Source of the DNA: a virus
IMG/VR virus record: IMGVR_UViG_3300010244_000098
DNA: 64,000 bases
Reading direction: 5' to 3' (one strand)
The notes beneath the pieces were generated by a model. It worked only from the letters and a program-made list of their open reading frames with translations. It was not told the origin of the DNA and searched no databases. This document shows positions 1-64,000 of this stretch, one piece after another (positions within the stretch are counted from its first letter, which is position 1; each line of letters opens with the position of its first letter). Both the position numbers and the translations under genes were made by a program.

Positions 1-79
1 ACCAATTATGGAACATGTTAAAGAATGCAGACTTTGATAATCTATAACGGCGGAACTAAACAGGAAAAAGAAAGGATAA

Positions 80-286
80 TTGAACATGAAACTCGCTAGC
101 GCCCTTTTATTACACGTCTACACACGACTTTATGGACCACGGGTTACTTACAATCAAGTTGATGACTTTTACGGCTATTTGGCCTATAACGTAGAGCTTT
201 ACAGTGAATTGCCTAATGCCGGTATTGAAGGCACGGGTGATTTGTATGAATTGCTGTGTGAAGAAAAAGAATTGAAAACAAAGTAA
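80..286 (+). CDS. Hypothetical protein (68 aa)
   Basis: ORF with an AAAGGA RBS just upstream; no recognisable motif. Confidence 0.55.
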   Translation: MNMKLASALLLHVYTRLYGPRVTYNQVDDFYGYLAYNVELYSELPNAGIEGTGDLYELLCEEKELKTK

Positions 287-295
287 AGAAAAGGA

Positions 296-568
296 GTGGT
301 GAATATAAATAACGAAATATTAGAAATTTTAAAATATATGAACGAAACTATTGACAGTTATAGAAAAGATTATTTAAATCCATCTGATTTTGACCTCATG
401 GAAAATGAAATATACGATCGGATAGACGCAACTAAACCATTTTTAGAAGTCGAAAAAAGAGAAATACTCATTGAAACATGGCATGATTACCTTGACGGAA
501 TTCGAGATTTCGATACTAAAAAAGAGTATGAAAAACAAATAGACAGACTCTTAAAAGAAAGAGTTTAG
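296..568 (+). CDS. Hypothetical acidic protein (~90 aa), AT-rich
   Basis: ORF directly after the previous gene, with AAGGAG nearby and a terminator hairpin downstream. Confidence 0.6.
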   Translation: MVNINNEILEILKYMNETIDSYRKDYLNPSDFDLMENEIYDRIDATKPFLEVEKREILIETWHDYLDGIRDFDTKKEYEKQIDRLLKERV

Positions 569-630
569 TCACGAAACCCACACCACTATGAATAAGTCTA
601 TGACCGCCGTTCAAAATAAGTAAACACACA

Positions 631-661
631 AGAAGGCCTTCTTTTATAGAAGGACTTTTTT
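631..661. terminator. Bidirectional intrinsic terminator
   Basis: AAGGCCTTCT-tttat-AGAAGGACTT hairpin with a T-run, between convergent genes ending at 568 and 685. Confidence 0.6.
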
Positions 662-684
662 TATGACAATAAAATATTCGGTTA

Positions 685-1440
685 TTAATGGAAAACGTTT
701 GTTACACCATCACCACTGGCATGGAAACTGTCAGCACCTGTTGTTACGCCGTTGGCCAACACGTCAGATACGGCTTGACGAGTTTGGTTAGAAACGGATG
801 TACTGTCCGCCATTCCCGTCCACGTCACTTGGAATTGACCCGGAGCATTTACAACAGACATGTAGTCATTTCCGCCCCATACGCCAGAATTTACACGGTT
901 GACGATAACAGAGAACACATTGGCTTTCTCTTGATAGCTCGGTCCTGCTTCTGATTCAACAACCTGCATAACGTATTCAGGAACACCTTGTGTAGACGAT
1001 GTTGAAGCCGGCGTTTGTTCTTTTGCGTGAACCCCTTTGACCTGATCCTGTGTTTCTTCTTTTTCTTCTTCTTGAACAACCGACTTTTGAGGCTCAGGTT
1101 GTTCTTCTTGAGCAGACACTTGTTTTGCTGGTTCTGCAGGTTTTACAGATCCCAATTCATTGGTTTCTTCGTTGATATCCAACGTCAATGTTTGGCCTAC
1201 AAGAATCAAGTTTGGATTTTCAATACCGTTTGCGTCCGCAATATTGTGATAATCCCAACCGTTCCCCAAATGCTTCTCTGCAATCTTAAACAATGTATCG
1301 CCTTGTTCGACAGTATAATCCACTTCTGCCGCTTCAACGGTGTTTCCTTGAGCTCCATTGGCAAATGTTGCAAATCCTAGCGCAGCAAGGGTTGCACCGG
1401 CAATAGCAAAACGGCGTTTGATTGATGTTGATAATGTCAT
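685..1440 (-). CDS. Secreted LysM-domain cell wall hydrolase (SleB/Hydrolase_2-like C-terminus)
   Basis: N-terminal signal peptide; LysM motif YTVEQGDTLFKIAEKH...IADANGIENPNLILVGQTL; low-complexity linker; C-terminal VVESEAG...VIVNRV...VVNAPGQF typical of SleB-like lytic transglycosylases. Confidence 0.85.
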   Translation of the reverse strand: MTLSTSIKRRFAIAGATLAALGFATFANGAQGNTVEAAEVDYTVEQGDTLFKIAEKHLGNGWDYHNIADANGIENPNLILVGQTLTLDINEETNELGSVKPAEPAKQVSAQEEQPEPQKSVVQEEEKEETQDQVKGVHAKEQTPASTSSTQGVPEYVMQVVESEAGPSYQEKANVFSVIVNRVNSGVWGGNDYMSVVNAPGQFQVTWTGMADSTSVSNQTRQAVSDVLANGVTTGADSFHASGDGVTNVFH

Positions 1441-1616
1441 ATGTAAAAAAGTCCTTTCTTTTCTTCATTTATGATATATATTTACGTCTTTTTAATTGTA
1501 TATAAAGTCTCGCTTTCAACTACACGATTATTCTAGCAAAGCGCCCACGGGAATACAGTTACACGGGCATTACATATTTGTATCTGAATGTAACAGGAAA
1601 GTAACAAAGGAAAAGC

Positions 1617-1738
1617 GAAAAAAAACCTTCCCCGAAACCAGTTTGGGGAAGGTGAAAACAAGCATGTGGTTCGTAGGTCATTCAGACATAACCTACGGAA
1701 CGTTAACCGTTGAAACACATCTTGTTGTTGACCGAAAT
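1617..1738 (-). ncRNA. Candidate structured small RNA ending in an intrinsic terminator
   Basis: Nested inverted repeats (1657-1668/1716-1726 and 1670-1678/1691-1700), a terminator stem ACCTTCCCC/GGGGAAGGT (1625-1653) with a U-tract on the minus strand, and a possible TGgTATAGA -10 at 1745-1753. No credible ORF. Confidence 0.4.
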
Positions 1739-1870
1739 CACTTCTCTATACCAATACCCCTCAACCCGACGAATCCGGTTCGTCGGGTTTTAAATGAAAG
1801 AGTGCTTTTTGTAAAGGGAAAAAGCACAGACCTTGCACACCACTGCTCATTAAAGAAAGGATTTTTACAC

Positions 1871-3265
1871 ATGGAAAGACATTTAACATTTGAAGAATTA
1901 GACTTAGTTATCCGAGGAGACATTGCGATTAATGACCCTATTGCTTTGTTCTCACGACCAGGAATTGGAAAAACTGAACACTTGAAAGCACTGAGTGAAC
2001 AGTTAGGGGGAAAAGTATTTACGCTTGCTGTCAACCAAATAGGCGACAAAGAAGATTTGACAGGGGTTCGCCCTGTACAAAAGACAAACAGTCAAGGAGA
2101 GACCTATAGTCAACAAGAGGCCTTCCCTCACGCAACATTAATGGAGGCTATACAATACGCCAAAGACAATCCTGATGATCCGGCTATCATATTCTTAGAT
2201 GAATTCAACCGTACAGACCAAGACGTAATATCCGCTGCATTATCCTTTACAACAGAACGAAAAATAGGAACTGTCGAGTTTCCGGATAACGTTCGCTTTG
2301 TTCTAGCTGGAAATAAAAACGGCAACGTGGTTCCTTTCGACGATGCCACGGCAACACGTTTCTCCATCTACAACATCAATCCAGATTTAGTTACGTACTT
2401 GAAACATAATGCAGACATCAATGCCTTCGTCAAAGACTTATTGTTGAGTGACCCGGGACACCTTGTCGGCGAACCAGGCCAAAAAGCTTCTCAAAATACA
2501 AAGAACAACCCTTATCTTCAAGATCAGGACACGGCTATGGACGAAGGAGACGACGCATTCGACCCGTTTGGCGACGAGTCTACTATCACAGAAGAACGAA
2601 CAGTTCCTCGTACATTGACAAAAATAAGCAACTGGTTGAATCATATCGGTGTTGACCAGAGCGGTTCCGAGAAAGAAAAAGATGCCCTGGCGTCTTTCCT
2701 TCAACCTATTGAAGCCGAGCAGCATAATGATGAACCAACAACGCTTCTTCAAACAACCATCGAATCGAAATTGGGCCAGACACCAACGGCTACAGCCTTA
2801 ATCACTGAGTTGATCCAATATCATGAAGACTTGCTTCAACAATCTATGGCAACGGTTCAATCACCCGGAGGATCTATGTCTCAAGAACTCAGTGATATCT
2901 TAGACGTTATTCGACTGGACGACGCACACAAAGACGCTCTAGACGATATTCATTCACGAAGCGACATGGTGGATTACTTTGAGAGCACGGTAGATAACGA
3001 AGAAGCCAATACGATCTTGCTATGGTCTCTGACCAACGAAGCGTATCAAACATTAGACGGAGATATTTCTCCTGTGAACTTAATCGAAAACATTGTTCCT
3101 CAAATGAACGGTATGTCTAAACGTGGTATGCGCTTATTCAATCAATTAATGGGTTATCCAGATATCATTGTTAAACGCTCTATCGAAGTATTGAAAGATG
3201 TTACACCGGACAGCAACAGAGAGTTATCCGCATTAGTTGGATTTGCGCAATCTATGATGAATTAA
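1871..3265 (+). CDS. MoxR-like AAA+ ATPase (AAA_5 type)
   Basis: Walker A SRPGIGKT, Walker B IIFLDEFNR, VLAGN sensor, ATRF arginine finger. Start moved to ATG 1871 because of the AAGAAAGGA RBS; the track start at 1496 is probably spurious. Confidence 0.85.
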   Translation: MERHLTFEELDLVIRGDIAINDPIALFSRPGIGKTEHLKALSEQLGGKVFTLAVNQIGDKEDLTGVRPVQKTNSQGETYSQQEAFPHATLMEAIQYAKDNPDDPAIIFLDEFNRTDQDVISAALSFTTERKIGTVEFPDNVRFVLAGNKNGNVVPFDDATATRFSIYNINPDLVTYLKHNADINAFVKDLLLSDPGHLVGEPGQKASQNTKNNPYLQDQDTAMDEGDDAFDPFGDESTITEERTVPRTLTKISNWLNHIGVDQSGSEKEKDALASFLQPIEAEQHNDEPTTLLQTTIESKLGQTPTATALITELIQYHEDLLQQSMATVQSPGGSMSQELSDILDVIRLDDAHKDALDDIHSRSDMVDYFESTVDNEEANTILLWSLTNEAYQTLDGDISPVNLIENIVPQMNGMSKRGMRLFNQLMGYPDIIVKRSIEVLKDVTPDSNRELSALVGFAQSMMN

Positions 3266-3287
3266 TCAAACGTATTATGAAAGGAGA

Positions 3288-5051
3288 ATGCCCGTGGGGT
3301 TCCAATTACTCAATCAGCAAGCACAGACGTTTTATTCAACGGACCCTAACCTTCCGTTGATTGATCCTTCTGTAGATAATCAAGGATACGACAACCAGCT
3401 TAAAGCCCACGCTTTTGAAACCCTTGTCCGCCCTCTTTATACCCAGAAACGACAAGGAACTGATGTGGTCATTCAGGACGATAATACAAATTCGCCTGTA
3501 GACGCCCAGACATTTACAGAAGCGTTCGTTCATTATTTAAAAACAGACGTTATCGATCAAGAATTAACCCAGGAGTTTCGGTCTATTTACGACGAAGGAA
3601 GTCAGCATGATTTATCCAACACATTATCATTCGACCAATTTTTACTGTCGGAATCGTTATCCGACGAAGGACTTCCCTACCCGGAATCGGGACGGGTTAT
3701 TTATACCCCGGGCGAAGTCAAAGAGTCCGCGAAAGACCTGTATGACGTTATGGATCAAATCAATCAGCAGTCCCTTCCTTCAAAACATCAAGCATGGTTT
3801 AGCCGATTAGGTGCTTATATTTCGCAATACAAGCTGTCTAATTTTCGTCTGGTTACCATGAAAGACGATAAGGCCTTTGATGATTTAAAACGACGCATGA
3901 CGGCTTATATGAAGCACAGCAACCAACTGCCGGCGAACACAGTGAGTCATTTGACCCAATTCAATCAATTATCACTGGAAGACGAGTTGAGTATTGGCAT
4001 GTTTCTCCCTGATGAACTCAATCATGACCCGAACGGGTTTAATCGGTTATTGGAATATGAACTGGCGCAAATGGAGAGGCAAAAGAACCCGTTGGTTTTC
4101 AACGAAATGTACAGTCTAAAAGGTCTTTTCCAGCCGACAAAAATACTGTTATTGAACCTGAGTGAATACACGAACGCTACAGATCTACACGGAGAATGGA
4201 AGTCTATTGTCCAGGCGTTTAACAAAGCACATCGACTGCGACACATCAAAAACAATAAGCTCCAGACTGTACGATCCGTCAGTCGTGAAAACACAGTAAC
4301 ACCTACGTACGACGGTGGTAATCGCATGTTGGACCAAAGCGCCCTGCGTTCTGACAATGTCTCTTATCTGACAAAGAAACCGATAAGCACCAAAGAGCTC
4401 ATCCGACGCGTTCGAACTATTATGAAAAAACAAGTTTTGAATCAACCGACGAGCAATGTCACTAAGCAAAAACGAAAAACGTTCATGCGTGCCAATCGAC
4501 GAAAACCTTTCGATTTAACGGCACGGGGAAAAGGCAAACGTAAACAGTATTATCCTGATTTGCATATTTGGCTGGATACGTCCGGGTCTATTTCTCAGGA
4601 CGATTATCAAAACCAGCTTTATGTCATGATCGGCATTGCGAAGAAACTGAATGTGGATATTTACATGAATAGTTTCTCCCACATTGTTTCAGAGACAACC
4701 CATATTCGAACAAAACACCAATCCGCAAAGAATATATTCAAAGCAATCGAAAACATCGATAAAGTCGCCGGCGGTACCGACTTCATTAACGTATGGAAAG
4801 CGATTGACCAAACCGAAAAAGCCAACGTTAAACGAAACGAAGCCCGTCGCACTCACTTGATCCTCAGCGATATGGATTACCATATCCCCCATTCATATAC
4901 ACTGCAGATGAACCGACCGAGTGTGAAGAATACTTATTATATCCCTATTCGTATTCAGACAACGCGCAGTCGAAGTTACATTGATCATTTTGCAGAATCT
5001 CTGCGTGAACGCGGAGGGCCCGCGACTCCTTTAAAACATATTCTTTACTGA
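3288..5051 (+). CDS. VWA-domain protein (DUF2201/VWA-like), probable partner of the MoxR ATPase
   Basis: MIDAS motif LHIWLDTSGSIS, GGTDF and ILSDMD, preceded by a basic RANRRKP segment; directly downstream of the MoxR gene. Confidence 0.8.
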   Translation: MPVGFQLLNQQAQTFYSTDPNLPLIDPSVDNQGYDNQLKAHAFETLVRPLYTQKRQGTDVVIQDDNTNSPVDAQTFTEAFVHYLKTDVIDQELTQEFRSIYDEGSQHDLSNTLSFDQFLLSESLSDEGLPYPESGRVIYTPGEVKESAKDLYDVMDQINQQSLPSKHQAWFSRLGAYISQYKLSNFRLVTMKDDKAFDDLKRRMTAYMKHSNQLPANTVSHLTQFNQLSLEDELSIGMFLPDELNHDPNGFNRLLEYELAQMERQKNPLVFNEMYSLKGLFQPTKILLLNLSEYTNATDLHGEWKSIVQAFNKAHRLRHIKNNKLQTVRSVSRENTVTPTYDGGNRMLDQSALRSDNVSYLTKKPISTKELIRRVRTIMKKQVLNQPTSNVTKQKRKTFMRANRRKPFDLTARGKGKRKQYYPDLHIWLDTSGSISQDDYQNQLYVMIGIAKKLNVDIYMNSFSHIVSETTHIRTKHQSAKNIFKAIENIDKVAGGTDFINVWKAIDQTEKANVKRNEARRTHLILSDMDYHIPHSYTLQMNRPSVKNTYYIPIRIQTTRSRSYIDHFAESLRERGGPATPLKHILY

Positions 5052-5077
5052 CTGAACGGATTAGAAAGGACGTAATT

Positions 5078-7063
5078 ATGAAAATCGAAAATTTTAAAAA
5101 CGATGACCCAAACGATGATTCAACAAACAATCCCAATGGACCATCAAACAATCAAGGGAACGGCCCACCTCCTATAAATGGCGGGCACGGTGTTTCTGCA
5201 AACATCATACCTCCTCCTGATGACCCACAGGACGACGAACGTCCTGAGGCTCTCATTAACTACAATGAAAAAGCGGATACGTTCGACAAGGCTTTGTTCC
5301 GCGATGAAGAAATCGACCGTATGATCACGATCTTATCTTCGAAAAAGAAAGCGAATGCCCTTCTTGTCGGTGACGCCGGCGTTGGAAAAACTCAAATTGT
5401 TGAGGAATTTGCCCGACGATACGAAATCGACCAGGACCCTGTTCTCATTGAACGTTTCGGAGATGACCTTCAGATTGAAGAACTTCGTATCTCCAGTTTA
5501 ATATCCGGAAAATCCGTCGTTGGTCAATTGGAGCAGGAAGTTGAAAAGGTGCTTAATTATACGAAAGAAACAAACAGTATTGTTTTTATCGACGAACTGC
5601 ACCGATTATTCTCTCCGGGACCGGCGCAAAATATCAGTCAAGACCTGAAACAGGCGCTGGGTCGTGGCGACGTTCAATTTATCGGCGCAACCACAACCCA
5701 GGAAGTTGAGGCCATACGGGAGGAATCGGCCTTTAATCGTCGTTGGAGCGATGTCATCGTTGATGAGTTAACACCGGAGCAGACCGAAACGATTCTTCGT
5801 CACGCTAAAAGCGGTTATGAAAAATACCATAATGTTCGCTATCCGGACCATCTTTTATCAACGATTGTCCGTTACGGTGATCTATACAAACGCTCCGGTT
5901 CACACAGACCGGATTCCGGACTGACACTCATGGACCGTGTTGGTGCTTCTGTAGGACTGGAAGGCATACAGCGCCGTCAATCCGACGACCCTGTTGTTCA
6001 ACAGTTCGTTCAAACGAACCCGGTACCCCGCGTATCTGAACAAGCCGTTAAAAAGATAGCGAAGTCGCTTGTTCAAAAGCCGGGTGCTGTGGAATCAACC
6101 GAATCGATAGAGGACATGTTGCAGAACACCATCATCGGACAAAAGGAAACAAAAACGAAAGTCACCGAAACAATCAAACGTATCAAATTAGGACTGTTAG
6201 ATCCTAAACGCCCTCACAGTTTCTTATTTGCCGGCCCCAGCGGTACAGGAAAAACAGAAACAGCCAAACAATTAGCGAACTATATGTACGGGGATAAGCG
6301 TGCAATGATTCGACTGGATATGAGTGAATTCTCTGAAAAAGCAAGCATTAACCGAATCAAGGGCTCTCCAGACGGCTACGTGGGGTCAACAAGCAAACAA
6401 CCTCTGCCTTTTGACAGTCTTGTCTCCAATCCACATCAGATTATTCTGCTTGATGAGATTGAAAAGGCTCATCCGGACGTTCGATTATTATTTATGCAGA
6501 TTTTAGACGAAGGGTTCTTCACGACAGAGCGACACGTTACTGTTGATTTTACGAAATCTATTATTATTGCAACAACAAACTCCGGCGTTGAAGAATTAAA
6601 CACAACGTCTATCGGTTTCAATCAGCCGGCACGAAAATCCAGTAAAGACATTCTTACAGCCTTAAAACAAGATTTTCCTGTGGAACTGTTGAACCGGTTC
6701 GAACATATCGTAGCCTTCCAAGGACTTAATATTGACGAATACAAACAGATTCTTGCTATCAAATACAATCAATTAATCACTGAAGCCAATAACAATCGTC
6801 CCGATTTAACCTTTAAACCTGCGTTCATTGATCCTTATGACGATGACGCCTTAGCTATGCTCAACCAGATTGCCGAAGACAGTTTCGATCCAAACTTAAA
6901 TGGTCGTCCCGCTGAGAGAACTATTCAGCGTCATATGGAAAACCACGTATTAGAACATATGAACGACACGAAACAAATCTTATTTGAGGATCCAAAACAA
7001 CAATACTCTGTCCAGCAATCTGCTCTACCTTCGCAACAAAACCAGTTAACCGACAATCAGTAA
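5078..7063 (+). CDS. Clp/Hsp100 ATPase no. 1: two AAA+ modules, no Clp-N or M domain, with an IGF loop
   Basis: GDAGVGKT, IVFIDELH, GATT; GPSGTGKT, RLDMSEF, GSPDGYVG, LLDEIEKAHPDV; SIGF after the second sensor-1. Confidence 0.88.
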   Translation: MKIENFKNDDPNDDSTNNPNGPSNNQGNGPPPINGGHGVSANIIPPPDDPQDDERPEALINYNEKADTFDKALFRDEEIDRMITILSSKKKANALLVGDAGVGKTQIVEEFARRYEIDQDPVLIERFGDDLQIEELRISSLISGKSVVGQLEQEVEKVLNYTKETNSIVFIDELHRLFSPGPAQNISQDLKQALGRGDVQFIGATTTQEVEAIREESAFNRRWSDVIVDELTPEQTETILRHAKSGYEKYHNVRYPDHLLSTIVRYGDLYKRSGSHRPDSGLTLMDRVGASVGLEGIQRRQSDDPVVQQFVQTNPVPRVSEQAVKKIAKSLVQKPGAVESTESIEDMLQNTIIGQKETKTKVTETIKRIKLGLLDPKRPHSFLFAGPSGTGKTETAKQLANYMYGDKRAMIRLDMSEFSEKASINRIKGSPDGYVGSTSKQPLPFDSLVSNPHQIILLDEIEKAHPDVRLLFMQILDEGFFTTERHVTVDFTKSIIIATTNSGVEELNTTSIGFNQPARKSSKDILTALKQDFPVELLNRFEHIVAFQGLNIDEYKQILAIKYNQLITEANNNRPDLTFKPAFIDPYDDDALAMLNQIAEDSFDPNLNGRPAERTIQRHMENHVLEHMNDTKQILFEDPKQQYSVQQSALPSQQNQLTDNQ

Positions 7064-7150
7064 ACTCTTTCTTCTCTTGATGTAATGCACGGCCTCTCCG
7101 GCCGTGTCCTTTCCTGGTGAAGAAAAGAGGCAGAAAGGAATGGATTATTT

Positions 7151-10100
7151 ATGCCAATTACAATCAACGCTCAAAACCCATTAAACGATATTGAAAAAGT
7201 AAGTAAAGAATTCACTTCAATCGCGTCTCATTCACCAAAATTCTTTTCGAATAAACTAACAGGGAACGGAAAATCAAGAGGACTTATAAGCAAAGAAGTC
7301 AACCGATTAGGCGATCAACTGCAGAGTCACGGACGCGCTTTGCAAGAGGATTCTTGGCTCACCGCACGTCGTTTGGACGACTTAATTGAAGACACCTTAT
7401 ACCTGAATACGTACAGTGCTTCGTTAAGCAATAACGACGAACCTTATGCGAACGGCTTCACCAAAAACAGCCTAAAAGAGACTATCAACGATTCCACAGA
7501 TGTCTATGAAATCAAAGACGTTATTGATTTAGAAACAATCAATCCGTTGTTATTAAACGACCTTCATTTAGATATGGTCTACCCATTAGATACGGTGCTG
7601 TGGGATTTAAATAACGTTGAAGAATGGACAGAGATTGCCCGGGAAAACAATAAAGTATTACGGGCAAAACTTCTATTCAGTCATATGTCTCTTTTGGAAA
7701 AAGAAACTTCTTTGGCAAAAGGCAGTAAGACAAAGAAAACTCGGTTTGTTCTTACGCCCTTTTTACTAACAAGCGTAGCCAATACAGATACAGTCCAAGA
7801 CCGTCTAACAATCAATGCCGATATAAACGTCGCCGATGCTCACCGGGTTCGAATTACACCGATCCGTATCAATGAACAAACAGATTCAAACGGTCGTCTC
7901 GTTCTTGAATATGACTACGGCGTTCCTCAAAACTCAATGTACTTGGATAATTTTGCAAAGAAAGCCATTGAAGATTTAACAACCGATTCTACGATTCGAT
8001 ATCGTTCCGAGTTGAAAGAGTATGTGCGAAACGTTTCCGTTTATGAAACCTTGTGTGAACAAGCCGAGCGATACCAAGAACACTCTATGGACCAATTTGT
8101 CCGTATCATTGAGGAGTTAAGCGTGCAGGCAACAGCCGGACGCTCTCGTGACAGCCAGCTTGCCAGCTACTACAGTCTGGTGAACAAACTGGAGGATATT
8201 GAAAAACAAGGCGGGAAAATCAAAACAGACGAACTTGACGCCGTCTATAGCGCTATCGTTCACGATCCTGTCTTGAATGAGAAAGATAAGGACAATGTAC
8301 TGAAACAATCCCTGCGATTATTGCTAGCACACCGCTTAAGTACACTGGCAGATGCTAAAGACAACGGAAAACTTTATAACTTCCAGCCTTTAGACGATCA
8401 AATCAAGGATAATGTGAAACAAAGTTCGATGTACTCAAAACAACAAAAAGATATCATTCTGACTGAAGAACCGTTAAGCATTGGTCAGGCAGGAGCCGGT
8501 TCAGGGAAATCTCATACCGTTACCGGACGTATACACTACCTTCAAGCTCAGCAGGAAGATCTGAACCAAGTTCTTGTGTTGAGTTTTACCAACGTTGCTG
8601 CACAAAATATCTCTAACCGCTTCCCCGGCATTAAAAGTAAAACTTTAGCAGACATGTTCCACTCTATATATAAAGATTCATTCCCTCTGCAACACCTTTC
8701 TACACCAGGAACGTTGATTAACAGTCTGCGTTTGTTGAACCCTCATTCGGCGTATTTTACGTCACTAAAAGGACACAATGGAGACGATGTTGAGACAGCG
8801 ATTCGCGAACTGGGTAAAATAATGAAAAACGTAGCCTCTCGTTTCGGGAAAAACAATGATGTTCAAAGCAATATGCGTCGATTGATGAACCTTATCGGCG
8901 AGAAACCAGACATCATCCTGTCTATTCTTGACGCTATAGAGCAGACAACACTGGAAATTGAACCCATCATCATTCACCACTTCTTAAATAATGACCCAAG
9001 TCAATTAGCTATTCCACAAGAGTTTCAAGACTTGAATATGATTATCACGGACGAAAGCCAGGACATATCTACCTTTGAATACATCATGTTGATCGATATG
9101 GCTTTATACTACGGTTGTCAATTATTGATTGTTGGTGACGGAAGTCAAACATTGTATGAATTCCGTAACTCAGATCCTCGTTATCTAAACGCCTTAGAGT
9201 CCTCCGGTGTGTTTGCCACATATAAATTAGAAACCAATTACCGTTCAAGCGGAGAAATTCTAACAATGGCCAACCAATTCCTACAGGTGATCGAGGCCAA
9301 CGATGTAGCGAATATCCAGTTACGTCCGAACAGTTTCAGAACACCGACTCTCGAATCCTTTAAAGATAGTGTCACTGTGTACAGTGCCCTTCCTTCTTCT
9401 CCAGAACGGAAAAATCGTCGCGATATACTGGAAGACCATTTACTAGGGAACGATGAGTTTATGGATTGGTTTTATGACAAAATCGATAATGATGAACAGG
9501 TCGCTTTCTTAGCTCATACAAGAAAAGACGTCGCTGTTGCTGAAGAAGCGTTGAACACTCTGCTTCAAAGACATGGACGCACGGATGAGGTCACAAATAT
9601 CGTATCCAAACGTGTTTACGAAAAACGCTATATTTCCGACGTACTGCTTTCTGTTCGTGCAGACTTTGTTCAAATTAATCCAAAAGCTTCCAATTTCTTC
9701 GATCAAGTGACTCAGTTATTTGACGAAAACAATTCTCAAGTTCGTTCATGCTTCTATGGGAAAATCACGGATAAACAATTAGCATGGAACGTTCAAGATA
9801 TCAGGGACACTTTTGCTATGGTGGCTACACAGCCCCATATTAAGGCTATGCGTAAAGAAGTCGCATTAGGACAGCGTCAAGGTCCTGATGTTATGCACGC
9901 TATATTGCAGGATATGCTTCGAGAAGAAACACGTCAAAACAATATGAAACACGTTTTGGAATCCAAAGAAGAAATCGACTTAACCGGCAAAGCAGTCGTT
10001 GTATCAACAATCCACGCTGCAAAAGGGTTAGAGTTTGACCACACAATTGTTGTACACCACCAAAGAGAACACGTATCCAACGTGGATACCGATAAAGCTC

Positions 10101-10288
10101 AGGAACAATTTCGTATGCAGTTTGTTGCTCTAAGTCGAGCGAAGAAAACGGAATGGATTATCAATACACAGCTTGAACCTTCTGTGTCTGTTTCCGACCA
10201 GCCTTCTGCAATGTACAAAACGCCGATGACAACGGCATTCTTGCGTGCGTCAGAACAAGCCCGTAAAGCCAACGCCGTCGGTGTGTAA
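7151..10288 (+). CDS. UvrD/PcrA-like superfamily 1 helicase with a ~400-aa unassigned N-terminal region
   Basis: QAGAGSGKS, LVLSFTNVAA, ITDESQD, VGDGSQTLYEFR, LETNYRS, STIHAAKGLEFD, VALSRAK. Confidence 0.9.
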   Translation: MPITINAQNPLNDIEKVSKEFTSIASHSPKFFSNKLTGNGKSRGLISKEVNRLGDQLQSHGRALQEDSWLTARRLDDLIEDTLYLNTYSASLSNNDEPYANGFTKNSLKETINDSTDVYEIKDVIDLETINPLLLNDLHLDMVYPLDTVLWDLNNVEEWTEIARENNKVLRAKLLFSHMSLLEKETSLAKGSKTKKTRFVLTPFLLTSVANTDTVQDRLTINADINVADAHRVRITPIRINEQTDSNGRLVLEYDYGVPQNSMYLDNFAKKAIEDLTTDSTIRYRSELKEYVRNVSVYETLCEQAERYQEHSMDQFVRIIEELSVQATAGRSRDSQLASYYSLVNKLEDIEKQGGKIKTDELDAVYSAIVHDPVLNEKDKDNVLKQSLRLLLAHRLSTLADAKDNGKLYNFQPLDDQIKDNVKQSSMYSKQQKDIILTEEPLSIGQAGAGSGKSHTVTGRIHYLQAQQEDLNQVLVLSFTNVAAQNISNRFPGIKSKTLADMFHSIYKDSFPLQHLSTPGTLINSLRLLNPHSAYFTSLKGHNGDDVETAIRELGKIMKNVASRFGKNNDVQSNMRRLMNLIGEKPDIILSILDAIEQTTLEIEPIIIHHFLNNDPSQLAIPQEFQDLNMIITDESQDISTFEYIMLIDMALYYGCQLLIVGDGSQTLYEFRNSDPRYLNALESSGVFATYKLETNYRSSGEILTMANQFLQVIEANDVANIQLRPNSFRTPTLESFKDSVTVYSALPSSPERKNRRDILEDHLLGNDEFMDWFYDKIDNDEQVAFLAHTRKDVAVAEEALNTLLQRHGRTDEVTNIVSKRVYEKRYISDVLLSVRADFVQINPKASNFFDQVTQLFDENNSQVRSCFYGKITDKQLAWNVQDIRDTFAMVATQPHIKAMRKEVALGQRQGPDVMHAILQDMLREETRQNNMKHVLESKEEIDLTGKAVVVSTIHAAKGLEFDHTIVVHHQREHVSNVDTDKAQEQFRMQFVALSRAKKTEWIINTQLEPSVSVSDQPSAMYKTPMTTAFLRASEQARKANAVGV

Positions 10289-10296
10289 TTGATCAC

Positions 10297-10336
10297 ACCC
10301 CCTTTGTATCCATACGGATATGAGGGGGGGGTTTAC
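10297..10336 (+). terminator. Probable intrinsic terminator after the helicase
   Basis: CCCCC...TATCC-atac-GGATA...GGGGG stem followed by TTT. Confidence 0.5.
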
Positions 10337-10410
10337 ATCATCTATCGTTACGAGTAAAGGACGTTTTACGGATACACGACTCGAATAAGACAGAAAAAGG
10401 AGTCAATACT

Positions 10411-10728
10411 ATGCAAACATGTATCAGTCTAAAAGCCTTATGGCAATCGAAAGACAATATAGAAGAACTCAGTGATGAGTCCGCTATGGCGGAACTGGAT
10501 CACGGCGGGTTTTTAGAACTCGGAGACGACAATGGACCCTTTTACCAAATCAGAGGACACTCCGGAAACCTTCTGTGTTTAGACGGCGAGGAAATTGACA
10601 TCGTCCAAGTTGGACGAGATAACTATCGGTGCATCAACCGACTCGGTGAAGTCGACACGAGGTTTCACATCAGTCAGAACGAGTATGACCACGCTATCTT
10701 TGGACAAGGAGCCGTTAACACCATGTAA
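10411..10728 (+). CDS. Hypothetical protein (105 aa)
   Basis: AAAGGAG RBS and ATG; no motif recognised. Confidence 0.65.
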   Translation: MQTCISLKALWQSKDNIEELSDESAMAELDHGGFLELGDDNGPFYQIRGHSGNLLCLDGEEIDIVQVGRDNYRCINRLGEVDTRFHISQNEYDHAIFGQGAVNTM

Positions 10729-10787
10729 CCTGTTTTTTAGCATAAACGGTATTTAAAACAACACAATAAACAAAGGAGTGCTGCACT

Positions 10788-11039
10788 ATGGTATTAGATA
10801 AACAAAAAGTCGTCGATCACCTTATTGATGAACACATTATATCGAAAGATGTTGCTGAGATAATGAAAAACGCTGATAATGGAAGGTTAGGTTCCGGTTA
10901 TGAAAATATTTTGACCGAAGAAGATGGCTCTCCTACTTTATTTGTGATCGAATTGGTAAAGCTGACTGGTTACAACATCAATGAATTTTGCGATGAAGAA
11001 AACAACGGGTCTGTGAAAGACAAAGAACAAGTAAAATAA
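10788..11039 (+). CDS. Hypothetical protein (83 aa)
   Basis: AAAGGAG RBS and ATG; no motif recognised. Confidence 0.65.
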   Translation: MVLDKQKVVDHLIDEHIISKDVAEIMKNADNGRLGSGYENILTEEDGSPTLFVIELVKLTGYNINEFCDEENNGSVKDKEQVK

Positions 11040-11119
11040 GAGAAGATAGCCGTATAGATTCAGAAACTTAAGCAAAATCAATGAACTATCCGCTGATGTT
11101 TAACTATTTCACCCACTTT

Positions 11120-11154
11120 CCCCTGCTTGTCCAACAAGCAGGGGTTTATTTTTT
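11120..11154 (+). terminator. Intrinsic terminator
   Basis: Perfect 10-bp stem CCCTGCTTGT-cca-ACAAGCAGGG followed by a T-rich tail. Confidence 0.8.
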
Positions 11155-11227
11155 TCTGATAAGGATATCATTGAGAAAACAAATACAACCCTGTGTATTG
11201 TTGACACAATCCGATCAGCCATTAGAG

Positions 11228-11243
11228 GGGATTCATGAATCCC
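11228..11243. promoter_or_regulatory. Perfect 16-bp palindrome (candidate operator) upstream of tmk
   Basis: GGGATTCA|TGAATCCC overlaps the expected -35 position of a TAGAAT -10 at 11262-11267. Confidence 0.45.
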
Positions 11244-11296
11244 TCCCCTTCTGATAAACTATAGAATGAATAACTACGATGAAAAGGAAGATTGCT

Positions 11297-12211
11297 ATGC
11301 TGAAAAAGAAAGGCCTATTGATCGAAATTGAAGGAGGCGAAGGAGCAGGGAAAAGCACTATTGTTAATCAGCTCAGACAACATCTGGAAAAAGATACTCA
11401 CGTTATAACGTTTCGCGAACCCGGCGGACGAGAGTTCTCAGAGGATATACGAGAGTTGTTCATGCGCTATGAAAATCTATCCACGGAGACTTATGTTCAT
11501 CTAATCAATGCTCAACGACAAGAGAATATCGAAAAAGTGATATCTCCTGCGATAACAAAAGGACATATTGTTATCGTTGACCGTTTTCTGGCCTCTACCC
11601 TCGTCTATCAAGGCCTTATGGAAGGTGCGTATGAAAAAACAGTCAAATACGCTATCGGTTACCCTTCCGTTACCCTTCTTGTTGACACACCAGCTGATGT
11701 AGGCCTGAAGCGCATCCATGATAATCAAAGAGAGACCAACCGCATTGATTTATGGCCTGTCGAGAAACATAATCATGCAAACAAGTATTATAAGCAACTG
11801 GGTTGTTACTACCCGAGCCGATATTGGGATATCGTTCTCAACGGGCGTCATGATACACAGACTATCGACAAACAACTGCACCGTATCGCCCAAGACATTG
11901 TTCCTTATATCAACGACAACCGTGCACTGCACGAGTTAAAAAGTGATTTACGTCTTACATATAATGCGCCTGCTGAGGAAAAACGCAAAGAAAAACCCCA
12001 ATTGGATATGGACCCATTGGATGTTCCTGTTGATCAGCTGTCCCTGCCCAACCAAGTTACATTTGCCTTAATGCGCTCGCGAATATTTACGATTCGAGAA
12101 CTCATCACGACCGATCACAATTTTATACAAAAGATCCCTCGTATAGGGGCAAAATCATTAGACCAAATCAATGACGCAATCGACCATTGGTTGCATGTAA
12201 ACCAGTTATGA
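11297..12211 (+). CDS. tmk: Thymidylate kinase fused to a C-terminal RNA polymerase alpha-CTD-like domain
   Basis: LIEIEGGEGAGKST P-loop, FREPGG, IVDRFLASTLVYQG; C-terminal LDVPVDQLSLPNQVTFALMRSRIFTIRELI...KIPRIGAKSLDQINDAI aligns by eye with RpoA CTD. Start at ATG 11297 (AAAGGAAG RBS). Confidence 0.85.
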   Translation: MLKKKGLLIEIEGGEGAGKSTIVNQLRQHLEKDTHVITFREPGGREFSEDIRELFMRYENLSTETYVHLINAQRQENIEKVISPAITKGHIVIVDRFLASTLVYQGLMEGAYEKTVKYAIGYPSVTLLVDTPADVGLKRIHDNQRETNRIDLWPVEKHNHANKYYKQLGCYYPSRYWDIVLNGRHDTQTIDKQLHRIAQDIVPYINDNRALHELKSDLRLTYNAPAEEKRKEKPQLDMDPLDVPVDQLSLPNQVTFALMRSRIFTIRELITTDHNFIQKIPRIGAKSLDQINDAIDHWLHVNQL

Positions 12212-12231
12212 TACAGAAAGGATTGACATCG

Positions 12232-12786
12232 ATGATTCAAGCAAACAATAGACCTCTTGCTTTTTTAACTCTTGTTTACGAAAACGTTCAAGGGATTACT
12301 GTGCCTGCTGATCATATTCAGCATATTGCATTGCAACAAAATCACACTCTGTTCTGGGGCGTAGATCAAAGTACAAATGGCAATACGCCTATTGCTATTG
12401 ATGAGTCAAGAATAGTGGATTTTTATTCCATAATGATCCGTCCTTTTTCAACGGTTATCAACGAAGACGATAAAATGTTCTATGTTGATGAAAGGCAAAC
12501 AGAAGAAGCGTTCATCAAAGATTCAATCCTCGGTCGTGCTGATTTATGCGGGATCGATCTTCACTATGAAGACGGAACGTCCACCTTATTTGAAATAGAC
12601 TGGACGATGTCTTGTTATTATTACGAACAAATACTCGTGGAGAAAAATACAGAACAAGAATTATTCGAAGAAATGCACCACTCTTTTCAAGAAACAACGA
12701 TCGATAACGACTGCTGGGTATTGACTATGGACCCAAGAAAACCCAATCAAAAAGCAAAAGACTACGTGGAAAAAGCGACCCAATAG
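12232..12786 (+). CDS. Hypothetical protein
   Basis: ORF in the operon; start moved to ATG 12232 after GAAAGGA. Confidence 0.65.
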   Translation: MIQANNRPLAFLTLVYENVQGITVPADHIQHIALQQNHTLFWGVDQSTNGNTPIAIDESRIVDFYSIMIRPFSTVINEDDKMFYVDERQTEEAFIKDSILGRADLCGIDLHYEDGTSTLFEIDWTMSCYYYEQILVEKNTEQELFEEMHHSFQETTIDNDCWVLTMDPRKPNQKAKDYVEKATQ

Positions 12787-12841
12787 GCGACTTTTTCTGC
12801 AGTTGCTTAAAAAGGATTAACCAACACGGAGGAGAACAATA

Positions 12842-13204
12842 ATGAATAAATATAAGAAACGATTGATGAAAGCATCTAAAAGAATGTCTGCCGATCAACA
12901 CAAAAAAGGGATTCGGATTGCGGACGCTATCGTACAGTATGCGGAAAAGCACGGCTACACCCGTAAAAAAGTGGCAAAATTAATCGAAAAAGGCAAATTG
13001 TTAGTCTTTTACGACAAAGCTGTATTGTTTGACCATTTGTATGCAAAAGATCAGAACGATGAGGATAAAGCGCAAATGCTTCAAGATATTGCTGAAAACC
13101 GCGCCCAGAATGATTTCGATAAAGGCGGGATTCTTATGGATATCCTGATAAAAAATCATGAAAATATCGAACAAATCGACACCATTTACTTCTTAAAAGA
13201 ATAA
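12842..13204 (+). CDS. Hypothetical protein (120 aa)
   Basis: GGAGGAG RBS; translationally close to rarA. Confidence 0.7.
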   Translation: MNKYKKRLMKASKRMSADQHKKGIRIADAIVQYAEKHGYTRKKVAKLIEKGKLLVFYDKAVLFDHLYAKDQNDEDKAQMLQDIAENRAQNDFDKGGILMDILIKNHENIEQIDTIYFLKE

Positions 13205-13216
13205 AAGGAGGTTTCC

Positions 13217-14488
13217 ATGCCCAAAAACTTAGCCTATGATATGCGACCAAAAACAATCGATGACGTTGTAGGACAAGAACACTTGACCAGCGGAAAAGGC
13301 ATTATCCGACGCATGGTTGATGCCAAACGGCTGCAATCTATCATTCTCTACGGCCCTCCGGGAACAGGAAAAACAAGCATCGCCAGCGCGCTGTCAGGGT
13401 CTACCGGTATCCCTTTCCGGCAATTCAACGCCGGAGTGGATACGAAGAAAGAACTGCAGGCGTTTGCTAAAGAACTTAAAGAAGACAACGATCAATTGAT
13501 TATCTTGTTGGATGAAATACACCGATTGGACAAGCCTAAACAAGACTATTTGCTTCCTTTCATGGAAAGCGGTCAGTTTGTCATTATTGGTGCAACGACC
13601 GAAAACCCTTATATATCCATTCAACCAGCTATTCGAAGCCGGACAAGTATATTTGAAGTACACCCGTTAACGAGTGAAAACTTAAAACGTCTTGCCCATT
13701 CTGCTCTAACGGATAAGGAGTACGGATTAGGTGCATTGAACGCCACATTGACCGAAGAAGCGCTTTATACGTTAACACACAGCACTAATGGCGACGTACG
13801 AAGTTTGCTCAATGCTTTAGAGTTAGCGGTTCGTTCTTCTCCCGATAACGCACCGCTTATTGAAAAAGAAGATATCGAAGCCTGCGTACAAAAGAAAAAT
13901 ATATCCGGAGATAAAGACGGAGACAGTCATTACGACCTCATTTCTGCTTTTCAAAAATCCCTCCGGGGAAGTGATACTGACGCAAGTCTTTACTATTTGG
14001 CACGGCTTATTGAGACAGGAGATTTAGAAATCATTTGTCGTCGCCTTCTCGTCACGGCCTATGAAGATGTCGGTATTGCTGAACCATCGGTTTCCATGTT
14101 TGTCAGCCACGCCACTCAAGATGCTCTGCGTGTTGGCCTTCCTGAAGCACGGATTCCTCTGGCCGATGCGGTTGCTCTCGTTACTACCGCTCCAAAAAGC
14201 AATAAAGGATACAGCGCTCTAGACCGGGCCAGTGAAATGCTTGAGATCCCCGTTCAGATCCCTGACCATTTAAAAGACGCTCATTACAAAGGAGCCGGAA
14301 AACTCGGCCACGGAACAGATTACCGTTACGCCCATGACGGCAAATACGGCTGGGTCAAACAGCAATACTTACCCGATGAATTGATCGGCCATCGTTTCTT
14401 GGACACAACAGATAAAGACACAACGGCCCCTACTGAACGCCGATTATTAGACCGTGTTGACCAATTATGGACTCAACAACACAAATAA
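13217..14488 (+). CDS. rarA: Replication-associated recombination protein A (RarA/MgsA AAA+ ATPase)
   Basis: LAYDMRPKTIDDVVGQEHL, YGPPGTGKTS, LLDEIHRLDKPKQDYLLP, IGATTENPY, GDSHYDLISAFQKSLRGSD, HLKDAHYKGAGKLGHG, QQYLPD. Confidence 0.95.
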   Translation: MPKNLAYDMRPKTIDDVVGQEHLTSGKGIIRRMVDAKRLQSIILYGPPGTGKTSIASALSGSTGIPFRQFNAGVDTKKELQAFAKELKEDNDQLIILLDEIHRLDKPKQDYLLPFMESGQFVIIGATTENPYISIQPAIRSRTSIFEVHPLTSENLKRLAHSALTDKEYGLGALNATLTEEALYTLTHSTNGDVRSLLNALELAVRSSPDNAPLIEKEDIEACVQKKNISGDKDGDSHYDLISAFQKSLRGSDTDASLYYLARLIETGDLEIICRRLLVTAYEDVGIAEPSVSMFVSHATQDALRVGLPEARIPLADAVALVTTAPKSNKGYSALDRASEMLEIPVQIPDHLKDAHYKGAGKLGHGTDYRYAHDGKYGWVKQQYLPDELIGHRFLDTTDKDTTAPTERRLLDRVDQLWTQQHK

Positions 14489-14519
14489 GCTGTCGTTCTT
14501 TCGCCGGCTCAACCACACT

Positions 14520-14548
14520 AAACCCCTTGTCCGGCAAGGGGTTTTTAA
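14520..14548 (+). terminator. Intrinsic terminator after rarA
   Basis: Perfect AAACCCCTTG-tccgg-CAAGGGGTTT stem plus T-run. Confidence 0.8.
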
Positions 14549-14608
14549 TTATGTTTCGAATACCTCTTTGAAACACGGAAGGTACACGACTCATTCGAGA
14601 GAAAGGAT

Positions 14609-15568
14609 ATGTATATGGCTCAACAAAAAATTAATACACTAACCGAAAACGATACCTCTTTTAACGGATACTTACTTTTACGAACAGTGTCATTCGGAAC
14701 AACAAAGACCGGACGACCTTTCGTCAGCTTAATCTTTATGGATCCTTCAGGAACGATTCCCGCTAAGATGTGGAACACGAGCGAAGAAGAATTTCCTCAT
14801 CAAGCAGGAGAAGTAGTCCAGATCAATGCAGACGTAGATTTCTTCCAAAATGAACCTCAATTTATTGTTCATGCAATACAAGTGTTGTCTGCTGACGACC
14901 CTAAAAACAATATTGGTTATTATTTACAAACAGCCCCTATGCCCTTAAAGGATATGAGACAAACGATCCATCATGCCCTGGCTGATATTGAACATCCTTT
15001 ATACAAAGATATCGCTGAACAGCTCCTGGCAAAAGAACCCAGAGGAAACACATTTGAAGAACATCCTGCCGCTAAATCGATTCATCATGCTTATTTCCGT
15101 GGTTTGATGTACCACACGACACGCATGGTGCGTCAGGCTCAGTCTTTTTTGGCTATTTACGACGGTCTGAATAAAGATTTATTACTGACCAGCATCCTCA
15201 TTCACGATTTAGGGAAGCTGGTGGAAATTACAAGCGTCCCTAATACAGAGTATACGACTCAGGGCTCTTTAATTGGCCATATAAGCATTTTGGACGGCTG
15301 GTTAATGGAATACGCCATGACAAATGATATCGACTCAGAACAAGAGGATTTCCGCCTTTTACGCCATGCCGTTCTCTCTCATCACGGAGAAATGGAATAC
15401 GGCTCCCCTGTCCGCCCTATGATTCCTGAAGCACAGTTGCTTCATATCATTGATAATACGGACGCGAAGATGACGTTATTTGAGGATACACTGGAAGATA
15501 CGGAACAAGGAGCCCTGTCCAAACGAATTTTCGGACTGGGTAATCGCATGGTTTACAACAATCAATGA
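14609..15568 (+). CDS. yhaM: 3'-5' exoribonuclease YhaM/Cbf1 family (OB fold plus HD domain)
   Basis: N-terminal OB fold (TKTGRPFVSLIFMDPSGTIPAKMW); PAAKSIHHAY..GLMYHT, IHDLGK, GSLIGHI, HAVLSHHGEMEYGSPVRPMIPEA, IIDNTDAKM. Confidence 0.92.
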   Translation: MYMAQQKINTLTENDTSFNGYLLLRTVSFGTTKTGRPFVSLIFMDPSGTIPAKMWNTSEEEFPHQAGEVVQINADVDFFQNEPQFIVHAIQVLSADDPKNNIGYYLQTAPMPLKDMRQTIHHALADIEHPLYKDIAEQLLAKEPRGNTFEEHPAAKSIHHAYFRGLMYHTTRMVRQAQSFLAIYDGLNKDLLLTSILIHDLGKLVEITSVPNTEYTTQGSLIGHISILDGWLMEYAMTNDIDSEQEDFRLLRHAVLSHHGEMEYGSPVRPMIPEAQLLHIIDNTDAKMTLFEDTLEDTEQGALSKRIFGLGNRMVYNNQ

Positions 15569-16773
15569 AAGGAGAACAACAAATGAGTGAAAAACAAACC
15601 CCAGATGTTATTGAACAAAATGAACAATCAATGCAGAATATTCATAAAGAATCCAATAACGATTTGATCCACGTTAGTTTTTCAAAGAACGGCCTGAATT
15701 ATGAGATCCGTCCCAAATTCAAAAATGTTCTTGAACAAAGTAGAGAACTGGCTCGACGTTCAGAAGAACTTCTAGACGGAGCGACAGCTGAAACGATCGA
15801 TGAAGATCAGTTGTCGCAGATTCGTAAAGATATGAAACCTATTAAAGACTACCGTCGGAACGTTGATGAAACAGTCAAAGATGTTCGACGGGTCTTTGAC
15901 GATACCAAGTCTGAGTTTACAGACCACGTCAATCAATTATTGGTCGAAGCCGACTTTGCGATCATCGAAAAGAATGACGAGAGAGCGAAGAAACTCAATA
16001 AAGATGTTCAGGCGCTTCGTCTGAAGCGAAATTGGGAGGCTGTCGAAGAAGAATATCAAAAAGCACTGGAAATATACCCAGAACTGCCTCAACTCTACCC
16101 TATCCGTCTTTCTTTTGAAACATTCAAGGAAAAGAATGACCGTTTAGCCACCGGTGCAAAAAGTTGGAAACTGAACGATCAAGTCGTTAACGATATCAAA
16201 ACATATATCCAAGAAGTCTATAACAACAACGAAGTTATTGACCGTTTGGAAAGCGACTGGCAGGACGAACTGAAGAAACGGTATGACGAAACAGGAGATA
16301 TCAAATCTGCACTGGATTTAGATAAACGATACCAGCGGGAGCAGGAAGAAGCCATCAAGCGCCGTGAACAAGTTATCCAGCGTGAAGCGGAACGCCGGGC
16401 GAAAGAGAAAGAGCGCCAGCGTCAAATGGAAGAAAATGCGAAAAAGAAAGAACGCGAAAGAGAAGAACAGCGAAAAGCGCAGGCCAAAGCCAAAGAAAAG
16501 CCTTCTCAAAGCGTTGCAGACTCTCCGTTTGGGATTCAGGCTCCACCTAAACCCACTATAACTCAATCAGTTGCTCAAAGTGTCGGCTTAAAAGCCGTCG
16601 CAAAACGCATGAAAAACCCAGAGTGGACGCTGTCTGATTTAGAATCTATGAACTTTATTCACCGTTTTGTAACAGGGGTATACAGCCAGGAAGAAGGCAT
16701 TATAGAGCATGCGTCTTCTCCAAAAGATGTTATGACGGTTATTAAAGAAATTGCAGAACATACAGACGTTTAG
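15565..16773 (+). CDS. Coiled-coil protein, DUF1351-like
   Basis: Helical N-terminal region with the charge pattern of phage DUF1351 proteins and an E/K/R-rich coiled coil. ATG 15583 is an alternative start. The family call is tentative. Confidence 0.45.
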   Translation: MKGEQQMSEKQTPDVIEQNEQSMQNIHKESNNDLIHVSFSKNGLNYEIRPKFKNVLEQSRELARRSEELLDGATAETIDEDQLSQIRKDMKPIKDYRRNVDETVKDVRRVFDDTKSEFTDHVNQLLVEADFAIIEKNDERAKKLNKDVQALRLKRNWEAVEEEYQKALEIYPELPQLYPIRLSFETFKEKNDRLATGAKSWKLNDQVVNDIKTYIQEVYNNNEVIDRLESDWQDELKKRYDETGDIKSALDLDKRYQREQEEAIKRREQVIQREAERRAKEKERQRQMEENAKKKEREREEQRKAQAKAKEKPSQSVADSPFGIQAPPKPTITQSVAQSVGLKAVAKRMKNPEWTLSDLESMNFIHRFVTGVYSQEEGIIEHASSPKDVMTVIKEIAEHTDV

Positions 16774-16789
16774 CCCCTGAGCAAATAGA

Positions 16790-16828
16790 AAAACCACGCC
16801 GTCCCTCATGGACAACGTGGTTTTCTTT
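16790..16828. terminator. Bidirectional intrinsic terminator
   Basis: AAAACCACG..GTCC-ctcat-GGAC..CGTGGTTTT with A/T runs on both sides. Confidence 0.75.
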
Positions 16829-16916
16829 TCTCGGCTTTTGATACGAGACACCCTACTTTTAATACCGTCCCCTAAGAAAGAAAAAAGTTTTGATAACGAT
16901 TCAAAAGCTCACCTCT

Positions 16917-16965
16917 AGTATACACGGCACACACCGTAGACGTCAAAGTTAAAAACACGTATACT
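16917..16965. promoter_or_regulatory. Overlapping divergent sigmaA-like promoters
   Basis: Minus strand: TTGACG (16941-16946), 18 bp, TATACT (16917-16922). Plus strand: TATACT at 16960-16965 ahead of the signal peptidase gene. Confidence 0.5.
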
Positions 16966-17003
16966 GAAAGAGTAAAAAGTTATTGTGTGAAAGGGGTGAA
17001 TAA

Positions 17004-17654
17004 ATGAGTCGTAAACAACCAACACAATCGGATAACGAAAGCCGAACTGTCGGGCCTCCGCTTTTCTTTCGAGTAGCCTTATCCTTATTGACGGTAGGGC
17101 TCGTCTGGAACGTTCTGGGATACATGACAGATCAACACGTCATCATGGCCAGTGTCAACGGTTCAAGTATGAATTACAGTTTGTTGACCAACGAACGTGT
17201 CATGATTGATAAGGATAACAAACCAACGATTGAACACGGAAACGTTATTGCCTTTGATGCCAATGCTGAAGACCCGCTCAACCCGAGAATTCAACAAGCG
17301 ACAGACCAGGGTGAATCTGTTCAGTACGTGAAACGAATCATCGGACTCCCCGGCGATGTGGTTGAAGGACGTGACGACGGAATCTACTTGAATGAAAAAC
17401 GATTAGAAGAACCTTACATAGCCAATGAGTTCCAAGAAGTAGCGATTCCGTGGACACTAGAAAGCCTGTCAAACGGATCGTTATGGGCTGATCAAAAGAA
17501 TCCGGTGCATGTTCCTGAAGGTCACGTATTCGTTCTGGGAGATAACCGAAAAGTCAGCGAAGACTCCCGTTATTTCGGCTTTGTTCATATAGATAACATC
17601 ATCGGTAATGTAGAGTCTCTCCCGTGGAATAAACAACCGGTTATCGAACCCTGA
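17004..17654 (+). CDS. lepB: Signal peptidase I
   Basis: N-terminal TM helix; catalytic Ser box VNGSSMNYSL; Lys box YVKRIIGLPGD; FVLGDNRKVSEDSRYFGFV. Confidence 0.93.
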   Translation: MSRKQPTQSDNESRTVGPPLFFRVALSLLTVGLVWNVLGYMTDQHVIMASVNGSSMNYSLLTNERVMIDKDNKPTIEHGNVIAFDANAEDPLNPRIQQATDQGESVQYVKRIIGLPGDVVEGRDDGIYLNEKRLEEPYIANEFQEVAIPWTLESLSNGSLWADQKNPVHVPEGHVFVLGDNRKVSEDSRYFGFVHIDNIIGNVESLPWNKQPVIEP

Positions 17655-17670
17655 CAGAAAGGAGAATATT

Positions 17671-18657
17671 ATGGCTCAAAAACCTCAAACGTATCGGGTT
17701 GGTTCGCTCCATTGGAAACGAGGCTTTCAAGATTTACCTACATTGCTTGATTACAGCAGTGACGGAGACATTTTGTCTTTCCCATCAAGAATCAGCACGG
17801 TTCAGACACATATGCCTCTGCATCAATCGTTGACCCTCAAGGGAAAAAAGAGAAGCGTTATTTTGATGAACTCACCCGGGTCTCATTCACGTTCGTTTCA
17901 ACAGCCCGGTTTTATGATTCCGAGCACTCAACAGGTCAAGTTTGAAAATCTAACCATAACGCTGGAACCAGAAACATACGGGATTGACCTGCCCTCCTCT
18001 TTTGACGGCCGGTTGATTCTTAACCACGTCACCATGAACCATGAACGACGTGTTCTTTACCAGGACAACCGCCCTGGGTTTCCGGCCATAAGATCCAAAG
18101 GGAAAGGAATGTTGTTCATCAACAAGTCGACCGTTGATTATGTCGACATAGACGCCCCAAATATGGCCGTGAAGGTCAACCAGAGTCAAATAGGTACATT
18201 CACCCAGCAGAGTGTTATTCGGGCTAAAACCATTGAAATAAGCCAATCACATATGGATAACACACTCTTGTCTTCAAATAAAATTAAAATTGCAGACAAT
18301 TCAACACACGGCGGGTTGGGATTGAAAGGACGCGCCCAGGTGCTCCGAACATCCTTCCTGCCTCTAAATGCGCCTAAACCGGAGCTGTATCCTCTTGCTC
18401 TAACGTACTTGCTGATACTTAGCGGAAGTCAAATCAACATGATTGACGTTTTATCAGAAATCCCTGATACTCCGCCTTATTACCGGCATTTTGATATCCG
18501 CGACAGTCAGGTAAAGATTGAAGGAACCGGCGGTCTAGCCCCGCAGGCTTTGTCGAGTGTTTCTGCTGACAGCACCGTTCGAAGCCACGGCGACCAATGG
18601 CTCCATGACCCGACAGCGGCACAACTACAAAGTGAAATCGACCAATTATACACATAG
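17671..18657 (+). CDS. Hypothetical protein, possible right-handed beta-helix fold
   Basis: Repeating short beta-strand pattern (LTLKG, VKFENLTI, LILNHVTM, LFINKSTV, VKVNQSQI, IEISQSHM); fold call is by eye only. Confidence 0.5.
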   Translation: MAQKPQTYRVGSLHWKRGFQDLPTLLDYSSDGDILSFPSRISTVQTHMPLHQSLTLKGKKRSVILMNSPGSHSRSFQQPGFMIPSTQQVKFENLTITLEPETYGIDLPSSFDGRLILNHVTMNHERRVLYQDNRPGFPAIRSKGKGMLFINKSTVDYVDIDAPNMAVKVNQSQIGTFTQQSVIRAKTIEISQSHMDNTLLSSNKIKIADNSTHGGLGLKGRAQVLRTSFLPLNAPKPELYPLALTYLLILSGSQINMIDVLSEIPDTPPYYRHFDIRDSQVKIEGTGGLAPQALSSVSADSTVRSHGDQWLHDPTAAQLQSEIDQLYT

Positions 18658-18669
18658 AAGGAGAATTCA

Positions 18670-19233
18670 ATGTCTCAATATTACAACACGTCAAGTGACC
18701 AAAATGAAAACTTAAATAAAGACAATATTCCTAAAGAAGCTTGGGAAGAACACGACAAAATCAACATGGAAACAGGAACAAACCGTTATCTGCAAATGCG
18801 TATGAAAGAAACGCTGGATACTGTAGGTGGTGAGGTCACAGACGCTCACGAAAACGACGAACCTTTCAATACCCTTGTTGTTTTACTGGTACGAAACGGA
18901 AAACAAACGTCGGAAGACTCAGAAGACGACGAAGGAATCGAGCGCTACTCCACACATATCGGAAGTCGAGAATACGCAATTGATCTAGGTGTTCAGTTTG
19001 CTATTGAGTCCTCGAAAGATATCTTAAATGATCTAATCGACAACAACCCGGGTATGTCAAAAGATGAATACCGCCGTTTGGAAAAAGGAATGGGTTTTAA
19101 CATTATTAAACGGATCATTGACGAGTTTAACCTGACCGATGAGGATATTGACCTCAATTCCCTCAAAGGAAGTCTATCGGACGCCGTTAACGTAACTGAT
19201 GAATTTGGTAACAATATCGATTTAGACGAATAA
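18670..19233 (+). CDS. Hypothetical acidic protein
   Basis: AAGGAG RBS; last gene before a bidirectional terminator. Confidence 0.7.
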   Translation: MSQYYNTSSDQNENLNKDNIPKEAWEEHDKINMETGTNRYLQMRMKETLDTVGGEVTDAHENDEPFNTLVVLLVRNGKQTSEDSEDDEGIERYSTHIGSREYAIDLGVQFAIESSKDILNDLIDNNPGMSKDEYRRLEKGMGFNIIKRIIDEFNLTDEDIDLNSLKGSLSDAVNVTDEFGNNIDLDE

Positions 19234-19239
19234 TATACA

Positions 19240-19280
19240 AAAAAGGCAAGCCCATTTACAGGGGTTGCCTTTCTTTTTTG
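19240..19280. terminator. Bidirectional intrinsic terminator
   Basis: AAGGCAAGCCC-atttaca-GGGGTTGCCTT flanked by A and T runs, between convergent genes. Confidence 0.75.
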
Positions 19281-19311
19281 CAGTATTGGTTATGTACCGC
19301 GTACTATCTTT

Positions 19312-20037
19312 TTACCGAACATTACCTTTTACTGAAGCCATTTCTAAAGACCCAGATCCTGGTTGATTAGCCAAGTCGATGTATGGCTCATAAGCGTCCA
19401 TATGTATAAAATCGTCATTGATATAGACAGTAGACGCATTTTCGTAAAACGCCATTGGGGATTCAGACAGTGCCTCAACATTTAAGTTTTTCAATTCGTC
19501 TCTTCGATATTCAACTGCCATGCTGTTTGTTACGTCAGTTTTACCTTCTTCATTCTCCACTGGGACAAGTTGACGGAAAATAATCCCTTCCGAATAGTCC
19601 TCAATGTTCTCCTGTAAGAAAGCGGCAGCCTCTTTCGCAAATAATTCTGGGTTATGAGTTATCTCTTGTTCCGAGTAATTATTCGTTAAAAGATTATCAA
19701 CCCCAGTTATCGGATCCTCAAGAAAATAAGAAGCTTCTCTTTCTCTAGCTCGTTGTTCAATCTTTGCCTCTTTTTTAGCAAAGTAATCATCATTGCTATC
19801 GTCCGCTTCTGCACTACTAAAGAGTGTTGAGCCAAACACGAGAAGTGTTCCTAAACCGAACACGATAGTGCCGAATTTTCCCCATTTTACCCCCTGGTCT
19901 TTCTTGTTTCTGCGGGAGAAAAACCATAGGGTTCCACTGATAATTAATAAAACCGGAAATAAAACCGTTTGAAAAGCCAACAGCAAAGTAACGCCGACCG
20001 CTGCGACAAGTAATCCGATTATGCCACGTAATGCCAT
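19312..20037 (-). CDS. Membrane-anchored hypothetical protein
   Basis: N-terminal hydrophobic segments followed by an acidic soluble domain; GGAGGAGG RBS. Confidence 0.7.
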   Translation of the reverse strand: MALRGIIGLLVAAVGVTLLLAFQTVLFPVLLIISGTLWFFSRRNKKDQGVKWGKFGTIVFGLGTLLVFGSTLFSSAEADDSNDDYFAKKEAKIEQRAREREASYFLEDPITGVDNLLTNNYSEQEITHNPELFAKEAAAFLQENIEDYSEGIIFRQLVPVENEEGKTDVTNSMAVEYRRDELKNLNVEALSESPMAFYENASTVYINDDFIHMDAYEPYIDLANQPGSGSLEMASVKGNVR

Positions 20038-20083
20038 TGTTTCACGCCTCCTCCATCTTCCTTATTATTTTTGATCTTGCTCA

Positions 20084-22042
20084 TTATACATTTAATGTTT
20101 CACGGATGCCATCCTGTAATCGTTTTGTTTGCTGACGAACATCTCCAATAAATTGATTGGCTTGATCCATGGTGTCTATCGAATCCAACTCATGTTGCCA
20201 ATCAGCCGTTTGATCCATGTTGATCCACGATTCATCCAACATGTAATCAACGATGCTTATCAGATCAGGATTGATTCGCAATGCTTTTTTGGATGTAACA
20301 ATGCCTTTTTTGTCCAGCATAACCGAAATTGTTTTATCTCTTGTGGAACTTGTTCCTTCGTTGCGTTGTTTTAATTTACTCAACAAACTAGACTCCGTTA
20401 ATAAACTTGGTTGTTTTGCCGGAACTTCTGTTACGTCATAGCTGACACGTTGTTTTCCGTACTCTGGAACGTCATCGGATTTTTGAATATCGCCGTTAAG
20501 CAGTCGCCACCCCTGCTCTTTCACCTGTGTATACGTCTGCTCGAATAAAAAGGTTTCCTGATACGGAAATGCTCGGGCGTGATGCTTAACCGATTTAGTA
20601 TCTGTTAAAAACAGTGTCATAGTTTGATACAAGTCCACCAGGTATAAAGCCATTTCTGCTTCACTCAACCCGTCTAGGATTTTCTGAGTCACCGATGTCT
20701 CCTCGTTAGGAACCAACGCAAAGTGAGGAACAACTTTCGTATCGTCAACCCATTTTTTATTGGCTTTACGGTCAATATGGAACCCAACTTTGGCTGATCC
20801 ATCTGTGACCTTTTGTGCATTTCGTTGAATCTCAGATTGAATCAATTGAACCACAATATCCTGTTGGACATATTGTTTTAAGTTATTGAACCCTTCGTTT
20901 CCTATGTACTGACTATCTGATCTTGGGTATGAAACGATTTTATGTATTTCGTAGTCATTTTGTAACGCTTGGTTCCAATCTGCCCCGGAGACATTGGTTC
21001 GCTTATCAACAGCGACTAATAATTCTGAACGAGAGAACAATTTCGGAGGGAGCGAGCTATTCTCTTTTGTTTCTCCCTGAACATCAAGAGCGGTCGGAAG
21101 GTCATTGTTTTGAATAAACGCATGGGCTTTTTCCTTCGTGTCGAACAGTAAAGCGTCCGTTCCTTTGAGCTTCACGCCATTTTCGGTGACTAAATCCACA
21201 CGGTATTTAGAACTGGGTACAAATTCATCGTGGGCTCTTTCAGCACGGCGTACATGCCCTAATATTGTATTCTTCAACCGTCCCCAAACACCGTTGACGG
21301 ACGAATTTATATCCCCAATTTGCTGAGAGACTAAACTACCGAGAAGACTGTAGGTCATACCGTACTCATAATCCGCAACAGCACGAGCATAACCTTTAGG
21401 CTGTAACCCCAAATAAAAGTTTCCTAACGAGTCCCCCGGGTCCATCTTGTCATATCTCTGCAGAGTCTTTTGAAACATTGATTGAATCGATTTTTTATCC
21501 ATACTGGCCGGCAATACACGGTAAAGTTGGTCTTTTGTAAGGTCTTTTTCTTTCAACATGACGTGACGGAAGTTTTGGAAAATCATTTCCCCTTCAGCGT
21601 CTCCATCTGTTCCCACAACGACTCTTTTAGCTCGTCGTGCTAATTTCTTAAGGTTGTTTGCTATGAACGTATGATTCTTTGTCCGCGTCTCATATTTAAT
21701 ACCGCGTGGTTGATTTGTATCCAGTTGGACAGGATAAACGTCCAACATGTCTTTATCTGATTTCCATCCGGAACGAACAACCATACCCCAGTCGTCTGTT
21801 TCCTCTCCTCCTTTGCGGTCATAGCGATCGCTTTGTTTATTCGGAGGAGACATTTCAAATAAGTGACCCTGAGCACGAGTAATAAGGACAGTTCCGCCTA
21901 AAATTGAGCTGAGTTGATGTCCGCCGTACCCGCCATTAACCGTGCCTCCTGTTGGTTTTCCTTTATCGAACAATGCCTCGGCATAACTTTGTGCTTGTGT
22001 TTCTTTTTCTGCAATAATTAACCAATCAATATCTTTTGGCAT
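20084..22042 (-). CDS. topB: Type IA DNA topoisomerase (TopB/Topo III-like)
   Basis: TOPRIM motifs WLIIAEK, AQGHL, VVGTDGDAEGE; active-site IVSYPRSDSQY; HFALVP; EGTSSTRDKTI. Start moved to ATG 22042 (AAAGGAAGGA RBS). Confidence 0.88.
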   Translation of the reverse strand: MPKDIDWLIIAEKETQAQSYAEALFDKGKPTGGTVNGGYGGHQLSSILGGTVLITRAQGHLFEMSPPNKQSDRYDRKGGEETDDWGMVVRSGWKSDKDMLDVYPVQLDTNQPRGIKYETRTKNHTFIANNLKKLARRAKRVVVGTDGDAEGEMIFQNFRHVMLKEKDLTKDQLYRVLPASMDKKSIQSMFQKTLQRYDKMDPGDSLGNFYLGLQPKGYARAVADYEYGMTYSLLGSLVSQQIGDINSSVNGVWGRLKNTILGHVRRAERAHDEFVPSSKYRVDLVTENGVKLKGTDALLFDTKEKAHAFIQNNDLPTALDVQGETKENSSLPPKLFSRSELLVAVDKRTNVSGADWNQALQNDYEIHKIVSYPRSDSQYIGNEGFNNLKQYVQQDIVVQLIQSEIQRNAQKVTDGSAKVGFHIDRKANKKWVDDTKVVPHFALVPNEETSVTQKILDGLSEAEMALYLVDLYQTMTLFLTDTKSVKHHARAFPYQETFLFEQTYTQVKEQGWRLLNGDIQKSDDVPEYGKQRVSYDVTEVPAKQPSLLTESSLLSKLKQRNEGTSSTRDKTISVMLDKKGIVTSKKALRINPDLISIVDYMLDESWINMDQTADWQHELDSIDTMDQANQFIGDVRQQTKRLQDGIRETLNV

Positions 22043-22145
22043 AATTGTCCAATCCTTCCTTTCTTTCTTCGATTTTTTCACTCTATGTAAATACGATATG
22101 GAAGCTGAGAACCTAGATGAAAGGTGTACCCTTTCGGGTTGCTTT

Positions 22146-22529
22146 TCACCAGATTGTTTCCTCATTCCATTGAGGATTCTTTATCTGTTCACTTCCATGT
22201 GTCTGCCACCCTAGTTCTTTCAGTTCCTGTTCAGAACAATTTGACTCTATCGCATCAAGGACTTGCTCCACAAAAAAAGCGGACTTGGCTATAACGCCAA
22301 CCCCGCCCTGCTCTGTAATATGAGCTAGATGCTTCTTCTGCAAGAAAGAAATTGTTGAACGGCCCTTGCCGGGTTGTTTGTTTTCAATAAATAATGGAAA
22401 CCCCCGGTAACATGCAATAATATCTGGAACACCACTGGGATTATGTTGGGCAGAATAGTTTTTATACCCCCATGCTCCGCGCTCTTTCAAAAGAGCCAGC
22501 ACGGCATTATCCACTTGTTTCTCTCTCAT
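22146..22529 (-). CDS. VRR-NUC (PD-(D/E)XK) nuclease, Holliday-junction resolvase-like
   Basis: MREKQV...SGVPDIIACYRG..LFIENKQPG...LQKKHL...GG pattern. Confidence 0.85.
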   Translation of the reverse strand: MREKQVDNAVLALLKERGAWGYKNYSAQHNPSGVPDIIACYRGFPLFIENKQPGKGRSTISFLQKKHLAHITEQGGVGVIAKSAFFVEQVLDAIESNCSEQELKELGWQTHGSEQIKNPQWNEETIW

Positions 22530-22537
22530 GCTATCAC

Positions 22538-22999
22538 CTACGCTTTAGATGGCTGTTTGTCAGACTTCTTCCCTTGTTCTTTCTTCCGGCGAATGGTTTC
22601 GTTTTCGCCGTCTAATTTCCCTAAAAACGGCAGTTTTTTTCCGCTTTTTGTCTCAGGAGCTACGTCTGTATAAAAAGACAGGTAAGCATTGTAAGTTCCT
22701 TCTTTTTTAGAATATTTGGAATACTCCAAGCCTTTAGCCAATACTTCTTCACCTTCAAACAATGGTTTGATAACCGTGTCAAAATCTTCGTTCATTCCTC
22801 TGCGCGGATACAATCGAATATCTGTCGGTTTGATATCCAGTTCTGAAACAGGCTGTGTCGTATAATAATACTTCACTGTGGTTTGTCCTTTATACTCTTT
22901 CGTTTCTGTAATATAAGCGATTTGAATATCTTCAATAATCTGGTCTCCATATTTCAAGTCTGCTGACCCTACGACCTCACGTTCACGCTGTGTCGCCAT
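22538..22999 (-). CDS. Hypothetical protein
   Basis: Coupled ORF in the minus-strand operon with a GGAGGA RBS. Confidence 0.7.
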   Translation of the reverse strand: MATQREREVVGSADLKYGDQIIEDIQIAYITETKEYKGQTTVKYYYTTQPVSELDIKPTDIRLYPRRGMNEDFDTVIKPLFEGEEVLAKGLEYSKYSKKEGTYNAYLSFYTDVAPETKSGKKLPFLGKLDGENETIRRKKEQGKKSDKQPSKA

Positions 23000-23275
23000 T
23001 TAAACATCCTCCTGTTCGTTATTCGTTAATTCATCATTGTTTGAAACAGCTTGGTTATCTTCTTGAACATTCTCATCTTCAGAGGTTCCCTCGATATTTC
23101 GTTTTGTTTGTTTTAAATCGTCCGCCACATTAAACTGCGAGGTTTTCAAATCCAATTGATCTGAAATATACGCACCCATAGACGAATAGCCTAGATAGGT
23201 GGACCGCATACGTAACTCTTCTAATTCTTCTTTTGTGTCGAAAGATATATTTGTACGACTTCGTTCACTCATCAT
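23000..23275 (-). CDS. Small RHH/CopG-like DNA-binding protein
   Basis: RTNISFDTKEELEELRMRSTYLGYSSMGAYISDQL: beta strand plus two helices. Confidence 0.55.
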   Translation of the reverse strand: MMSERSRTNISFDTKEELEELRMRSTYLGYSSMGAYISDQLDLKTSQFNVADDLKQTKRNIEGTSEDENVQEDNQAVSNNDELTNNEQEDV

Positions 23276-23296
23276 ATCACCCCGGTTTTTTTCTTA

Positions 23297-23722
23297 TTAT
23301 CCAATCATTTTTACAGCGTTCACAAACAACACAATTGAAGCAATCAACAAGGATCCAAATCCGATGACATACAGTGCTGATTGAATATTGTTTGTCGGCT
23401 GGTGCAGTAACAATCGCGCCCACAGAGGGAGAGGTTTATAAGTACGGACTCTTTCTCTATGGTCTATTTCTTCGACACAATCACGGATACGTTGACGAGT
23501 CAGCCCTTCTAAACGAGAAACATGCAGTAAATCATCGGCCTGTTTATTCTGTTCATCGTCCCAATAAGTAAAATCAGCGTAGGGATTTACCTCCTCTTTT
23601 GCTTCATCTGGAAATTGGATCCAATCCCCAGGCTTATTTGTGTCATGCCCGTGTTGCTTCTTATCTGATTGATAGCCCATATTAAGTATTCCACCTTCTT
23701 CCCTATGTATCGAAATGTACAA
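23297..23722 (-). CDS. Hypothetical protein with a C-terminal TM helix
   Basis: ORF with a hydrophobic C-terminus; the start may be ATG 23680. Confidence 0.6.
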   Translation of the reverse strand: MYISIHREEGGILNMGYQSDKKQHGHDTNKPGDWIQFPDEAKEEVNPYADFTYWDDEQNKQADDLLHVSRLEGLTRQRIRDCVEEIDHRERVRTYKPLPLWARLLLHQPTNNIQSALYVIGFGSLLIASIVLFVNAVKMIG

Positions 23723-23786
23723 CGCACATAAACATCAATATGTTATATATTCATTTTACACGAAATGTTTATGAAACACAATATAA

Positions 23787-23814
23787 CAAAAACCCTTCAT
23801 TTTAAGGGTTTTTG
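23787..23814. terminator. Intrinsic terminator
   Basis: Perfect CAAAAACCCTT-catttt-AAGGGTTTTTG. Confidence 0.75.
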
Positions 23815-23822
23815 CAAAGTAT

Positions 23823-24182
23823 TCAGATAGCGAGCTCGTCCACAATGACATCTAAGGCGTGCATGGCGCACAAAAGCGATATGTAACGTTCTTCCTCACT
23901 CATTTGAATAATCAATTGACTTGTTGTTTGGACACGCTCGCGAATACGTCCATCTGTGTGGTTGTTGCTTGCGACACTGTTTGTTTCGTCTAATAAGTAA
24001 ATAGATTTTCTGGCATTTTTATCATAATCATGTCGAATATGATTTGTTTGAGCGTAAGAAATTAAAAAACGAACCAACGGAACAAAAGCGATATCTACAG
24101 ACTGAGATTCTGTCCATTGGACTAACGACTCTTTGACTTCATCATGAAGTGGTATGTAACAATGTTTTCGGATCTTCTTCAC
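23823..24182 (-). CDS. Hypothetical protein, possibly tandem RHH-like
   Basis: Start moved to GTG 24182 (GGAGG 7 nt upstream); KHCYIPLHDEVKESL...LVRFLI and RKSIYLLDE resemble RHH beta-strand/helix starts. Confidence 0.45.
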   Translation of the reverse strand: MKKIRKHCYIPLHDEVKESLVQWTESQSVDIAFVPLVRFLISYAQTNHIRHDYDKNARKSIYLLDETNSVASNNHTDGRIRERVQTTSQLIIQMSEEERYISLLCAMHALDVIVDELAI

Positions 24183-24313
24183 CAAGATGCCTCCTTTTTT
24201 CTGTGTGATTAGGGGAGGAAGAATTCTAACCCTATTGTACCTTAAAACACACCTTGAAAAAAAGACCGTAAAAAGAGGCGCCATTAAGCACCTCTTTACA
24301 CATATGTTCTTTT

Positions 24314-25939
24314 TTAAACACTCGGTACGGAAGGCCCGTCCATATTCATGATAGGTTCCGGTTGTTTATGATTCATAATTGCTTGTTTCGAATAATTGTT
24401 TTCCAACTCCACCAATTGAATCAAAGCTTCAGTGTCAGCTTCGTATGAACCAAATGCAGAGTTTGCTGATTGCGGTCCATAAGCATAAGCCGCAATAGGC
24501 ACGTCTTGGTCCAAGTCGATATAACCCCCGTGATCCATATCTGCTCCGTTAAATTCCTTATTGATCGAGCTTTCTTGTCTCAGTTCCGATGTTTTTCTAT
24601 GATCCGCCTCTGTTTGGTTTTCATGGCCCGAATCCCCATCCGGTGACGAACTCGTATTATAGTTGTCGGGGTCGACTTCTTTTTCAAATTCGTTCTTTGT
24701 TAATCCGTCCTCGGGTTTAGTCAACGGAGGGTTCTTAGCCAAATACAAACTTAATCGTTTTGACGGAGAGGGTCGGTCGAAAGACTCTCTCATTTTTTCA
24801 TGGAAGACCTCTGTTGTTTCTGATTCACCGCGTTCTTCACTTAGGTATTCATAAAGTTCTTTCGCTCGGTCTTTATAGTCATGGCTATCCATTTGACCAT
24901 TGGATTCAGCCAACGCTGATTCGGCCTTCATATCCATCATATAACGGTAATAAGCTGAGTTCCGAACAAAAGATACCCCGCCATTTTTGGTCGGGATCGT
25001 GAAATCACTTGTCTCCATATAAGCCATGCGGTCGGCGCCTTCCGGGTCAACTTGCTCGTTAACAGATAATGATTCATATCCGATTTTTCTCCCGTGAACA
25101 TCCTGCATTGTTTGGTTAAAGTGGTCTCGTTCTTGATGTTTTTCCTTTAAACGTTGAGCCATGTTTTCAATGATTGAATCCTCCGGGTTTTCTTCGGTGG
25201 GTTGAGGTTCAGAGTCCCGTTCTTCAAAACCCTCCCGAACTCTTTGCCGGAACGATTGAAACGTATCTGCTCCCCGGTCAACAATATCCTGACCCCGCGA
25301 CCGATATGTTTCGTATTCGTCTTTTACTCCTTGACGAACATACTGTACAAATTTCGGCAGGCCGAAACCTTTTTCTTTTGCATCTCGTACATTTTTCCCA
25401 AGATCTTCAAAAGTCTTTTGGACATTCTCTTTAGCTTGACGTACCCGGTCTTTGATTCTGTTGATAAACTCTTGCCGTTGAGCTTCTTTATCTCTTTGTT
25501 GCTCCACCAAGTTTTGTAGTTTTTCTTGGTCATGATTCATGCGGTCCTGGTGGAGATCTATAAAAGAATGCTCCTTTTCCACCTTGCCCTGCAGACGATT
25601 CTTACGTTGAGTATACACAAAGCCTGTCGCCTTTTTGAAAGGTTTCGTTATTTTAGAGGAGGTTCGTGTGAAAAAACCAGGTTGATTACCGGTCTCCTCT
25701 TGCTCCTTTTTTCGTTGAAAACTCGCTTCGGCTTCGCGATCCGGCTCCTGGTGAGGAGCTGTCGACGACTGCCTTCCTTGACCCATGAACGACGTCACAC
25801 GGTCATAATCCGCCTGCGCCTGTTGAACACTTGAGCGGGTATATTGCAATAACGCAGGTTCCTTTCCTGCGAACATACTTTGTGAAAAATCTTCGTCGTA
25901 TGCTTGTTGAATTAGTTGACTGTCAGTTTGATACGCCAT
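24314..25939 (-). CDS. Large charged coiled-coil/low-complexity protein (541 aa)
   Basis: Long ORF rich in E/Q/K/R; ends ...MDGPSVPSV. Confidence 0.75.
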   Translation of the reverse strand: MAYQTDSQLIQQAYDEDFSQSMFAGKEPALLQYTRSSVQQAQADYDRVTSFMGQGRQSSTAPHQEPDREAEASFQRKKEQEETGNQPGFFTRTSSKITKPFKKATGFVYTQRKNRLQGKVEKEHSFIDLHQDRMNHDQEKLQNLVEQQRDKEAQRQEFINRIKDRVRQAKENVQKTFEDLGKNVRDAKEKGFGLPKFVQYVRQGVKDEYETYRSRGQDIVDRGADTFQSFRQRVREGFEERDSEPQPTEENPEDSIIENMAQRLKEKHQERDHFNQTMQDVHGRKIGYESLSVNEQVDPEGADRMAYMETSDFTIPTKNGGVSFVRNSAYYRYMMDMKAESALAESNGQMDSHDYKDRAKELYEYLSEERGESETTEVFHEKMRESFDRPSPSKRLSLYLAKNPPLTKPEDGLTKNEFEKEVDPDNYNTSSSPDGDSGHENQTEADHRKTSELRQESSINKEFNGADMDHGGYIDLDQDVPIAAYAYGPQSANSAFGSYEADTEALIQLVELENNYSKQAIMNHKQPEPIMNMDGPSVPSV

Positions 25940-25963
25940 GTTTTAACACCCCATATAGTCATT

Positions 25964-26539
25964 TTAAATCGGCATAGACGGATAGTCGTCTTCTTGCGAT
26001 TTTGATTGTCCATTGTCTTTATTAAATTGAGACTGAAATGCTCGTTGACGGGCCCTCTCCAATGACTCCGTTCCGTATTTTGTCTCGTTTTCTAAAACAT
26101 CAGCCAGCAGTTTCGCATCTTTTTTGGAATACCCCATATCTTTTTGGAATGTGTGACGGGTTTTCCGATTGGTTCTTTTATGCCGGAGGTTATTTTCTCC
26201 CCGTTCCATCGCATAGGCCATCTGATCGTGCATCATTTTACCCAAACCTTCCATTGGGTCGTCACTAGTTAACGCTGTAAGCACGCCGGATTTTCCGTCG
26301 TCCCCTTTTGGCGCATACTCATCTTTGAATTTAGATAATCCTCCGGGTCGTTCCCACTCTATGCGTTTTTTTCTTTCAGCGTCTTCGAGCTCGTCACGAA
26401 TGTGGTCATTTTCTAATTGACGAACTAAATCTCTTGTGTGACGTAATGTTTTCTGATCTTCACTAAAACCAAGGACAGAATCTTCCTCTTTTAACGTTTC
26501 CTCATCGCTTAATGTATTATAATTATCATGATCAGCCAT
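25964..26539 (-). CDS. Hypothetical charged protein (191 aa)
   Basis: AAAGGAG RBS; ends ...EDDYPSMPI. Confidence 0.75.
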   Translation of the reverse strand: MADHDNYNTLSDEETLKEEDSVLGFSEDQKTLRHTRDLVRQLENDHIRDELEDAERKKRIEWERPGGLSKFKDEYAPKGDDGKSGVLTALTSDDPMEGLGKMMHDQMAYAMERGENNLRHKRTNRKTRHTFQKDMGYSKKDAKLLADVLENETKYGTESLERARQRAFQSQFNKDNGQSKSQEDDYPSMPI

Positions 26540-26577
26540 CCAAACATTCTCCTTTCGGTTCTTTGTTGATTATATTT

Positions 26578-26619
26578 AGTTTAACACAGGGTTTTTTACT
26601 CCTATGGAATTTTTCACAA
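26578..26619 (-). promoter_or_regulatory. Promoter with extended -10 and the conserved 21-bp upstream box
   Basis: Minus strand: TTGTGAAAAATTCCATAGGAG (26599-26619), 11 nt, GTGtTAAACT (-10 at 26578-26583). Confidence 0.6.
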
Positions 26620-26621
26620 CA

Positions 26622-26652
26622 GAAAAGGACAGTGGAAGCCCACTGCCCTTGT
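26622..26652 (-). terminator. Terminator after the RNAP gene
   Basis: AAGG-A-CAGTGG-aagc-CCACTG-C-CCTT hairpin with a T-run on the minus strand. Confidence 0.6.
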
Positions 26653-26661
26653 TCATCCTTA

Positions 26662-29600
26662 TTAGGTATAACTATACGACAAATCTCCAAAATCCATATC
26701 ATTCCCTTGGTCTTGTTGTTTTGTCTTATTGACCGCGTCTTTAGAGTAAGATTCGTTTGCACGAACCGCCTCTTTCAACATTTCGTGGTCGTAGGTCTCC
26801 TCATTGGGGGATTGTTCGTTTGTCGGAACACCCTGACCTTTTTGGAACTGCTTTAAGAAATCACGGTTGCTTTCATTCAAATCGCCTCGGTCGTTGGCTT
26901 TATACACCTGACCTCCTACGACTTTTTCTTCCGGTTGATGTTGACCGGCTAATTCTTTCATTTTCTCTTGTTTCTCCTTGATGAATGTTTTTTGCGCCTC
27001 ATATTGTTCCTTCGCTTGACCAAAATCACGGTCCAAATGTTTATGCACGTTCTTATAATCAACGTGATAAGGTTGAGAGTATTTTGTCTCCGTCACTTGT
27101 TTTGGATAAGCTGGATTCATTTCGTTCCACTCTTTGATTTTTTTCATGCCGTTTGCCCCATGTTTAGCCAAAATATCCAGAGTGTCGGAATTTTCAAAAG
27201 CATTTCGCTGGTGATTTCTCATCAATCCGGCGTTTTCTCTCGGAGAGTCCTCTGGCTCACGAAACGCTAATTGATAATAATCGACTTCTAAATCGGATAC
27301 GCTTAGTCCTGCGTCACTAAAAATAGATTTCATCCCTAAACGATACACACTCTCGCTATCGATAGGGGTATAATCATCTCCTTGTTTCAGATTTGATTTC
27401 CAATCGATTCTTTCCTCGTCGGCATAGAATTGTTTCATTTTTTCTGGATCATCCGAATAGAAATTCGGATAACGATCTGTCACCACGCCGTGATTGATGT
27501 CTGCATAAATAGATCCTTTGGCCGACCCTTTCGCATCCTCATTATACGTATTCGCTAACATATGGTCCATTTTACGAGCTAAAGCAACATCTGTTCCATT
27601 TGCCGCCTCCTCGAATGGACCGGGAGCACGGCCTGTTTGTACGTCGCCCACCCGTTTTGCTGTCTCCTCCGGTGTCTTTCCGAACATTTCTGAAGAAAAC
27701 TCAACCCATACAGGTTTGGACTCATCTGATTGTTGAACATCCTCTTTGTGTCCTTCGAATAATTTAGGCGATTCCTTCAAGAAACGTAACGCTGCCGGCA
27801 CGTCATTGGGGCTGTGTTTGATCTGCAGAATAGACTGAGACGCTGTTTCTGTCACATCCATCCCAACAGCCGCACCGGGAATGCGTCGACGTCCGCGGTA
27901 AAAATCATAATCCGCTAATACGTCCGTTACCTTCAATGTTTGAGCCCCGCTTCGTCCGATTTCGTCAACTTTTGTTTTCTGTGCTGTACGAACGGAGTTG
28001 ATATTATTCGGCGTCACACCATTTTTCAAATAAGGAGCGTTCCGTTCCTGAATGTCCGGTTCTTTTCCTTTCGCTCCGTCTTTAGCCATCGCGTATTGAG
28101 ACTCTAACAACGTATTTTCGTTTTGAATATCTACATACCGACTTGGATAATTATGACTATTTGTAGCCGTTACCTCAGTTAATTCTGATACTTTCGGGAA
28201 CGTATAGTCATCAATAACGTTTCGGTACGCTTCGTCATAAATAGCATTCCCTTGCTCAAGAATATCCCGATCCTCGTCAGACAACAATTCTGGACGAATG
28301 GCTTTATTCTCAACAATATTGTCAAAACGTTCTACATCGAAATCCTCATATTGAGATACAACATCGAATTGTTCATCAACCTGTCGCCATGTTTGTTCTT
28401 CGATATACTGAATGTAATCGTTCATGACGTCCTTGGGTTTGTTATCTTTGAAATAAGACGGGTCTTCCTGCTCTTTTCGTCCAGCCCATGATACTTGTTG
28501 ACGGAAGCCTTGTTCGCTGTCATCGTTAATCCATTCTTTCATGTAATCAACATTATCCATCCCTACATTGAGAATGGCTAATTCATTTCGTTTATCCATC
28601 ATGTTGTAGCGAATGTTTAATTTTTTGTCCCATTCCTGTTGAACTTCTTCGTCATCGATATAGGCAACTCCGAACGTATCGCCGTCAAAGTCAGCCCCCA
28701 TTGTGGCTGTCATCATTGGGTTGATGCTTACTCCAGTTAAACGTTCGTCAACACGATAGTCCATCGCAAAAACCGAACCATCATGGAGTACAGGGTCACG
28801 CCAAACCATGAGTTTGTCGCCTTCCGCCTCTTTTTTCGTCTGCCAATTTCCCCGGGCAGCTTCGTGGATTTTTGAAATGTTTCCAGTCTCCACTGCCTGT
28901 TCCCAGGATTCTTTGTCGATAGGTTCCAATACGCCGGCATTGATACCCATTGCCGGTGAAATACCCACTTTATCAAGTTCAAGAGACGTGTCGTTCGTTA
29001 GGATTGCTGTTGCCGAGTTCCGCATTTCTTTAGATAAAATTTTACGACGTGTGAACGACTGCTTGTTGCTTTTTCCATCAACACCAAACTGGTCTTTTTC
29101 AACACTGTTTTGATATTTGTTGACTTCTGTATCCAGCAATCGGGTTAGACGAGTGTAATCTTTTAAATTTTCTGATAAAGCCGTAGCCATAACTTCTCGA
29201 CTTTCATCACCTTTTACAGCATTGATCTCGTCCTTCATTTTTTCAGAAAATGGATAATTCGCTTTTTCTTTCATAAATTGATCATCGCCGGATTCATACA
29301 ATTGCTTCAAGTCATCTTCTGTGAGTTCAGGGTTCCCCATTCGCTCTTTAAAATCGTCCAGCCCTTGTTCATAAGTTAAAAGGTACTCCATTTGAAGATC
29401 TTCGACCTGTGAACCAAAATCAGCGATTCGATTTAACGACATTGTATAATCGTGTTCAACAAATTCTCCGTCGAATGATTTGGTTTCCCGACGCAAACGC
29501 TCTGCTAGGATGGGCATATAATTTGTTTGAACAGGACGAGGACTGTTGTCGTCTTTATAGGCCTTATGATTGATAGGCAGCTGCATATAAGACGCTTCTT

Positions 29601-32600
29601 CAGGCAGTCCGTATTCGGCAATATCTCTTGAAGATATCACTAGGAAGTCTTTGTCTCCATTTGGTGATTCAAACCGTTCAACCGACCCGTCTTCCTGCTC
29701 TCGTTCTTCGATATTCATGCCGTAACGTCCTTGACGCAACACGTTATCTTCGCCTGTTGTATATCCCAGAACATTTTGATAATGCAATAAATCTGCATGT
29801 TTTTTCTCGCTGTTGCCTAGAATATAACCGATTGTTTTGTCGGCTCCGTGGGACTGCAGAGCTAAACTTTGTTGGTAAGAAAACGTCCGATGACGCCCTA
29901 GATCCTGTAACTCATACAAATTCGTTTTATGTTCCGCGTCCATGTTCGTTACGATGACGGAAATTTCTCCGGCGTAGCCTCTAGTCTGTCCTTTGTTTGG
30001 ACCGTTCTGATAGGTGATAGCACCTTTACGGTCTTCGTTGGAATGGATCAACTCTTGTCCAAGCCCCATGTTCGCACGGCTTGTCATCCCGTAAGGGGAC
30101 TGAATCATATCCAATGGATACCCACTGTCTTCTGCGTCTTTAAATGCTTGTTCTGCGTCCTCATTATACCCGGGGTGGTTCGGATCCAGGCCTGAGATGT
30201 ACCCGATCACTCCTTTGTTGGAATGGTTATCGGCCAGTTTGTCCCCGATACGCAGTCCATGTTCTTCAGCAAACTCATCAGAAACAACAATAGAGTCCTC
30301 AAACGTTAGTCCACCGGCTGTCATCAACCCCACTCGTACACGGTCCCGTTCTTCTTCTTTGTCGAGTGGACCGCCGATGATGTCTTTGGCTACTTCACTC
30401 ATTTTCGATGTCATCAACACCCGATCCGGCGAGTCATATTGAGCATAATTACCGCGCATTCGCCGCACCATTGGACTGGCGTACATATAACGATGATTGC
30501 GTGTGCCTTCGTATAACTCTCGAAATGCTTCGTTTTGAGCATCTCGATTTCCTTGCTCACGGGCTGTCGTCCACCGGTTGAACGTTTCGGCTAAGTCGGG
30601 GCGTTCAAGGTTAGGGATCTCATCCAGAATTTTCTTCAATGGTTTTGATGCCTGTTGGCCTGTTACCCAGCGCTCTAACGGTGTTTCTTCTCCGTTGTCG
30701 CGGTGGAGCATACCCAATTGACCTGTTCGTTCAAAATTGAAACCTTTTTCTCCTTTATTTTCTTCAATGAAGTCCATAAATTCTTCCGTAAAATACCCGC
30801 GAAGTCCTAACGTTGCGCCGTCACTGGACGCTTGTGCGTCATACACGCCTTCAAGCCCTCTCAGTGGCAGACGAATAGATTGAGGTTGTCCGTACTGGTC
30901 TCTATCTTCTTTTGATTGTGGACGGGAATCTTCGCGAAGCTCTCCGTCACGATTCAGGTAGCTTTTATCAATTAAGAACGAATTACGCAAATGTTCAACA
31001 ACACCGGGACGGTCCATTCTTTCTCGGTCGATACGGCCCATGTCTTCATATGCTTTATTCATTCTTGTTACGTCATACATTTGATCACGGTCGGCTGACG
31101 CGTCGTTTCGTCGAGTCAACACCTGCGACTTCACAGAAGCATGGATAGCGGAGTGCATTTTTTGATCCAATCCTGTGATTTTCATGCGTTCCAGTATATG
31201 TGATTTATTCTGTGTTGGTGGGACAAACGCTACGTTGTAGTTATCAACACGCAAGTCTTCACGGCCATTTCCTCGGCGCAGGTCGAGAACGCCTTCCTTA
31301 CGGAGAAGGTTTCCGTCTCCGTCATATTCATTCTCTCTAGCCGGGAAAAAGAATTGACCCATTTTGAATTGAACCGGTTCAGATTCAATCACCTCGTTCG
31401 TCTGAGAATCAAACGCCGTGCCCCGGTCTCCGCCCCAGTGGAGCACGCCATCGTTGTCAAAACGGCCCTGGAAATGGCGAATACCCGCTTCTTCTGCCGC
31501 ACGTTTAGTCGTACGTAACACTTTTTCATAATCTTCCTTGTTCGATGTTTTTTCCAGATCCATCCAGCCGGCTAAAGGCTGGTCGGCATCGTCTGTTAAA
31601 CCTACCATCATGTTGGCGATTCGTTCACGAGAGCCTTGTTGCACCTCTACTTCTTCCTCTGCGGTGTGATCCAGGCTATCTTCGTCGTATCCTTCGTTTT
31701 GTGCCTCTGAGTTATATGATCTGTCTTCATTATGTAAAGGTTCACGTTTTCCATACATCAATTCATTACGGATATCGTCGATCGACTGACCCTGATTCAA
31801 CCGTTCCTCCGTATCATCATGCACCAGCCGCATAATTGTACCCATGTCTGAATGACGCATAACAACATCCATATCGATATCGTCCATGTTGATCGATCCA
31901 TCTTCATGGCGCACATCGTCTAAATCAATCAAACTGTCCACTTCGTTTTCATCACTGGACAATTGAGCTTTTTCGTACGCCTGCTCAACAAGTTCTGTCA
32001 TGGTCTGCGGTTGTAACAACTGGTCAACCTCTTGACGTTTGTAAGATTGAGGGTGACGTGTTCGTGAAGGCGTATTATGACCAATTGTAAACGATACATC
32101 ATAGCGGATAGAATTTCCTGAAGCGGATCTTTTTAGATCGGAATCTTTATTCATTCCTACGCTTGTAGCGTCAGACAAGGTTTTTGCTTTATGTACATCG
32201 AAGTGTTGATATTTCGATAAATCGGTCCCTTCCATGAAATATTCAACAGCAGGAATCAGAGACGCCGTTGACTCCCTTCCATCGCTGGCTCTGGCCAACA
32301 AATGACTGTTACGGAACACTGTGTTTCCATTCACATAAAATTTTCCTAAATCTTTTTCTTTCGGTGTAAATCCTAAAACATCAATCTGATTATTTCCAGA
32401 TTGAACAGTGAAACGTAAATCTTCTTGATTTACCCCGGTTACATGGACGTTCTTCATTGTCCATCCTTTTTCGTCCAGTTTTTGCTTCAAGCTTGTTCCG
32501 AAAGCGATCATACGCGGAGACAAGACGCGTTTATCCGATAAACCCCCTTTTTGCAACTCTCTAATTTGAGCAGGTGTCAGATTTAAATTAGCCTGGCTTA

Positions 32601-32964
32601 ATACGCCGTGAGGGTCTCGATTGATTTTTGGGTTATGACCCATTGAAAAGGCGCTGTTTACATCAATAAGCTCCTTTAATGAATAATAATTCACGTTGTC
32701 TTCAAAACGATTATTAGCCATTTTAGTATAAAATTCTCCATCATACCCTCGACCGTTGTCGTTTCGTAACTCACTCATCGCTTGGTTGGACGCCTGTTTC
32801 TTATCGTCTCCCGATAACCGTTGAGCGAAAGGAACATTTTGATGTGTTACATCGTACTTTAACCCGCTCGGGCGTCTGCGATTCGGCAGACTGTCCAGAT
32901 ATGTATCGTAATCTTGTTGATTTTCAATTTTAGGTTTTCCATTTTTCGTTAATTGTAAATCCAT
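26662..32964 (-). CDS. Single-polypeptide two-barrel (double-psi beta-barrel) DNA-dependent RNA polymerase, beta/beta' fusion
   Basis: Beta-like: SSDGATLGL, DSPDRVLMTSKM, TFEDSIVVS (E889/D890), GDKLADNHSNKG (K909/K917), SPYGMTSRANMG, RTFSYQQSLALQSHGA. Beta'-like: ILSKEMRNSATAIL, VWRDPVLH, INPMMTATMGADFDGD (D1425/D1427/D1429), bridge-helix-like VRTAQKTKVDEIGRSGAQTLKVTDV, trigger-loop-like AVGMDVTETASQSILQIKH (H1717). Confidence 0.93.
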   Translation of the reverse strand: MDLQLTKNGKPKIENQQDYDTYLDSLPNRRRPSGLKYDVTHQNVPFAQRLSGDDKKQASNQAMSELRNDNGRGYDGEFYTKMANNRFEDNVNYYSLKELIDVNSAFSMGHNPKINRDPHGVLSQANLNLTPAQIRELQKGGLSDKRVLSPRMIAFGTSLKQKLDEKGWTMKNVHVTGVNQEDLRFTVQSGNNQIDVLGFTPKEKDLGKFYVNGNTVFRNSHLLARASDGRESTASLIPAVEYFMEGTDLSKYQHFDVHKAKTLSDATSVGMNKDSDLKRSASGNSIRYDVSFTIGHNTPSRTRHPQSYKRQEVDQLLQPQTMTELVEQAYEKAQLSSDENEVDSLIDLDDVRHEDGSINMDDIDMDVVMRHSDMGTIMRLVHDDTEERLNQGQSIDDIRNELMYGKREPLHNEDRSYNSEAQNEGYDEDSLDHTAEEEVEVQQGSRERIANMMVGLTDDADQPLAGWMDLEKTSNKEDYEKVLRTTKRAAEEAGIRHFQGRFDNDGVLHWGGDRGTAFDSQTNEVIESEPVQFKMGQFFFPARENEYDGDGNLLRKEGVLDLRRGNGREDLRVDNYNVAFVPPTQNKSHILERMKITGLDQKMHSAIHASVKSQVLTRRNDASADRDQMYDVTRMNKAYEDMGRIDRERMDRPGVVEHLRNSFLIDKSYLNRDGELREDSRPQSKEDRDQYGQPQSIRLPLRGLEGVYDAQASSDGATLGLRGYFTEEFMDFIEENKGEKGFNFERTGQLGMLHRDNGEETPLERWVTGQQASKPLKKILDEIPNLERPDLAETFNRWTTAREQGNRDAQNEAFRELYEGTRNHRYMYASPMVRRMRGNYAQYDSPDRVLMTSKMSEVAKDIIGGPLDKEEERDRVRVGLMTAGGLTFEDSIVVSDEFAEEHGLRIGDKLADNHSNKGVIGYISGLDPNHPGYNEDAEQAFKDAEDSGYPLDMIQSPYGMTSRANMGLGQELIHSNEDRKGAITYQNGPNKGQTRGYAGEISVIVTNMDAEHKTNLYELQDLGRHRTFSYQQSLALQSHGADKTIGYILGNSEKKHADLLHYQNVLGYTTGEDNVLRQGRYGMNIEEREQEDGSVERFESPNGDKDFLVISSRDIAEYGLPEEASYMQLPINHKAYKDDNSPRPVQTNYMPILAERLRRETKSFDGEFVEHDYTMSLNRIADFGSQVEDLQMEYLLTYEQGLDDFKERMGNPELTEDDLKQLYESGDDQFMKEKANYPFSEKMKDEINAVKGDESREVMATALSENLKDYTRLTRLLDTEVNKYQNSVEKDQFGVDGKSNKQSFTRRKILSKEMRNSATAILTNDTSLELDKVGISPAMGINAGVLEPIDKESWEQAVETGNISKIHEAARGNWQTKKEAEGDKLMVWRDPVLHDGSVFAMDYRVDERLTGVSINPMMTATMGADFDGDTFGVAYIDDEEVQQEWDKKLNIRYNMMDKRNELAILNVGMDNVDYMKEWINDDSEQGFRQQVSWAGRKEQEDPSYFKDNKPKDVMNDYIQYIEEQTWRQVDEQFDVVSQYEDFDVERFDNIVENKAIRPELLSDEDRDILEQGNAIYDEAYRNVIDDYTFPKVSELTEVTATNSHNYPSRYVDIQNENTLLESQYAMAKDGAKGKEPDIQERNAPYLKNGVTPNNINSVRTAQKTKVDEIGRSGAQTLKVTDVLADYDFYRGRRRIPGAAVGMDVTETASQSILQIKHSPNDVPAALRFLKESPKLFEGHKEDVQQSDESKPVWVEFSSEMFGKTPEETAKRVGDVQTGRAPGPFEEAANGTDVALARKMDHMLANTYNEDAKGSAKGSIYADINHGVVTDRYPNFYSDDPEKMKQFYADEERIDWKSNLKQGDDYTPIDSESVYRLGMKSIFSDAGLSVSDLEVDYYQLAFREPEDSPRENAGLMRNHQRNAFENSDTLDILAKHGANGMKKIKEWNEMNPAYPKQVTETKYSQPYHVDYKNVHKHLDRDFGQAKEQYEAQKTFIKEKQEKMKELAGQHQPEEKVVGGQVYKANDRGDLNESNRDFLKQFQKGQGVPTNEQSPNEETYDHEMLKEAVRANESYSKDAVNKTKQQDQGNDMDFGDLSYSYT

Positions 32965-32998
32965 AAACGTCCTTCTTTCCCTTTATGATTGTGATTTC

Positions 32999-33040
32999 AG
33001 TGTAACACGGAGGCCTGTGCTCCTATGGAATTTTTCACAA
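32999..33040 (-). promoter_or_regulatory. RNAP-gene promoter with extended -10 and the conserved 21-bp upstream box
   Basis: Minus strand: TTGTGAAAAATTCCATAGGAG (33020-33040), 11 nt, GTGtTACACT (-10 at 32999-33004); same box and spacing as at 26599-26619. Confidence 0.65.
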
Positions 33041-33067
33041 AAAAACAGAGGGTCGTCCCCTCTGTTT
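33041..33067 (-). terminator. Intrinsic terminator after the VirB4-like gene
   Basis: Perfect AAACAGAGGG-tcgtc-CCCTCTGTTT stem with a T-run on the minus strand. Confidence 0.8.
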
Positions 33068-33086
33068 CATCAAGAAATGACAGTCT

Positions 33087-34979
33087 TTAAATAACTAAGT
33101 CCCATAAAAAGACGACATTTTTTGTGTTCCTTCGTAGATAATAATACTTTGGATTCCCGTCTGTAATCTCTTTGACAAGCTGAGACGGCAATTCTCCCTG
33201 GACAGCACGGCTGTAATTGGAAATGTCCACGCTGGACATGGACCCTGTAATGACAGTATCTGCTGATTCAAAAAACGGGCTGTCAATCATTTTCTTCACG
33301 TTATTGAAGCTGATGACCAATTTGACACTCATGTCCTGCAGGAAGTTTCTTTGATTATTGATGTATTCCCAAACCTCGGGTGTAATCGACTCTGCTCCAT
33401 AAATATGAATCACGTCGTGTTCTTTGATCTCCCCAAGCATATAAGTAAAGATGTTGATAAATTGAGCCATCAAAACGTCAACCCCGTTTTGTCTCAGTTT
33501 CGCAAAGGGAAAAATCTTACGTGGCTTATTGCGAAGTTCCGAATCATCAAACGAGGTATGGGTGTCGAATAAATCGCCATAAGACGTCTGCATGACCGAT
33601 ACCATATTCACGAGTCGTTTGAACCCCGCTGCCAACTCTTTGTTCTGTCCGACAGTCGCTGTTCCTTCTGCATGGATACGGTACTGCGATGATAAATAAG
33701 GAATTAATTTGTTTAGACGAGGCACTTCCGTATAATCATCTAAACCAACCATACGCAGACGGTCCCGGTTCTCTTGCGGGTTTTCCGACCACATGCCTTG
33801 TTGAATATAAAAGCCGTCTAAGGCTTCATCAAAAAGCATTAAATCATCTTTGGTCATATCCTCGTTCAACTGTTGAACCATCAGTTTCAACTTGTTTTTA
33901 AGAATAGCGTACGCCGACAATTCATTCTCTACGTCACCAAACGCTTGAAGGGGGTTGATCATCCCTTTATCCATTTGAACTTTAGCTGTCGAGTTTTTCA
34001 AATCCGCTCCAATCTGAGTCGGATCTTCGTTGTTCAATACAAGTTCATAGACATTTCGTCCTTTGAGCAGTTCGTTTTGAGCGAAGAAAGTCTGCCATGC
34101 TGCTTGAGCACTGAAATCGTATGGTTGTTTCCGACCAGCCATGATTGCTTTTCCGTTCGCCCCAATCAACGTCACGTCTCCGGCTGTATCCGTATCGTAC
34201 ATGACAGGGGTTTGATTCACGTCCCCGACGGTCATTCCAATATAATCCCCGTTGGGGTCACGCCAGCCTTTTCCTACAAATGGATAAAACCCGGCGAACT
34301 CCACGGACGTGTATCCGTCGTGGTGGCCCAACTGCGATGTAGCAGGGCCTAACATGTTTCTAAAGTCATCCTGTTGTTGGCCGATGTTCTGTGTCAATCG
34401 AGCTGAACCAAAACGTGTTTGGTAACGGCGGGATAATTCGGTAATCGTCTCAGTCAATTCCTCTTTCGTTGGGGCAAACAATAAAATTTTCGATGTAACG
34501 TCCAGATAAGACGCGCCTCCGGCAATTTCGCTTGTTGACACCCGATGATCCACGGCTCGTTTCCGGCTACGGTCAGCCTCTAACGCCTGACGCGCCATTT
34601 TCGCTTCCTCATGAGCTGTCTCAGATACTTCTGAAGCTACGGCCGAATGAGACTCCACCCAGCTCTCAGGGCGTGTCTGAAAGGCTACAATGAGCCTTGC
34701 TGTAACAGACCTGTTTTTCGTTACCGGAATCAATCGACTTCCCCACATTGGAGGCAATTGATTCACTGCACCAGCATCTGCTATAAATGTCAGAATAGCC
34801 CCGTAACTCAATCCGGTTTGGAAATAGTCTGAATAAAATTTTAAATTTCCGAAAGGAGCGATTTCTTGAAGAAAGGAATCAGATAACTTCCCTTTCGGTT
34901 TTTTCTTTTGTTTCTCTTTTGATTTTCCCTGCGTTTGATCCTTTCCTTTTCCCAATCGTTGTTTGATGCCTTCTAACAC
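33087..34979 (-). CDS. VirB4/TraE-like conjugation ATPase homolog with degenerate Walker motifs
   Basis: VirB4-like layout (FYPFVGKGWRDPNGDYIG..NQTPVMYD, INPLQ, LFDTHTSFD, IFPFAKL) and location among transfer genes. The Walker A position reads LIGANGKAIMAGRK and the Walker B position VIHIYGAES. Confidence 0.65.
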   Translation of the reverse strand: MLEGIKQRLGKGKDQTQGKSKEKQKKKPKGKLSDSFLQEIAPFGNLKFYSDYFQTGLSYGAILTFIADAGAVNQLPPMWGSRLIPVTKNRSVTARLIVAFQTRPESWVESHSAVASEVSETAHEEAKMARQALEADRSRKRAVDHRVSTSEIAGGASYLDVTSKILLFAPTKEELTETITELSRRYQTRFGSARLTQNIGQQQDDFRNMLGPATSQLGHHDGYTSVEFAGFYPFVGKGWRDPNGDYIGMTVGDVNQTPVMYDTDTAGDVTLIGANGKAIMAGRKQPYDFSAQAAWQTFFAQNELLKGRNVYELVLNNEDPTQIGADLKNSTAKVQMDKGMINPLQAFGDVENELSAYAILKNKLKLMVQQLNEDMTKDDLMLFDEALDGFYIQQGMWSENPQENRDRLRMVGLDDYTEVPRLNKLIPYLSSQYRIHAEGTATVGQNKELAAGFKRLVNMVSVMQTSYGDLFDTHTSFDDSELRNKPRKIFPFAKLRQNGVDVLMAQFINIFTYMLGEIKEHDVIHIYGAESITPEVWEYINNQRNFLQDMSVKLVISFNNVKKMIDSPFFESADTVITGSMSSVDISNYSRAVQGELPSQLVKEITDGNPKYYYLRRNTKNVVFLWDLVI

Positions 34980-34996
34980 GTTATCAAACTCCTTTC

Positions 34997-35305
34997 TCAG
35001 TCCTTTTCCGTCAGCGCCGTCATGATGATATTTCGCAATAATGCAGAGCGTTTAATGCCCCTGTTATCGCAAATCTCATGAATCTTCTCAACAACCTCAA
35101 CAGGCAATTGAACCGTTGCCTGTTGTTTTGGCCGTTCGTTGAATACATTTAAATCATACGGTTTTTTATACCATTCGAGAACCAATTGACGTGTTAAGGC
35201 TGCTTCAGTAAGAAATAACGACTGAGCTTCCTCCTTTAAAAGTTCAAGGCCCGTAGCAGGAATTCTAAAATGAACACGTTTGAACGTTGTGTCTTCTAAG
35301 TTCAT
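34997..35305 (-). CDS. Tandem ribbon-helix-helix protein
   Basis: RVHFRIPATGLELLKEEA...EAALTRQLV and QATVQLPVEVVEKIHEIC..RGIKRSALLRNII. Confidence 0.7.
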   Translation of the reverse strand: MNLEDTTFKRVHFRIPATGLELLKEEAQSLFLTEAALTRQLVLEWYKKPYDLNVFNERPKQQATVQLPVEVVEKIHEICDNRGIKRSALLRNIIMTALTEKD

Positions 35306-35319
35306 TTGTTTACTCCTCC

Positions 35320-35619
35320 TCAGCGGTCCTCTACAAAAAGCACATCGTCCTTGCTCCGGACATAGCCGAAACTTTTCTCTGCGTCTTGTAAAGCAACCGC
35401 GTCTTCTGTTTTATCTGTTACGTAGTAGGATGTCATGCTTTCTGTATTATCACCGGCATACCCGTCTACCCGGTCTCCTTTTTGGAGATCGGCCCATTCG
35501 TCAGCACCTGCCAGCGTAATGGTGTCGGGACCGATACTTGCCGCTTCCAACGCGGAGTGACCCAGACTACGAACGTTATACCATCCTAACGTATCCCAGG
35601 CAAACGCTCCGGATACCAT
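35320..35619 (-). CDS. Hypothetical protein (99 aa)
   Basis: ORF within the operon; no motif recognised. Confidence 0.55.
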   Translation of the reverse strand: MVSGAFAWDTLGWYNVRSLGHSALEAASIGPDTITLAGADEWADLQKGDRVDGYAGDNTESMTSYYVTDKTEDAVALQDAEKSFGYVRSKDDVLFVEDR

Positions 35620-35630
35620 TATTGCGATGA

Positions 35631-37742
35631 TTAACGTTTGCCAAACAATCCCCGCAATCCCTTTTTTCTCGGTTTTTCGTCTTCGACGTCCAGGTCCAGA
35701 TCATCCAGGTCATCAAAGTCATCGTCCCAGTCATCATCTGCTAATTCATCAGGAACGTCTCCTGTTAGATCCTCGTCGTCCCATTCGTTGAGCTCGTCTT
35801 CGTCATCCCACTCATCAGCCGTGTTTGACGTTGCTTCCGGGTAAATATCTGTAGGACGGCTCACGACAGGTTGAGGGGTAGATGATTGGTTTTGTTTCGG
35901 TTGTTGCGGTCGAACAGCTTCAGCAGCTTCCTCCGGTTTAACAGCTGGTTTGTCTGCATTACTGACTGATTCGTTATTGTCTGACACAACGTCGTCCGAT
36001 ACGGTATCATCGGGCACGGAGCGAACAGCCGTGTCCTCAGCAGGCGTTTCAACCTTAGGCTCTGGAGCACTTGGTGATTGAACCTGTGCTATCGGTTGTT
36101 CTTGTTGAACAGTTCCTTCTTGTTGCATAGACGTGCTCGGCTGAACATCTCTTGGTAATGGTTGTTGTTGAGCTTTCGTTTGTTGTTCGATCTGCTCGTA
36201 CATACGACGCATTTCCGTAACCATTCGGCGACTTTCCATTTGATCTCTCGCACTCATTATACGCTCATTAAGAGTTTGAGCTCCTTGACGGGACGCTTCT
36301 TCCCAATCCAGTTTCAAGTAGGATAAATCATGAGTGTGACGTTCTTCAACGAACTGATCAACATATTGGTCGAATTCTTTCTCTCGTTGTTCAAGTGCCC
36401 TGTTATAAATCTCCTGTTGACGGTCTTTTTCTTCTTGAACAGCGTCGTCAACGACTGACTGGCGGTATGTTTCCTCATAAACTGCTCTCGGGTCTTCTTC
36501 GACGCGCTGTAGCCATTGATTGTAGCCGTCTTCTAGTATATTTTCGCGTTCAGTTTCATAGTCATCTATTGCTTTTGGAATGTCATTTCTCAACTGTTCC
36601 AACGGACGAATAAAAATGGAATCGTATTTTTCAGCAATTCCTGCATTCACTGTCTCGTTGTTGCTGATGTCGACCTTTTCTTCAACATCTAACGCTTCTC
36701 GTTTCAGTTGAACGAGGGCTTGGTTGACGAATTTCTCTCGTTCCCGGTTCATCGCGATCATTAAATCTCGTCGCCCTTGTTCATCAAATTGATTAAACTC
36801 CGTATCGACAATTTTCATGCTTTTTGCGTATTGGTTAACGTCTTCCAACTGCGATAAATAACGAGATTGAATCCGAGAGTCAGGATGCACGCCCAATTCT
36901 TGAACAATATCCTCAAAGCGTTTGAACTGAGGGATTGCATTCTTTTGTTTGTTTCTCGCCTGACGAGCTCTCGCTTCTTTTTGGCGTTCTGCCTCACGTC
37001 TGCGTCGTGCTTCCTCCTGTTTACGGCGTTCTTCTTCTTTTTTCAATTGTTCTTTGTAATATTTATCGCCTTGTTCCAATAAGCGGTCTTCTTCACTTTG
37101 TTTTTCTTCAACGTTCATTTTCATATCTTCGCCAGAAAAATTCTGATCATCGATCAACGAACTTAATTCTTCATCTGTAAACTCACGTGAACTTGTTTGC
37201 TTAGGTTTTGTTACCACAGGTAAATCCTCCTCGTGTACGTGTCTGTCCTCCGGGCTTAAGTGCCCTGTCTCAACAATATGTTTAAAATATTCACTAATCT
37301 CTACAAAATCGATTCTATATGTATGTCCTTGACTGTCACGTACAGGTTTTAATGATCCTTTGTACGGAGATTCTGAGGACGGGTGTTGAATTTCATAAAT
37401 ATTCCAAGGGATCGTTGTTAATTTCTTTAAATCCTCAGAACCATTCATGATAACGGTATGTAAATCTTCAGTAATTAAAAAACCAATGTGATCCGGATCA
37501 CTTTCAAACGTGACCAAATCAATACTCCCAGCATCATCCATCGCTCGAAGTTGTGCAAATTGGGACTCGTCTGTCAATCCTAAATCTTCCAGATCATCGA
37601 CATGAAATCCCGTAGTGTAATAATGACGTTGGTCATTTTCATCAACGAGTGTTGCCCCTGTGTAATTCCCGTTCGTCACATCGCGTTGAATTTGCGCTGA
37701 CAGATTCACCGGTGTTTTGGGTACAAAGACTTTCAAATCCAT
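35631..37742 (-). CDS. Large coiled-coil protein with an acidic tail and a C-terminal amphipathic helix
   Basis: Start moved to ATG 37742 (AAGGAAAGG RBS); long E/Q/R coiled coil, P/Q/D-rich linker, ends KPRKKGLRGLFGKR. Confidence 0.75.
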   Translation of the reverse strand: MDLKVFVPKTPVNLSAQIQRDVTNGNYTGATLVDENDQRHYYTTGFHVDDLEDLGLTDESQFAQLRAMDDAGSIDLVTFESDPDHIGFLITEDLHTVIMNGSEDLKKLTTIPWNIYEIQHPSSESPYKGSLKPVRDSQGHTYRIDFVEISEYFKHIVETGHLSPEDRHVHEEDLPVVTKPKQTSSREFTDEELSSLIDDQNFSGEDMKMNVEEKQSEEDRLLEQGDKYYKEQLKKEEERRKQEEARRRREAERQKEARARQARNKQKNAIPQFKRFEDIVQELGVHPDSRIQSRYLSQLEDVNQYAKSMKIVDTEFNQFDEQGRRDLMIAMNREREKFVNQALVQLKREALDVEEKVDISNNETVNAGIAEKYDSIFIRPLEQLRNDIPKAIDDYETERENILEDGYNQWLQRVEEDPRAVYEETYRQSVVDDAVQEEKDRQQEIYNRALEQREKEFDQYVDQFVEERHTHDLSYLKLDWEEASRQGAQTLNERIMSARDQMESRRMVTEMRRMYEQIEQQTKAQQQPLPRDVQPSTSMQQEGTVQQEQPIAQVQSPSAPEPKVETPAEDTAVRSVPDDTVSDDVVSDNNESVSNADKPAVKPEEAAEAVRPQQPKQNQSSTPQPVVSRPTDIYPEATSNTADEWDDEDELNEWDDEDLTGDVPDELADDDWDDDFDDLDDLDLDVEDEKPRKKGLRGLFGKR

Positions 37743-37810
37743 AATGTTCCACCTTTCCTTTCTTATTGGACGATTCAATACGAGGGCGTTCCGTATTTGA
37801 ATGCACCATT

Positions 37811-37840
37811 ACTATACCATAGCTGATTTGTTGTAGTCAA
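37811..37840 (-). promoter_or_regulatory. sigmaA-like promoter
   Basis: TTGACT (37835-37840), 18 bp, TGgTATAGT (-10 at 37811-37816). Confidence 0.65.
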
Positions 37841-37911
37841 TATGACGACACAGCACAGATTACCCCTTTCCATCATCGATAAGAAAGGGGGGTCTGCTGT
37901 TATTATTCTGC

Positions 37912-40900
37912 TTACTCGTTCTCGTATTCGTTGTCGTCACTGCCAAATAATTCATCAAATACATCCGGGGTGTTGCTCTGTTTCTCTCGAGGCGTGTTCA
38001 TTCGAACTCCTGCATCATGTTCTTTGGTATCCTTATGAACTGAGCCAAAGGGTGATGCGTTTGTAAGAGGTTCGGTCGATTGACGTTCCCTTGCGAACAT
38101 AGTTCCTCGTTCATTTGCATATCGAGTAGACGGTCGGTCCACGTTCGGTTGATCAGAATCTGTTTGGATAACGTTGGACCTTCCGGTTGACCCTTGACGT
38201 TCGTTGTTCACATACGTAGAACCTTTCGTCACGTCTTGATGTGTGTCATATGTTCCTGATTGATTTACCGTTGTGCTATCACGATTTTCACCAGAGAATG
38301 TTGACGTCACATCGCTATTTGTTGCATATCCATCAAGCGATTGATGAGTGCCTCGAACGTTTTGTTGTTGGTTCGGAGCATGAGTCTCAATATCGTCTTG
38401 GAATGTATTTGCTTCATTGATGTTTTCATTTACCAGGTCAGATCCTTCACGAACATATTGATTTGTCGATTTGTTTCCTACTGCACCGCTTTGTACAGTG
38501 TGGTCTGACGACATATCAACCTGGTCTGTTGCTTCAGATGTCGTATTGTATTGGTCTCCAAACTGACGTCCTGTTTCGCTAAGAGACCCAGCACCTGTCA
38601 TATGCCCAAGTGACTCGTTGTCTGTTGCTGAAGCACTTTGTTCGTTTGCTTCATTCATATCAACAGATCCTTGACCAATATCGCTCATGCGGTTCATTTC
38701 TCCGTGTGTGTGAATAGTTGAAGAATCACGACTGATACCGTTGGCATCGCTTGTTACGTCATAAGATTGATTATCTCCGTTAAGAGACGTATCGTAACCT
38801 GATGCACTCATATTTGGTGTTGTATCATAAGCAAGACCAGTATCCTGTGCTGATGAGCCTTCGGACTGAACGGATTCGTCCATATCGACAGATCCTTGAT
38901 CAACAACGCTCATACGATCCATGCGACCGTCTGTGTTCATTGTTGTTGAATCCTGCATGACTCCGTCGACATTCGACTCAGCCGTCACTGACTGGCCGTC
39001 TCCGTTAAGAGACGTATCGTAACCCGTCGTATTCATATCCGGTGTTACATTATAAGAAAAACCAGTATCCTGTGCTGATGAGCCTTCGGACTGAACGGAT
39101 TCGTCCATATCGACAGATCCTTGATCAACAACGCTCATACGATCCATGCGACCGTCTGTGTTCATTGTTGCTGAATCCTGCATAACTCCGTCGACATTCG
39201 ATTCAGTCGTTACTGACTGACCGTTTCTGTCGAAGTCCATGTCGGTATCTGTAACATCAAGATCGGACATTGTATCGTAACCAGACATCGTATCCTGTAC
39301 TGGCACGTCATCTAAGTGGCCTGACTGGTCCATTGGCCTGTCTACTTGGTCGTTTTGAATCTGAGACTCTTGAGAAATATCGCTTTGTCCAGTCACAGAC
39401 ACATCGTCTTGAATCTCTCCATTTTCTGAAAAGCTCGTGTCATACGATGACCCTTCTGCTTGATTATCTGATTCCATTTCAGCAAATGGATTGTCACTTG
39501 ACGTATCGTACATTCCTTCACTGTCCGCAACCATGTCTGAATCTGCATATGATACGTCTGCATCGCCACGGTTATCCGAGAAGACCGTTTCCTGATCGAT
39601 TGACTGATCTCCTTCCAATCCTACTTCGTCACGGAGCGTTTCGTCTGAAGATCCATCATTATTCGATAAGTGGCTCGCGGCTAATCCGGCTGCACCGACT
39701 GCTGTTCCTGTCGTCGTTGCTTCGTTTATATCCGGGATAGCACCTGTCTCATCTGTCATAGACTCATTGACGAAAGGATTCTCTTGATTTTCTTCATCAT
39801 GAACACTTATATCGCCGGCGTCCCTGTCGGATTCGCGGAATAGATCTTCATCATCCGCTGTTGAACTGTCTAACTCATTGGCGTATGTGTCATTATACGG
39901 CGCCATCGCTTCATCGTCATCAGCAAGCGTATTGTATCCGTCTTGGTCTGACGTATCCGCAAAAATATCTTGGTCTGCCATCTGTTGGTCATAATGCAAG
40001 CTTCCGCCATCTGCCCGAGCTTCTATAGACTCGTCTGCTCGGTTTTGTCCATCGCCAATATCATAAGCTCCTTGTTCGTCATCAGGGAATTGTTCCTGCA
40101 TATCTCCGGCTTCACGACTCATCGTCGCTGCCGCAAGTCCCGCATCCGCTTCGTTTATAGATTGATCTCCGGCATCTGACTCGATCAATTCATCCGCGCT
40201 GTTCATATCTCCACTGACAAGATATCCGTCATCATTCATACGCATAGCGCCTGCTTCACGTTCAGCGGAAATGTCTCCGTTGCTTGCATCGATTGTGTCA
40301 TCCGCTTCATTTTCCACGGCTTGATCGGCATTGGCTGTTTGATCCATTTGATCGCGATGTCCTTCATCCAAATCCATCTCTTGATCTTGACTTGCATGAA
40401 GGGTCTCTGTCTCTGTGATTTCTTCTTCGCTGTCCATATCGCTATAGTCGCCACCGAGAGCTTCTTCGCCCATAGTTTGACCATCTTCGTCCAGTTCTTG
40501 CTCTGCAGAAATATGTTCAAGGTTTCGACGTTCCCGTTCGCTTTCTTCTTCATCGTCACCAACACTGCCCATGGCTTCATCGGCATCTTGGAAATCTTGA
40601 GCATTTGAAATGTCACCCAATTCATTCGCGTTCGAATCATCGTCTGTTGTCGATGTTGACGAACCGCTCGTTGACGATTCTGTTGTCTCTGTTTCTTCTT
40701 CAGCGTCGTCACCGACACCGCCAAGTGCTTCTTCGCTATCTGTATGTCCTTGAGTCTGCCCTGATGAACCGCCTAACGCTGATTCATGAGCCAGTGATTC
40801 ATCAAAATCCTCTGTATCTCCGGTAGCCTGGCCACCGAGACTATCCCCAACAGCTCCCGCTGTGGATCCGGCCCCGACGGCCCCCATAACAGAACCGGCG

Positions 40901-43014
40901 AGCCCCATTTGGGACGCGTCACTGTCTGAGAAACTTCCGTACGAGGAATCTTCTGCGGACCCTTCGGACTCATCCGCTGTCACGTCCCCGTCGGCAATCG
41001 TGTCACCGCCACCGCCGTCTTTTCCTTTCAGATCGTTGGGACGAATTCCAGATATACGACTCGCCATATCAATAAAGAACTGATTTGATGATGACCCGAT
41101 TCGATTGTTCATAGAAAGAAACCCTTTGTACATCATAATGCCTAAAGCACCTGTGAGCACAGTCCCTAAAGCAATCTCACCAAGGGATTCTGTTCCTGCA
41201 CCGAACGGAAAAATCGTTCCAAAGGCCAACGGTCCTGTATCAATCATATGTAAAGGTGTCATAGTTCCACTACCTCCTGTCATTTCCATCAATGAAGGGA
41301 ATATTTCATGGATACCGGTTAACGCATCTCTAAATAACGCGATCATGGAGCGAGCAATAAATATTTGAATAAACATTGTAATCACGGCTCCAAACAGCAT
41401 AGACAATCCTCCGATAGAACCTAATCCGGCTCCGGAAGGGAACCAAAGGATTACGTTTTTAACCATATTATAAATAGCTCCTGCCATGAAAAAGTACATA
41501 TGGAACGCAAAAAATGTGACTAATCCAATGGTCAATAGCGTTTCGGTATATCTAAAGAACCCGCCGACGCCTCCGGGGATCGTATAATCTTTGTATTTGT
41601 ATTGAGCAGATAAGATCCCATCGTCTTCAATTTTCATCACACCGTCTTTGTTTGTATGTACACGGTAAAGAGCAAACAGCATTGAATTGTCTCCATATAT
41701 ATTTGACATATCCGAAGACGCTGTTGATGTTCCTCTCATCCAGCCATTAATCAGTTGTGTGGAATCAAAGTTCCAAAAATTACGAATATAGTCGATAGAT
41801 CCGTCCACTTCATCCATATTGATGCCACCGTCTTCGGTCACACCGGCAATGTCGTTCATTGCTTTTATATCGGACGATCGGATTGTAGACATACTCCCCG
41901 TACCTCCACCAGATCCGTTATAAATGTCTTCGACAGCTTTTAATGACTCTACATCATCGCTTTGTACGTTCCAAGACTGATTATCAATATCTACGCCATT
42001 TTCATCATAAGCATAGCCTGCTGTAACAAAACCTTTATAATCAAGAATGAGTTCAGAAACTTCTCCGTCTACACCGACATTGTCATCTATTCCCTGCATT
42101 CGGTCAGCGAACATGGTAATCATTCCTGACAACATAAATATCGCACCTGTCAGTGAGAATACAGAAACAAGCAATCGTTTCGTTGTCTCTCCCATGCTCC
42201 CCGCCATGCCTCGTCCTTTGCCGACGCGGAATCCAAGAACCGAAAGGCCCATTCCTGCGACAAATAAGAACAAGGCAACGATGTATCCAAACCAGCGACC
42301 AAAATTCAACCATTCTGAAAAATAGGCCATGACCGGGTTGGACGATTCACTGTACTGCCACTCGCTAAGTAATGTTTCTCCAGATGTGCTCTCTGGTAAT
42401 ATGTATTGAAAAACGTTAAAGGTGTCGAGCAGTTCATAAAGCAATTCTCCGAGCAATTGAGCAAAATGTCCAAGAACGGACGCGGCCATCAAAAGCGTAC
42501 CGCCTAAGTAACGACCTGCACTGTTTAGAATATTGCCCACAACATTGGTGTTCCAGTTATACGCAGAGTACACGCCGTACTGTGATCCCCAATACTGAAA
42601 AGCCATAAACATCTTGGCCGCATCTTCTCCTTTTTCTTCATTTCCTGACATTTCTCCAAACGGCGGGTCTCCTTCGGAACTCATAATGCCCATTCCGTTC
42701 GTTTCGTAGTTTCCATTTGCGTTTTCTGATGACGGAGTAATGTACCATTCCGTCCCTGTATATTCATCACTCGTTAAAACACTGGCTACTTCTTCAGATC
42801 CTGTAATATCTCGAAACAAGTTTCCGAGCGATTCCAGGGGGTGTTGCCACCAGCTTGCTTCAACGGTTGTTTCGTCCTGACCGGTATAGCTATGTACGAC
42901 GGACGATGTTGCTTGACCGATTGTTGCAAATAACGTGATGAACAATAACAAAATAATTATCGGCTTCATCCATGAAACCGTCAACCTCTCACGAGGCCGT
43001 GCTTGAACTTCCAA
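37912..43014 (-). CDS. Giant polytopic membrane protein, VirB6/TrbL-like, with a ~1000-aa acidic repeat tail
   Basis: Signal-like N-terminus; multiple TM helices in roughly aa 170-640; then a D/E/S/T-rich low-complexity tail. Located among transfer genes. Confidence 0.65.
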   Translation of the reverse strand: MEVQARPRERLTVSWMKPIIILLLFITLFATIGQATSSVVHSYTGQDETTVEASWWQHPLESLGNLFRDITGSEEVASVLTSDEYTGTEWYITPSSENANGNYETNGMGIMSSEGDPPFGEMSGNEEKGEDAAKMFMAFQYWGSQYGVYSAYNWNTNVVGNILNSAGRYLGGTLLMAASVLGHFAQLLGELLYELLDTFNVFQYILPESTSGETLLSEWQYSESSNPVMAYFSEWLNFGRWFGYIVALFLFVAGMGLSVLGFRVGKGRGMAGSMGETTKRLLVSVFSLTGAIFMLSGMITMFADRMQGIDDNVGVDGEVSELILDYKGFVTAGYAYDENGVDIDNQSWNVQSDDVESLKAVEDIYNGSGGGTGSMSTIRSSDIKAMNDIAGVTEDGGINMDEVDGSIDYIRNFWNFDSTQLINGWMRGTSTASSDMSNIYGDNSMLFALYRVHTNKDGVMKIEDDGILSAQYKYKDYTIPGGVGGFFRYTETLLTIGLVTFFAFHMYFFMAGAIYNMVKNVILWFPSGAGLGSIGGLSMLFGAVITMFIQIFIARSMIALFRDALTGIHEIFPSLMEMTGGSGTMTPLHMIDTGPLAFGTIFPFGAGTESLGEIALGTVLTGALGIMMYKGFLSMNNRIGSSSNQFFIDMASRISGIRPNDLKGKDGGGGDTIADGDVTADESEGSAEDSSYGSFSDSDASQMGLAGSVMGAVGAGSTAGAVGDSLGGQATGDTEDFDESLAHESALGGSSGQTQGHTDSEEALGGVGDDAEEETETTESSTSGSSTSTTDDDSNANELGDISNAQDFQDADEAMGSVGDDEEESERERRNLEHISAEQELDEDGQTMGEEALGGDYSDMDSEEEITETETLHASQDQEMDLDEGHRDQMDQTANADQAVENEADDTIDASNGDISAEREAGAMRMNDDGYLVSGDMNSADELIESDAGDQSINEADAGLAAATMSREAGDMQEQFPDDEQGAYDIGDGQNRADESIEARADGGSLHYDQQMADQDIFADTSDQDGYNTLADDDEAMAPYNDTYANELDSSTADDEDLFRESDRDAGDISVHDEENQENPFVNESMTDETGAIPDINEATTTGTAVGAAGLAASHLSNNDGSSDETLRDEVGLEGDQSIDQETVFSDNRGDADVSYADSDMVADSEGMYDTSSDNPFAEMESDNQAEGSSYDTSFSENGEIQDDVSVTGQSDISQESQIQNDQVDRPMDQSGHLDDVPVQDTMSGYDTMSDLDVTDTDMDFDRNGQSVTTESNVDGVMQDSATMNTDGRMDRMSVVDQGSVDMDESVQSEGSSAQDTGFSYNVTPDMNTTGYDTSLNGDGQSVTAESNVDGVMQDSTTMNTDGRMDRMSVVDQGSVDMDESVQSEGSSAQDTGLAYDTTPNMSASGYDTSLNGDNQSYDVTSDANGISRDSSTIHTHGEMNRMSDIGQGSVDMNEANEQSASATDNESLGHMTGAGSLSETGRQFGDQYNTTSEATDQVDMSSDHTVQSGAVGNKSTNQYVREGSDLVNENINEANTFQDDIETHAPNQQQNVRGTHQSLDGYATNSDVTSTFSGENRDSTTVNQSGTYDTHQDVTKGSTYVNNERQGSTGRSNVIQTDSDQPNVDRPSTRYANERGTMFARERQSTEPLTNASPFGSVHKDTKEHDAGVRMNTPREKQSNTPDVFDELFGSDDNEYENE
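38611..39240. repeat. In-frame 225-bp (75-aa) tandem repeat, about 3 copies
   Basis: ACAGATCCTTGA begins at 38663, 38888 and 39113; ACCAGTATCCTGTGCTGATGAG at 38836 and 39061; TCTCCGTTAAGAGACGTATCGTAACC at 38774 and 38999. Confidence 0.9.
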
Positions 43015-43086
43015 TAAGCCAATCTCCTTTCTTTCGTATGTTCATTCTTAGTATATCAGTCCGTCTTCTAAAACTGAATACCGTCC

Positions 43087-44979
43087 CTATGCCCGGAGTT
43101 TATGCTGATTTTCCAGCGTTAATTTTGTTAAACTGGCTCGCTTCATTGTTGTCGTCAGTTCACCAATGTATCCGTCACGGGTTACAAAAAGAGCCATTAA
43201 ATGAGAGTCCGTTGTGACTCTTGTCTTATTGTCGATAGCCATTTCACCGTCTACAACGATTCGAACCCACGCCAAAGCCCTGTTGTTATCCCGAGCTCCT
43301 TCTATCACGCGGGCAACCAACGGGGTTACTTCCCGTTCAATTCGTCGATTCATAGCACGGCCACCACCCGCACTTGTGTTGTTCAATGCACGGAAACGTT
43401 CTTTTACGAGATAGTCGGCCACCCGTTTTTCAAACGATAAATCGAATTGGAAATACGATTGGACCCGATCAACGACTGTATTTAATTCAATACGAGCAAT
43501 GTTTTCATATGTATCTTCTTCAAGAGGAGCAAAAGGAATCACTTCATCAAAACGACCTAAGAACTCCGGAGAAAATGTCTGTCCAAGTTGATCCCGGAGT
43601 AACATATCCATTTCTTCCACTTTTAAATTCTGACTGCGAAGGTCCTTAAATACGTCCGCCGCTCCGTTTGTGGTAATGGTCATGATAGCGTTGGTAAAAG
43701 TCACCTGTCGTCCATATTGGTCCGTTAACCGACCATCGTCCAGTATGGCTAATAACATGTGCATAATACTACGGTGTGCTTTTTCAATCTCATCTAATAA
43801 CACAACACTATAAGGGTATTTGCTGATATCTCTTGCAATTCGTTTCTGGAATACCCCCACATCATCGGCCATGGAGTATTCAGACATGTCGTAACGGATC
43901 AAGAATTTCTCATCTCCGAACATGCTCTCAGCCATAGCCTTCGCTAATTGGGTTTTTCCGACCCCGGTTGACCCAGCGAATAAGAAGTTCGCCAACGGCC
44001 GTGTATGGTCTTGAAGCCCGGTATTCGCAACAAACAGCCGGTCTTCGATCATTTGCAGGGCTGTTTCCTGTCCCATGACTTTTTTCTTAATGTGAGTCAT
44101 GACACTATCGATGTCGGTTTTCCAGTCTACATCAACCCCTGCTTTATCTTTCATGATACGAGCGATCAATTCGTGATCGACATACCCTTTTAAATGTTCT
44201 TTTGCAAAATCTCCCCGGTCGACACCAATGCGGGCACTACGGTAAAACCCAATCGCCGCATCGAGAATGTCGATTGATTTAGCCGGTTGAGCAAAAGCCG
44301 GAAGAAAACGATTTGTATAATCAACAATCTCGTCATAAATATTCGGTTGAACAATGTAAGGAACATTGCTCTTGCCCAGATACGTATGCGCCATGTTTTC
44401 CAGAATCGTTACAACCACGTCCGGAGAAGGCTCCGGCATATTAATAATCTGAGAACGACGAGTTAACGCCTGGTCCGATTTGATATATTTTTCGTATTCT
44501 TCGTCGGTTGTTGCACCGATGATTTTAATCATGCCTCGTTGCATTAGGGGTTTTAAAGCGTCCCCTGCGGCTGAACCGCTTGAACGGCTACTAGAGGTAA
44601 TCAAGTGCATTTCGTCAAGAAACACAATAGTGTCTCCTGTTTCCCCTTTCTTTCGCCGGGCATTATCGAAAGCTAATACGTCATTTGCCAGTCCTTTGAT
44701 CCGTTCGGCAAATTTGTTGTCGCCTTCTCCGCTCATTGTCGGCAGATCTACGTCGAAAATAAGCAACCCCTCCTCTTGATGAAGGGTTGCGTAACCTTCT
44801 ACGAAGCTCGTTTTCCCTACACCGGCAGGACCGAGAAGCACGACGTTGTTCATCTCTGGACGACGCAGGCTGGACTCTAGTGTTTCGTATTGACGTTCTC
44901 GTCCGACAGGCAGTCGGTCAACGGCTTCCATTTTTTCACCATATGTAGCTAAATAAGGAAATGATTCGTATGAAATCAT
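43087..44979 (-). CDS. Clp/Hsp100 ATPase no. 2: two AAA+ modules, pore loops altered or deleted
   Basis: GPAGVGKT, VFLDEMH, IGATTDEEY, ALTRR; GSTGVGKT, RYDMSEY, LLDEIEKAH, FSPEFLGRFD. No Clp-N domain, M domain or GYVG loop. Confidence 0.88.
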   Translation of the reverse strand: MISYESFPYLATYGEKMEAVDRLPVGRERQYETLESSLRRPEMNNVVLLGPAGVGKTSFVEGYATLHQEEGLLIFDVDLPTMSGEGDNKFAERIKGLANDVLAFDNARRKKGETGDTIVFLDEMHLITSSSRSSGSAAGDALKPLMQRGMIKIIGATTDEEYEKYIKSDQALTRRSQIINMPEPSPDVVVTILENMAHTYLGKSNVPYIVQPNIYDEIVDYTNRFLPAFAQPAKSIDILDAAIGFYRSARIGVDRGDFAKEHLKGYVDHELIARIMKDKAGVDVDWKTDIDSVMTHIKKKVMGQETALQMIEDRLFVANTGLQDHTRPLANFLFAGSTGVGKTQLAKAMAESMFGDEKFLIRYDMSEYSMADDVGVFQKRIARDISKYPYSVVLLDEIEKAHRSIMHMLLAILDDGRLTDQYGRQVTFTNAIMTITTNGAADVFKDLRSQNLKVEEMDMLLRDQLGQTFSPEFLGRFDEVIPFAPLEEDTYENIARIELNTVVDRVQSYFQFDLSFEKRVADYLVKERFRALNNTSAGGGRAMNRRIEREVTPLVARVIEGARDNNRALAWVRIVVDGEMAIDNKTRVTTDSHLMALFVTRDGYIGELTTTMKRASLTKLTLENQHKLRA

Positions 44980-45003
44980 ATGTTTTTCTCCTTTCTGCCC
45001 TTT

Positions 45004-45873
45004 TTACGGGGCGTAAATGCCTCGCAATAATTCCAGTGTCCGTTTGAAATCAGCACGGCGAACGGATTTAGCCATCCCGTTGATGACCTGCTGTTCAAAC
45101 CACTGGCATTGTTCACTCAGTGCCGTGCGGTCAGTCGTTGTGATTACAACGTATTGGGAAACCGTACGGAACCGTTCGTTGTCCGCCACTTGTTCACGGA
45201 TCACTCTTTCTTTCCTTGAAGCCAACGCGCGAAGATCTGTTAATGATTGTCCTGAAGTCCGTTCCCAGGCTCCCTGGACCTGCTCACCCAAATCTAAGGA
45301 CGTATGCTGTGTTGGAATACTCACAGACACGTTCGGTGGAAGTAATGACAACCAGCGCTCAAACGCGTCGATGACATAGTTTTTTTCATCTTCGAACAAC
45401 ATGTTGGAGGCGTGACCGTCTACTTCATAAGCACGGCCAACCCAACCGTTGACAAAGGTAATGATTCCTTGATTATCAATTTTTCGAATTTGAAGTACAT
45501 CACTGACTTCTGCCACATCGGCATCTCCTCTCGTACTGACTATCCGACCATGAGTATCTAACCAATACCCGATCGTCGGCCAGAGCATTTTATACCCTTC
45601 ATCCCCGTTCTCTTGAGGAATGATCAACAAAGCAACAAACAGTTCCCAACCGATTAGCATAATAGCTAATCCTAGCCAACTGCCTTCTGAAATCCCAGTG
45701 TTCATATACATGAACATCGGAACAACAAGCCCCAGAAGTGCCAGCATAATCACAGTGGAAATCTTAATCGGCCGTTTGAAAGGCCCCTGTCCCTTCTTGC
45801 CGGTTAAAATAACGGGCGCTTGTAAGCGAGAGACGTTTAAAGAATGCGGGATACGATATGATTTTTTAGCCAC
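45004..45873 (-). CDS. PrgI/VirB3-like conjugation membrane protein
   Basis: Two TM helices near the N-terminus followed by a soluble domain; first gene of the Clp2/VirB6-like block. Family call is tentative. Confidence 0.5.
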   Translation of the reverse strand: MAKKSYRIPHSLNVSRLQAPVILTGKKGQGPFKRPIKISTVIMLALLGLVVPMFMYMNTGISEGSWLGLAIMLIGWELFVALLIIPQENGDEGYKMLWPTIGYWLDTHGRIVSTRGDADVAEVSDVLQIRKIDNQGIITFVNGWVGRAYEVDGHASNMLFEDEKNYVIDAFERWLSLLPPNVSVSIPTQHTSLDLGEQVQGAWERTSGQSLTDLRALASRKERVIREQVADNERFRTVSQYVVITTTDRTALSEQCQWFEQQVINGMAKSVRRADFKRTLELLRGIYAP

Positions 45874-45904
45874 AGAACCTCATCCTTTCTTTTGACCTCT
45901 GCGT

Positions 45905-46762
45905 TTATTTAGGATCGAACAAAGATGTTTTTACACGAGACGCACGGCTGCTATTATTCAATACCGATCTTATTGGTTTTGAATCAGATGACAGATCTAA
46001 CGGTTGTCCGTCGACCAGGTTCCCTGTCCATTTTTTCTTTGCTTCTTCTTTTTCCTGATAATCTTCTGTAGACTCTTCGGGCTCTGTGTCTGCATGCGTT
46101 TCTTCTTTTTCCTCGTTCTCTTGTAACTCGTGTTCTTTTTCTTTCGTTCCTTGTGGTTCGTCCTCTTTTTCTTCGTTTGCTTGCGGTTTGTCTTCTTTAT
46201 TCTGAGAATCGTCCTCCTCGTTGGTCTGAGGTTCTTTGGATTCTTCGTTGTCTGAATTAAAAATAATACGAACCGTATCGGTTTCACTTTCGTTCTCTTT
46301 CTCAACGATATTATCGACCGTTTCTTTGTCTTGTTCGTCCGGGTTACTCTCCTCACGGTTTTCATCCGTGTCATTATCCGTTTCCAGTGTTTCTTTTTGA
46401 TTTTCAAGCACGTTTTCCTGACTTAAAGCTCCCTGGCCAATGTCGTTTGATTCGTCCTCTTTTGACTCTTTAGGATCTTCAACAGGGTTCATCCCATCAA
46501 AAACAATATCCCGTTCCACCTTCGGTTCTTGTTGCTCAAGAGGCTCAGATTCCTCTTTTTCGATAGTGATAGACGCCGAATCTTGCGGTGTTGATGACTC
46601 CTGGACTGATTCCGTTCTCGATTCAGCGGGGTCAGACGCTTTACCAATCAACGACCAAAAACTCTGGGCCTCTTTGGGTTTTGATTTTTCTCTATGGATC
46701 ACTTCTCCTGTTTCGTTCTCAACAACTTCTAACACATTATATGTACGATATAACCAACTCAT
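45905..46762 (-). CDS. Acidic low-complexity protein
   Basis: E/K/D-rich ORF with an AAGAAGGGA RBS region. Confidence 0.65.
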   Translation of the reverse strand: MSWLYRTYNVLEVVENETGEVIHREKSKPKEAQSFWSLIGKASDPAESRTESVQESSTPQDSASITIEKEESEPLEQQEPKVERDIVFDGMNPVEDPKESKEDESNDIGQGALSQENVLENQKETLETDNDTDENREESNPDEQDKETVDNIVEKENESETDTVRIIFNSDNEESKEPQTNEEDDSQNKEDKPQANEEKEDEPQGTKEKEHELQENEEKEETHADTEPEESTEDYQEKEEAKKKWTGNLVDGQPLDLSSDSKPIRSVLNNSSRASRVKTSLFDPK

Positions 46763-46805
46763 TATTATCCATTTCCCTTCTTTTGTATCGTTTCTATTTA
46801 CACGA

Positions 46806-47870
46806 CTAACTATTGTTGACAGCTGTTACCTCCGACACTACAAACTGAACGCCTTGTTGACTCAATATCGACGCCGTTTCCTGTGAGGCATGTTCGTAAA
46901 CCTTGAATTCTTTTGTTTCTCCCGGTTCTATGTCTACCATAAAAAGATAATCCGGATGGCCAACACCATGGCCGTTCATGTTTTCTGCTTGAAATGTTGC
47001 GTTGATCACATAAGGCCTATCGGACGTGTTCTCTACTGTCACGGGAAGAGACGTATCGACCCAGCCTTCTTCCGTCTTTTCTGCCAAAAAATCGCCTGTT
47101 TCAATATGTATGTCTTTTTGGACAGACGGCTCTGACGCCATGACCGTTTCTTCGCTTTCCCCGACTTCTTTTTCTTCCTCGTCAGCCAAGTTCGTGGACT
47201 GTTCGTCCGTTTGTTGCTGACTTTGAGCAACACGTGGCGGTGAAATAACCGTAGAGAAAATCAGTAACACCAAGGTTAGAAAGGACGCTCCAGTTAAAAT
47301 AATATGTATACGTTTGGATGATTTCTCTGTTCCTCTTCCGGCATAACGGAAAAACTGAATAGTTCCTATAGCCGTTAATAAAAACCCAACGAATCCCAGC
47401 AAGAGAGTGAATACCCCCGTCAGACCAAGAGGCGAGATAAAGGTTGAAATCAATAACCCTGCAATGGATACCGCTACACCCAAGTAAGCTGTCACCGGCT
47501 GTTTGTCAGGTAAGGACGAAGTACCCCTTTCTTTATGTAATGAGGAAAAAGCCTCCATATGTTCTTTCGTGTTGTCTTCTTTTGTCACTCGAGGGTGTTG
47601 GCCGGTGGGTTTTTGAACAATCGGACGATCATGCACGGAAACGATCTGCTGAACACGTTTGGACTGCATTATATAAATGCCTGACTTCGTCCGTCGCAAT
47701 AGATCAGCAGAGCGCCCTTCTTTGACCAAGGTTTTTCCGTTGCTCATTCCTTCAAACACCGACGATTTCACAGCCAGCATTCGTCCGTCTTTAATCATGG
47801 TTCCTTTGTCTAACACGAGATAGGCCAATTCAATCTGTTGTTGATTCAATTGATAAAGATTTACCGGCAA
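46806..47870 (-). CDS. Membrane protein with 3 TM helices and a C-terminal FxLYD/Ig-like extracellular domain
   Basis: Central hydrophobic helices; C-terminal PVTVENTSDRPY..NATFQA..G......DIEPGETKEF pattern. Confidence 0.6.
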   Translation of the reverse strand: MPVNLYQLNQQQIELAYLVLDKGTMIKDGRMLAVKSSVFEGMSNGKTLVKEGRSADLLRRTKSGIYIMQSKRVQQIVSVHDRPIVQKPTGQHPRVTKEDNTKEHMEAFSSLHKERGTSSLPDKQPVTAYLGVAVSIAGLLISTFISPLGLTGVFTLLLGFVGFLLTAIGTIQFFRYAGRGTEKSSKRIHIILTGASFLTLVLLIFSTVISPPRVAQSQQQTDEQSTNLADEEEKEVGESEETVMASEPSVQKDIHIETGDFLAEKTEEGWVDTSLPVTVENTSDRPYVINATFQAENMNGHGVGHPDYLFMVDIEPGETKEFKVYEHASQETASILSQQGVQFVVSEVTAVNNS

Positions 47871-48067
47871 TGGTTCACCTTCTCCCCTTTATCTTCTTGA
47901 GGATGCTCGAGCAACGCCTCAATGACCTGTTGGTCTGTGACGGTTTCCATCAGCACTGTAACCAACTGTGTCCGTGATAAGCGAAATTGACTTGAAAGCT
48001 CGTTCAACCGGTCCAACGCTGTCCCTTCCACTCGGATTCGAACCGATGAGTGGCGTGATTTACCCAT
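47861..48067 (-). CDS. Ribbon-helix-helix protein
   Basis: Start moved to ATG 48067; SVRIRVEGTALDRLNELSSQFRLSRTQLVTVLME. Confidence 0.7.
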   Translation of the reverse strand: MGKSRHSSVRIRVEGTALDRLNELSSQFRLSRTQLVTVLMETVTDQQVIEALLEHPQEDKGEKVNHCR

Positions 48068-48248
48068 AACCCCACTCCTTTCTTTACTAATATATGTATG
48101 AAGCATGGAGCAATGTCCACAAAAGGGCCCGGCAGGTGCCCTTTGAGGTCATTTGTAGTATAGCAAAGCGGACAAAATAAAAACAAGCCCACCCCATGGC
48201 AGGCTTGTCCTTATGCTATTTATGTGAGAAAAGAGAGGCGTAAGTCGT

Positions 48249-48608
48249 CTAACTGTTTGTCTGACCTGTACCCCAGTTTTCAATTGTCTGCCCGGCACCT
48301 TGAGAGATACCAACGATACGATTGTAAGCATTGAAACCGAAGAACCCTCCGATAACTAACGCCGCAATGGCTACACCGATGTTTCCACCGCGTCCTTGCT
48401 GGCTTGTGATTGCCTGGAAGATTTTCCACGCTGCAAAGCCGAATAAAACAACGGCCAGGAAACCGGCAAAATATCCAACTAATGCTTCACCATCCATACG
48501 CATACTGTCAAACATATCGAAAATGTTCCATGAGCTGTTTGATGACTCTCGAGTTCCACCGTTTGCAAATACGAATAGGTTCATCGCTCCATTATGTAGT
48601 GCGTTCAT
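48249..48608 (-). CDS. Pilin-like (VirB2/TrbC-like) small membrane protein
   Basis: Two hydrophobic helices joined by a short basic/Gly loop (WKIFQAITSQQGRGGNIG), small size, own promoter, in the transfer region. Start ATG 48608 (or GTG 48617). Confidence 0.5.
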   Translation of the reverse strand: MNALHNGAMNLFVFANGGTRESSNSSWNIFDMFDSMRMDGEALVGYFAGFLAVVLFGFAAWKIFQAITSQQGRGGNIGVAIAALVIGGFFGFNAYNRIVGISQGAGQTIENWGTGQTNS

Positions 48609-48707
48609 TATGTACACCCTTCTTTCTATGTTTAAATTTTTCGACTTGGTGTGGTTTAAAGACCACTATGTAAGTCACTGCGCGCAGCTTTCCTTCGCTA
48701 CAAATTC

Positions 48708-48748
48708 ACTATATCACATCGTTTTTTATAAATCATCTTTTTTCACAA
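48708..48748 (-). promoter_or_regulatory. Promoter with extended -10 and TTGTGAAAAA box
   Basis: Minus strand: TTGTGAAAAAA...GTGaTATAGT (-10 at 48708-48713); box 1 nt closer than in the RNAP promoter. Confidence 0.5.
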
Positions 48749-48753
48749 AACCC

Positions 48754-49302
48754 TTACATGACGCCTTTTTCAGTCACTAAACAGATATATTCATCATCGA
48801 TTCGCTGGTTTCTGTTGTCGTACAAAGGATACCTCATGATTGTCACGAAATCATACTGCCGATAAACCCCCAGCGGTGCCTTCACGGCCACGTCTCCATC
48901 CGGAATGGCTTCTGTCACTTCGTCCATTACCCAGACGTCAACCGGAGGAAACCATCCTTCTTCTGTTCGAATGTCGAATAGGGCTTTGACCCGGTCTACG
49001 GCTTTCGCCGGAGCATTGTTTTCAGAGAATAACGACTCTTTCTTCTCATCAAATGCCCAACGGTACGCCCGGTCGCCCACGGCATCGTTATCCATGATCG
49101 CGTCGATATTGACCCCTACTGTTTTAAGTTGAAAAACACCGGGTTTGGCCTCAATTAAACAGCCTGCACCCAGATATCCCGGGTCAGAATACAGTGTTCC
49201 TGTCTCCCGGATGGTTTGTACAGTTCCCGGAGAGACGTATCCTACTTTCACTAAAGGTTCTTGGACAACAGCTGAACGAGTTTCACTTAATGCCACAATC
49301 AT
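48754..49302 (-). CDS. Hypothetical protein
   Basis: AAGGAAAG RBS region; no motif recognised. Confidence 0.65.
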   Translation of the reverse strand: MIVALSETRSAVVQEPLVKVGYVSPGTVQTIRETGTLYSDPGYLGAGCLIEAKPGVFQLKTVGVNIDAIMDNDAVGDRAYRWAFDEKKESLFSENNAPAKAVDRVKALFDIRTEEGWFPPVDVWVMDEVTEAIPDGDVAVKAPLGVYRQYDFVTIMRYPLYDNRNQRIDDEYICLVTEKGVM

Positions 49303-49320
49303 TCCATCACTTTCTTTCCT

Positions 49321-50292
49321 TTAATTATCGCCGGCAATCAATAACACGGCCCCAAGAAGAAGGAACGGAAGAAACCCGGCAATCAAATTCCCGAATCCGG
49401 ACATCAATCCGCTTCCTTCAACTTCACCATTGACCTGTTCACTGGCTACATTTAACGCATCAATGCCGTCTTCCTGACTCTGTTCCACGAAACGAGGACT
49501 GGAGCCTGGCGGTAAATCGTCAGGATCCATTTCCTGCGCTTGTTGTTCATTATTCACTACGGAGCCTTCTTCTCCGAAATACACCGTTGGATCAAAGCCT
49601 TGTTCAAACCCGCCGTGTTCTTCACTGTCGCTGGGTTCTCCCGTGCTGTAATCCAATTCGGTATTCACAGAACCATTCTTAATTGCTATGTATTGATATT
49701 CAGACCCGCCGGTAAATGTACTGCCCACCAGAGGATTCTCGCTTTCCCACGTCCCCATGGACACGGGTGTTCCGTCTGACTCAAGGGCACGGTACCCGAC
49801 AAACAAGTAAGTTGGAATGACATCTTCCTGTGCGTGATACATGGGAACGACCTGCATATCAAGCCACACGTCGTCACGGTTGCTTATATCATTGGTGATA
49901 TGCTCGTTGAGATGATCCAACTGCTCTTTTGTTTCCTTTGTCAGAGCAATATGGTTTTTACTCCCCGTTGCTCCTCCGAGTTCCGGAGGAATTGTCCAAT
50001 ACGGCATTAAAAACTCTTGAGCGTTATCAGAGAATTCGTCCATCTCTCCTTGAGAAGGAGTTCCCGATTCCAAAGGAACGTCGTCCCCTTTTGCTAAGCT
50101 CCGACTGATGACCCGCTGACCGAAATCATTCGTCATCGTTGTATACACGCCGTCTTTTTCTTTGGCATACTCCAAACCAAACGATTCATGGTTCACGGAT
50201 GATTGTGCTTCAGCCTGTACAGAAAACCCGGTTGAGAAAACACTGAGACCGACGGTTAACAAACTCAAGATTGTTTTACTGAATCGAAACAT
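49321..50292 (-). CDS. Secreted protein with a degenerate DNA/RNA non-specific endonuclease (EndA/streptodornase-like) fold
   Basis: Start moved to ATG 50292; signal peptide; PYWTIPPELGG..SKNHIALT...VWLDMQVVPMYHAQEDVIP resembles the R-G-H-L-I..LGG..NL...Y.VTP.Y..ELVP pattern without the His; C-terminal TM anchor. Confidence 0.45.
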   Translation of the reverse strand: MFRFSKTILSLLTVGLSVFSTGFSVQAEAQSSVNHESFGLEYAKEKDGVYTTMTNDFGQRVISRSLAKGDDVPLESGTPSQGEMDEFSDNAQEFLMPYWTIPPELGGATGSKNHIALTKETKEQLDHLNEHITNDISNRDDVWLDMQVVPMYHAQEDVIPTYLFVGYRALESDGTPVSMGTWESENPLVGSTFTGGSEYQYIAIKNGSVNTELDYSTGEPSDSEEHGGFEQGFDPTVYFGEEGSVVNNEQQAQEMDPDDLPPGSSPRFVEQSQEDGIDALNVASEQVNGEVEGSGLMSGFGNLIAGFLPFLLLGAVLLIAGDN

Positions 50293-50308
50293 TAATCCAT
50301 CCTCCTTT

Positions 50309-53062
50309 CTAATCCCCGAGTTCTTGTTCTGCACCCGGGTCATTGTAGCTCATTTCATAATACGTTGAACTATATCTCGGAAGCAAGTCCCTCTCGCGCT
50401 CTTTAAAGAGTTGACGAACATACGCTCTGTCCCGTTCTCCTTCGGTTATCTTCACTTCCGGTTCAGGCACGGCACGGATCAGACGGGCTTCCCGGGCGCG
50501 CTGGAGTTCTTCGTTTTCTTCTTCCTCCTCCAACTCTTGTTGTCGAAGGATTTCGTATTGACGATTTAATCGGATCAATTCGTCTGTTAAATTAAATGGT
50601 TCGTCTAAGTCGTGCTCTCTCGTCCATTCTACTGTTTCCTCTTTTTCACGTTCCACAATCGGAGGGGATATCTCCAAAAACTCCCGGTTCATGTCGACAG
50701 CGTCGTCGTGAGCAAGCGTATATGAAGCGTGTTCTTTTATGTAATCATCCTCGTGACGACGCAGGGGTCTGGGCAGTTCTCCGCCTTCTTCAGCAACAGC
50801 GATAAAATCCAAAGCTTCACTGACCCCGTTGGCTTCATTTTGAAAATAAGTGTACTCCGGATAGTCTTCGGTATTCTGCCCGGACCGGTCCAGATAAGAT
50901 AAGGCATTTCGAAAAGCTTTCTGCCTCGATTCGTGCATGGATCGATTCGCCTCTAAAACTCGAGGCGATACCCGTCTTGACTGATCCCGGTCTAAATCAT
51001 AAATTGTCCGGGCAATATCGTACCCTTTCACTTCGTTGAAGCGTTCTTTATCAACAGCAGGAGTTTCTTTCTGCTCCCGAATCTGCATTTGGGATTCCAA
51101 TCCGTCGTAAACACGACTCATCGCCCGAACTTTTCCGTCGTACTTCACTAGTTGATCTAACGACTTGTCTCCAACGCCTTCACTCTCCAATCGTTCTATA
51201 ACCGGAGCGGACAGCCGTTCAGAGACCGACAGATCTCGATTGGTTGCATAGGTCTTAGGCTCCCGCGGAATGGCTCTGACACTGTGTTTCACACGGTTAT
51301 GCACCCGGTCTACCCATTCTTCTTTGTCTAATCCGTCCCCCGTAGGATATTTCTCACGGCGGTAATGAAGATACGGTTTCGGTTGTTGATCCATTAAGTA
51401 TTGATATTTATCCCGGACTCCGCCGTGATAGGTTGATTCCGTATCGTATAAATCCCGCATAGCTCCGGATTCTTTAACAACCTCGCCTTTATCAGCCAAC
51501 ATGTCATAATCATCACGGAGGGACGTATAGTAATCCGTTTTCTCTTTTGCTTCTTTCCACCGTTTGGGATAATCCCGAATACGTTTTTCCATTTGAAGCA
51601 AACCGTTGGACTCTGACTTTTCCTGACCTAAATCGTCGGCGATGTGTTCTTTTAGAGATTCATCATCCAAAAGGGCCAGCTGTAAGCCTTTTGGCGTCAA
51701 CGATCCTTGTACAACCCGTCGCTCCCGGTTGTCCATAGATGATTCCTGCTCTTTTTCAAAAGCCTTTTTATCCCCTACAACACGTAAGGGTTTCATCGAT
51801 GTATACAGTCCGTTGACCAATTCTTCTTTCAAACGATCGTTAACAACGTCTCGAAGACGGTCTCGTTCTTTTTCGTAGCTTTCTGACTCCGTGTCCGGAG
51901 CTTTTGTTTCAACATAGGTATCCACGGCTTCTTCAAACGAATCATACCCCACGACATTTCGGTGCGTATCGAGCATGTGGTCAACGTATTGACCGGATAA
52001 GCGGTTCGCTTCTTTCATATCTTGACGGTTGCTTTTAAACCGCCAGTTCTTTTGCTGACTCCGCAGATCTTTGTCATACGCCGCTCCGTCGTATTCGGGA
52101 TTTTTCTCTCCTTTAGGCAGAGCATCATAGATCCGGACCAACTGCTGGCTGAGAGCCGTATGTTCAAGAAACAACTGCGTACTGTTCTGTTTCACCAGCT
52201 GATGGTGGGCGGATAAATTATTCGTGAACGGTTTAGCCCCTTTTGTTCGTGTCAATTCCTGGTCCACCCCGTCTTTGAACGACCGCATAACGCGCTGATG
52301 TAGTTTCCCGCGCTCTCCCTGGTGTTCGTGGTTGGAAGGAGTATCTTCAACAAGGAATAAATCATTATATGTATGTGCCGGGTTCTTTTTTGACTTGTAC
52401 GGTTGTTTCTTAGACCCACGCACCATGCGTTCCTCAGGGACATTGTTCATGTCCGTGGTTTCAATCAGCGTTAAATGGACGTGAACGTTAGCCGTATCCA
52501 CCTGGATTGCTGCCGTCCATTCCGGTTCTACGAAATGAGCCTTTTCGGTCATTCGTTCCATGCCTTTTGTAACTGCACGGCGCAGTTTCAATTGGTCCAC
52601 TTGGCCATGATACTTTCCTTCGTCCTGGTTATTTTCTACGTCGTCCATATCTTCAGGAACAACCTTTTTGCGTTTTAAATAATCATGCGAAAAACTGACC
52701 ACCGGCGTTATCAATGTATGCCCGTCTTCCAGAGCCCGTTCTGTTTTTTGTACAGAATCCGTAAACTGGTCCCGAGTGTACACCAATCCTTGACTGCCAA
52801 ACAGCCGTGCCGATTGATCGGTTACTTTCTGGTCTTCATGGTATAAGGTTTGTTCGTCGCCCAATTCCTCAATCACTTGTTCCGATTGGGCATTCCGTTG
52901 GTCATATGCTTCTTCATACGCCCGTAACGTCTGTTGGGGCGTGTAAGGCGCTAATTCTTCCGTGGCGTCCAACCTGGATGTGTATCGGCGTATGTAGTTT
53001 CCCGGTGTTCCTCCGGCTTTCGCTCCGAACTGACTGACCATCACGATATCGCTGCTCGCCAT
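50309..53062 (-). CDS. Conjugative relaxase, MobL/MobP2-like
   Basis: N-terminal TPGNYIRRYTSRLDATE (candidate catalytic Tyr), TPVVSFSHDYL, and HUH motif WTAAIQVDTANVHVHLTL; long helical C-terminal region. Confidence 0.8.
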   Translation of the reverse strand: MASSDIVMVSQFGAKAGGTPGNYIRRYTSRLDATEELAPYTPQQTLRAYEEAYDQRNAQSEQVIEELGDEQTLYHEDQKVTDQSARLFGSQGLVYTRDQFTDSVQKTERALEDGHTLITPVVSFSHDYLKRKKVVPEDMDDVENNQDEGKYHGQVDQLKLRRAVTKGMERMTEKAHFVEPEWTAAIQVDTANVHVHLTLIETTDMNNVPEERMVRGSKKQPYKSKKNPAHTYNDLFLVEDTPSNHEHQGERGKLHQRVMRSFKDGVDQELTRTKGAKPFTNNLSAHHQLVKQNSTQLFLEHTALSQQLVRIYDALPKGEKNPEYDGAAYDKDLRSQQKNWRFKSNRQDMKEANRLSGQYVDHMLDTHRNVVGYDSFEEAVDTYVETKAPDTESESYEKERDRLRDVVNDRLKEELVNGLYTSMKPLRVVGDKKAFEKEQESSMDNRERRVVQGSLTPKGLQLALLDDESLKEHIADDLGQEKSESNGLLQMEKRIRDYPKRWKEAKEKTDYYTSLRDDYDMLADKGEVVKESGAMRDLYDTESTYHGGVRDKYQYLMDQQPKPYLHYRREKYPTGDGLDKEEWVDRVHNRVKHSVRAIPREPKTYATNRDLSVSERLSAPVIERLESEGVGDKSLDQLVKYDGKVRAMSRVYDGLESQMQIREQKETPAVDKERFNEVKGYDIARTIYDLDRDQSRRVSPRVLEANRSMHESRQKAFRNALSYLDRSGQNTEDYPEYTYFQNEANGVSEALDFIAVAEEGGELPRPLRRHEDDYIKEHASYTLAHDDAVDMNREFLEISPPIVEREKEETVEWTREHDLDEPFNLTDELIRLNRQYEILRQQELEEEEENEELQRAREARLIRAVPEPEVKITEGERDRAYVRQLFKERERDLLPRYSSTYYEMSYNDPGAEQELGD

Positions 53063-53084
53063 AAGCCACCTCCTTTATTGTTGT

Positions 53085-53687
53085 TTATGCCGGATCCGAC
53101 TCCTGTTTCCGTTGTTTTGAACGCACGTCCCGGGCATGTTGATCGCCGTAAGGTTGTATAGCTTTTTTAACAGCCTGCGCAATTGTATCGTCATAGATCG
53201 CTGTATTCGTCACGTTGGCTTGGCTGGTAGCTCCAATCCAATACGCTAGAAGTTGAAGCATTGATCCGTTATCTTTTAATGACTGCGTTCCAGCCTGTTC
53301 TTGAGCGGAATACAGGTTTTCCATTCCGTTTGCCAAAGCCTGAAACCACTCGTCCTGATTTTTCTGCAGATCCGCGATATCGTTGACAGAGACATTTACC
53401 GTGTTATTCGGAATCATCCGTTTTTTCGCCTCGTTTACGTAGGTCATATTCACACCCGGTGTCAACTGAGTTAATAAAGCAATACGACTCTGTGCCTTAA
53501 CTCCTGAAAGTAAAGCTAACAACGATGTGTTTACGATCGCTGCATTGCTGTCTGTCAATCCAAAACTTTCATTCACACGTCGTGTCGTACCGTTGGCCTC
53601 TGAGACGGGAATTTCGTTGATTGTTTGATTTAATTCATCAAATAACGCTTTTGGGATCCGTACAACAACCATGTCTGATTTAGCCAT
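53085..53687 (-). CDS. Relaxosome accessory-like protein with an N-terminal RHH-like segment
   Basis: MVVVRIPKALFDELNQTI; directly upstream of the relaxase. Confidence 0.5.
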   Translation of the reverse strand: MAKSDMVVVRIPKALFDELNQTINEIPVSEANGTTRRVNESFGLTDSNAAIVNTSLLALLSGVKAQSRIALLTQLTPGVNMTYVNEAKKRMIPNNTVNVSVNDIADLQKNQDEWFQALANGMENLYSAQEQAGTQSLKDNGSMLQLLAYWIGATSQANVTNTAIYDDTIAQAVKKAIQPYGDQHARDVRSKQRKQESDPA

Positions 53688-53992
53688 TACATATCTCCTT
53701 CCTCATTATAATAATTTTCGCCGTTCATATAACGAAACAGCAATGTTTCTACTCGGCTCATTGTTTCTACTGTTTTTTGCTGTTCCTCACGCAGACCGAC
53801 AAAAGCGTCGGTCATTTGGTTGAGCCGTGTAAGGGCCGGTTCGTTGTAATCATACAAGCCCTGCTCAATCTGCAGATACATATCCAGCGCCTCACCAATA
53901 ATATCGCTCTGACTCTTGCTTATTGTTTTTGAATAATGTTCCAACCGACTCTTTAACGCCGGCTCTATCGATATTGTCATTCTTTTTGCCAA
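53687..53992 (-). CDS. MobC/CopG-like ribbon-helix-helix protein
   Basis: KRMTISIEPALKSRLEHYSKTISKSQSDIIGEALDMYL; start probably TTG 53992 (GGAGG RBS); coupled to the next gene. Confidence 0.7.
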   Translation of the reverse strand: MAKRMTISIEPALKSRLEHYSKTISKSQSDIIGEALDMYLQIEQGLYDYNEPALTRLNQMTDAFVGLREEQQKTVETMSRVETLLFRYMNGENYYNEEGDM

Positions 53993-54119
53993 ATCATTGA
54001 CCCTCCTTTTTCTCACTCACCCAAGTGGTGTTTTGGTGTATCATAAGTTTAGTATAGCACGTCACTGAGGCACAAAAAAGGGTGCCCCAAAGACACCCTT
54101 TAATCGCATTGTCGACCGT

Positions 54120-54704
54120 TCATCCAGGGAAGAACGTCACGTTTTCATCCCAATATTCACGGTCTTCCTCGTCACTGGCTTCTACATGCTCTGTATTTAA
54201 TGTTAATCCGTAATCATCTCTGAAATGATTCACAATAGTCTTAGCCAATCCCCGATCAATAACCGTTAAAATATAATATTCCAGCATTCCGTCATCATAG
54301 GTGATGTGAATATAATGACCTCTCTCCAATGGATCTTTGACATAAGACATTTCATGATATAGTGATTTTTTATGAATCTTCTGATACATCGTATACTCTT
54401 CAAGCTCTACGTACTCGTACTGTTCATGAACCTGAGTTTCGTCTAGTGTATAGAATAAATAAAGCAGAGACGAAAAAATCTCACGTTCTTTAGGTAAAGC
54501 TTCATCGACCGAAACAGATACGCCGTTTCGGAGAAAACCATAGGGCTCTTGGGAACGCTCATAATCGCCTACGACAAGACCTTTGTGATTCAATATAAAA
54601 TGAATCTCTTCCCATTTAGTCAATTTTCTACAACTCCTTCGCTCTGTATCCGCTCTCGATTGGAACGAATATAGAGTATCTCTTTTCTTTCTTCTGTTCT
54701 TCAC
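54120..54704 (-). CDS. Hypothetical protein
   Basis: 194-aa ORF, AT-rich, weak RBS; start uncertain. Confidence 0.55.
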   Translation of the reverse strand: MKNRRKKRDTLYSFQSRADTERRSCRKLTKWEEIHFILNHKGLVVGDYERSQEPYGFLRNGVSVSVDEALPKEREIFSSLLYLFYTLDETQVHEQYEYVELEEYTMYQKIHKKSLYHEMSYVKDPLERGHYIHITYDDGMLEYYILTVIDRGLAKTIVNHFRDDYGLTLNTEHVEASDEEDREYWDENVTFFPG

Positions 54705-55035
54705 TCTTAGGGGTTCTTAGTATGTTTTTTACAAAGTTAAAAGGAACAAACGTATGAATCTCTTATTGGCCTTTATTATAGCACGTGAGCGCGAAAAGAC
54801 AAAGATGCGAACGGGGTTCAGTGTTTCTCGATTAAAACCATTAAGTCCCGAATTCACACCTCAAAAAGAATCTCCTTTTTTATCCGCTTTAAGAATTCTT
54901 TACTATTTCTTTACATGAACAGCGCACTCCTCCGACCGTTTTTGGAGGCTATTGCTCTTTTTGTACTACAACAAGTATACTGAAAGAGGAAACATTCATC
55001 ATTCAATATGAACTAGCAAAGGAGAGGATTATTCG

Positions 55036-56139
55036 ATGAAGAAATTCTTCGTCGCCCTGGGCTTGATTCTTCTTATTTTCGGCGGGACGACGTGGGCTTG
55101 GTCTTTATTCGCTAATGCTGTATCTACGGACAGTTACACGAATCGACAAACTACCGCCCGCTCTGAGGCACTATCCAGAGACGTGTCGCTAAGCAATCAA
55201 GAGCCTATCAGCGTATTATTTGTCGGAGCAGACTACGCTGAAGACGACCTTCAACGAAGCGACACACTGATCGTTGCCACTTTAAATCCAGAAAAAGAAA
55301 CAACAACCCTGACCAGTGTTCCCCGGGATACATGGGTGCCTACGACACAACCCAGCGGAGGCCGTGAGGAAGAAACAGTTGGATCTTTTGATAAAATTAA
55401 CCACAGTTACCACGAAGGGTTAAGGAACACACAAACAGCCATGGAAAACTTTCTGGGTATCCCCATTCATTATGCTGTAAGTATTGACATGGAAGGTGTT
55501 GAGAAAATCATCGATGCTTTAGGCGGGCTGGAACTTACGCCGGACCAATCCTTTACTCAATACGGCACGTCTTTTACCCAAGGGGAGAGCGAACGCTTTT
55601 CCGGAGGAGAAGTCATGAATTACGTCCGTATGCGGAAGCAGGACCCTAAAGGCGATATGGGACGTCAGGACCGACAACGCCAAGTCCTCCGGGCGCTTGC
55701 CAAGCAGTTCGGATTCAGCGACGCGCTCCGGGGCAGTATGGACCTTATGGCTATTTCTCAGGATCATATTCAAACCAATGTTGATATTCCAGCGTTGTTT
55801 CAACTCTACCGGCATTATCAACCAAGTTTACATACCGTGGAATCTATTCCGTTTACCCAGTATCAATCACTGACTGTAGACAGCGTATCCTACGTCCATA
55901 TACCGGATTCACACCGCTATACTATACATAAAACATTAAACCGGCAGTTGGGTACAGATCATTCATTCCACCCTATTGTTTATCCGACCGATATCATTTC
56001 GAACCAGCGTTTTAATCAGGATTTATTACGAAGTGTCGTTCCTGGATATCTGACCAAGTCTGACCAATCTCTCGATTCGCCTGCAGACACATCACAAACC
56101 TATACAGAAAGGACTTCTACTTATGACAATGATTTATAA
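55036..56139 (+). CDS. LCP (LytR-CpsA-Psr) family glycopolymer-peptidoglycan transferase
   Basis: N-terminal TM; VLFVGAD, RSDTLIVATLNP, SVPRDTWV, KINHSY, YVRMRK..KGDMGRQDRQRQVL. Confidence 0.92.
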   Translation: MKKFFVALGLILLIFGGTTWAWSLFANAVSTDSYTNRQTTARSEALSRDVSLSNQEPISVLFVGADYAEDDLQRSDTLIVATLNPEKETTTLTSVPRDTWVPTTQPSGGREEETVGSFDKINHSYHEGLRNTQTAMENFLGIPIHYAVSIDMEGVEKIIDALGGLELTPDQSFTQYGTSFTQGESERFSGGEVMNYVRMRKQDPKGDMGRQDRQRQVLRALAKQFGFSDALRGSMDLMAISQDHIQTNVDIPALFQLYRHYQPSLHTVESIPFTQYQSLTVDSVSYVHIPDSHRYTIHKTLNRQLGTDHSFHPIVYPTDIISNQRFNQDLLRSVVPGYLTKSDQSLDSPADTSQTYTERTSTYDNDL

Positions 56140-56770
56140 TTTCATTGCCCGTATTGCACCGGGTGTACCCGACTGGGTGTTATCCATGTTCAACGAAACG
56201 CCTGAAAACCAAGTGATTTTTTGGTTTCATGCTCTCTTATTCGCTCTTATATTGCTCGGTTCTTATTTACTGACGGCTATGGAGCGACGGTACGGCAAGA
56301 CGTTACTGCTCGCTTTTCTTACAGGGTGGATCAACTGGGTTCCGTTCCAGAACAGTATGTACACGTTCAGCTCTGACACCAACCCTATGCTTGCAGACGT
56401 GCCGTTTTTCCAAACAGGAGACGGTATTGCCCTTTTCCTCCAGTGGCTGGCCGGAATCGTATTCCTCGCCGGGTTCCTTCGTTTCTTATTCGCTGTGTTT
56501 TTCATTGCTCCGCTCAAACGCCGTCAATACCGGCACGAGGGAAGCTATTACCGGAAACAAGCAGAGAAAGAACGAGCGAAAGCCCGAAAGAAACAAGCCA
56601 AAGAACAGCGTAAACGACAACAGGAAAAAGAAAAACAAAACAAAGAAGCACCCAAACCAAAGAAACAGACGAAACAACAGGCGCCAGTTCAACCGCAACC
56701 TGATCATCAGCCTTCTCCTTTTACCGATGATAAAAAAGGAAGCAAAGATGATTTGGACTTTTACCTGTAA
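56123..56770 (+). CDS. Membrane protein with a charged C-terminal tail
   Basis: Three hydrophobic segments, then a K/Q/E-rich tail; overlaps the LCP stop. Confidence 0.7.
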   Translation: MTMIYNFIARIAPGVPDWVLSMFNETPENQVIFWFHALLFALILLGSYLLTAMERRYGKTLLLAFLTGWINWVPFQNSMYTFSSDTNPMLADVPFFQTGDGIALFLQWLAGIVFLAGFLRFLFAVFFIAPLKRRQYRHEGSYYRKQAEKERAKARKKQAKEQRKRQQEKEKQNKEAPKPKKQTKQQAPVQPQPDHQPSPFTDDKKGSKDDLDFYL

Positions 56771-56780
56771 GACGAGACAC

Positions 56781-56812
56781 AAAAAGACAAGCCGCAAAGG
56801 GCTTGTCTTTTT
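56781..56812. terminator. Bidirectional intrinsic terminator
   Basis: Perfect 13-bp AAAAAGACAAGCC-gcaaag-GGCTTGTCTTTTT between convergent genes. Confidence 0.88.
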
Positions 56813-59451
56813 TATTTGGCCTCAGCCGTTTTCGCTTGGAATCGAACCCGGCCGTCCGAACCGATATCCATCACGACAGGGTGTCCTTGAACGACGTCGC
56901 CTGACAGAACCGCCTTGGAGAACGGAACCTCAATTTGTTGTTGGATAAACCGGTTGAATGGCCGTGCCCCGTAACGGGGGTCATAGGCTTGTTGGGCAAT
57001 CCATTGAACAAGTTGTTTCGTATACTGAATGCGGTACCTTTGTTGAGCCATTCGTTCAACAAAGCGGTGCAATTGTTTATTAACGATCATACCCGATACG
57101 TTAGCGCCCAGTGGATTAAAGAGCAACTGCTCATCGATCCGGTTAAGAAACTCCGGTCGGAAATGACCTTCCACAATAGTTCGGACGTGGTTCCGTGTTG
57201 AATCGGCATATCCTCGGCCGTTCAACGCCTGTTGATCCTGCATCATCTGCGGAGAACCCAAGTTGCTGGTCAAAATAACCAATGTCTGCGTAAAATCAAC
57301 AATGTTACCCTTTCCGTCCGTCACTCGACCATCGTCAAGGAGTTGGAGCAAGGAGTCAAAAATGGCCGTGTGCGCTTTTTCAACCTCGTCGAACAAAATG
57401 ACGCTGTAAGGTTGTTGACGCACGGCTTCAGTCAATTGCCCGCCCTGATCGTAACCGACATAGCCGGGTGGTGCTCCGATCAACCGGTTCACACTGTGTT
57501 TTTCCATATATTCTGACATGTCAATTCGAATCATTGCGTCTTCTGTATCAAACAACTGACTGGCCAAAGCCTTTGCCAATTCTGTTTTTCCTGTCCCTGA
57601 AGGGCCGAGGAATAAAAAAGAACCAAGAGGCCGGTCATCGCTTTGGACGCCCACACGGCTTCGAATCACAGTGTTGGACACCGCTTCAACGGCTTCTTCC
57701 TGACCAATCACCCGTTGTTTGAGCACTTTATCCATATCCAACAATTTTGATTTGTCGTCGGCCATCAGTTTATTCAGCGGAATGCCGGTTTTTGAAGCAA
57801 TCACGCTGGCCACTTCTTCTTCACCCACGCTTTCAGACATTAACGCCTTTCCGCCGGTCTGCTGATCAAACGACGTTGTCATCTGGTCTAACCGACGTTC
57901 TAATTCAGGAATAATCTCCGACTGCAGATTAGCCACTTTATCTTTATCATAGGCTTCTTTCGCCGACGTCAATCGTTTCCGGGCAACAAGCAGTTTATCC
58001 CTGACGTCACTGATTGATTTGAGAGCCTGCTTTTCTTTCTTCCAGCGCTCATTTAATTGTCGTCCTTCGGCTTTAGCCTTGTCGAGTTTTTGAGCGACTT
58101 CCTGTGCCTGCTCCCGGCTCACCGGGTCTGTTTCGTTTTTCAAGGCGTCCAGACGCACACCGAGTTGGAGCACCGTGTTCTTTAACTCATTCAACGGTTC
58201 GGGAACCGAATCCTTTTGGACATTCACTTCCGAACAGGCTTGGTCGATCATGTCGATCGCCTTATCCGGCAAATACCGGTCTCCGATGTATCGGTCGGAC
58301 AGTTCAACCGCTGACACTAACGCTCTATCATGAATACGTACGTGGTGAAACTCCTCAAATCCATCTTTTAAACCACGCAGTATGTGTGTTGCGTCTTCTA
58401 AACTCGGTTCAGCCACACGAACAGGTTGAAACCGTCGGGCCAACGCCGTGTCCGGTTCGATGTATTTTTTGTATTCGTCGTTTGTTGTGGCCCCGATAAT
58501 GGCGACCTCACCCCGTGCCAGTTCCGGTTTTAACGCATTACTGACATCACCCGAGCCGCTCGCTCCGGCTCCGACAATAGTGTGGACTTCATCAATCAAT
58601 AGAACAATTTGTCCATTGCCTGATTTCACTTCTTTAACGATGTTCTGCAGGCGCTTTTGAAGGTCCCCCTGATACTTCGCCCCGGACAGCAAACTTTGCA
58701 TATCTAAAGAAATAATCTGCTTGCCTAACAATTTATCGGGCACCTGTCCTTTGACGATTCGTTGAGCCAGTCCTTCAGCAAGCGCCGTTTTTCCGACCCC
58801 GGCCTCTCCAACAAGAACAGGATTGTTCTTCGTTCGCTGGCTCAAGGTGTTCACCATGAGGCCGATTTCTCTATCCCGGCCGATAATTGGGTCCATTCGT
58901 CCCCGTTTCGCCTCCGCCGTCAAGTTCTTCCCGAATTGTTTCAAATAAGGAAATACCCGCTCGGCTTCACTTTGTATCGTCCCCCCGCTTGCACGGATTT
59001 GACGCAATTTCTGCTCCGCCTGCTGATAATCGGCGTACTGTCTCAGCCACTGGGCCGACGCATTGTTCTTCGCACCAAACAATGTAACCAACACCACTTC
59101 ACTGGACAAATAAGAATCTCCGTAGTGACCTGCTAAACGGGCTGATTCCTCCAGTAAAGCAGACATCTCTTTGCTTACTTTGCTTTTCGATGTTCCTTTT
59201 TTCTTTTTGAGTTTTTGAAGAAACGACGGTTCTTTCTTGTCCCCATTATCGGTCCCTTCTGCCTTCACATAGGCTTTGAGTTCATTCAAAGGAACATTCA
59301 AACTCGCCAGGAATTGAGCTCCTAACGACCCCTGTTGAAGCATACCCCACAGGAGATGATGCACGTCGACGGGGAGGTCGCCTCGTTGAACAGCCCATTT
59401 GTGACCGCTCTTAATGGCCCCTTTCAAAGCGCTTGTTGTTTGGATCCCCAT
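56812..59451 (-). CDS. clpB: ClpB-type disaggregase (Clp/Hsp100 ATPase no. 3)
   Basis: Clp-N repeats; MDPIIGRD, KNNPVLVGEAGVGKT, GAKYQG, IDEVH, ALARRFQ, YLPDKAID; M-domain coiled coil; LGPSGTGKT, IGAPPGYVGY, LFDEVEKAH, FRPEFLNRID, YGARP. Confidence 0.93.
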   Translation of the reverse strand: MGIQTTSALKGAIKSGHKWAVQRGDLPVDVHHLLWGMLQQGSLGAQFLASLNVPLNELKAYVKAEGTDNGDKKEPSFLQKLKKKKGTSKSKVSKEMSALLEESARLAGHYGDSYLSSEVVLVTLFGAKNNASAQWLRQYADYQQAEQKLRQIRASGGTIQSEAERVFPYLKQFGKNLTAEAKRGRMDPIIGRDREIGLMVNTLSQRTKNNPVLVGEAGVGKTALAEGLAQRIVKGQVPDKLLGKQIISLDMQSLLSGAKYQGDLQKRLQNIVKEVKSGNGQIVLLIDEVHTIVGAGASGSGDVSNALKPELARGEVAIIGATTNDEYKKYIEPDTALARRFQPVRVAEPSLEDATHILRGLKDGFEEFHHVRIHDRALVSAVELSDRYIGDRYLPDKAIDMIDQACSEVNVQKDSVPEPLNELKNTVLQLGVRLDALKNETDPVSREQAQEVAQKLDKAKAEGRQLNERWKKEKQALKSISDVRDKLLVARKRLTSAKEAYDKDKVANLQSEIIPELERRLDQMTTSFDQQTGGKALMSESVGEEEVASVIASKTGIPLNKLMADDKSKLLDMDKVLKQRVIGQEEAVEAVSNTVIRSRVGVQSDDRPLGSFLFLGPSGTGKTELAKALASQLFDTEDAMIRIDMSEYMEKHSVNRLIGAPPGYVGYDQGGQLTEAVRQQPYSVILFDEVEKAHTAIFDSLLQLLDDGRVTDGKGNIVDFTQTLVILTSNLGSPQMMQDQQALNGRGYADSTRNHVRTIVEGHFRPEFLNRIDEQLLFNPLGANVSGMIVNKQLHRFVERMAQQRYRIQYTKQLVQWIAQQAYDPRYGARPFNRFIQQQIEVPFSKAVLSGDVVQGHPVVMDIGSDGRVRFQAKTAEAK

Positions 59452-59454
59452 GCG

Positions 59455-59724
59455 TTACTCCTCCTCTTTAGAGCCACTCAATTTCTTTCGTATCACCTTT
59501 AATCGTTCCGTATGATACTCCACGTCGTCAATGGTTGCTTGATGTTGATTGCGTAAATCATCCGCTGCTTCTTTCAGACGCTGTACCGCTTCGTTGTTCA
59601 AAGACAATTCTCCGGCTGTGATTTGTTTTTTGTATGTCGTCATTTCTTCGCCCAACGCTTGCAGGGCTGCCTTCATTTCTTCAGGACGTGTCGATACGTC
59701 TCCGGTTGGTTGTTGGTTTGTCAA
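59455..59724 (-). CDS. Small coiled-coil protein upstream of clpB
   Basis: 89-aa helical ORF coupled to clpB. Confidence 0.65.
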   Translation of the reverse strand: MTNQQPTGDVSTRPEEMKAALQALGEEMTTYKKQITAGELSLNNEAVQRLKEAADDLRNQHQATIDDVEYHTERLKVIRKKLSGSKEEE

Positions 59725-59759
59725 AAAACCCCTTCTTTCTTAGGAAATAATCTACTTTC

Positions 59760-59830
59760 AGTATACCAAAACCCTATTCATAGAGGCAATACGCACGGGG
59801 TTGCCTTAAAAACAGCCCTTTTCGTATAAT
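59760..59830. promoter_or_regulatory. Symmetric divergent sigmaA-like promoter pair
   Basis: Minus strand: TTGCCT (59784-59789), 18 bp, TATACT (59760-59765). Plus strand: TTGCCT (59801-59806), 18 bp, TATAAT (59825-59830). Confidence 0.65.
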
Positions 59831-59877
59831 GAAGCCATGACGCTTTCCCCTACTAACAAAAGAAAGGGTGTTGTTTT

Positions 59878-60285
59878 TTGACGATTGATCAATTCAAACG
59901 AGCTTTAAACCAAACCGACCATATCTACTTTCTGGAAGACCCCGTTCATAACCAACTCTCCTTGCATACGCTCGGAGAAGGAGTTTTGATAACAGGCGAC
60001 CTCACTCGAGAAACCCCGTTTGCCCACGTGGCCGTGGCCACACTACATATACCCGATTCTGAGAAAACTCTTTTGAACGAAGCGATACGAACGCTCCACC
60101 AAACCCCTGTTGCCCGCAGGAACATTGATTCCTGGCGAAAAGAATCTGCCAAAGACATTTACTCCGCGAACGAACAAACACTGAAGCATGAACCGCTCAG
60201 TGCTTTACAAAAGCACTGGCTAAATGAAGATCAGAGGAAACTCAAGTCTATCATTACCAAGAAAGGAACGAAAAGATATGCCTAA
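59878..60285 (+). CDS. Hypothetical protein
   Basis: TTG start after AAAGGG; overlaps the next gene. Confidence 0.6.
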   Translation: MTIDQFKRALNQTDHIYFLEDPVHNQLSLHTLGEGVLITGDLTRETPFAHVAVATLHIPDSEKTLLNEAIRTLHQTPVARRNIDSWRKESAKDIYSANEQTLKHEPLSALQKHWLNEDQRKLKSIITKKGTKRYA

Positions 60286-60640
60286 AGTTGATATTGTAGT
60301 GGAAAAAGAAACATTCAACGATGACATATTCGTTGAAAGAGATGAACAGGGTCATGCCTTTTGGTTAGGAAACGTTCAGGACGTCCACGGTTATTGGTGC
60401 AGTGGTTATATCAAACACAGCTCCAACCCTTACAACAATACGCTTATGATCGAAGACTCCTTCGGAGAAATTCATGTGTTGTTCAAAAAGGCTCTGGGAT
60501 TAACCTTAGGATTCCCGACCAAAACACGGGACCGAAACGGAAAACACCGTCGACCTGAAGGGTTCGTTCAGCCGGACTTCCCTGTTAAGAAACGAGCCGA
60601 TCAACCGATTAAACGTCGCCATCAAGGTATTACAACATAA
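60278..60640 (+). CDS. Hypothetical protein
   Basis: Start moved to ATG 60278 (GAAAGGA RBS). Confidence 0.6.
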   Translation: MPKVDIVVEKETFNDDIFVERDEQGHAFWLGNVQDVHGYWCSGYIKHSSNPYNNTLMIEDSFGEIHVLFKKALGLTLGFPTKTRDRNGKHRRPEGFVQPDFPVKKRADQPIKRRHQGITT

Positions 60641-60646
60641 TCATAC

Positions 60647-60688
60647 AAAAAACCCCTCCGGGCTATTCCGGAAGGGTTTCTTTTTTTA
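60647..60688. terminator. Bidirectional intrinsic terminator
   Basis: AAACCCTCCGG-gctatt-CCGGAAGGGTTT flanked by A/T runs. Confidence 0.75.
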
Positions 60689-62512
60689 TTGGAAAGGATC
60701 AGACTCATACACGCCATTGCTCGGAGCTTGACGTTCTTTTACAGCAGTCTGGCCTGCTTGATTCTGTGCTTGGCTAACCTGTCGGTCGTTAGCCTGCAAG
60801 GCCCGTTTCAATGCTTCTCGTTCATGGTCTTTCTCTGAACCATCCGGAACAAACGGATCCGCTTCCGGAGACACTTGTGTTTTATCGCTCACATGAAGCA
60901 GGTAATGATTAATGCCGTATGCGTCCGGCTCTTTCGGGTCAACGTCCAGTGCCCGCACGTCGCGGTTTTTACTGTCTTTGGTCATAGCGACCATTTCGTC
61001 TTTGAATGCCGGGGTCAACCGACGGTCATGCTGAACCAGTAACGACCGGTCAGGCATGTTATGTAGGTCCAGTTCTTTCATGCTCAATTGATCTCGATGT
61101 TGGTACACGGCCTTTTTCAATCCGGCAGGCGCATTTTTGGCCACATGAATTACAGCCTCCCGTCCGTCGTCTTTCGCTTCGTCGGCAAATCGCCGTGCGG
61201 CCTCTGAAGCTCTTTGTTGTCCGCGGGGTGTTAGATTCTCGCCTGCATGAAAGCTCACTTCCAAGGGTTCTTTGATGTTGGTACTCGGTTCATCTTCTTC
61301 AACGTCAACCACCGGGTCGTCAACAGAGGAGAAATCCATACTTCGCACGTCTTCAATGTTCTGAGTCTGCCCCGAAGAAAAAGGGTTCTCATTAAACACA
61401 GCCGGATCGTCTATGGGCTCTTTCGCTCCCTTGTTTTGCGGAGAGGTTTGTTCCGCATCCTTCTGCAGAGCCTGTTCTTTCTCGATTTCATTGCGCCGGA
61501 CATTCTCAACAGCATTTCCTAAGCGGTTGTTGGTGTCGGGGTTGGTTTCTTGAATATGAAACGGCTCGTTGTTCCACGCCGCATCCCGACCAGCTTTTGT
61601 TACGTCACGAAGGGAGACTCCGATACCTAACTCAGCGTTTTCGTCCGCATAAGCCAACCGATAACCTTTTGTTTGTTTCAACGCGTCTTTAAGGCCCCGG
61701 TTGTTGTCCATTTTCGCCTGGACGATTGACTGAATGGCACTGTCTTTCCGCTCGTTCCACTGTTCTTGATTGTCATGATCTTTGTAGGGATCTTTTAACA
61801 ATCCTTTTCGTGCTAATTCATCCCGGTTCATCGGTTCACGGGTTAGAGACAATGCCCGGTTGACGTCATTAAAGTACAGGGCTTTGGCGTACTGAAGGGC
61901 TTGTGTTCCACTGCCCATTTCCTGCTCGTCATATGTAAATTCGTGCGGTGAATCGAAATGAAGCGCATCATTTTCTCCTCCGACGTATAGTGTTTTTGAA
62001 CTCTCATCACTAAAAGAATACAAGGGTTGGTCAGACGCTGTATCAAGATATACGGCCCTGTCTTCCAATCGTTGTTGAATAATGCTCTCCCGCTCTGCTT
62101 CCGGGTTCTTACTCGCGTTATTTTCCCGGAGGGGCTCAATGGATTCATTGAACACACTCGGGTGCGTCACGTCCAGTGGAATATCCTGCAGATCCTCAGG
62201 CGTTGCTATTCCTCGGCGCTTAGCATCATGGATAGCGTCGTTGCGGATCATGGATAAATATTTCGTTTGTTCAAATGAACGGAGCACTCCCGTGCCCAAA
62301 TGGTCTTCCAATTGCTGTTGTTTGGTGTCGTCCTGCAAATCAGCAAAAACCGTTCCTTCAAATGCTCCACCCTTGCTGAATTCATTTTTCTGCTGTTCAC
62401 TCAACCCGGGCATATCCTTCATGGCCGTTTGAAACAAATAATGCTCAAGAGCCAGTTCTTTTTCCGTCGTTTGTTCTCTATCTTCAAGTCGTTCGCGACT
62501 GGGTATTCCCAT
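60686..62512 (-). CDS. Multidomain protein with a central NADAR (YbiA-like) domain, apparently degenerate
   Basis: FTYDEQEMGSGTQALQYAKALYFND...QWNERK..AIQSIVQAKMDNNRGLKDALKQT....LAYADENAELGIG...NRLGNAVENVR follows the NADAR pattern. Confidence 0.65.
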   Translation of the reverse strand: MGIPSRERLEDREQTTEKELALEHYLFQTAMKDMPGLSEQQKNEFSKGGAFEGTVFADLQDDTKQQQLEDHLGTGVLRSFEQTKYLSMIRNDAIHDAKRRGIATPEDLQDIPLDVTHPSVFNESIEPLRENNASKNPEAERESIIQQRLEDRAVYLDTASDQPLYSFSDESSKTLYVGGENDALHFDSPHEFTYDEQEMGSGTQALQYAKALYFNDVNRALSLTREPMNRDELARKGLLKDPYKDHDNQEQWNERKDSAIQSIVQAKMDNNRGLKDALKQTKGYRLAYADENAELGIGVSLRDVTKAGRDAAWNNEPFHIQETNPDTNNRLGNAVENVRRNEIEKEQALQKDAEQTSPQNKGAKEPIDDPAVFNENPFSSGQTQNIEDVRSMDFSSVDDPVVDVEEDEPSTNIKEPLEVSFHAGENLTPRGQQRASEAARRFADEAKDDGREAVIHVAKNAPAGLKKAVYQHRDQLSMKELDLHNMPDRSLLVQHDRRLTPAFKDEMVAMTKDSKNRDVRALDVDPKEPDAYGINHYLLHVSDKTQVSPEADPFVPDGSEKDHEREALKRALQANDRQVSQAQNQAGQTAVKERQAPSNGVYESDPFQ

Positions 62513-62527
62513 TCAACATCATCCTTT

Positions 62528-62944
62528 CTATAACCCTGCGTCCGGTCCGTCCGGATTCTTCCCTTTTGATTGAGACGGATTATTCTTCCCTTTTGGGGGT
62601 TGCTCTTTACGAAGCAAAGACCCCAACAGTTCCCGCTCGTTTTGACTTAACGAGTCTATCGAACGTGTTTTGGTCTCCTTCTCTTTTGTTTTGTCAGGAA
62701 ACTGCTCCAATGTTTCTTGAATATCGGATAGTTCAACGTCCCATGACAAAGAATCTTCACTATGTATGTCGCTTTCGATCCCGTATTCCGCCAACGATTG
62801 GATATACTCCTCCTTATTTTTCGGTTCATAAGCAGGTTTGGTCCGCACGTATGCGAGAGGCGTTAATCCTTTCTTATTGGCTTGTTGCTGTACTTGTTTC
62901 ATGGACGACTGAATCCGTTCAATCGTCGGGTGTGTTCGATCCAT
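62528..62944 (-). CDS. Hypothetical protein (138 aa)
   Basis: AAGGAGGG RBS; ends ...PDGPDAGL. Confidence 0.7.
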   Translation of the reverse strand: MDRTHPTIERIQSSMKQVQQQANKKGLTPLAYVRTKPAYEPKNKEEYIQSLAEYGIESDIHSEDSLSWDVELSDIQETLEQFPDKTKEKETKTRSIDSLSQNERELLGSLLRKEQPPKGKNNPSQSKGKNPDGPDAGL

Positions 62945-62983
62945 GTGTCACCCTCCTTATTCTTCTGGTTACTTTCTGATTCC

Positions 62984-63024
62984 AGTGTAGCATACGCCCA
63001 CGGTTGTATTTGATTTTTTTCACA
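62984..63024 (-). promoter_or_regulatory. Promoter with extended -10 and TGTGAAAAA box
   Basis: Minus strand: TGTGAAAAAAA...aTGcTACACT (-10 at 62984-62989); box at the same offset as in the RNAP promoter. Confidence 0.5.
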
Positions 63025-63028
63025 CACA

Positions 63029-63053
63029 AAAACGACAGGATACATCCTGTCGT
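63029..63053 (-). terminator. Intrinsic terminator
   Basis: Perfect ACGACAGGA-taca-TCCTGTCGT with a T-run on the minus strand. Confidence 0.8.
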
Positions 63054-63070
63054 CACTTGTTTGTATTCTT

Positions 63071-63616
63071 TTATTGTCCAATCAACAAACCGAGGATACC
63101 GAGGACGAATCCAGCTGCACCCACAACGAGAGCCATACCGCTGTACAGCGAACTGACGATTATTAAACTTCGTTCCTTTTCTTGATAAGCGTCCTCATCT
63201 CCTTCAGTCATGGCACGTCGAAGGGTCCGCTTCATATAAGGAGGGTGAAGAATAAACGTAACCACCCCAAGAACCAGCCAGTACAAAGATACCGGCCATC
63301 CTTCCGGAAACACCCCCGACAAAACGAGCGTGCCCAGAATAAGCAGACCCAGTTCTAAACGAAGACCCCAGAACCGAGCATACCCGCCGGTGCTGGAAAA
63401 CCCTTCGGGAAGGTCTGATTCCCGGTTTTTCACTAACCACCGAACCGCCAAATAAAAAGCTCCCCACACCAGGAGAGGAAGCCCGACTGTTACCATTAAA
63501 CCAACGAAAAAATTTAATATGTAAAAAATAAGCATTGTGCCAAATAAATAAAAGTACCCCACTAAGCAGAGGCTGAAAAAAACCCAAAGCCAGCGATTTA
63601 ACCCTTTCATGGTCAT
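63071..63616 (-). CDS. Polytopic membrane protein
   Basis: About 5 hydrophobic helices; AAAGGA RBS; upstream TTGTTC, 17 bp, TGaTACACT promoter (63692-63720). Confidence 0.7.
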   Translation of the reverse strand: MTMKGLNRWLWVFFSLCLVGYFYLFGTMLIFYILNFFVGLMVTVGLPLLVWGAFYLAVRWLVKNRESDLPEGFSSTGGYARFWGLRLELGLLILGTLVLSGVFPEGWPVSLYWLVLGVVTFILHPPYMKRTLRRAMTEGDEDAYQEKERSLIIVSSLYSGMALVVGAAGFVLGILGLLIGQ

Positions 63617-63799
63617 AGAAACGTTCCTTTCTGTTTCTTGTGTTCTGTGTGTATTCGTGTTCTAAACATCCCATACACCCGTAACAACCTTAGTGTATCA
63701 CACGGCGAAAAGCGGAACAAGAGGCCGGGCGCGAGCACAGCTCGCGTGAGATTAAAGAAAGAGTTGAAATCATTACTTCAACCAAGAAAGGACCCCCCT

Positions 63800-64000
63800 A
63801 TGTATACAATAACAACAATCAACCCCGACAACCAAAAACAAATCAAATCAAGCAAACGTATTTATTTAGACCATAAAACACAGAGTTCTGTCATCCTGCC
63901 TACCAACCATCCGGATACACGCGGAACGACCGTTCAACCGGCACAAAGTGCTATTTATTTCACCAGTGTCCCGTTGAGCGGACAGAGCAATGCCCATGCT
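63800..64000 (+). CDS. 5' part of a gene running off the window edge
   Basis: GAAAGGA RBS, ATG at 63800, open frame to the window end (MYTITTINPDNQKQ...). Confidence 0.55.
   Translation, partial: MYTITTINPDNQKQIKSSKRIYLDHKTQSSVILPTNHPDTRGTTVQPAQSAIYFTSVPLSGQSNAHA

What the first reader, a model, noticed from the sequence alone, without database searches (positions are those of the whole stretch)
1871..59451. Whole system: RNAP, atypical T4SS, three Clp ATPases and a MoxR/VWA/helicase module, possibly a distinct class of self-transcribing mobile element
Seen: one element combines a private RNAP, a relaxase and T4SS-like genes, a MoxR-VWA-Clp-UvrD operon, a second Clp inside the transfer region, a canonical ClpB and a Tmk-alphaCTD fusion. 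No phage structural genes are in the window. From memory and unverified: the Corynebacterium glutamicum CGP3 'prophage' that encodes NCgl1702 also has neighbouring MoxR-like, Clp-like and SF1 helicase genes. Inference: these genes form a conserved cross-phylum core of RNAP-encoding conjugative elements, in which AAA+ machines assemble, deliver or recycle the RNAP or transfer apparatus.
Basis: partly seen in the sequence, partly recalled or inferred. Interest (0 to 1): 0.85.

Follow-up and report, generated by a model that had tools for sequence, protein, structure and literature searches.

The report
Conjugative element with private RNA polymerase
This stretch belongs to a large DNA-transfer (conjugative) element that carries its own giant RNA polymerase and a fixed set of ATP-driven protein machines, and the same genes recur in the same order in distant Gram-positive bacteria, which points to a type of bacterial mating system that standard tools do not recognise.

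Summary
The window encodes a 2100-aa single-chain beta/beta' RNA polymerase (RNAP), a MobL relaxase, a split VirB4-like protein without a P-loop, a MoxR-VWA-Clp-UvrD operon, a second Clp in the transfer operon, a canonical ClpB and a Tmk-alphaCTD fusion. I found no phage genes in the window or in 10 kb on either side.

The co-occurrence claim is strongly supported. In 12 extended actinobacterial loci with both flanks covered, MoxR, VWA, Clp1, UvrD, RNAP, Clp2 and MobL keep the window's order and orientation. A Clp2 ortholog lies next to the RNAP in 20 of 23 RNAP-bearing genomes, against 1 of 200 sampled genomes (p = 2e-24). Plasmids of Gordonia (pGKT2, reported to transfer between genera), Rhodococcus, Staphylococcus and Lactococcus carry the set or most of it.

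Three traits hold across the family. The VirB4-like protein has no Walker A (0 of 110 full-length relatives). Clp2 lacks its D2 pore loop but keeps four ATP motifs. Clp1 keeps a ClpP-docking [IVT]GF loop.

ClpB and Tmk-alphaCTD are not core. No coupling protein was found in the window. "Self-transcribing" is unproven, and all gene functions are inferred.

This scan had already linked NCgl1702 to conjugation clusters on other DNA (e1-2842701).

The parts
685..1440 (-). LysM + Hydrolase_2 cell-wall hydrolase. Candidate peptidoglycan-opening enzyme of the transfer apparatus.
   Evidence: Pfam LysM 2.5e-13 and Hydrolase_2 5e-9. LysM or lysozyme genes sit in the transfer operons of pGKT2, pGS01 and Microbacterium. 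The role is inferred.
1871..3265 (+). MoxR-type AAA+ ATPase, first gene of the MoxR-VWA-Clp1-UvrD operon.
   Evidence: Pfam AAA_5 1.8e-9. Walker A GIGKT. Orthologs at 30-35% identity in the same position in 12 actinobacterial loci, the Bifidobacteriaceae MAG, pGKT2, pGS01 and a Lachnospiraceae MAG.
3288..5051 (+). VWA protein with a MIDAS motif, partner of MoxR.
   Evidence: Pfam VWA 2e-4, just below the cut-off. DTSGS at residue 430. Orthologs E 1e-39 to 1e-47 beside MoxR in all extended loci.
5078..7063 (+). Clp1: ClpC/ClpA-like double AAA+ unfoldase without an N-domain. It has a D2 GYVG pore loop and an IGF-type ClpP-docking loop.
   Evidence: Pfam AAA_2 3.6e-48. Both Walker A/B pairs, GY[VI]G (GYAG in one ortholog) and the [IVT]GF loop are conserved in all 10 Clp1 sequences aligned (window plus nine orthologs). 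Orthologs E 1e-100 to 1e-124.
7151..10288 (+). UvrD/PcrA-like SF1 helicase (1045 aa), last gene of the operon.
   Evidence: Pfam UvrD-helicase 3e-16 and UvrD_C 2e-12. Orthologs E 1e-68 to 1e-85 directly after Clp1 in all extended loci.
11279..12211 (+). Thymidylate kinase fused to an RNAP alpha C-terminal domain. Lineage-specific, not core.
   Evidence: Pfam Thymidylate_kin 1.2e-30 and RNA_pol_A_CTD 1.5e-7. No homolog in any related locus.
13217..14488 (+). MgsA/RarA AAA+ replication-associated protein. Recurrent accessory gene.
   Evidence: Pfam MgsA_C 1.6e-51. Homologs E 1e-79 to 1e-86 lie 12-15 kb before MoxR in Arthrobacter castelli, Streptomyces and Brevibacterium, and on pGKT2.
17004..17654 (+). 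Signal peptidase I (S26), kept in the window's own clade.
   Evidence: Pfam Peptidase_S26 2.4e-36. Same position in relative L102.
20084..22042 (-). Type IA DNA topoisomerase.
   Evidence: Pfam Topoisom_bac 1.8e-34 and Toprim. Staphylococcus plasmid homolog 5e-119, downstream of its RNAP. Weaker TopoIA-like genes lie beside the split VirB4 in Leifsonia, Microbacterium, Parvibacter and the Lachnospiraceae MAG.
26578..26619 (-). Shared box TTGTGAAAAA-N23-TGnTAnACT, just after a terminator and upstream of the operon that follows the RNAP gene.
   Evidence: Conserved at the same place in the 80%-identical relative L002.
26662..32964 (-). 2100-aa single-chain beta-then-beta' RNA polymerase of the NCgl1702-like kind.
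   Evidence: Pfam. Invariant catalytic residues. The profile matches bacterial beta' and beta in the PDB, E 4e-10 to 1e-7. The core model (pLDDT 72) matches the largest subunits of cellular RNAPs. Homologs in 26 genome loci and 13 plasmids, none in 50,697 phage records.
32999..33040 (-). Second copy of the shared box, upstream of the RNAP gene.
   Evidence: The decamer alone also lies upstream of the VirB3-like gene, at 48739-48748.
33087..34979 (-). VirB4 C-terminal (ATPase-fold) domain protein without a P-loop: a pseudo-ATPase.
   Evidence: Model plus Foldseek: VirB4 4AG6, E 6e-9, TM 0.66 by target. No Walker A in the window or any homolog. 0 of 110 full-length family representatives carry GxxGxGK[ST].
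34997..35305 (-). Ribbon-helix-helix protein, a candidate regulator or relaxosome accessory.
   Evidence: Pfam RHH_1 1.5e-4. Kept in L002, L102 and L103.
35631..37778 (-). 715-aa protein of unknown function, conserved in the window's clade.
   Evidence: No family hit. Synteny kept in L002, L102 and L103. Weak profile match to the 727-aa Staphylococcus plasmid protein (probability 31%).
37912..43014 (-). 1700-aa multi-pass membrane protein, a VirB6/TrbL-like lead, with 75-aa tandem repeats.
   Evidence: Five predicted TM segments. Atlas nearest clusters include TrbL, TrbL_3 and CD3337/EF1877 mobilome membrane proteins (a lead only). 225-nt repeats at 38650-39223.
43087..44979 (-). Clp2: double AAA+ Clp/Hsp100-like ATPase of the transfer operon, without its D2 pore loop.
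   Evidence: Pfam AAA_2 5e-41. All four Walker motifs are intact, and a 12-residue deletion removes GYVG in every ortholog, including the Staphylococcus and Lactococcus ones. It lies next to the RNAP in 20 of 23 genomes.
45004..45873 (-). VirB4 N-terminal-domain-like membrane protein, the other half of the split VirB4.
   Evidence: NCBIfam VirB4_plasma positions 19-275, E 3.8e-6. Its homolog directly precedes the VirB4 C-domain gene in Staphylococcus, Leifsonia, Lumbricidophila, Microbacterium, Parvibacter and the Lachnospiraceae MAG.
48249..48617 (-). Small protein with two TM segments, VirB3/PrgI-like by size and topology.
   Evidence: TM prediction. Weak homologs in the transfer regions of the Staphylococcus plasmid, Arthrobacter castelli, Psychromicrobium and Lumbricidophila.
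50309..53062 (-). MobL-family relaxase (917 aa).
   Evidence: Pfam MobL 7.3e-24. Homologs upstream of Clp2 in all extended loci. Annotated mobL in pGKT2 and the Staphylococcus plasmid.
56812..59451 (-). Canonical ClpB with N- and M-domains. Cargo, not part of the conserved core.
   Evidence: Pfam Clp_N, AAA_lid_9 and ClpB_D2-small. No ClpB-type gene lies in the related loci; the only hits there are cross-hits to Clp1 and Clp2.

Best explanation
The window is the central part of a large conjugative element (plasmid or integrated element). Its contig is 148-222 kb. The host is an uncultured bacterium, probably Bacillota, from a plant-associated metagenome.

The element belongs to a family of Gram-positive conjugation systems spanning two phyla that current typing tools do not recognise as complete. 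The family has a fixed gene set:
- a MobL relaxase;
- a split VirB4-like scaffold that lost its P-loop long ago;
- a double-ring Clp/Hsp100-like ATPase (Clp2) with intact ATP sites but no D2 pore loop;
- a giant single-chain beta/beta' RNA polymerase placed at the end of the transfer operon;
- a type IA topoisomerase in the Staphylococcus plasmid and, as weaker TopoIA-like genes, in five other related loci.

Actinomycetota, the window's clade and a Lachnospiraceae MAG add a MoxR-VWA(MIDAS)-ClpC-like-UvrD operon, oppositely oriented where it lies on the RNAP's contig, and some members add RarA.

What is shown: the gene identities, the conserved order, the family-wide motif losses, and the reported transfer of one member (pGKT2).

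What is inferred, with my odds:
1. MobL nicks the DNA and the UvrD-like helicase unwinds it (0.5).
2. Clp2 supplies ATP-driven work to a channel whose VirB4 can no longer bind ATP (0.4).
3. The RNAP is not a channel part. It makes RNA on the element's own DNA, most likely early transcripts or primers on the incoming strand in the recipient, in place of a conjugative primase (0.35). Alternatively it acts as a host-independent transcriptase of the transfer and establishment operons in the donor (0.3).
4. Clp1 docks on host ClpP, with MoxR-VWA as loader or adaptor, and removes or remodels proteins bound to the transferred or transcribed DNA (0.25).
For: Anatomy.

Synteny:
- In 12 extended actinobacterial loci with both flanks covered, the order and orientation are MoxR, VWA, Clp1, UvrD, then on the opposite strand RNAP, coupling protein, a 710-aa protein, Clp2 and MobL. 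In one of them (Arthrobacter sp. Hiyo8) several of these genes are broken.
- A Bifidobacteriaceae MAG has the four-gene operon convergent on the RNAP.

Specificity:
- The best genome-wide Clp2 match is the RNAP-adjacent gene in 17 of 23 genomes. A Clp2-type gene lies on the same contig near the RNAP in 20 of 23.
- Among 200 other sampled genomes of the class, the RNAP occurs in 0 and a Clp2-type gene in 1. Fisher p = 2.3e-24.

Block inheritance: pairwise identities of the seven core proteins correlate at r = 0.76-0.97.

Plasmid members:
- pGKT2 and pGS01 carry MobL, Clp2, the coupling protein, RNAP, Clp1 and MoxR.
- The Staphylococcus plasmid carries MobL, Clp2, split VirB4, RNAP and Topo IA. 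Lactococcus pJM4A carries Clp2, the VirB4 C-domain protein and the RNAP.
- pGKT2 was transferred from Gordonia to Gordonia, Rhodococcus and Nocardia (Jung et al. 2011, as cited in PMC5640721).
- None of the four complete plasmids has a canonical VirB4 (PF12846).

Family-wide motif states.

A natural variant (G150) keeps split VirB4, Clp2 and the coupling protein but lacks exactly the RNAP gene. It also has no Clp1 ortholog. So the RNAP is not a channel part, and it may co-vary with the Clp1 module.

Not a phage.
Against: - No function has been tested for any of these genes.
- The window and its close relatives show no VirD4-type coupling protein. This copy may depend on a gene elsewhere on the contig, use an unrecognisable one, or be defective.
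- Clp2 lacks the pore loops expected of a threading motor, so a role as motor is speculative.
- The Staphylococcus and Lactococcus plasmids lack the MoxR module, so the RNAP does not need it.
- G150 shows that the transfer genes can persist without the RNAP.
- The shared box ends in an extended -10-like element, which suits host sigma-A RNAP with an activator as well as a private promoter.
- No RNA data hold the locus.
- The host phylum rests only on weak leads.
- The correlation of identities partly reflects shared host ancestry.
Confidence: 0.8

Rival explanations
1. The element is a prophage or phage-plasmid, and the RNAP is a phage transcription enzyme like YonO of SPbeta or the jumbo-phage RNAPs.
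For: The related fused RNAP NCgl1702 lies in a region called prophage CGP3, and older literature treats such enzymes as phage-derived (PMC2919709). Many small unknown genes flank the window.
Against: - tblastn of the RNAP against 50,697 phage records finds nothing.
- No capsid, portal, terminase or tail family appears by Pfam or PHROGs in the window, or among the called flank genes.
- The RNAP sits inside relaxase/VirB4/coupling-protein operons on circular plasmids.
Confidence: 0.03
2. The AAA+/helicase operon (MoxR-VWA-Clp1-UvrD) is an anti-phage or anti-plasmid defence or counter-defence cassette that rides on these elements. It is not part of transfer or of RNAP function.
For: - It is transcribed on the opposite strand from the transfer operon.
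- It is absent from the Staphylococcus and Lactococcus plasmids, which still have the RNAP and Clp2.
- Clp- and UvrD-like proteins occur in defence systems: generic PADLOC hits to DolB and GajB.
- MoxR-VWA pairs occur in conflict systems.
Against: - MoxR and VWA match no PADLOC model, and the Clp and UvrD hits are at domain level only.
- The operon keeps its place and orientation, and its proteins diverge in step with RNAP and MobL (r 0.80-0.97). This is unlike swappable defence cargo.
- In the one RNAP-less relative the Clp1 ortholog is missing too.
Confidence: 0.15
3. This copy is a decaying, non-self-transmissible relic, or at best mobilisable. The P-loop-less VirB4 and the missing coupling protein are signs of decay, not of an alternative mechanism.
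For: No coupling protein was found in the window or in the 10-kb flanks. MOB-suite labels related plasmids non-mobilizable or mobilizable. In Arthrobacter sp. Hiyo8 several core genes are broken.
Against: - All large ORFs in the window are intact. Synteny and sequence are kept in relatives whose RNAPs are 55-80% identical, from other samples.
- Loss of the P-loop is shared by all 110 full-length family members, while the fold and many invariant residues are kept. That means old, selected change, not recent decay.
- pGKT2, which has the same VirB4-like and Clp2 genes and no canonical VirB4, is reported to transfer.
Confidence: 0.15
4. The RNAP is a replication or repair enzyme of large plasmids (a primase for vegetative replication, or a lesion-bypass transcriptase) and has no specific role in mating.
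For: The neighbourhood holds RarA, topoisomerase, SSB (in pGKT2 and pGS01), an HD-OB protein and Tmk. The RNAP can be lost while the transfer genes persist.
Against: The RNAP gene is always the next gene after the coupling protein or the VirB4 C-domain gene, in the same orientation. In the loci covered, the replication initiator, where annotated, lies elsewhere.
Confidence: 0.12

Closest known systems
NCgl1702-like fused beta/beta' RNAPs of mobile elements (C. glutamicum NCgl1702; Iyer, Koonin and Aravind 2003; PMC2919709; PMC7824862)
   Same: One polypeptide of about 1800-2200 aa. The beta-type barrel with two lysines precedes the beta'-type barrel with DxDxD. Outside the catalytic core it is very divergent. 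It is found on mobile DNA of Gram-positive bacteria.
   Different: Only about 25% identity to the actinobacterial 1850-aa proteins, over the core alone. I could not align it with NCgl1702 itself. The literature I could read treats NCgl1702 as an orphan of unknown role or of phage origin, and describes neither the conjugative context nor the conserved partners.
Gram-positive conjugative type IV secretion systems with MobL relaxases (pLS20 family, PMC8557374; FATA-type mating-pair systems, PMC3158045)
   Same: MobL relaxase, VirB4-fold protein, VirB6-like membrane protein, cell-wall hydrolase, topoisomerase, RHH accessory proteins. Actinobacterial and Staphylococcus members also have a VirD4/TraG-type coupling protein with a TRxGKG-type P-loop.
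   Different: VirB4 is split and lacks Walker A throughout the family. A Clp/Hsp100-like double AAA+ gene and a giant RNAP are fixed genes of the transfer region. No canonical VirB4 (PF12846) is present on four complete plasmids, and typing tools call these plasmids non-conjugative.
Gordonia sp. KTR9 plasmid pGKT2 (182 kb, xplAB RDX-degradation plasmid)
   Same: It carries MobL, Clp2, the 866-aa protein, the coupling protein, RNAP, RarA, Clp1 and MoxR. It is the only member with reported intergeneric transfer.
   Different: Actinobacterial and high in GC. Proteins are 25-40% identical to the window's. It has a recognisable coupling protein, which the window lacks.
Transferred conjugative primases (Sog of R64, TraC1 of RP4) and injected or early phage RNAPs (N4 vRNAP; YonO of SPbeta, PMC5467207)
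   Same: A nucleic-acid polymerase encoded by the mobile element, which makes the first RNA on newly arrived DNA independently of the host (PMC5512222). This is the role I propose for the RNAP.
   Different: Unrelated folds (Toprim, T7-like) or a much smaller two-barrel enzyme (YonO, about 100 kDa). No evidence yet that this RNAP is transferred or acts on single strands.
MoxR-VWA chaperone pairs and ClpC/ClpA-ClpP unfoldase-protease systems
   Same: An AAA_5 MoxR gene directly followed by a MIDAS-VWA gene. Clp1 has two AAA+ rings, a GYVG pore loop and an [IVT]GF loop at the ClpP-docking position.
   Different: The three are fused into one operon with an SF1 helicase and tied to a conjugative RNAP element. 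Clp1 has no N-domain and no aromatic D1 pore loop. No clpP gene lies in the window.

Membership tests
NCgl1702-like single-chain beta/beta' RNAP | Beta-type barrel (two catalytic lysines) N-terminal to the beta'-type barrel (DxDxD) in one polypeptide | tested here: met
   Pfam Rpb2_6 at 898-975 and Rpb1_2 at 1371-1443. K909, K917, D1425, D1427 and D1429 are invariant. PDB profile hits to beta and beta'.
NCgl1702-like single-chain beta/beta' RNAP | Detectable homology to NCgl1702 itself | not testable with these tools
   No C. glutamicum sequence could be fetched. Homology to the 1850-aa actinobacterial proteins is clear (E 1e-30 to 1e-40). An earlier scan report (e1-2842701) puts NCgl1702 in conjugation clusters.
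NCgl1702-like single-chain beta/beta' RNAP | No flap (SBHM) insert in the beta barrel | tested here: inconclusive
   Only 18 residues separate D890 from K909, which fits with no flap. I did not check this on the model.
Conjugative type IV secretion system | Relaxase | tested here: met
   MobL, E 7.3e-24, score 84.9 against cut-off 28.5.
Conjugative type IV secretion system | VirB4 ATPase with Walker A and B motifs | tested here: not met
   The VirB4 fold is present, and so is an N-domain gene. Walker A is absent in the window and in 110 of 110 full-length relatives, and Walker B is replaced by hhhh[HY]G[AT][ED].
Conjugative type IV secretion system | VirD4/TraG-type coupling protein | tested here: not met
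   None in the window, the flanks, or close relatives L002, L102 and L103, by HMM and profile-profile search. It is present in actinobacterial, Staphylococcus and Lachnospiraceae members.
Conjugative type IV secretion system | Demonstrated cell-to-cell transfer | not testable with these tools
   Known only for the family member pGKT2, from the literature.
Clp/Hsp100 class I unfoldases | Two AAA+ modules with Walker A/B and aromatic pore loops | tested here: inconclusive
   Clp1: Walker motifs and D2 GYVG are met, but the D1 loop has no aromatic residue. Clp2: Walker motifs are met, the D2 pore loop is deleted and D1 is degenerate. Clp1 fits the family. Clp2 fits only as a divergent offshoot.
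MoxR-VWA chaperone pair | AAA_5 ATPase adjacent to a VWA protein with MIDAS DxSxS | tested here: met
   AAA_5 1.8e-9. VWA 2e-4, just below the Pfam cut-off, but with DTSGS at residue 430. The genes are 22 nt apart.
Prophage | Capsid, portal, terminase or tail genes | tested here: not met
   No such Pfam or PHROGs family in the window or among the called flank genes. No phage record holds an RNAP homolog.

The most novel reading that the evidence does not exclude
These elements are an unrecognised class of mating-pair formation system. In it the universal VirB4 motor became a pseudo-ATPase scaffold long ago, and a pore-loop-less Clp/Hsp100 double ring took over the ATP-driven work. A private cellular-type RNA polymerase, served by a ClpP-docking unfoldase, a MoxR-VWA loader and a UvrD helicase, carries out an RNA-synthesis step in the donor or in the recipient. 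That step might be priming or host-independent early transcription of the transferred strand. No studied conjugation system has such a step.
Probability: 0.3. Interest if true: 0.9.

Novelty: new variant of a known kind. Interest (0 to 1): 0.78.

Why it matters
VirB4 is treated as the one universal ATPase of conjugative type IV secretion, and it is the marker used to detect conjugative elements. This family lacks a functional VirB4 signature, so MOB-suite calls its plasmids non-mobilizable or merely mobilizable, yet one member is reported to move between genera. Gene flow in Actinomycetota and Bacillota may therefore be underestimated. That includes 55-65 kb staphylococcal plasmids of unknown function.

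The finding also gives the 20-year-old orphan RNAP family typified by NCgl1702 a concrete biological setting. It comes with testable partners (Clp2, Clp1-ClpP, MoxR-VWA, UvrD) and a tractable, non-pathogenic model in pGKT2. If the RNAP acts on transferred DNA, it would be a new solution to the establishment problem of incoming single strands.

Tried and rejected
- Direct comparison with CGP3/NCgl1702 could not be done. No whole genome is held for the window, my one genome-contig scan returned no Corynebacterium, and paper searches for NCgl1702 and cg1995 gave no gene tables. A guessed PMC id for Iyer and Aravind 2012 was not held.
- Search for a coupling protein in the window: an HMM built from ten actinobacterial coupling proteins (nine chromosomal loci plus pGKT2) found nothing in six frames of the window, both flanks and L002. 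hhalign of the 1700-aa and 715-aa proteins against coupling-protein, 710-aa and 727-aa profiles was negative, even with four-sequence profiles.
- A sequence profile of the VirB4-like protein found nothing in the PDB. Only the fold search worked.
- The Atlas gave nothing usable for the 715-aa protein.
- PADLOC gave only generic domain hits, so the operon is not a catalogued defence system.
- PHROGs found no structural genes.
- No RNA-seq run holds the locus, so expression and transcript starts could not be examined.
- Element ends and integration sites were not found. There are no tRNAs in the window, and tRNA scans of the extended loci were uninformative.
- Circularity of the 148- and 222-kb contigs could not be tested, because of limits on how much of a metagenome record can be fetched.
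- The 21-bp box is not a general element-wide promoter. It has only two full copies, and the relative L002 keeps only the TTGTGAAAAA and TGnTAnACT parts.

Full report
**1. Observation**

On the + strand:
- MoxR-type AAA_5 ATPase (1871-3265).
- VWA protein (3288-5051), with MIDAS DTSGS at residue 430.
- A two-module Clp ATPase without an N-domain (Clp1, 5078-7063).
- A 1045-aa UvrD-like helicase (7151-10288).
- Thymidylate kinase fused to an RNAP alpha C-terminal domain (11279-12211).
- RarA/MgsA, an OB-HD protein and a signal peptidase I.

On the - strand:
- Type IA topoisomerase.
- A 2100-aa protein with an Rpb2_6 match at residues 898-975, followed by an Rpb1_2 match at 1371-1443.
- Three large proteins with no Pfam family, and an RHH protein.
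- A second Clp ATPase (Clp2, 43087-44979).
- A MobL relaxase (50309-53062).
- A canonical ClpB (56812-59451).

There are no tRNAs. GC content is 0.39-0.48.

The RNAP's catalytic residues (GDK..H.NKG with K909 and K917; DFDGD 1425-1429) are invariant across ten relatives. Its profile matches bacterial beta' and beta among solved structures. A model of the core (pLDDT 72) matches the largest subunits of cellular RNAPs, not small phage enzymes.

**2. Source and flanks**

The window lies on a 148,555-bp JGI metagenome contig, and the RNAP also occurs on a 222-kb contig. The one sequencing run that holds it is labelled plant metagenome.
- Ten kb to the left: small unknown genes and a Cas9.
- Ten kb to the right: an endonuclease, RecJ, TraX and a large PXO2_28/LRR surface protein.
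- No phage structural family appears by Pfam or PHROGs.
- tblastn of the RNAP against 50,697 phage records finds nothing, while 13 plasmids match.

The prophage alternative is therefore very unlikely. Weak leads point to a Bacillota host.

**3. The transfer genes**

*The VirB4-like protein.*
- The 630-aa protein just upstream of the RNAP folds like the VirB4 ATPase domain. The model is only moderate (pLDDT 56, better in the C-terminal half), but the Foldseek top hits are VirB4 of T. pseudethanolicus (E 6e-9, TM 0.66 by target) and TrwK.
- The 289-aa membrane protein at 45004-45873 weakly matches the N-terminal part of a VirB4 model. In Staphylococcus, Leifsonia, Lumbricidophila, Microbacterium, Parvibacter and a Lachnospiraceae MAG, its homolog directly precedes the 630-aa homolog. 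VirB4 is therefore split.
- Neither the window's protein nor any homolog has a Walker A motif, and Walker B reads hhhh[HY]G[AT][ED].
- An exhaustive profile search of 1.84 billion representative proteins finds 372 clusters (138 at E <= 1e-30). None of the 110 full-length members carries GxxGxGK[ST].
- The loss is therefore old and maintained, not decay.

*Other parts.*
- The 1700-aa protein has five predicted TM segments and resembles TrbL/VirB6-type mobilome membrane proteins. This is a lead only.
- I found no VirD4-type coupling protein in the window, its flanks or its close relatives.

**4. Conservation test (the core of the finding)**

Close RNAP relatives (37-80% identity) exist only in metagenomes. 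Three of them keep the window's local gene order.

Distant RNAP homologs (about 25% identity over the catalytic core) were found in 26 loci of species-representative genomes, mostly Actinomycetota.

I extended 15 of these loci to 33-100 kb and searched them with the window's proteins.
- In 12 loci with both flanks covered, the order and orientation are the window's: MoxR, VWA, Clp1 and UvrD on one strand, then RNAP, a 1350-aa protein, a 710-aa protein, Clp2 and MobL on the other. In Arthrobacter sp. Hiyo8 several of these genes are broken. The remaining loci were cut by contig ends.
- The 1350-aa protein is a VirD4/TraG coupling protein (Pfam T4SS-DNA_transf, TraG-D_C; TRxGKG P-loop).
- A Bifidobacteriaceae MAG has the four-gene operon convergent on the RNAP.
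- Whole-genome searches show that the best Clp2 match of a genome is the RNAP-adjacent gene in 17 of 23 genomes. A Clp2-type gene lies on the RNAP contig in 20 of 23.
- In 200 other genomes sampled evenly from the same class, the RNAP occurs in none and a Clp2-type gene in one. Fisher p = 2.3e-24.
- Pairwise identities of the seven core proteins across 11 loci correlate at r = 0.76-0.97. This fits inheritance as one block, although shared host ancestry contributes.

**5. Plasmids and Bacillota**
- Gordonia pGKT2 and Rhodococcus fascians pGS01 are circular plasmids carrying MobL, Clp2, coupling protein and RNAP. They also hold Clp1 and MoxR elsewhere on the record.
- pGKT2 was transferred in the laboratory from Gordonia to Gordonia, Rhodococcus and Nocardia (Jung et al. 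2011, as cited in PMC5640721).
- A complete 55.5-kb S. aureus plasmid carries MobL, a Clp2 ortholog, a coupling-protein homolog, the split VirB4, a 1787-aa RNAP and Topo IA. It has no MoxR or Clp1.
- Lactococcus pJM4A has the RNAP, the VirB4 C-domain protein and a Clp2 ortholog.
- A Lachnospiraceae MAG has the split VirB4, MobL, Clp2 and coupling-protein block on one contig. The MoxR-VWA-Clp1-UvrD operon is on another and the RNAP on a third.
- None of the four complete plasmids has a canonical VirB4 domain (PF12846). MOB-suite types them non-mobilizable or mobilizable.
- Staphylococcal plasmids of this type (SAP020A, pAYP1020) are not among the three recognised staphylococcal conjugative families (PMC4993578, PMC4585213).

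**6. Motif states that bear on mechanism**
- Clp2 keeps both Walker A and both Walker B motifs. It has a 12-residue deletion that removes the D2 GYVG pore loop, and a degenerate D1 loop. This holds in every ortholog, including the Staphylococcus and Lactococcus ones.
- Clp1 keeps GY[VI]G (GYAG in one ortholog) and, at the ClpP-docking position, a conserved [IVT]GF loop that ClpB lacks.
- The four-gene operon matches no catalogued defence system beyond generic domains.

**7. A natural experiment**

Genome G150 carries a related element with the split VirB4, Clp2, the 710-aa protein and the coupling protein.
- The gene that normally follows the RNAP sits directly after the coupling protein, so the RNAP gene is precisely absent.
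- No Clp1 ortholog is found in that genome.
- This suggests the RNAP is not a structural part of the channel, and it hints that RNAP and the Clp1 module go together.
- It is a single case, and the Staphylococcus plasmids (RNAP without Clp1) argue against strict dependence.

**8. Promoter question**
- A 42-nt bipartite element, TTGTGAAAAA-N23-TGnTAnACT, follows a terminator upstream of both the RNAP gene and the next operon. The relative L002 keeps its two conserved parts at both places.
- The decamer also lies upstream of the VirB3-like gene.
- There is no canonical -35 at the normal spacing. The downstream part looks like an extended -10 element.
- The data cannot distinguish a host sigma-A promoter with an activator from a private promoter. 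"Self-transcribing" therefore remains a hypothesis.

**9. Interpretation**

Shown:
- This is a conjugative-type element, not a prophage.
- Its RNAP, Clp2, P-loop-less split VirB4 and MobL form a core found in two phyla.
- The MoxR-VWA-Clp1-UvrD operon is a conserved extension in Actinomycetota and the window's clade, and it also occurs in a Lachnospiraceae MAG that has the other core genes, though on a separate contig.
- ClpB and Tmk-alphaCTD are lineage-specific.

Inferred:
- Clp2 supplies the ATP-driven work that the VirB4 scaffold can no longer supply.
- UvrD unwinds from the MobL nick.
- The RNAP makes RNA on the element's DNA, either primers or early transcripts on the incoming strand, or host-independent transcription of the transfer genes.
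- Clp1 with host ClpP and MoxR-VWA remodels or removes DNA-bound proteins.

**10. Comparison with what is known**

[quoted passage not shown] In the papers I could search I found no description of the conserved partners, of the pseudo-VirB4, or of a Clp ATPase as a fixed transfer gene.

This scan had already linked NCgl1702 to conjugation clusters (e1-2842701) and had found another two-barrel RNAP inside an acidobacterial transfer locus (e1-5257488). The RNAP-conjugation link as such is therefore not new to the scan. The defined multi-gene core and its motif states are what this report adds.

Noticed in passing
L052:17160-20405 (about 6-9 kb left of window position 1): A 1081-aa Cas9 (HNH_4, RuvC_III, WED, PI domains) lies on the same contig, just outside the element's MoxR end and separated from it by about 14 small unknown genes.
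   Followed up: no
window:38650-39223: Three tandem 225-nt (75-aa) repeats, 72-92% identical, inside the 1700-aa VirB6-like membrane protein. This suggests a variable surface-exposed region.
   Followed up: no
G150:C11:1-32757 (L097, L098): A related actinobacterial element keeps split VirB4, Clp2, the 710-aa protein and the coupling protein, but the RNAP gene is precisely missing between the coupling protein and its usual downstream neighbour. No Clp1 ortholog was found in that genome, and the MobL-type relaxase was not detected either.
   Followed up: partly
G022:C72:7163-19004 (L104): In a Lachnospiraceae MAG the coupling-protein gene appears as at least six separate ORF pieces, each matching the actinobacterial protein at E 1e-36 to 1e-100, spread over 12 kb. 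Possible causes are inteins, introns, repeated copies or misassembly.
   Followed up: no
NZ_CP150776.1 (L049, L100); also SAP020A, pAYP1020: Staphylococcal plasmids of 55-65 kb, typed non-mobilizable and mostly 'hypothetical', carry MobL, Clp2, a coupling-protein homolog, split VirB4, RNAP, Topo IA and a lysozyme. They are not among the three recognised staphylococcal conjugative plasmid families.
   Followed up: partly
ArthE G003, Strep G009, Lumbri G011, Parvi G014, Lachnospiraceae C72: In several elements the Clp2 ORF is 940-1410 aa instead of about 600 aa. It carries a long extra region of unknown nature fused to the double AAA+ core.
   Followed up: no
window:60686-62512 and L054:1-3957: A 608-aa NADAR-domain protein, and further right TraX and a surface protein of more than 1164 aa with PXO2_28_C and LRR_5 domains. 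These suggest the element continues beyond the window with surface or adhesion functions.
   Followed up: no
window:48739-48748: A third intergenic copy of TTGTGAAAAA lies upstream of the VirB3-like gene that opens the transfer operon. This suggests a small regulon with the RNAP gene and the operon after it.
   Followed up: partly

Follow-up and report, generated by a model that had tools for sequence, protein, structure and literature searches.

A thymidylate kinase with an alpha-CTD-type tail on a conjugative-type mobile element: a rare but persistent fusion and a possible tether for dTDP synthesis

In textbooks, the docking arm of bacterial RNA polymerase (RNAP) is the C-terminal domain of its alpha subunit (alpha-CTD). 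In the DNA analysed here, a stretch of 64,000 nucleotides referred to as the window, a domain of this type stands at the end of a thymidylate kinase (Tmk). The window is a large conjugative-type mobile element, probably from a plant metagenome. The question is what a docking arm of the transcription machinery does on an enzyme of nucleotide synthesis. A preliminary description of the locus, made from the letters alone, had proposed three functions for the added domain: a decoy for host activators or NusA, a partner of the RNAP encoded by the element, and a tether that places dTDP synthesis at a transcription or replication complex. The fusion is real, rare and evolutionarily persistent, and literature searches found no publication on a Tmk/alpha-CTD fusion. 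Among the three proposed functions, only the tether fits the findings described below, and it is put forward here in conditional terms.

The fused protein (P0001) is encoded by an open reading frame running from ATG 11297 to TGA 12209-12211 (Table 1). The Shine-Dalgarno-like motif 6 nt before this ATG, together with the homologue P0002, whose start falls on the same residue, favours ATG 11297 over an in-frame ATG at 11279, where inspection revealed no ribosome-binding site. The upstream unit is closed by a strong intrinsic-terminator-like hairpin, and tmk therefore opens a new transcription unit. A promoter scan from this terminator to the start codon did not find a sigma-70-like site. The residues quoted in the preliminary description are exact, with nt 12008 lying in the Met238 codon and DPLDVPVDQ following from nt 12011 (aa 239). 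An internal start at Met238, which would yield the tail as a separate protein, was discarded as an alternative; the position has no ribosome-binding site, and methionine is absent there in the homologue. The protein is present on three contigs and P0002, 64% identical, has the same architecture; consequently, the fusion is not an assembly artefact.

Table 1. Coordinates of the fused gene, its parts and its neighbours in the window
Feature	Position	Strand	Remarks
UvrD-like SF1 helicase	7151..10288	+	conserved upstream neighbour, window-type backbone
Intrinsic-terminator-like hairpin (11-bp stem, 7 GC pairs; 11120-11144) with T tract	11120..11154	+	
Perfect 16-bp palindrome GGGATTCATGAATCCC	11228..11243	.	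between terminator and tmk start
Shine-Dalgarno-like AAGGAAG	11284..11290	+	6 nt 5' of ATG 11297
Tmk-alphaCTD gene (P0001)	11297..12211	+	304 aa, stop included
Thymidylate kinase domain, aa 1-206	11297..11914	+	Pfam, motif alignment, model
P-loop, aa 12-20	11330-11356	+	within the Tmk domain of P0001
Helical extension, aa 207-230	11915..11986	+	present throughout the element-borne Tmk clade (9/9), with K215 invariant
Flexible linker, aa 231-241	11987..12019	+	pLDDT minimum of the model (66-72)
Alpha-CTD-type (HhH)2 domain, aa 242-304	12020..12208	+	Pfam, fold, RpoA alignment
Next gene, 184 aa	12232..12786	+	21 nt past the tmk stop; no family match
MgsA/RarA-type AAA+ ATPase	13217..14488	+	conserved downstream neighbour, both Tmk-clade backbones
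Fused beta-beta' RNA polymerase, 2100 aa	26662..32964	-	GADFDGD present; no alpha subunit

The N-terminal part of P0001 has the features of a complete bacterial Tmk. The Pfam family Thymidylate_kin (PF02223) matches aa 11-168 at 1.1e-30 (107.1 bits against a cut-off of 27), and the thymidylate kinase family of PHROG is matched at 2.7e-32. The closest PDB sequence to the kinase part is S. aureus TMK (7.5e-26, with the motifs aligned). All nucleotide-binding and catalytic motifs of the bacterial enzymes (S. aureus TMK, PDB 4MQB and 2CCJ) are found in P0001, namely E12-G-G-E-G-A-G-K19-S, R40-E-P-G-G44, R74, D95-R96-F97, Y104-Q105-G106 and the LID residue R139. In an alignment of 30 Tmks, every invariant position (19 catalytic or structural residues) is retained. 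P0001 is thus an active-looking dTMP kinase; the preliminary description had called the domain intact-looking. Chromosomal Tmks of Paenibacillus and other Bacillota are about 35-40% identical to it.

P0001 may also form a homodimer, and the dimer predicted for it uses the same helices as bacterial Tmk, those after the P-loop. The homodimer prediction reached 0.55, compared with 0.00 for the best control, although Tmk dimers have already been solved and the score may reflect no more than this likeness. Among solved structures, this score was attained for 20 of 30 homo-pairs and for 1 of 23 single chains. The runs have at least 75% of contacts in common, the pLDDT of the partner is at least 82, and the predicted interface (aa 47-79) lies entirely inside the Tmk domain.

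In the full-length model (pLDDT 90.7), the kinase is followed by a short helical extension, a low-confidence linker and the tail, with pLDDT falling to 66-72 at aa 221-240. The assignment of the tail made in the preliminary description is confirmed by Pfam, in which RNA_pol_A_CTD (PF03118) scores 31.5 bits on whole P0001 and, when aa 225-304 are taken alone, 35.3 bits (E 9.8e-9); the gathering cut-off is 23.8. Searching the PDB sequences with the tail by phmmer returns RNAP alpha subunits only, the top match being from Thermus (1.8e-6). Modelled on its own with its few relatives, the tail is folded by AlphaFold2 at pLDDT 94.5, and the best 50 Foldseek matches of this model in the PDB are without exception RNAP alpha-CTDs (50/50; TM 0.64-0.79). 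Superposition on isolated alpha-CTD domains gives an rmsd of 0.9-2.2 A. The compact five-helix, double helix-hairpin-helix fold, (HhH)2, is thus common to the tail and to the alpha-CTD of RNAP (PDB 1DOQ, 1COO, 3K4G, 1LB2, 3GFK). The layout is also similar: in both cases a flexible linker joins the domain to an N-terminal body that dimerises, as predicted in the case of P0001. In P0001, however, this body is Tmk; neither RNA_pol_L nor RNA_pol_A_bac, the alpha-NTD families, is detected by Pfam, and consequently P0001 is not an RpoA.

The surface residues differ from those of the canonical domain. Alignment to RpoA of E. coli MG1655 shows that R265 is replaced by Q and N268 by F, while the G-x-K-S motif is kept, exactly as first read. 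The retained residues are G296, K298 and S299 (G-A-K-S at 296-299). C269 is replaced by A, so that the first three positions of the 265 determinant read Q, F and A, followed by the conserved G, K and S. In the 261 determinant, which contacts sigma region 4, D259 and E261 are replaced by Q and S. These substitutions deprive the tail of residues known in E. coli to contact the UP element and sigma region 4, and its last helix carries a tryptophan that is absent from E. coli RpoA. Due to the substitution of R265, N268 and C269, the domain may have been stripped of its ancestral activity.

The fusion is not confined to the window. A near-length search of 5.8 billion clustered proteins retrieved two further examples, P0002 (equal in length to P0001, with one module) and P0003 (410 aa, with two alpha-CTD modules). 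A profile search added P0268 (412 aa, two modules), which brings the number of fused clusters to five. The longest form, P0123, is a single protein of 599 aa comprising Tmk, a helix-turn-helix (HTH) and three modules. Its 59%-identical relative on contig L005 is divided between two genes: a 236-aa Tmk (P0005) is overlapped by the next gene, P0121 (388 aa), which encodes a sigma-region-4-type HTH (24.4 bits vs 24.1) and three alpha-CTD modules (97.8 bits). The break between Tmk and cassette on L005 sits in an A-rich tract and is due to a recent frameshift or to a genuine division of the gene.

In a maximum-likelihood tree of Tmk domains, these proteins form one element-borne clade (support 100/97), apart from the chromosomal Tmks. 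It differs from other bacterial Tmks in a 24-residue helical extension, after which most members carry alpha-CTD modules. The clade comprises nine protein clusters; five have one, two or three fused modules and a sixth has the cassette in the adjacent gene. The fused forms are interleaved in the tree with three tail-less members (P0004, P0006 and P0007), for which no alpha-CTD module was found in the surrounding DNA that was fetched. The existence of these members indicates that the tail is dispensable for the kinase.

The frequency of the fusion, a point raised at the outset, was assessed against 133 other Tmk loci (80 metagenomic and 53 from IMG/VR), which were obtained by scanning with generic patterns from the clade alignment. 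The Tmks found in these metagenome and IMG/VR scans are distant, at most 41-44% identical among the matches listed, and do not include that of the window itself. An alpha-CTD module occurs in 0/133 of these loci (1.68 Mb, searched in six frames with two module HMMs), compared with six of nine in the clade. The association of Tmk with alpha-CTD modules is therefore clade-specific and recurrent and not a matter of chance adjacency. A tblastn search of PLSDB with P0001 gave 95 Tmk matches, none reaching into the tail, and a 9-kb segment containing the gene had no match when compared with phage records by megablast. A word-based search with aa 225-304 returned the query only, the tail being too diverged for a search of this kind.

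The origin of the tail becomes clearer when the modules are considered apart from the kinase. A profile built from ten modules and run against 1.84 billion representative proteins gave 815 matches at E<=1e-10 and 9225 at E<=0.001, the latter figure necessarily counting ordinary RpoA as well. With few exceptions, the 150 best of the 815 have several modules (2-12, in 195-2091 aa). Among the 62 proteins scanned, PF03118 is present in all 62, Sigma70_r4 in 27 and HARE-HTH in 7. Such cassettes are widespread and often occur without any enzyme; Tmk is the partner in only two of the 147 non-query proteins of the best 150, P0123 and P0268. The consensus of 526 non-RpoA modules comes close to that of RpoA, with R (265) in 72% and N (268) in 66%. 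The cassette of P0123 gave no match by tblastn against phages and plasmids.

The combination of a sigma-70 region 4 domain with tandem alpha-CTD modules is found entire in P0123 and P0121. P0001, in contrast, has one unit instead of the two of P0003 and P0268 or the three of P0121 and P0123; it has lost the conserved R and N, and a Sigma70_r4-type HTH is absent both from the protein and from the whole window. Within the longer tails, the last unit is the one to which its module aligns most closely, and the tryptophan-containing final helix is common to both. This helix and the Tmk clade together support common descent with the cassette-bearing proteins. Judged from its sequence, the tail is a trimmed and diverged remnant, the last unit of a sigma-region-4 HTH plus tandem alpha-CTD cassette, and does not appear to be a recent capture from a host rpoA.

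The reading preferred here is that P0001 is an active-looking Tmk dimer whose tails act as adaptor arms, tethering dTDP synthesis at a DNA-bound complex of the element. Its chance of being correct is judged to be about even. The kinase would dimerise through the helices in aa 47-79 and display two tails on linkers of roughly 10-20 residues, giving a geometry like that of the alpha2 dimer of RNAP. The ancestral cassette would have been trimmed to one unit in the lineage of the window. As adaptor arms, the tails would anchor the kinase to such a complex, most probably the replication or repair machinery specified by the surrounding genes, and dTDP would thereby be produced at the site of DNA synthesis. 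In the window, the gene lies in a module of replication and nucleotide genes, in the order UvrD-like helicase, Tmk, MgsA/RarA, HD protein. With the R265 and N268 equivalents lost, a protein is a likelier partner of the tail than the minor groove of DNA. Enzymes that handle nucleotides at DNA-bound complexes, or under their control, are known from other systems, and they serve P0001 as functional analogies only, with no relationship in sequence. The dNTP-synthetase complex of T4 provides the analogy for channelling of dTDP, and in DisA, a nucleotide cyclase, DNA binding by an HhH domain at the C-terminus controls catalysis.

The example of DisA also suggests that the roles could be reversed, with Tmk serving as the ligand-sensing or output-modulating part of a DNA- or transcription-directed factor. 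By this analogy, occupancy of the kinase by dTMP, dTDP or ATP would be coupled to binding by the cassette, or the reverse. The longest forms, in which Tmk is joined to a sigma-region-4-type HTH and three modules, have an architecture typical of DNA-targeting proteins, and the wide occurrence of the cassette, often enzyme-free, points in the same direction. So does the 16-bp palindrome just 5' of the gene, which occurs only once in the window, with a chance expectation of 0.01, and is possibly an operator or a hairpin. P0001 itself, however, has neither the HTH nor the R265/N268 contacts to DNA, and its full set of Tmk catalytic residues is what is expected of a working enzyme and not of a sensor. 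A nucleotide-sensing regulator is consequently considered unlikely.

A simpler view is that the tail is a functionless leftover of the cassette and that P0001 is just the Tmk of the element. The number of modules declines across the clade from three through two and one to none, the most conserved polar residues have been lost from the module of the window, and members without a tail exist. The pattern of divergence, however, argues against a functionless remnant. The homologue on contig L001, 64% identical overall, matches the window protein at 70% of positions in Tmk and at 60-63% in the tail, compared with 11% in the linker (aa 224-241). The corresponding dN values, with synonymous sites saturated, are 0.21 for Tmk and 0.36 for the tail, compared with 0.56 for the helical extension and linker (aa 207-241). 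Neither lineage has a stop codon or frameshift in the tail, and the domain is still predicted to fold with high confidence. The tail is constrained and under selection. That it is constrained, yet has lost two common polar residues, argues for a retained function other than classical UP-element-type DNA binding. The vestigial explanation is therefore rated a little below the regulatory one in probability; were it correct, the fusion would be merely a curiosity of domain shuffling.

Two further readings involve transcription directly. The preliminary description correctly recognised that the RNAP of the element, a fused beta-beta' protein with an intact GADFDGD motif, is encoded without an alpha subunit. 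A Tmk dimer with two arms could then replace the missing alpha2 as an accessory subunit and help the polymerase to find promoters or activators. The tail of P0001 is the sole alpha-CTD module in the 64 kb, and the predicted dimer with its two arms resembles alpha2, a prediction that may itself reflect likeness to solved Tmk dimers. In cellular RNAP, however, the core is docked by the alpha-NTD and not by the CTD, and P0001 contains nothing like an alpha-NTD. Distant relatives of the window RNAP, annotated as hypothetical, occur on plasmids of Staphylococcus, Lactococcus, Gordonia, Rhodococcus and Streptomyces; a search of genome contigs with the core of the enzyme found no relative. Among seven other plasmids with this type of RNAP, none encodes a Tmk and six have no PF03118 match, while the seventh (Streptomyces) carries a full rpoA paralogue.

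The genomic settings of the fusion point the same way. Contigs L001, L003 and L101 belong to the window-type backbone, with neighbours 55-81% (L001) or 61-83% (L003, L101) identical to those of the window, and are too short to extend to the RNAP. On L003 and L101, the Tmk is only 39-40% identical despite the similarity of its neighbours, which indicates that the gene is fast-evolving or has been exchanged between backbones. The forms with HTH and three modules lie on a different backbone, characterised by a D5 primase, a 1035-aa protein, MgsA and dUTPase. No RNAP was detected along the entire 34.2 kb of one such contig or in 29.4 kb of another, neither of which is a closed element. The 1035-aa gene upstream of tmk on these D5-type contigs matches nothing in the PDB or Pfam, lacks a DxDxD motif and shows no similarity to the window RNAP. 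The preliminary description had linked the fusion to the polymerase and regarded independent distributions of the two as evidence against its proposal; the distributions observed approach such independence and, as the D5-type contigs are not closed, independence of the fusion from the fused RNAP is likely but not proven. The claim that the tail is a partner of the element RNAP thus gained no support, and an accessory role of this kind is improbable. The same low probability is assigned to the broader notion of an "alpha2 mimic", in which the Tmk dimer would plug into the alpha-less RNAP of the element or into the activator network of the host and couple the state of thymidine nucleotides, or local production of dTDP, to the start of transcription or replication in an incoming element. 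If this were true, a metabolic enzyme would be a polymerase accessory subunit.

The least probable reading, regarded as very doubtful, is the decoy of the preliminary description. As a free alpha-CTD mimic, the tail would titrate host factors that dock on the alpha-CTD of RNAP, such as activators, NusA or Spx, and thereby reprogram transcription in the host. It has the alpha-CTD fold, and the alpha-CTD is a frequent target of mobile elements and phages (T4 Alt and ModA), but a decoy should copy the surfaces of the host domain, and this tail is only 31% identical to the E. coli alpha-CTD, 19-33% to solved alpha-CTDs (by fold alignment) and 17-30% to sister modules, with the 261 and 265 determinants changed, the 287-region residues not conserved relative to E. 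coli, and an apparent descent from a non-RpoA cassette common to the sister Tmks.

P0001 is a fresh combination of two well-known domains with an undescribed, widespread cassette. Hundreds of unrelated proteins use copies of the alpha-CTD as portable modules, and the Tmk clade provides a small, soluble and easily assayed enzyme with zero, one, two or three modules in natural variants. It is a convenient system for asking what non-RpoA modules recognise, whether DNA, sigma-like HTHs, or proteins of replication or transcription. If the tethered kinase is the correct reading, P0001 would represent a clean bacterial case, and one found on a conjugative-type element, of an enzyme of nucleotide synthesis that is held physically at the DNA machinery.

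The recognisable genes of the window include a block of MoxR, VWA, Clp and UvrD genes, together with Tmk-alphaCTD, MgsA and the HD protein. The ClpB protein encoded in the window is 42-51% identical to proteins of many phyla alike and is uninformative about the host. Also encoded are an S26 signal peptidase, a topoisomerase IA, a MobL relaxase, and LytR and LysM proteins.

The tmk-alphaCTD gene differs from its neighbours in how far it has diverged. On L003 and L101, two contigs with the window-type backbone, the Clp, UvrD-like, and MgsA genes share 61-83% identity with their window counterparts (window 5078-14488), whereas the Tmk encoded between the Clp/UvrD-like and MgsA neighbours shares only 39-40% identity with the window Tmk. 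It also carries two alpha-CTD modules, compared with one in the window. From these sequence comparisons, the tmk-alphaCTD gene appears either to have been swapped between backbones or to be evolving much faster than they are.

The architecture of the gene also varies among contigs with a D5-primase backbone. Tmk, an HTH, and three alpha-CTD modules form a single 599-aa gene in L008, while the counterpart in L005 consists of two overlapping genes of 236 and 388 aa. The break falls within an A-rich tract and, consequently, the two-gene form is read as a frameshift or a recent split. The gene directly upstream of tmk on this backbone is conserved, encodes about 1030 aa, and returned no Pfam or PDB matches. 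The L008 copy is broken into 729-aa and 307-aa pieces that flank an unrelated 354-aa ORF.

Coordinates of the features described
Feature	Sequence	Position
~1030-aa gene	L005	2850-5957
~1030-aa gene	L006	2382-5456
~1030-aa gene (broken)	L008	4647-9293
Tmk + HTH + 3x alpha-CTD, one gene	L008	10001-11800
Tmk + HTH + 3x alpha-CTD, two genes	L005	6659-8489
Clp/Hsp100-type AAA+ ATPase	window	5078-7063
Clp/Hsp100-type AAA+ ATPase	window	43087-44979
Clp/Hsp100-type AAA+ ATPase	window	56812-59451
16-bp palindrome	window	11228-11243
Sigma-70-like promoter match	window	11936-11965

A perfect palindrome, GGGATTCATGAATCCC, occurs once in the window, past the upstream terminator and ahead of the tmk start, and is a possible operator. 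The region's best sigma-70-like promoter match (TTAAAA-18-TATAAT, 10/12) is intragenic, about 40 nt 5' of the Met238 codon at the tail start. Because Met238 lacks a ribosome-binding site and is not kept in the homologue, this match is probably due to chance.

Tandem arrays of 2-12 alpha-CTD-like modules were found by profile search in hundreds of representative proteins (P0124-P0270), many of which include a sigma-region-4 HTH or HARE-HTH; one protein of 1031 aa contains ten modules. A published description of this cassette was sought and not found.

The canonical-looking ClpB among the three window Clp/Hsp100 ATPases shares only 42-51% identity with any chromosomal ClpB, roughly equally across phyla, and consequently does not allow the host to be inferred. 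Separately, the fused mobile-element RNAP has a relative on the 639-kb plasmid NZ_CP109461.1 of Streptomyces sp. NBC_01454, which also encodes a complete rpoA paralogue; the two lie about 27 kb apart (loci L015 and L019, at about 64-70 kb and 96.4-97.4 kb).

What the first reader, a model, noticed from the sequence alone, without database searches (positions are those of the whole stretch)
26662..32964. Conjugative element encodes its own single-chain multisubunit-type RNA polymerase with a complete catalytic apparatus
Seen: one 2100-aa ORF carries, in beta-then-beta' order, counterparts of the key catalytic motifs of cellular RNAP. These are SSDGATLGL (~TPEGPNIGL), DSPDRVLMTSKM (~DDANRALMGANM), ED 889-890 (~E. 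coli beta E813/D814), GDKLADNHSNKG with K909/K917 (~K1065/K1073), SRANMG (~SRMNIG) and RTFSYQQSLALQSHGA (~QRFGEMEVWALEAYGA). They continue with WRDPVLH (~NRAPTLH), ADFDGD 1424-1429 at nt 28678-28695, a bridge-helix-like segment, and a trigger loop ending in H1717 (~beta' H936). Established: single-polypeptide two-barrel RNAPs exist, e.g. YonO of phage SPbeta and the predicted NCgl1702-type proteins of mobile elements, so the class is not new. Inference: here it lies among conjugation genes rather than phage genes, so it may run an element-specific transcription programme, act in the recipient after transfer, or act as a primase. I know of no experimental characterisation in a conjugative context.
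Basis: partly seen in the sequence, partly recalled or inferred. Interest (0 to 1): 0.95.

Follow-up and report, generated by a model that had tools for sequence, protein, structure and literature searches.

The report
Fused RNA polymerase in conjugation module
A mobile DNA element from a plant metagenome carries one 2100-residue gene that fuses miniature versions of the two catalytic subunits of cellular RNA polymerase; its relatives almost always sit beside DNA-transfer genes, the enzyme family is already known from sequence analysis, and nobody has tested what it does.

Summary
ORF 26662-32964 (-) encodes 2100 aa, and every motif sits at the stated coordinates.

- **Conservation:** in 120 relatives, all eight universal two-barrel RNAP residues are invariant.
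- **Structure:** AlphaFold models (pLDDT 85-90) match beta (Z 14.6) and beta' (Z 15.6), including the bridge helix and a trigger loop with His.
- **What is missing:** the enzyme lacks the beta flap and has no cysteine, so no zinc sites.
- **Family:** it is not YonO-like (hhalign probability 0.1). [quoted passage not shown]
- **Context:** in 75 of 76 informative genome loci the gene lies directly downstream of a type IV coupling protein. Staphylococcus plasmids share MobL, a Clp-like ATPase, a VirB4-like gene, the RNAP and topoisomerase IA with this window. The window itself has no recognisable coupling protein.

The function is inferred. It is most likely sigma-independent RNA synthesis tied to transfer or establishment: priming or early transcription on the transferred strand. 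The main rival is an element-specific transcriptase in the donor.

This scan has noted the same family before on other DNA (NCgl1702 itself).

The parts
26662..32964 (-). Gene for the 2100-aa fused beta-beta' RNA polymerase (P0001). It contains no cysteine.
31543..32964 (-). N-terminal region, aa 1-474. It is specific to this subfamily, is predicted to fold confidently, and has no known homologue. Residues 144-246 weakly resemble the T4 MotA C-terminal DNA-binding domain (Z 5.9; a lead only).
29755..31542 (-). Beta-like module, aa 475-1070. It aligns structurally to E. coli beta 35-1297 in about 580 residues. It holds the beta double-psi barrel with E889/D890, K909 and K917. The flap (SBHM insert) is absent: 18 residues separate D890 from K909, against about 250 in E. 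coli.
30211..30303 (-). Beta active-site motifs: FEDS 888-891 (nt 30292-30303) and GDKLADNHSNKG 907-918 (nt 30211-30246).
27754..29754 (-). Beta'-like module, aa 1071-1737. It aligns structurally to E. coli beta' 17-1146. It includes the lid-region motif LPILAERLR, clamp helices, the second barrel, a bridge helix and trigger helices.
28678..28803 (-). Beta' active-site motifs: WRDPVLH 1388-1394 (nt 28783-28803) and ADFDGD 1424-1429 (nt 28678-28695).
27814..28077 (-). GAKGK 1630-1634 (equivalent to the beta' region F motif GARGS), the bridge-helix segment, and the trigger-loop tip LQIKH 1713-1717 (H1717 maps to beta' H936).
26665..27753 (-). C-terminal tail, aa 1738-2100. It is charged, its last ~150 aa are poorly conserved, and it has no known homologue.
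33020..33061 (-). Intrinsic terminator of the upstream gene (33047-33061), then the 21-bp box TTGTGAAAAATTCCATAGGAG (33020-33040). A TGTTACACT extended -10-like element follows 12 nt downstream (32999-33007, just outside this range), ahead of the RNAP start codon.
26599..26650 (-). Terminator after the RNAP gene (26625-26650), then an identical copy of the 21-bp box (26599-26619) ahead of the next gene. The RNAP gene is therefore its own transcription unit.
33087..34979 (-). 630-aa gene directly upstream of the RNAP gene. It is VirB4-like by language-model features only. It is 31% identical (E 3e-96) to the gene directly upstream of the RNAP homologue on S. aureus plasmid NZ_CP150776.
43087..44979 (-). 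Clp-like double-AAA+ ATPase. Its homologue is found upstream of the coupling protein in 53 of 80 related loci.
45004..45873 (-). 289-aa protein with two hydrophobic (predicted transmembrane) segments. It is homologous (29% identity, E 1e-25) to the gene that follows the coupling protein on the S. aureus plasmid.
20084..22165 (-). Type IA topoisomerase, downstream in the same strand block. It is 36% identical (E 3e-110) to the topoisomerase downstream of the RNAP homologue on the S. aureus plasmid.
50309..53062 (-). MobL-family relaxase (Pfam E 7e-24). It sits at the head of the same strand block.

Best explanation
SHOWN. The gene encodes an intact, miniaturised fusion of the beta and beta' subunits of cellular RNA polymerase. 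It has two double-psi barrels forming one active site, a bridge helix and a trigger loop with His. It has no sigma-binding flap and no zinc sites.

SHOWN. It belongs to a large, sparsely distributed family of 1700-2500-aa proteins. In genomes, the family gene sits directly downstream of a VirD4/TraG-type coupling protein, inside conjugative transfer modules of Actinomycetota and Bacillota.

INFERRED. It is a sigma-independent, DNA-templated RNA polymerase dedicated to the element and working in step with DNA transfer. My preferred mechanism is that it makes RNA on the transferred single strand. That RNA would be primers for complementary-strand synthesis, the first transcripts in the recipient, or both. 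The enzyme may first be exported through the transfer channel, as the Sog and TraC primases are, and as phages N4 and crAss deliver virion RNA polymerases.

Confidence by layer:
- active two-barrel RNAP: about 0.9
- fixed part of a conjugation module: about 0.85
- acts on the transferred strand in establishment: about 0.4
For: **Enzyme**
- Pfam finds Rpb2_6 and Rpb1_2.
- The family profile hits beta' at E 2e-26. The alignment runs through the lid, [14 protein letters not shown], region F and the bridge helix.
- hhalign against beta gives probability 94.5%.
- AF2 models have pLDDT 89.8 and 85.1, with pTM 0.83 and 0.85.
- VIA gives Z 15.6 to beta' 17-1146 and Z 14.6 to beta 35-1297.
- In an unbiased search of 48,161 chains, the top nine hits are all second-largest RNAP subunits (Z 11-12.8). 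The next hit drops to 6.5.
- R848, D890, D908, K909, K917, R963, R1389, P1391, D1425, D1427, G1428 and D1429 are invariant in 120 relatives.
- Position 889 is acidic in 116/120, and H1717 is His in 104/120.

**Context**
- The coupling protein is upstream on the same strand in all 75 loci that have both genes. Four of the five loci without one are cut short by contig ends.
- Pfam finds T4SS-DNA_transf, TraG-D_C and TrwB_AAD_bind in 4 of 5 sampled loci.
- The complete S. aureus plasmid has MobL, a Clp-AAA, a coupling protein, a VirB4-like gene, the RNAP, topoisomerase IA, a lysozyme, SSB and RepA. It has no Pfam-recognisable primase.
- The window shares five of these genes with that plasmid.

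**Establishment kit (by analogy)**
- The element also encodes a UvrD-like helicase, RarA and topoisomerase IA.
- Recipient UvrD aids single- to double-strand conversion in conjugation (PMC10085688, abstract).
- Transferred primases are an established precedent (PMC5512222).
Against: - No biochemical or expression data exist. The only run holding this DNA is the source metagenome, and no RNA run holds it.
- The window has no recognisable coupling protein, even when searched with a 74-sequence family HMM at full sensitivity.
- The VirB4 assignment rests on language-model features only.
- The conserved lid-region motif and trigger loop are features of a transcript-releasing transcriptase rather than a primase.
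- The gene has a sigma-A-like extended -10 and its own terminators. It could therefore simply be expressed and used in the donor.
- Nothing shows export. The absence of cysteine is element-wide (0.16% Cys in 17,329 other residues), so it is not a secretion signature.
- Adjacency to a coupling protein does not prove that the enzyme is a transfer substrate.
Confidence: 0.42

Rival explanations
1. Donor-side element transcriptase. The enzyme transcribes double-stranded element DNA in the donor, for example the long transfer operon or genes behind the shared 21-bp box. It would work independently of host sigma factors, as YonO does for SPbeta late genes and as the Orf6 RNAP does for yeast killer plasmids.
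For: - The enzyme has a complete msRNAP-type core. This includes the lid-region motif (R1158 kept in 118/120), clamp helices, a bridge helix and a trigger loop, all of which serve processive transcription with RNA release.
- YonO and killer-plasmid RNAPs are precedents (PMC5467207, PMC2919709).
- An exact 21-bp box is repeated before the RNAP gene and the next operon. Two copies are found where none is expected.
- A stand-alone alpha-CTD fused to thymidylate kinase lies on the same element.
Against: - A bacterial plasmid shares a compartment with host RNAP, so it has no obvious need for its own.
- No sigma-like or other specificity factor was found, and the flap is absent.
- The boxed promoters carry a normal extended -10, which suggests host RNAP reads them.
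- The near-invariant adjacency to the coupling protein is not explained by a general transcription role.
Confidence: 0.3
2. Vegetative replication primase. The enzyme makes primers for plasmid replication in every host cell, independently of transfer.
For: - No Pfam-recognisable primase was found on the complete S. aureus plasmid or in the window.
- Replication-type genes (RarA, UvrD-like helicase, topoisomerase) lie nearby.
Against: - The gene is linked to the coupling protein and the VirB4-like gene, not to the rep/par region. On the S. aureus plasmid, RepA and ParA lie about 25-30 kb away.
- Many family members are chromosomal, probably in integrated elements that replicate passively.
- A 2100-aa processive-type RNAP is an unusual solution for priming.
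Confidence: 0.1
3. A different activity. The enzyme could be RNA-templated, QDE-1-like RNA synthesis, or it could work in conflict with host defences or rival elements rather than in element gene expression or priming.
For: - Two-barrel enzymes include RNA-dependent RNAPs, and QDE-1 also uses single-stranded DNA (established knowledge; PMC2919709).
- The element carries many conflict-type genes: MoxR-VWA-Clp, a NADAR-domain protein, and others.
Against: - Sequence and fold are far closer to DNA-dependent beta/beta' than to the YonO/RdRP type.
- The fifth carboxylate, which RdRP-type enzymes lack, is present (E889; acidic in 116/120; PMC2919709).
Confidence: 0.08
4. The element is a phage or phage-plasmid, and the enzyme is a phage RNAP. 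The conjugation-like genes would then be incidental.
For: - It is a large metagenomic contig of 148-222 kb.
- Giant phages encode split beta/beta'-like RNAPs. The PhiKZ and AR9 non-virion RNAPs match the barrel region at Z 12.5-12.8.
Against: - tblastn against 50,697 phage records found nothing.
- None of ten neighbouring proteins hit PHROGs.
- A MobL relaxase is present.
- The closest named relatives are plasmids with coupling proteins.
Confidence: 0.03

Closest known systems
[quoted passage not shown]
   Same: - A single chain of about 2100 aa in beta-then-beta' order (NCgl1702 is 2169 aa).
- The two barrels, switch 2 and funnel are conserved.
- It lacks the SBHM flap insert.
- It is carried by mobile elements, and the family is mostly actinobacterial.
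   Different: - I could not fetch the NCgl1702 sequence, so direct homology to it was not tested here.
- This member comes from a low-GC, Bacillota-like element in a plant metagenome.
- It is only 22-29% identical to the actinobacterial members.
- It has a subfamily-specific N-terminal region of 474 aa.
Bacterial RNA polymerase beta and beta' (RpoB/RpoC), including the natural RpoB-RpoC fusions of Helicobacter
   Same: - The catalytic residues are the same.
- The fold of both modules matches (Z 14.6 and 15.6).
- The bridge helix, the trigger loop with His and the lid-region motif are present.
- The subunit order is the same as in the Helicobacter fusion.
   Different: - The core is about 1260 aa, against about 2750 for the two subunits.
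- It has no flap, no zinc-binding cysteines and no SI insertions.
- No alpha, omega or sigma partners are evident.
- It scores 1100 bits to its own family profile. Host RpoC and RpoB score 68-79 and about 30 bits to that profile.
YonO of Bacillus phage SPbeta (characterised single-chain two-barrel RNAP, PMC5467207)
   Same: - One polypeptide carries both barrels.
- It is encoded by a mobile element.
- It is presumed to be sigma-independent.
   Different: - There is no detectable sequence relationship (hhalign probability 0.1).
- YonO has no homology to the trigger loop and lacks most msRNAP domains. This protein keeps them.
- YonO is 839 aa and sits among phage late genes.
Orf6 RNAP of yeast cytoplasmic killer plasmids (pGKL2) (PMC2919709, PMC6211774)
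   Same: - It is a plasmid-borne Rpb2::Rpb1 (beta::beta') fusion with a reduced domain set.
   Different: - It is a eukaryotic cytoplasmic linear plasmid, which needs its own RNAP because it is shut out of the nucleus.
- It is much smaller and has no conjugation context.
- It keeps the SBHM insert, according to PMC7824862.
DNA-co-delivered polymerases: the Sog and TraC conjugative primases, the N4 virion RNAP, and crAss-like phage phi14:2 gp66
   Same: - This is a functional analogy only. These are polymerases encoded next to or within transfer or packaging modules and delivered with the DNA to start priming or early transcription (PMC5512222).
- gp66 is also a two-barrel single chain of about 2200 aa.
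   Different: - The primases and the N4 RNAP have unrelated folds.
- gp66 matches only the barrel, at Z 6.5.
- Delivery of this protein has not been shown.

Membership tests
Two-barrel (double-psi beta-barrel) RNA polymerase superfamily | Two DPBB domains forming one active site | tested here: met
   The AF2 models match both the beta and beta' barrels. Designed and Cdc48-type DPBB domains hit model residues ~770-920.
Two-barrel (double-psi beta-barrel) RNA polymerase superfamily | The eight universal residues: DxDxD, one Asp and two Lys in the beta barrel, and R and P in the beta' barrel (PMC2919709) | tested here: met
   D1425/D1427/D1429, D890, K909, K917, R1389 and P1391 are each invariant in 120 of 120 relatives.
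Multisubunit-type (beta/beta'-like) catalytic core, as opposed to the YonO/RdRP type | A fifth carboxylate next to the beta Asp (Rpb2 E836 / beta E813) | tested here: met
   E889 aligns to beta E813. The position is D or E in 116 of 120 relatives.
Multisubunit-type (beta/beta'-like) catalytic core, as opposed to the YonO/RdRP type | A bridge helix and a trigger loop with catalytic His | tested here: met
   The profile aligns through region F and the bridge helix. The structure aligns to beta' residue 1146. H1717 maps to H936 and is His in 104/120.
Cellular bacterial RNAP beta/beta' proper | The SBHM flap inserted in the beta barrel (sigma region 4 docking) | tested here: not met
   18 residues separate D890 from K909, against about 250 between beta D814 and K1065.
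Cellular bacterial RNAP beta/beta' proper | Zinc-binding cysteine clusters in beta' | tested here: not met
   There are no cysteines in the 2100 residues.
YonO-like single-chain RNAPs | Detectable sequence homology to YonO | tested here: not met
   hhalign of the family profile against YonO gives probability 0.1. tblastn against phage records finds no match.
[quoted passage not shown] | A single chain of about 2000 aa in beta-then-beta' order, without the SBHM insert, on a mobile element | tested here: met
   The published descriptions are in PMC2919709 and PMC7824862.
[quoted passage not shown] | Direct sequence homology to NCgl1702 itself | not tested
   The NCgl1702 sequence could not be fetched with these tools. 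An earlier scan note (e1-2842701) places NCgl1702 in conjugation clusters, which fits but is not a test.
Conjugative element (type IV secretion based) | Relaxase | tested here: met
   MobL matches at E 7e-24, and the NCBIfam MobP2 subfamily at 3e-17, for 50309-53062.
Conjugative element (type IV secretion based) | Type IV coupling protein (VirD4/TraG) | tested here: not met
   None was found in the 64-kb window by tblastn or by a 74-sequence HMM with filters off. One is present next to the RNAP in 75/76 informative relatives. The rest of the 148-222 kb contig was not searched.
Conjugative element (type IV secretion based) | VirB4-type ATPase and membrane channel proteins | tested here: inconclusive
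   The 630-aa neighbour resembles AAA_10, P-loop_TraG and CagE clusters by language-model features only, with no Pfam hit. Several proteins with multiple hydrophobic (predicted transmembrane) segments lie in the block.

The most novel reading that the evidence does not exclude
The enzyme is a substrate of the element's own transfer channel. It would enter the recipient with the single-stranded DNA and start RNA synthesis there, as primers, first transcripts or both. That would make it the conjugative counterpart of the virion RNA polymerases of N4 and crAss-like phages. It would also define a class of conjugative elements that bring their own multisubunit-type RNA polymerase.
Probability: 0.3. 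Interest if true: 0.9.

Novelty: new member of a known kind. Interest (0 to 1): 0.6.

Why it matters
How a conjugated single strand is primed and first expressed in a new host is still poorly understood, above all in Gram-positive bacteria.

A minimal RNA polymerase with no flap and no zinc sites is fixed next to the coupling protein in Actinomycetota. It is also found in staphylococcal and lactococcal plasmids. That makes it a concrete, testable candidate for the priming and first-expression step.

The enzyme is also one of the smallest natural versions of the cellular RNAP core that still keeps a bridge helix and trigger loop. This makes it useful for studying the minimal requirements of this enzyme class.

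The family is widespread in sequence data, with 347 clusters at 50% identity. No member has been purified or deleted.

Tried and rejected
- **YonO relationship.** Rejected: hhalign probability is 0.1.
- **Phage origin.** Rejected for now: no phage tblastn hits and no PHROGs hits.
- **Coupling protein in the window.** None found. The 1700-aa and 715-aa ORFs show no similarity to the Staphylococcus coupling protein. Neither tblastn nor the family HMM found one.
- **Zero cysteines as an export signature.** Rejected, because the whole element is cysteine-poor.
- **N-terminal (90-480) and C-terminal (1775-2100) regions.** No Pfam, PDB-profile or Atlas hits. The MotA-CTD-like match is too weak (Z 5.9) to use.
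- **715-aa neighbour.** The Atlas search gave nothing usable.
- **Near-identical DNA on plasmids.** None found.
- **Expression evidence.** Only the source plant-metagenome run holds the sequence, and no RNA run does.
- **Prevalence sampling.** None of 300 other Bacilli genomes and none of 300 other Actinomycetes genomes carry the family. It is therefore sparse, although a pattern scan found 86 species genomes with it.
- **Literature.** Iyer & Aravind 2012 and Iyer et al. 2003 are not held, so I could not check what they say about gene neighbourhoods. The 'YonO plus plasmid' hits in Clostridium perfringens papers were matches to the author name Yonogi.
- **No whole genome is held for the window**.

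Full report
**1. Observation.** The minus-strand ORF 26662-32964 is open for 2100 codons. Pfam finds RNA_pol_Rpb2_6 at residues 898-975 (E 5e-5, 23.0 bits, just under the 23.4 cut-off). It finds RNA_pol_Rpb1_2 at 1371-1443 (E 1.9e-6, above the cut-off). The order is beta then beta'.

Local alignments to E. coli RpoB and RpoC give these equivalences:

| This protein | E. coli equivalent |
|---|---|
| TFEDSIVVS, E889/D890 | beta NFEDSILVS, E813/D814 |
| GDK...NKG...SRANMG, K909/K917 | beta 1063-1110, K1065/K1073 |
| RDPVLH...ADFDGD, R1389/P1391 and D1425/1427/1429 | beta' 425-464, R425/P427 and D460/462/464 |
| GAKG 1630 | beta' GARG 729 |
| H1717 | beta' H936 |

A profile of the beta half aligns to E. 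coli beta with hhalign probability 94.5%.

**2. Family and conservation.** An exhaustive HMMER search of 1.84 billion cluster representatives found 347 clusters at E <= 1e-3 and 254 at E <= 1e-10. Nearly all are 1700-2500 aa.

In a 120-sequence alignment the invariant columns are R848, D890, D908, K909, K917, R963, P1130, R1389, P1391, D1425, D1427, G1428 and D1429. These include all eight residues that Ruprich-Robert and Thuriaux list as universal to two-barrel RNAPs (PMC2919709). Position 889 is Asp or Glu in 116/120. The trigger-loop His is kept in 104/120 and is Lys in 14. Conservation at this level argues for an active enzyme under purifying selection.

The family profile hits bacterial beta' at E 2e-26 and Rpb1 at 4e-22. 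The alignment runs from the lid motif through [37 protein letters not shown] and region F into the bridge helix. In three carrier genomes the same profile scores about 1100 bits on the family gene. It scores 68-79 bits on the host rpoC and about 30 bits on rpoB.

**3. Structure.** AlphaFold2 with family alignments gave two confident models:
- residues 680-1780, pLDDT 89.8 and pTM 0.83;
- residues 90-1075, pLDDT 85.1 and pTM 0.85.

VIA-align places P0001 1071-1737 on E. coli beta' 17-1146 (Z 15.6, 438 residues aligned, rmsd 4.6 Å). It places P0001 475-1054 on E. coli beta 35-1297 (Z 14.6, about 400-450 residues aligned).

In a search of 48,161 representative chains that does not rely on Foldseek, the top nine hits are all second-largest RNAP subunits (vaccinia, PhiKZ and AR9 non-virion RNAPs, Pol IV, Pol I, plastid, bacterial, ASFV, Pol III) at Z 11.1-12.8. 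The next hit drops to 6.5 (crAss phi14:2 gp66). Bare DPBB domains follow at about Z 5.

The protein is therefore a compressed beta (about 580 aa) joined directly to a compressed beta' (about 670 aa). It is flanked by a folded but unrecognisable N-terminal region (aa 1-474) and a charged C-terminal tail (aa 1738-2100). Neither flank has Pfam, PDB-profile or Atlas matches.

**4. What is missing.**
- Only 18 residues separate D890 from K909, against about 250 between beta D814 and K1065. The flap, which docks sigma region 4, is therefore absent.
- There is not one cysteine, so neither beta' zinc site exists.
- No sigma-like gene was seen in the window.

**5. Which family it belongs to.** It is not YonO-like. 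hhalign of the family profile against YonO gives probability 0.1, and tblastn against 50,697 phage records finds nothing. YonO has no homology to the trigger loop (PMC5467207), whereas this family keeps one.

It matches the published description of NCgl1702. That protein is a 2169-aa beta::beta' fusion with conserved barrels, switch 2 and funnel (PMC2919709). [quoted passage not shown] I could not fetch NCgl1702 to test direct homology.

**6. Context in the window.** The window is part of a JGI plant-metagenome contig of 148.5 kb, with a second copy on a 222-kb contig. The RNAP gene lies in a 35-kb minus-strand block, in this order:
1. a MobL relaxase (50309-53062, E 7e-24);
2. several small membrane proteins;
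3. a 289-aa protein with two predicted transmembrane segments;
4. a Clp-like AAA+ ATPase (43087-44979);
5. a 1700-aa protein with N-terminal transmembrane segments;
6. a 715-aa protein;
7. a ribbon-helix-helix protein;
8. a 630-aa VirB4-like protein (33087-34979);
9. the RNAP;
10. several small genes;
11. a type IA topoisomerase (20084-22165).

No phage structural genes were detected. No coupling protein is recognisable in the window, even with a 74-sequence HMM run with filters off. A 56-kb contig carrying the 59%-identical homologue P0005 has the same gene order.

The RNAP gene is bracketed by intrinsic terminators. It is preceded by an exact 21-bp box plus a TGTTACACT extended -10-like element. 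The same box recurs before the next gene downstream. Two copies are found where none is expected. The gene is thus its own transcription unit, probably read by host RNAP and co-regulated with the following operon.

**7. Context in relatives.** tblastn against plasmids found distant homologues (22-27% identity) on Staphylococcus, Lactococcus, Gordonia, Rhodococcus and Streptomyces plasmids.

On the complete 55.5-kb S. aureus plasmid NZ_CP150776 the gene order is:
- MobL, then a Clp-like AAA+ ATPase, then a 727-aa protein;
- a coupling protein, a 279-aa protein and a 708-aa protein;
- the RNAP;
- topoisomerase and a lysozyme.

RepA, ParA and SSB lie elsewhere on the plasmid. Five of these genes have homologues in the window:
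- the 279-aa gene (29% identity);
- the 708-aa gene (31%, E 3e-96 by BLASTP; 4e-85 by tblastn);
- the RNAP;
- the topoisomerase (36%, E 3e-110);
- the Clp-like ATPase.

On Gordonia pGKT2 the order is AAA+ ATPase, an 866-aa protein, the coupling protein and the RNAP, with RarA and SSB nearby.

A scan of one genome per species returned 80 loci. Most are from Actinomycetota, with a few from Bacillota and Bacteroidota. In all 75 loci that contain both genes, the coupling protein is upstream on the same strand and adjacent. Four of the five loci without one are cut off by contig ends. Pfam confirmed T4SS-DNA_transf, TraG-D_C and TrwB_AAD_bind in 4 of 5 sampled loci.

The family is sparse: none of 300 other Bacilli and none of 300 other Actinomycetes genomes sampled carry it.

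**8. Mechanism.** Two things are shown: an intact msRNAP-type catalytic core in one chain, and fixed membership of transfer modules that contain a coupling protein. The rest is inferred.

*Reading A, about 0.4.* I favour RNA synthesis tied to transfer and establishment, on the transferred single strand, as primers and/or first transcripts, possibly after export. Four points support this:
- The gene is tied to the coupling protein rather than to the rep/par or regulatory genes.
- The complete S. aureus plasmid has no Pfam-recognisable primase.
- The element carries other functions for converting single to double strand: a UvrD-like helicase, RarA and topoisomerase IA here, and SSB in relatives. 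Recipient UvrD is known to help this conversion (PMC10085688).
- Delivered polymerases are an established strategy. [quoted passage not shown]

*Reading B, about 0.3.* The enzyme could be a donor-side, sigma-independent transcriptase. The conserved lid-region motif, clamp helices and trigger loop suit processive transcription with RNA release, and YonO and the killer-plasmid RNAP are precedents.

No data here separate the two readings. No RNA run holds the sequence, and export is untested.

**9. Novelty.** The enzyme class has been known from computational work since 2003.

The tight link to the coupling protein is not in any paper I could search. The polyvalent-protein survey of conjugative elements lists only primases, and lists N4-type RNAPs only in phages. 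An earlier agent of this scan reached the same conclusion for NCgl1702 on other DNA. I could not read Iyer & Aravind 2012 to see whether it is already stated there.

No member of the family has been studied experimentally, as far as the held literature shows.

Noticed in passing
window 26599-26619 and 33020-33040 (-): An exact 21-bp box, TTGTGAAAAATTCCATAGGAG, occurs twice where none is expected. Each copy follows an intrinsic terminator and lies 12 nt before a TGTTA(C/A)ACT extended -10-like element. It is probably a shared operator or activator site that co-regulates the RNAP gene and the next operon. It sits too far upstream (30-nt spacer) to be a -35 element.
   Followed up: partly
window 11279-12211 (+): A thymidylate kinase is fused to an RNA polymerase alpha C-terminal domain (Pfam RNA_pol_A_CTD, E 1.5e-7). 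It lies on an element whose own RNAP has no alpha subunit.
   Followed up: no
whole window: The element's proteins are extremely cysteine-poor. There are 28 Cys in 17,329 residues outside the RNAP (0.16%). The RNAP, the topoisomerase, the relaxase and the 1700-aa protein have none.
   Followed up: partly
window 1496-10288 (+); also L075, L085, L081, L010, L084: Genes of the MoxR-VWA-Clp-UvrD operon in the window recur near the RNAP homologue in distant genomes. Clp1-like hits appear in 41 of 80 loci and UvrD-like hits in 13 of 80, both limited by the 10-kb flanks. MoxR and VWA hits appear in the Bifidobacteriaceae locus L075. These genes may form a second conserved module of these elements.
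   Followed up: partly
P0001 residues 144-246 (window about 32227-32535, -): An N-terminal subdomain of the RNAP model weakly resembles the double-wing DNA-binding C-terminal domain of T4 MotA (Z 5.9, rmsd 2.6 Å, 86 residues aligned). The score is too weak to trust, but the match would be interesting as a built-in promoter-recognition domain.
   Followed up: no
window 37912-43014 (-): A 1700-aa protein has at least five predicted transmembrane segments in its first 550 residues. The rest is a long acidic, repetitive, cysteine-free C-terminal part. It occupies the position that the coupling protein holds in related loci, but shows no similarity to one.
   Followed up: partly
L002/L087 (S. aureus plasmid NZ_CP150776) and the other Staphylococcus plasmids: Nine of the 13 matching plasmids are typed 'non-mobilizable' by MOB-suite. 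NZ_CP150776 is one of them, yet it carries a MobL relaxase, a coupling protein, a VirB4-like gene, a lysozyme and the RNAP. The typing probably understates their mobility.
   Followed up: partly
window 60686-62512 (-): A 608-aa protein has a NADAR domain (E 3e-10). It lies next to a canonical ClpB (56812-59451).
   Followed up: no
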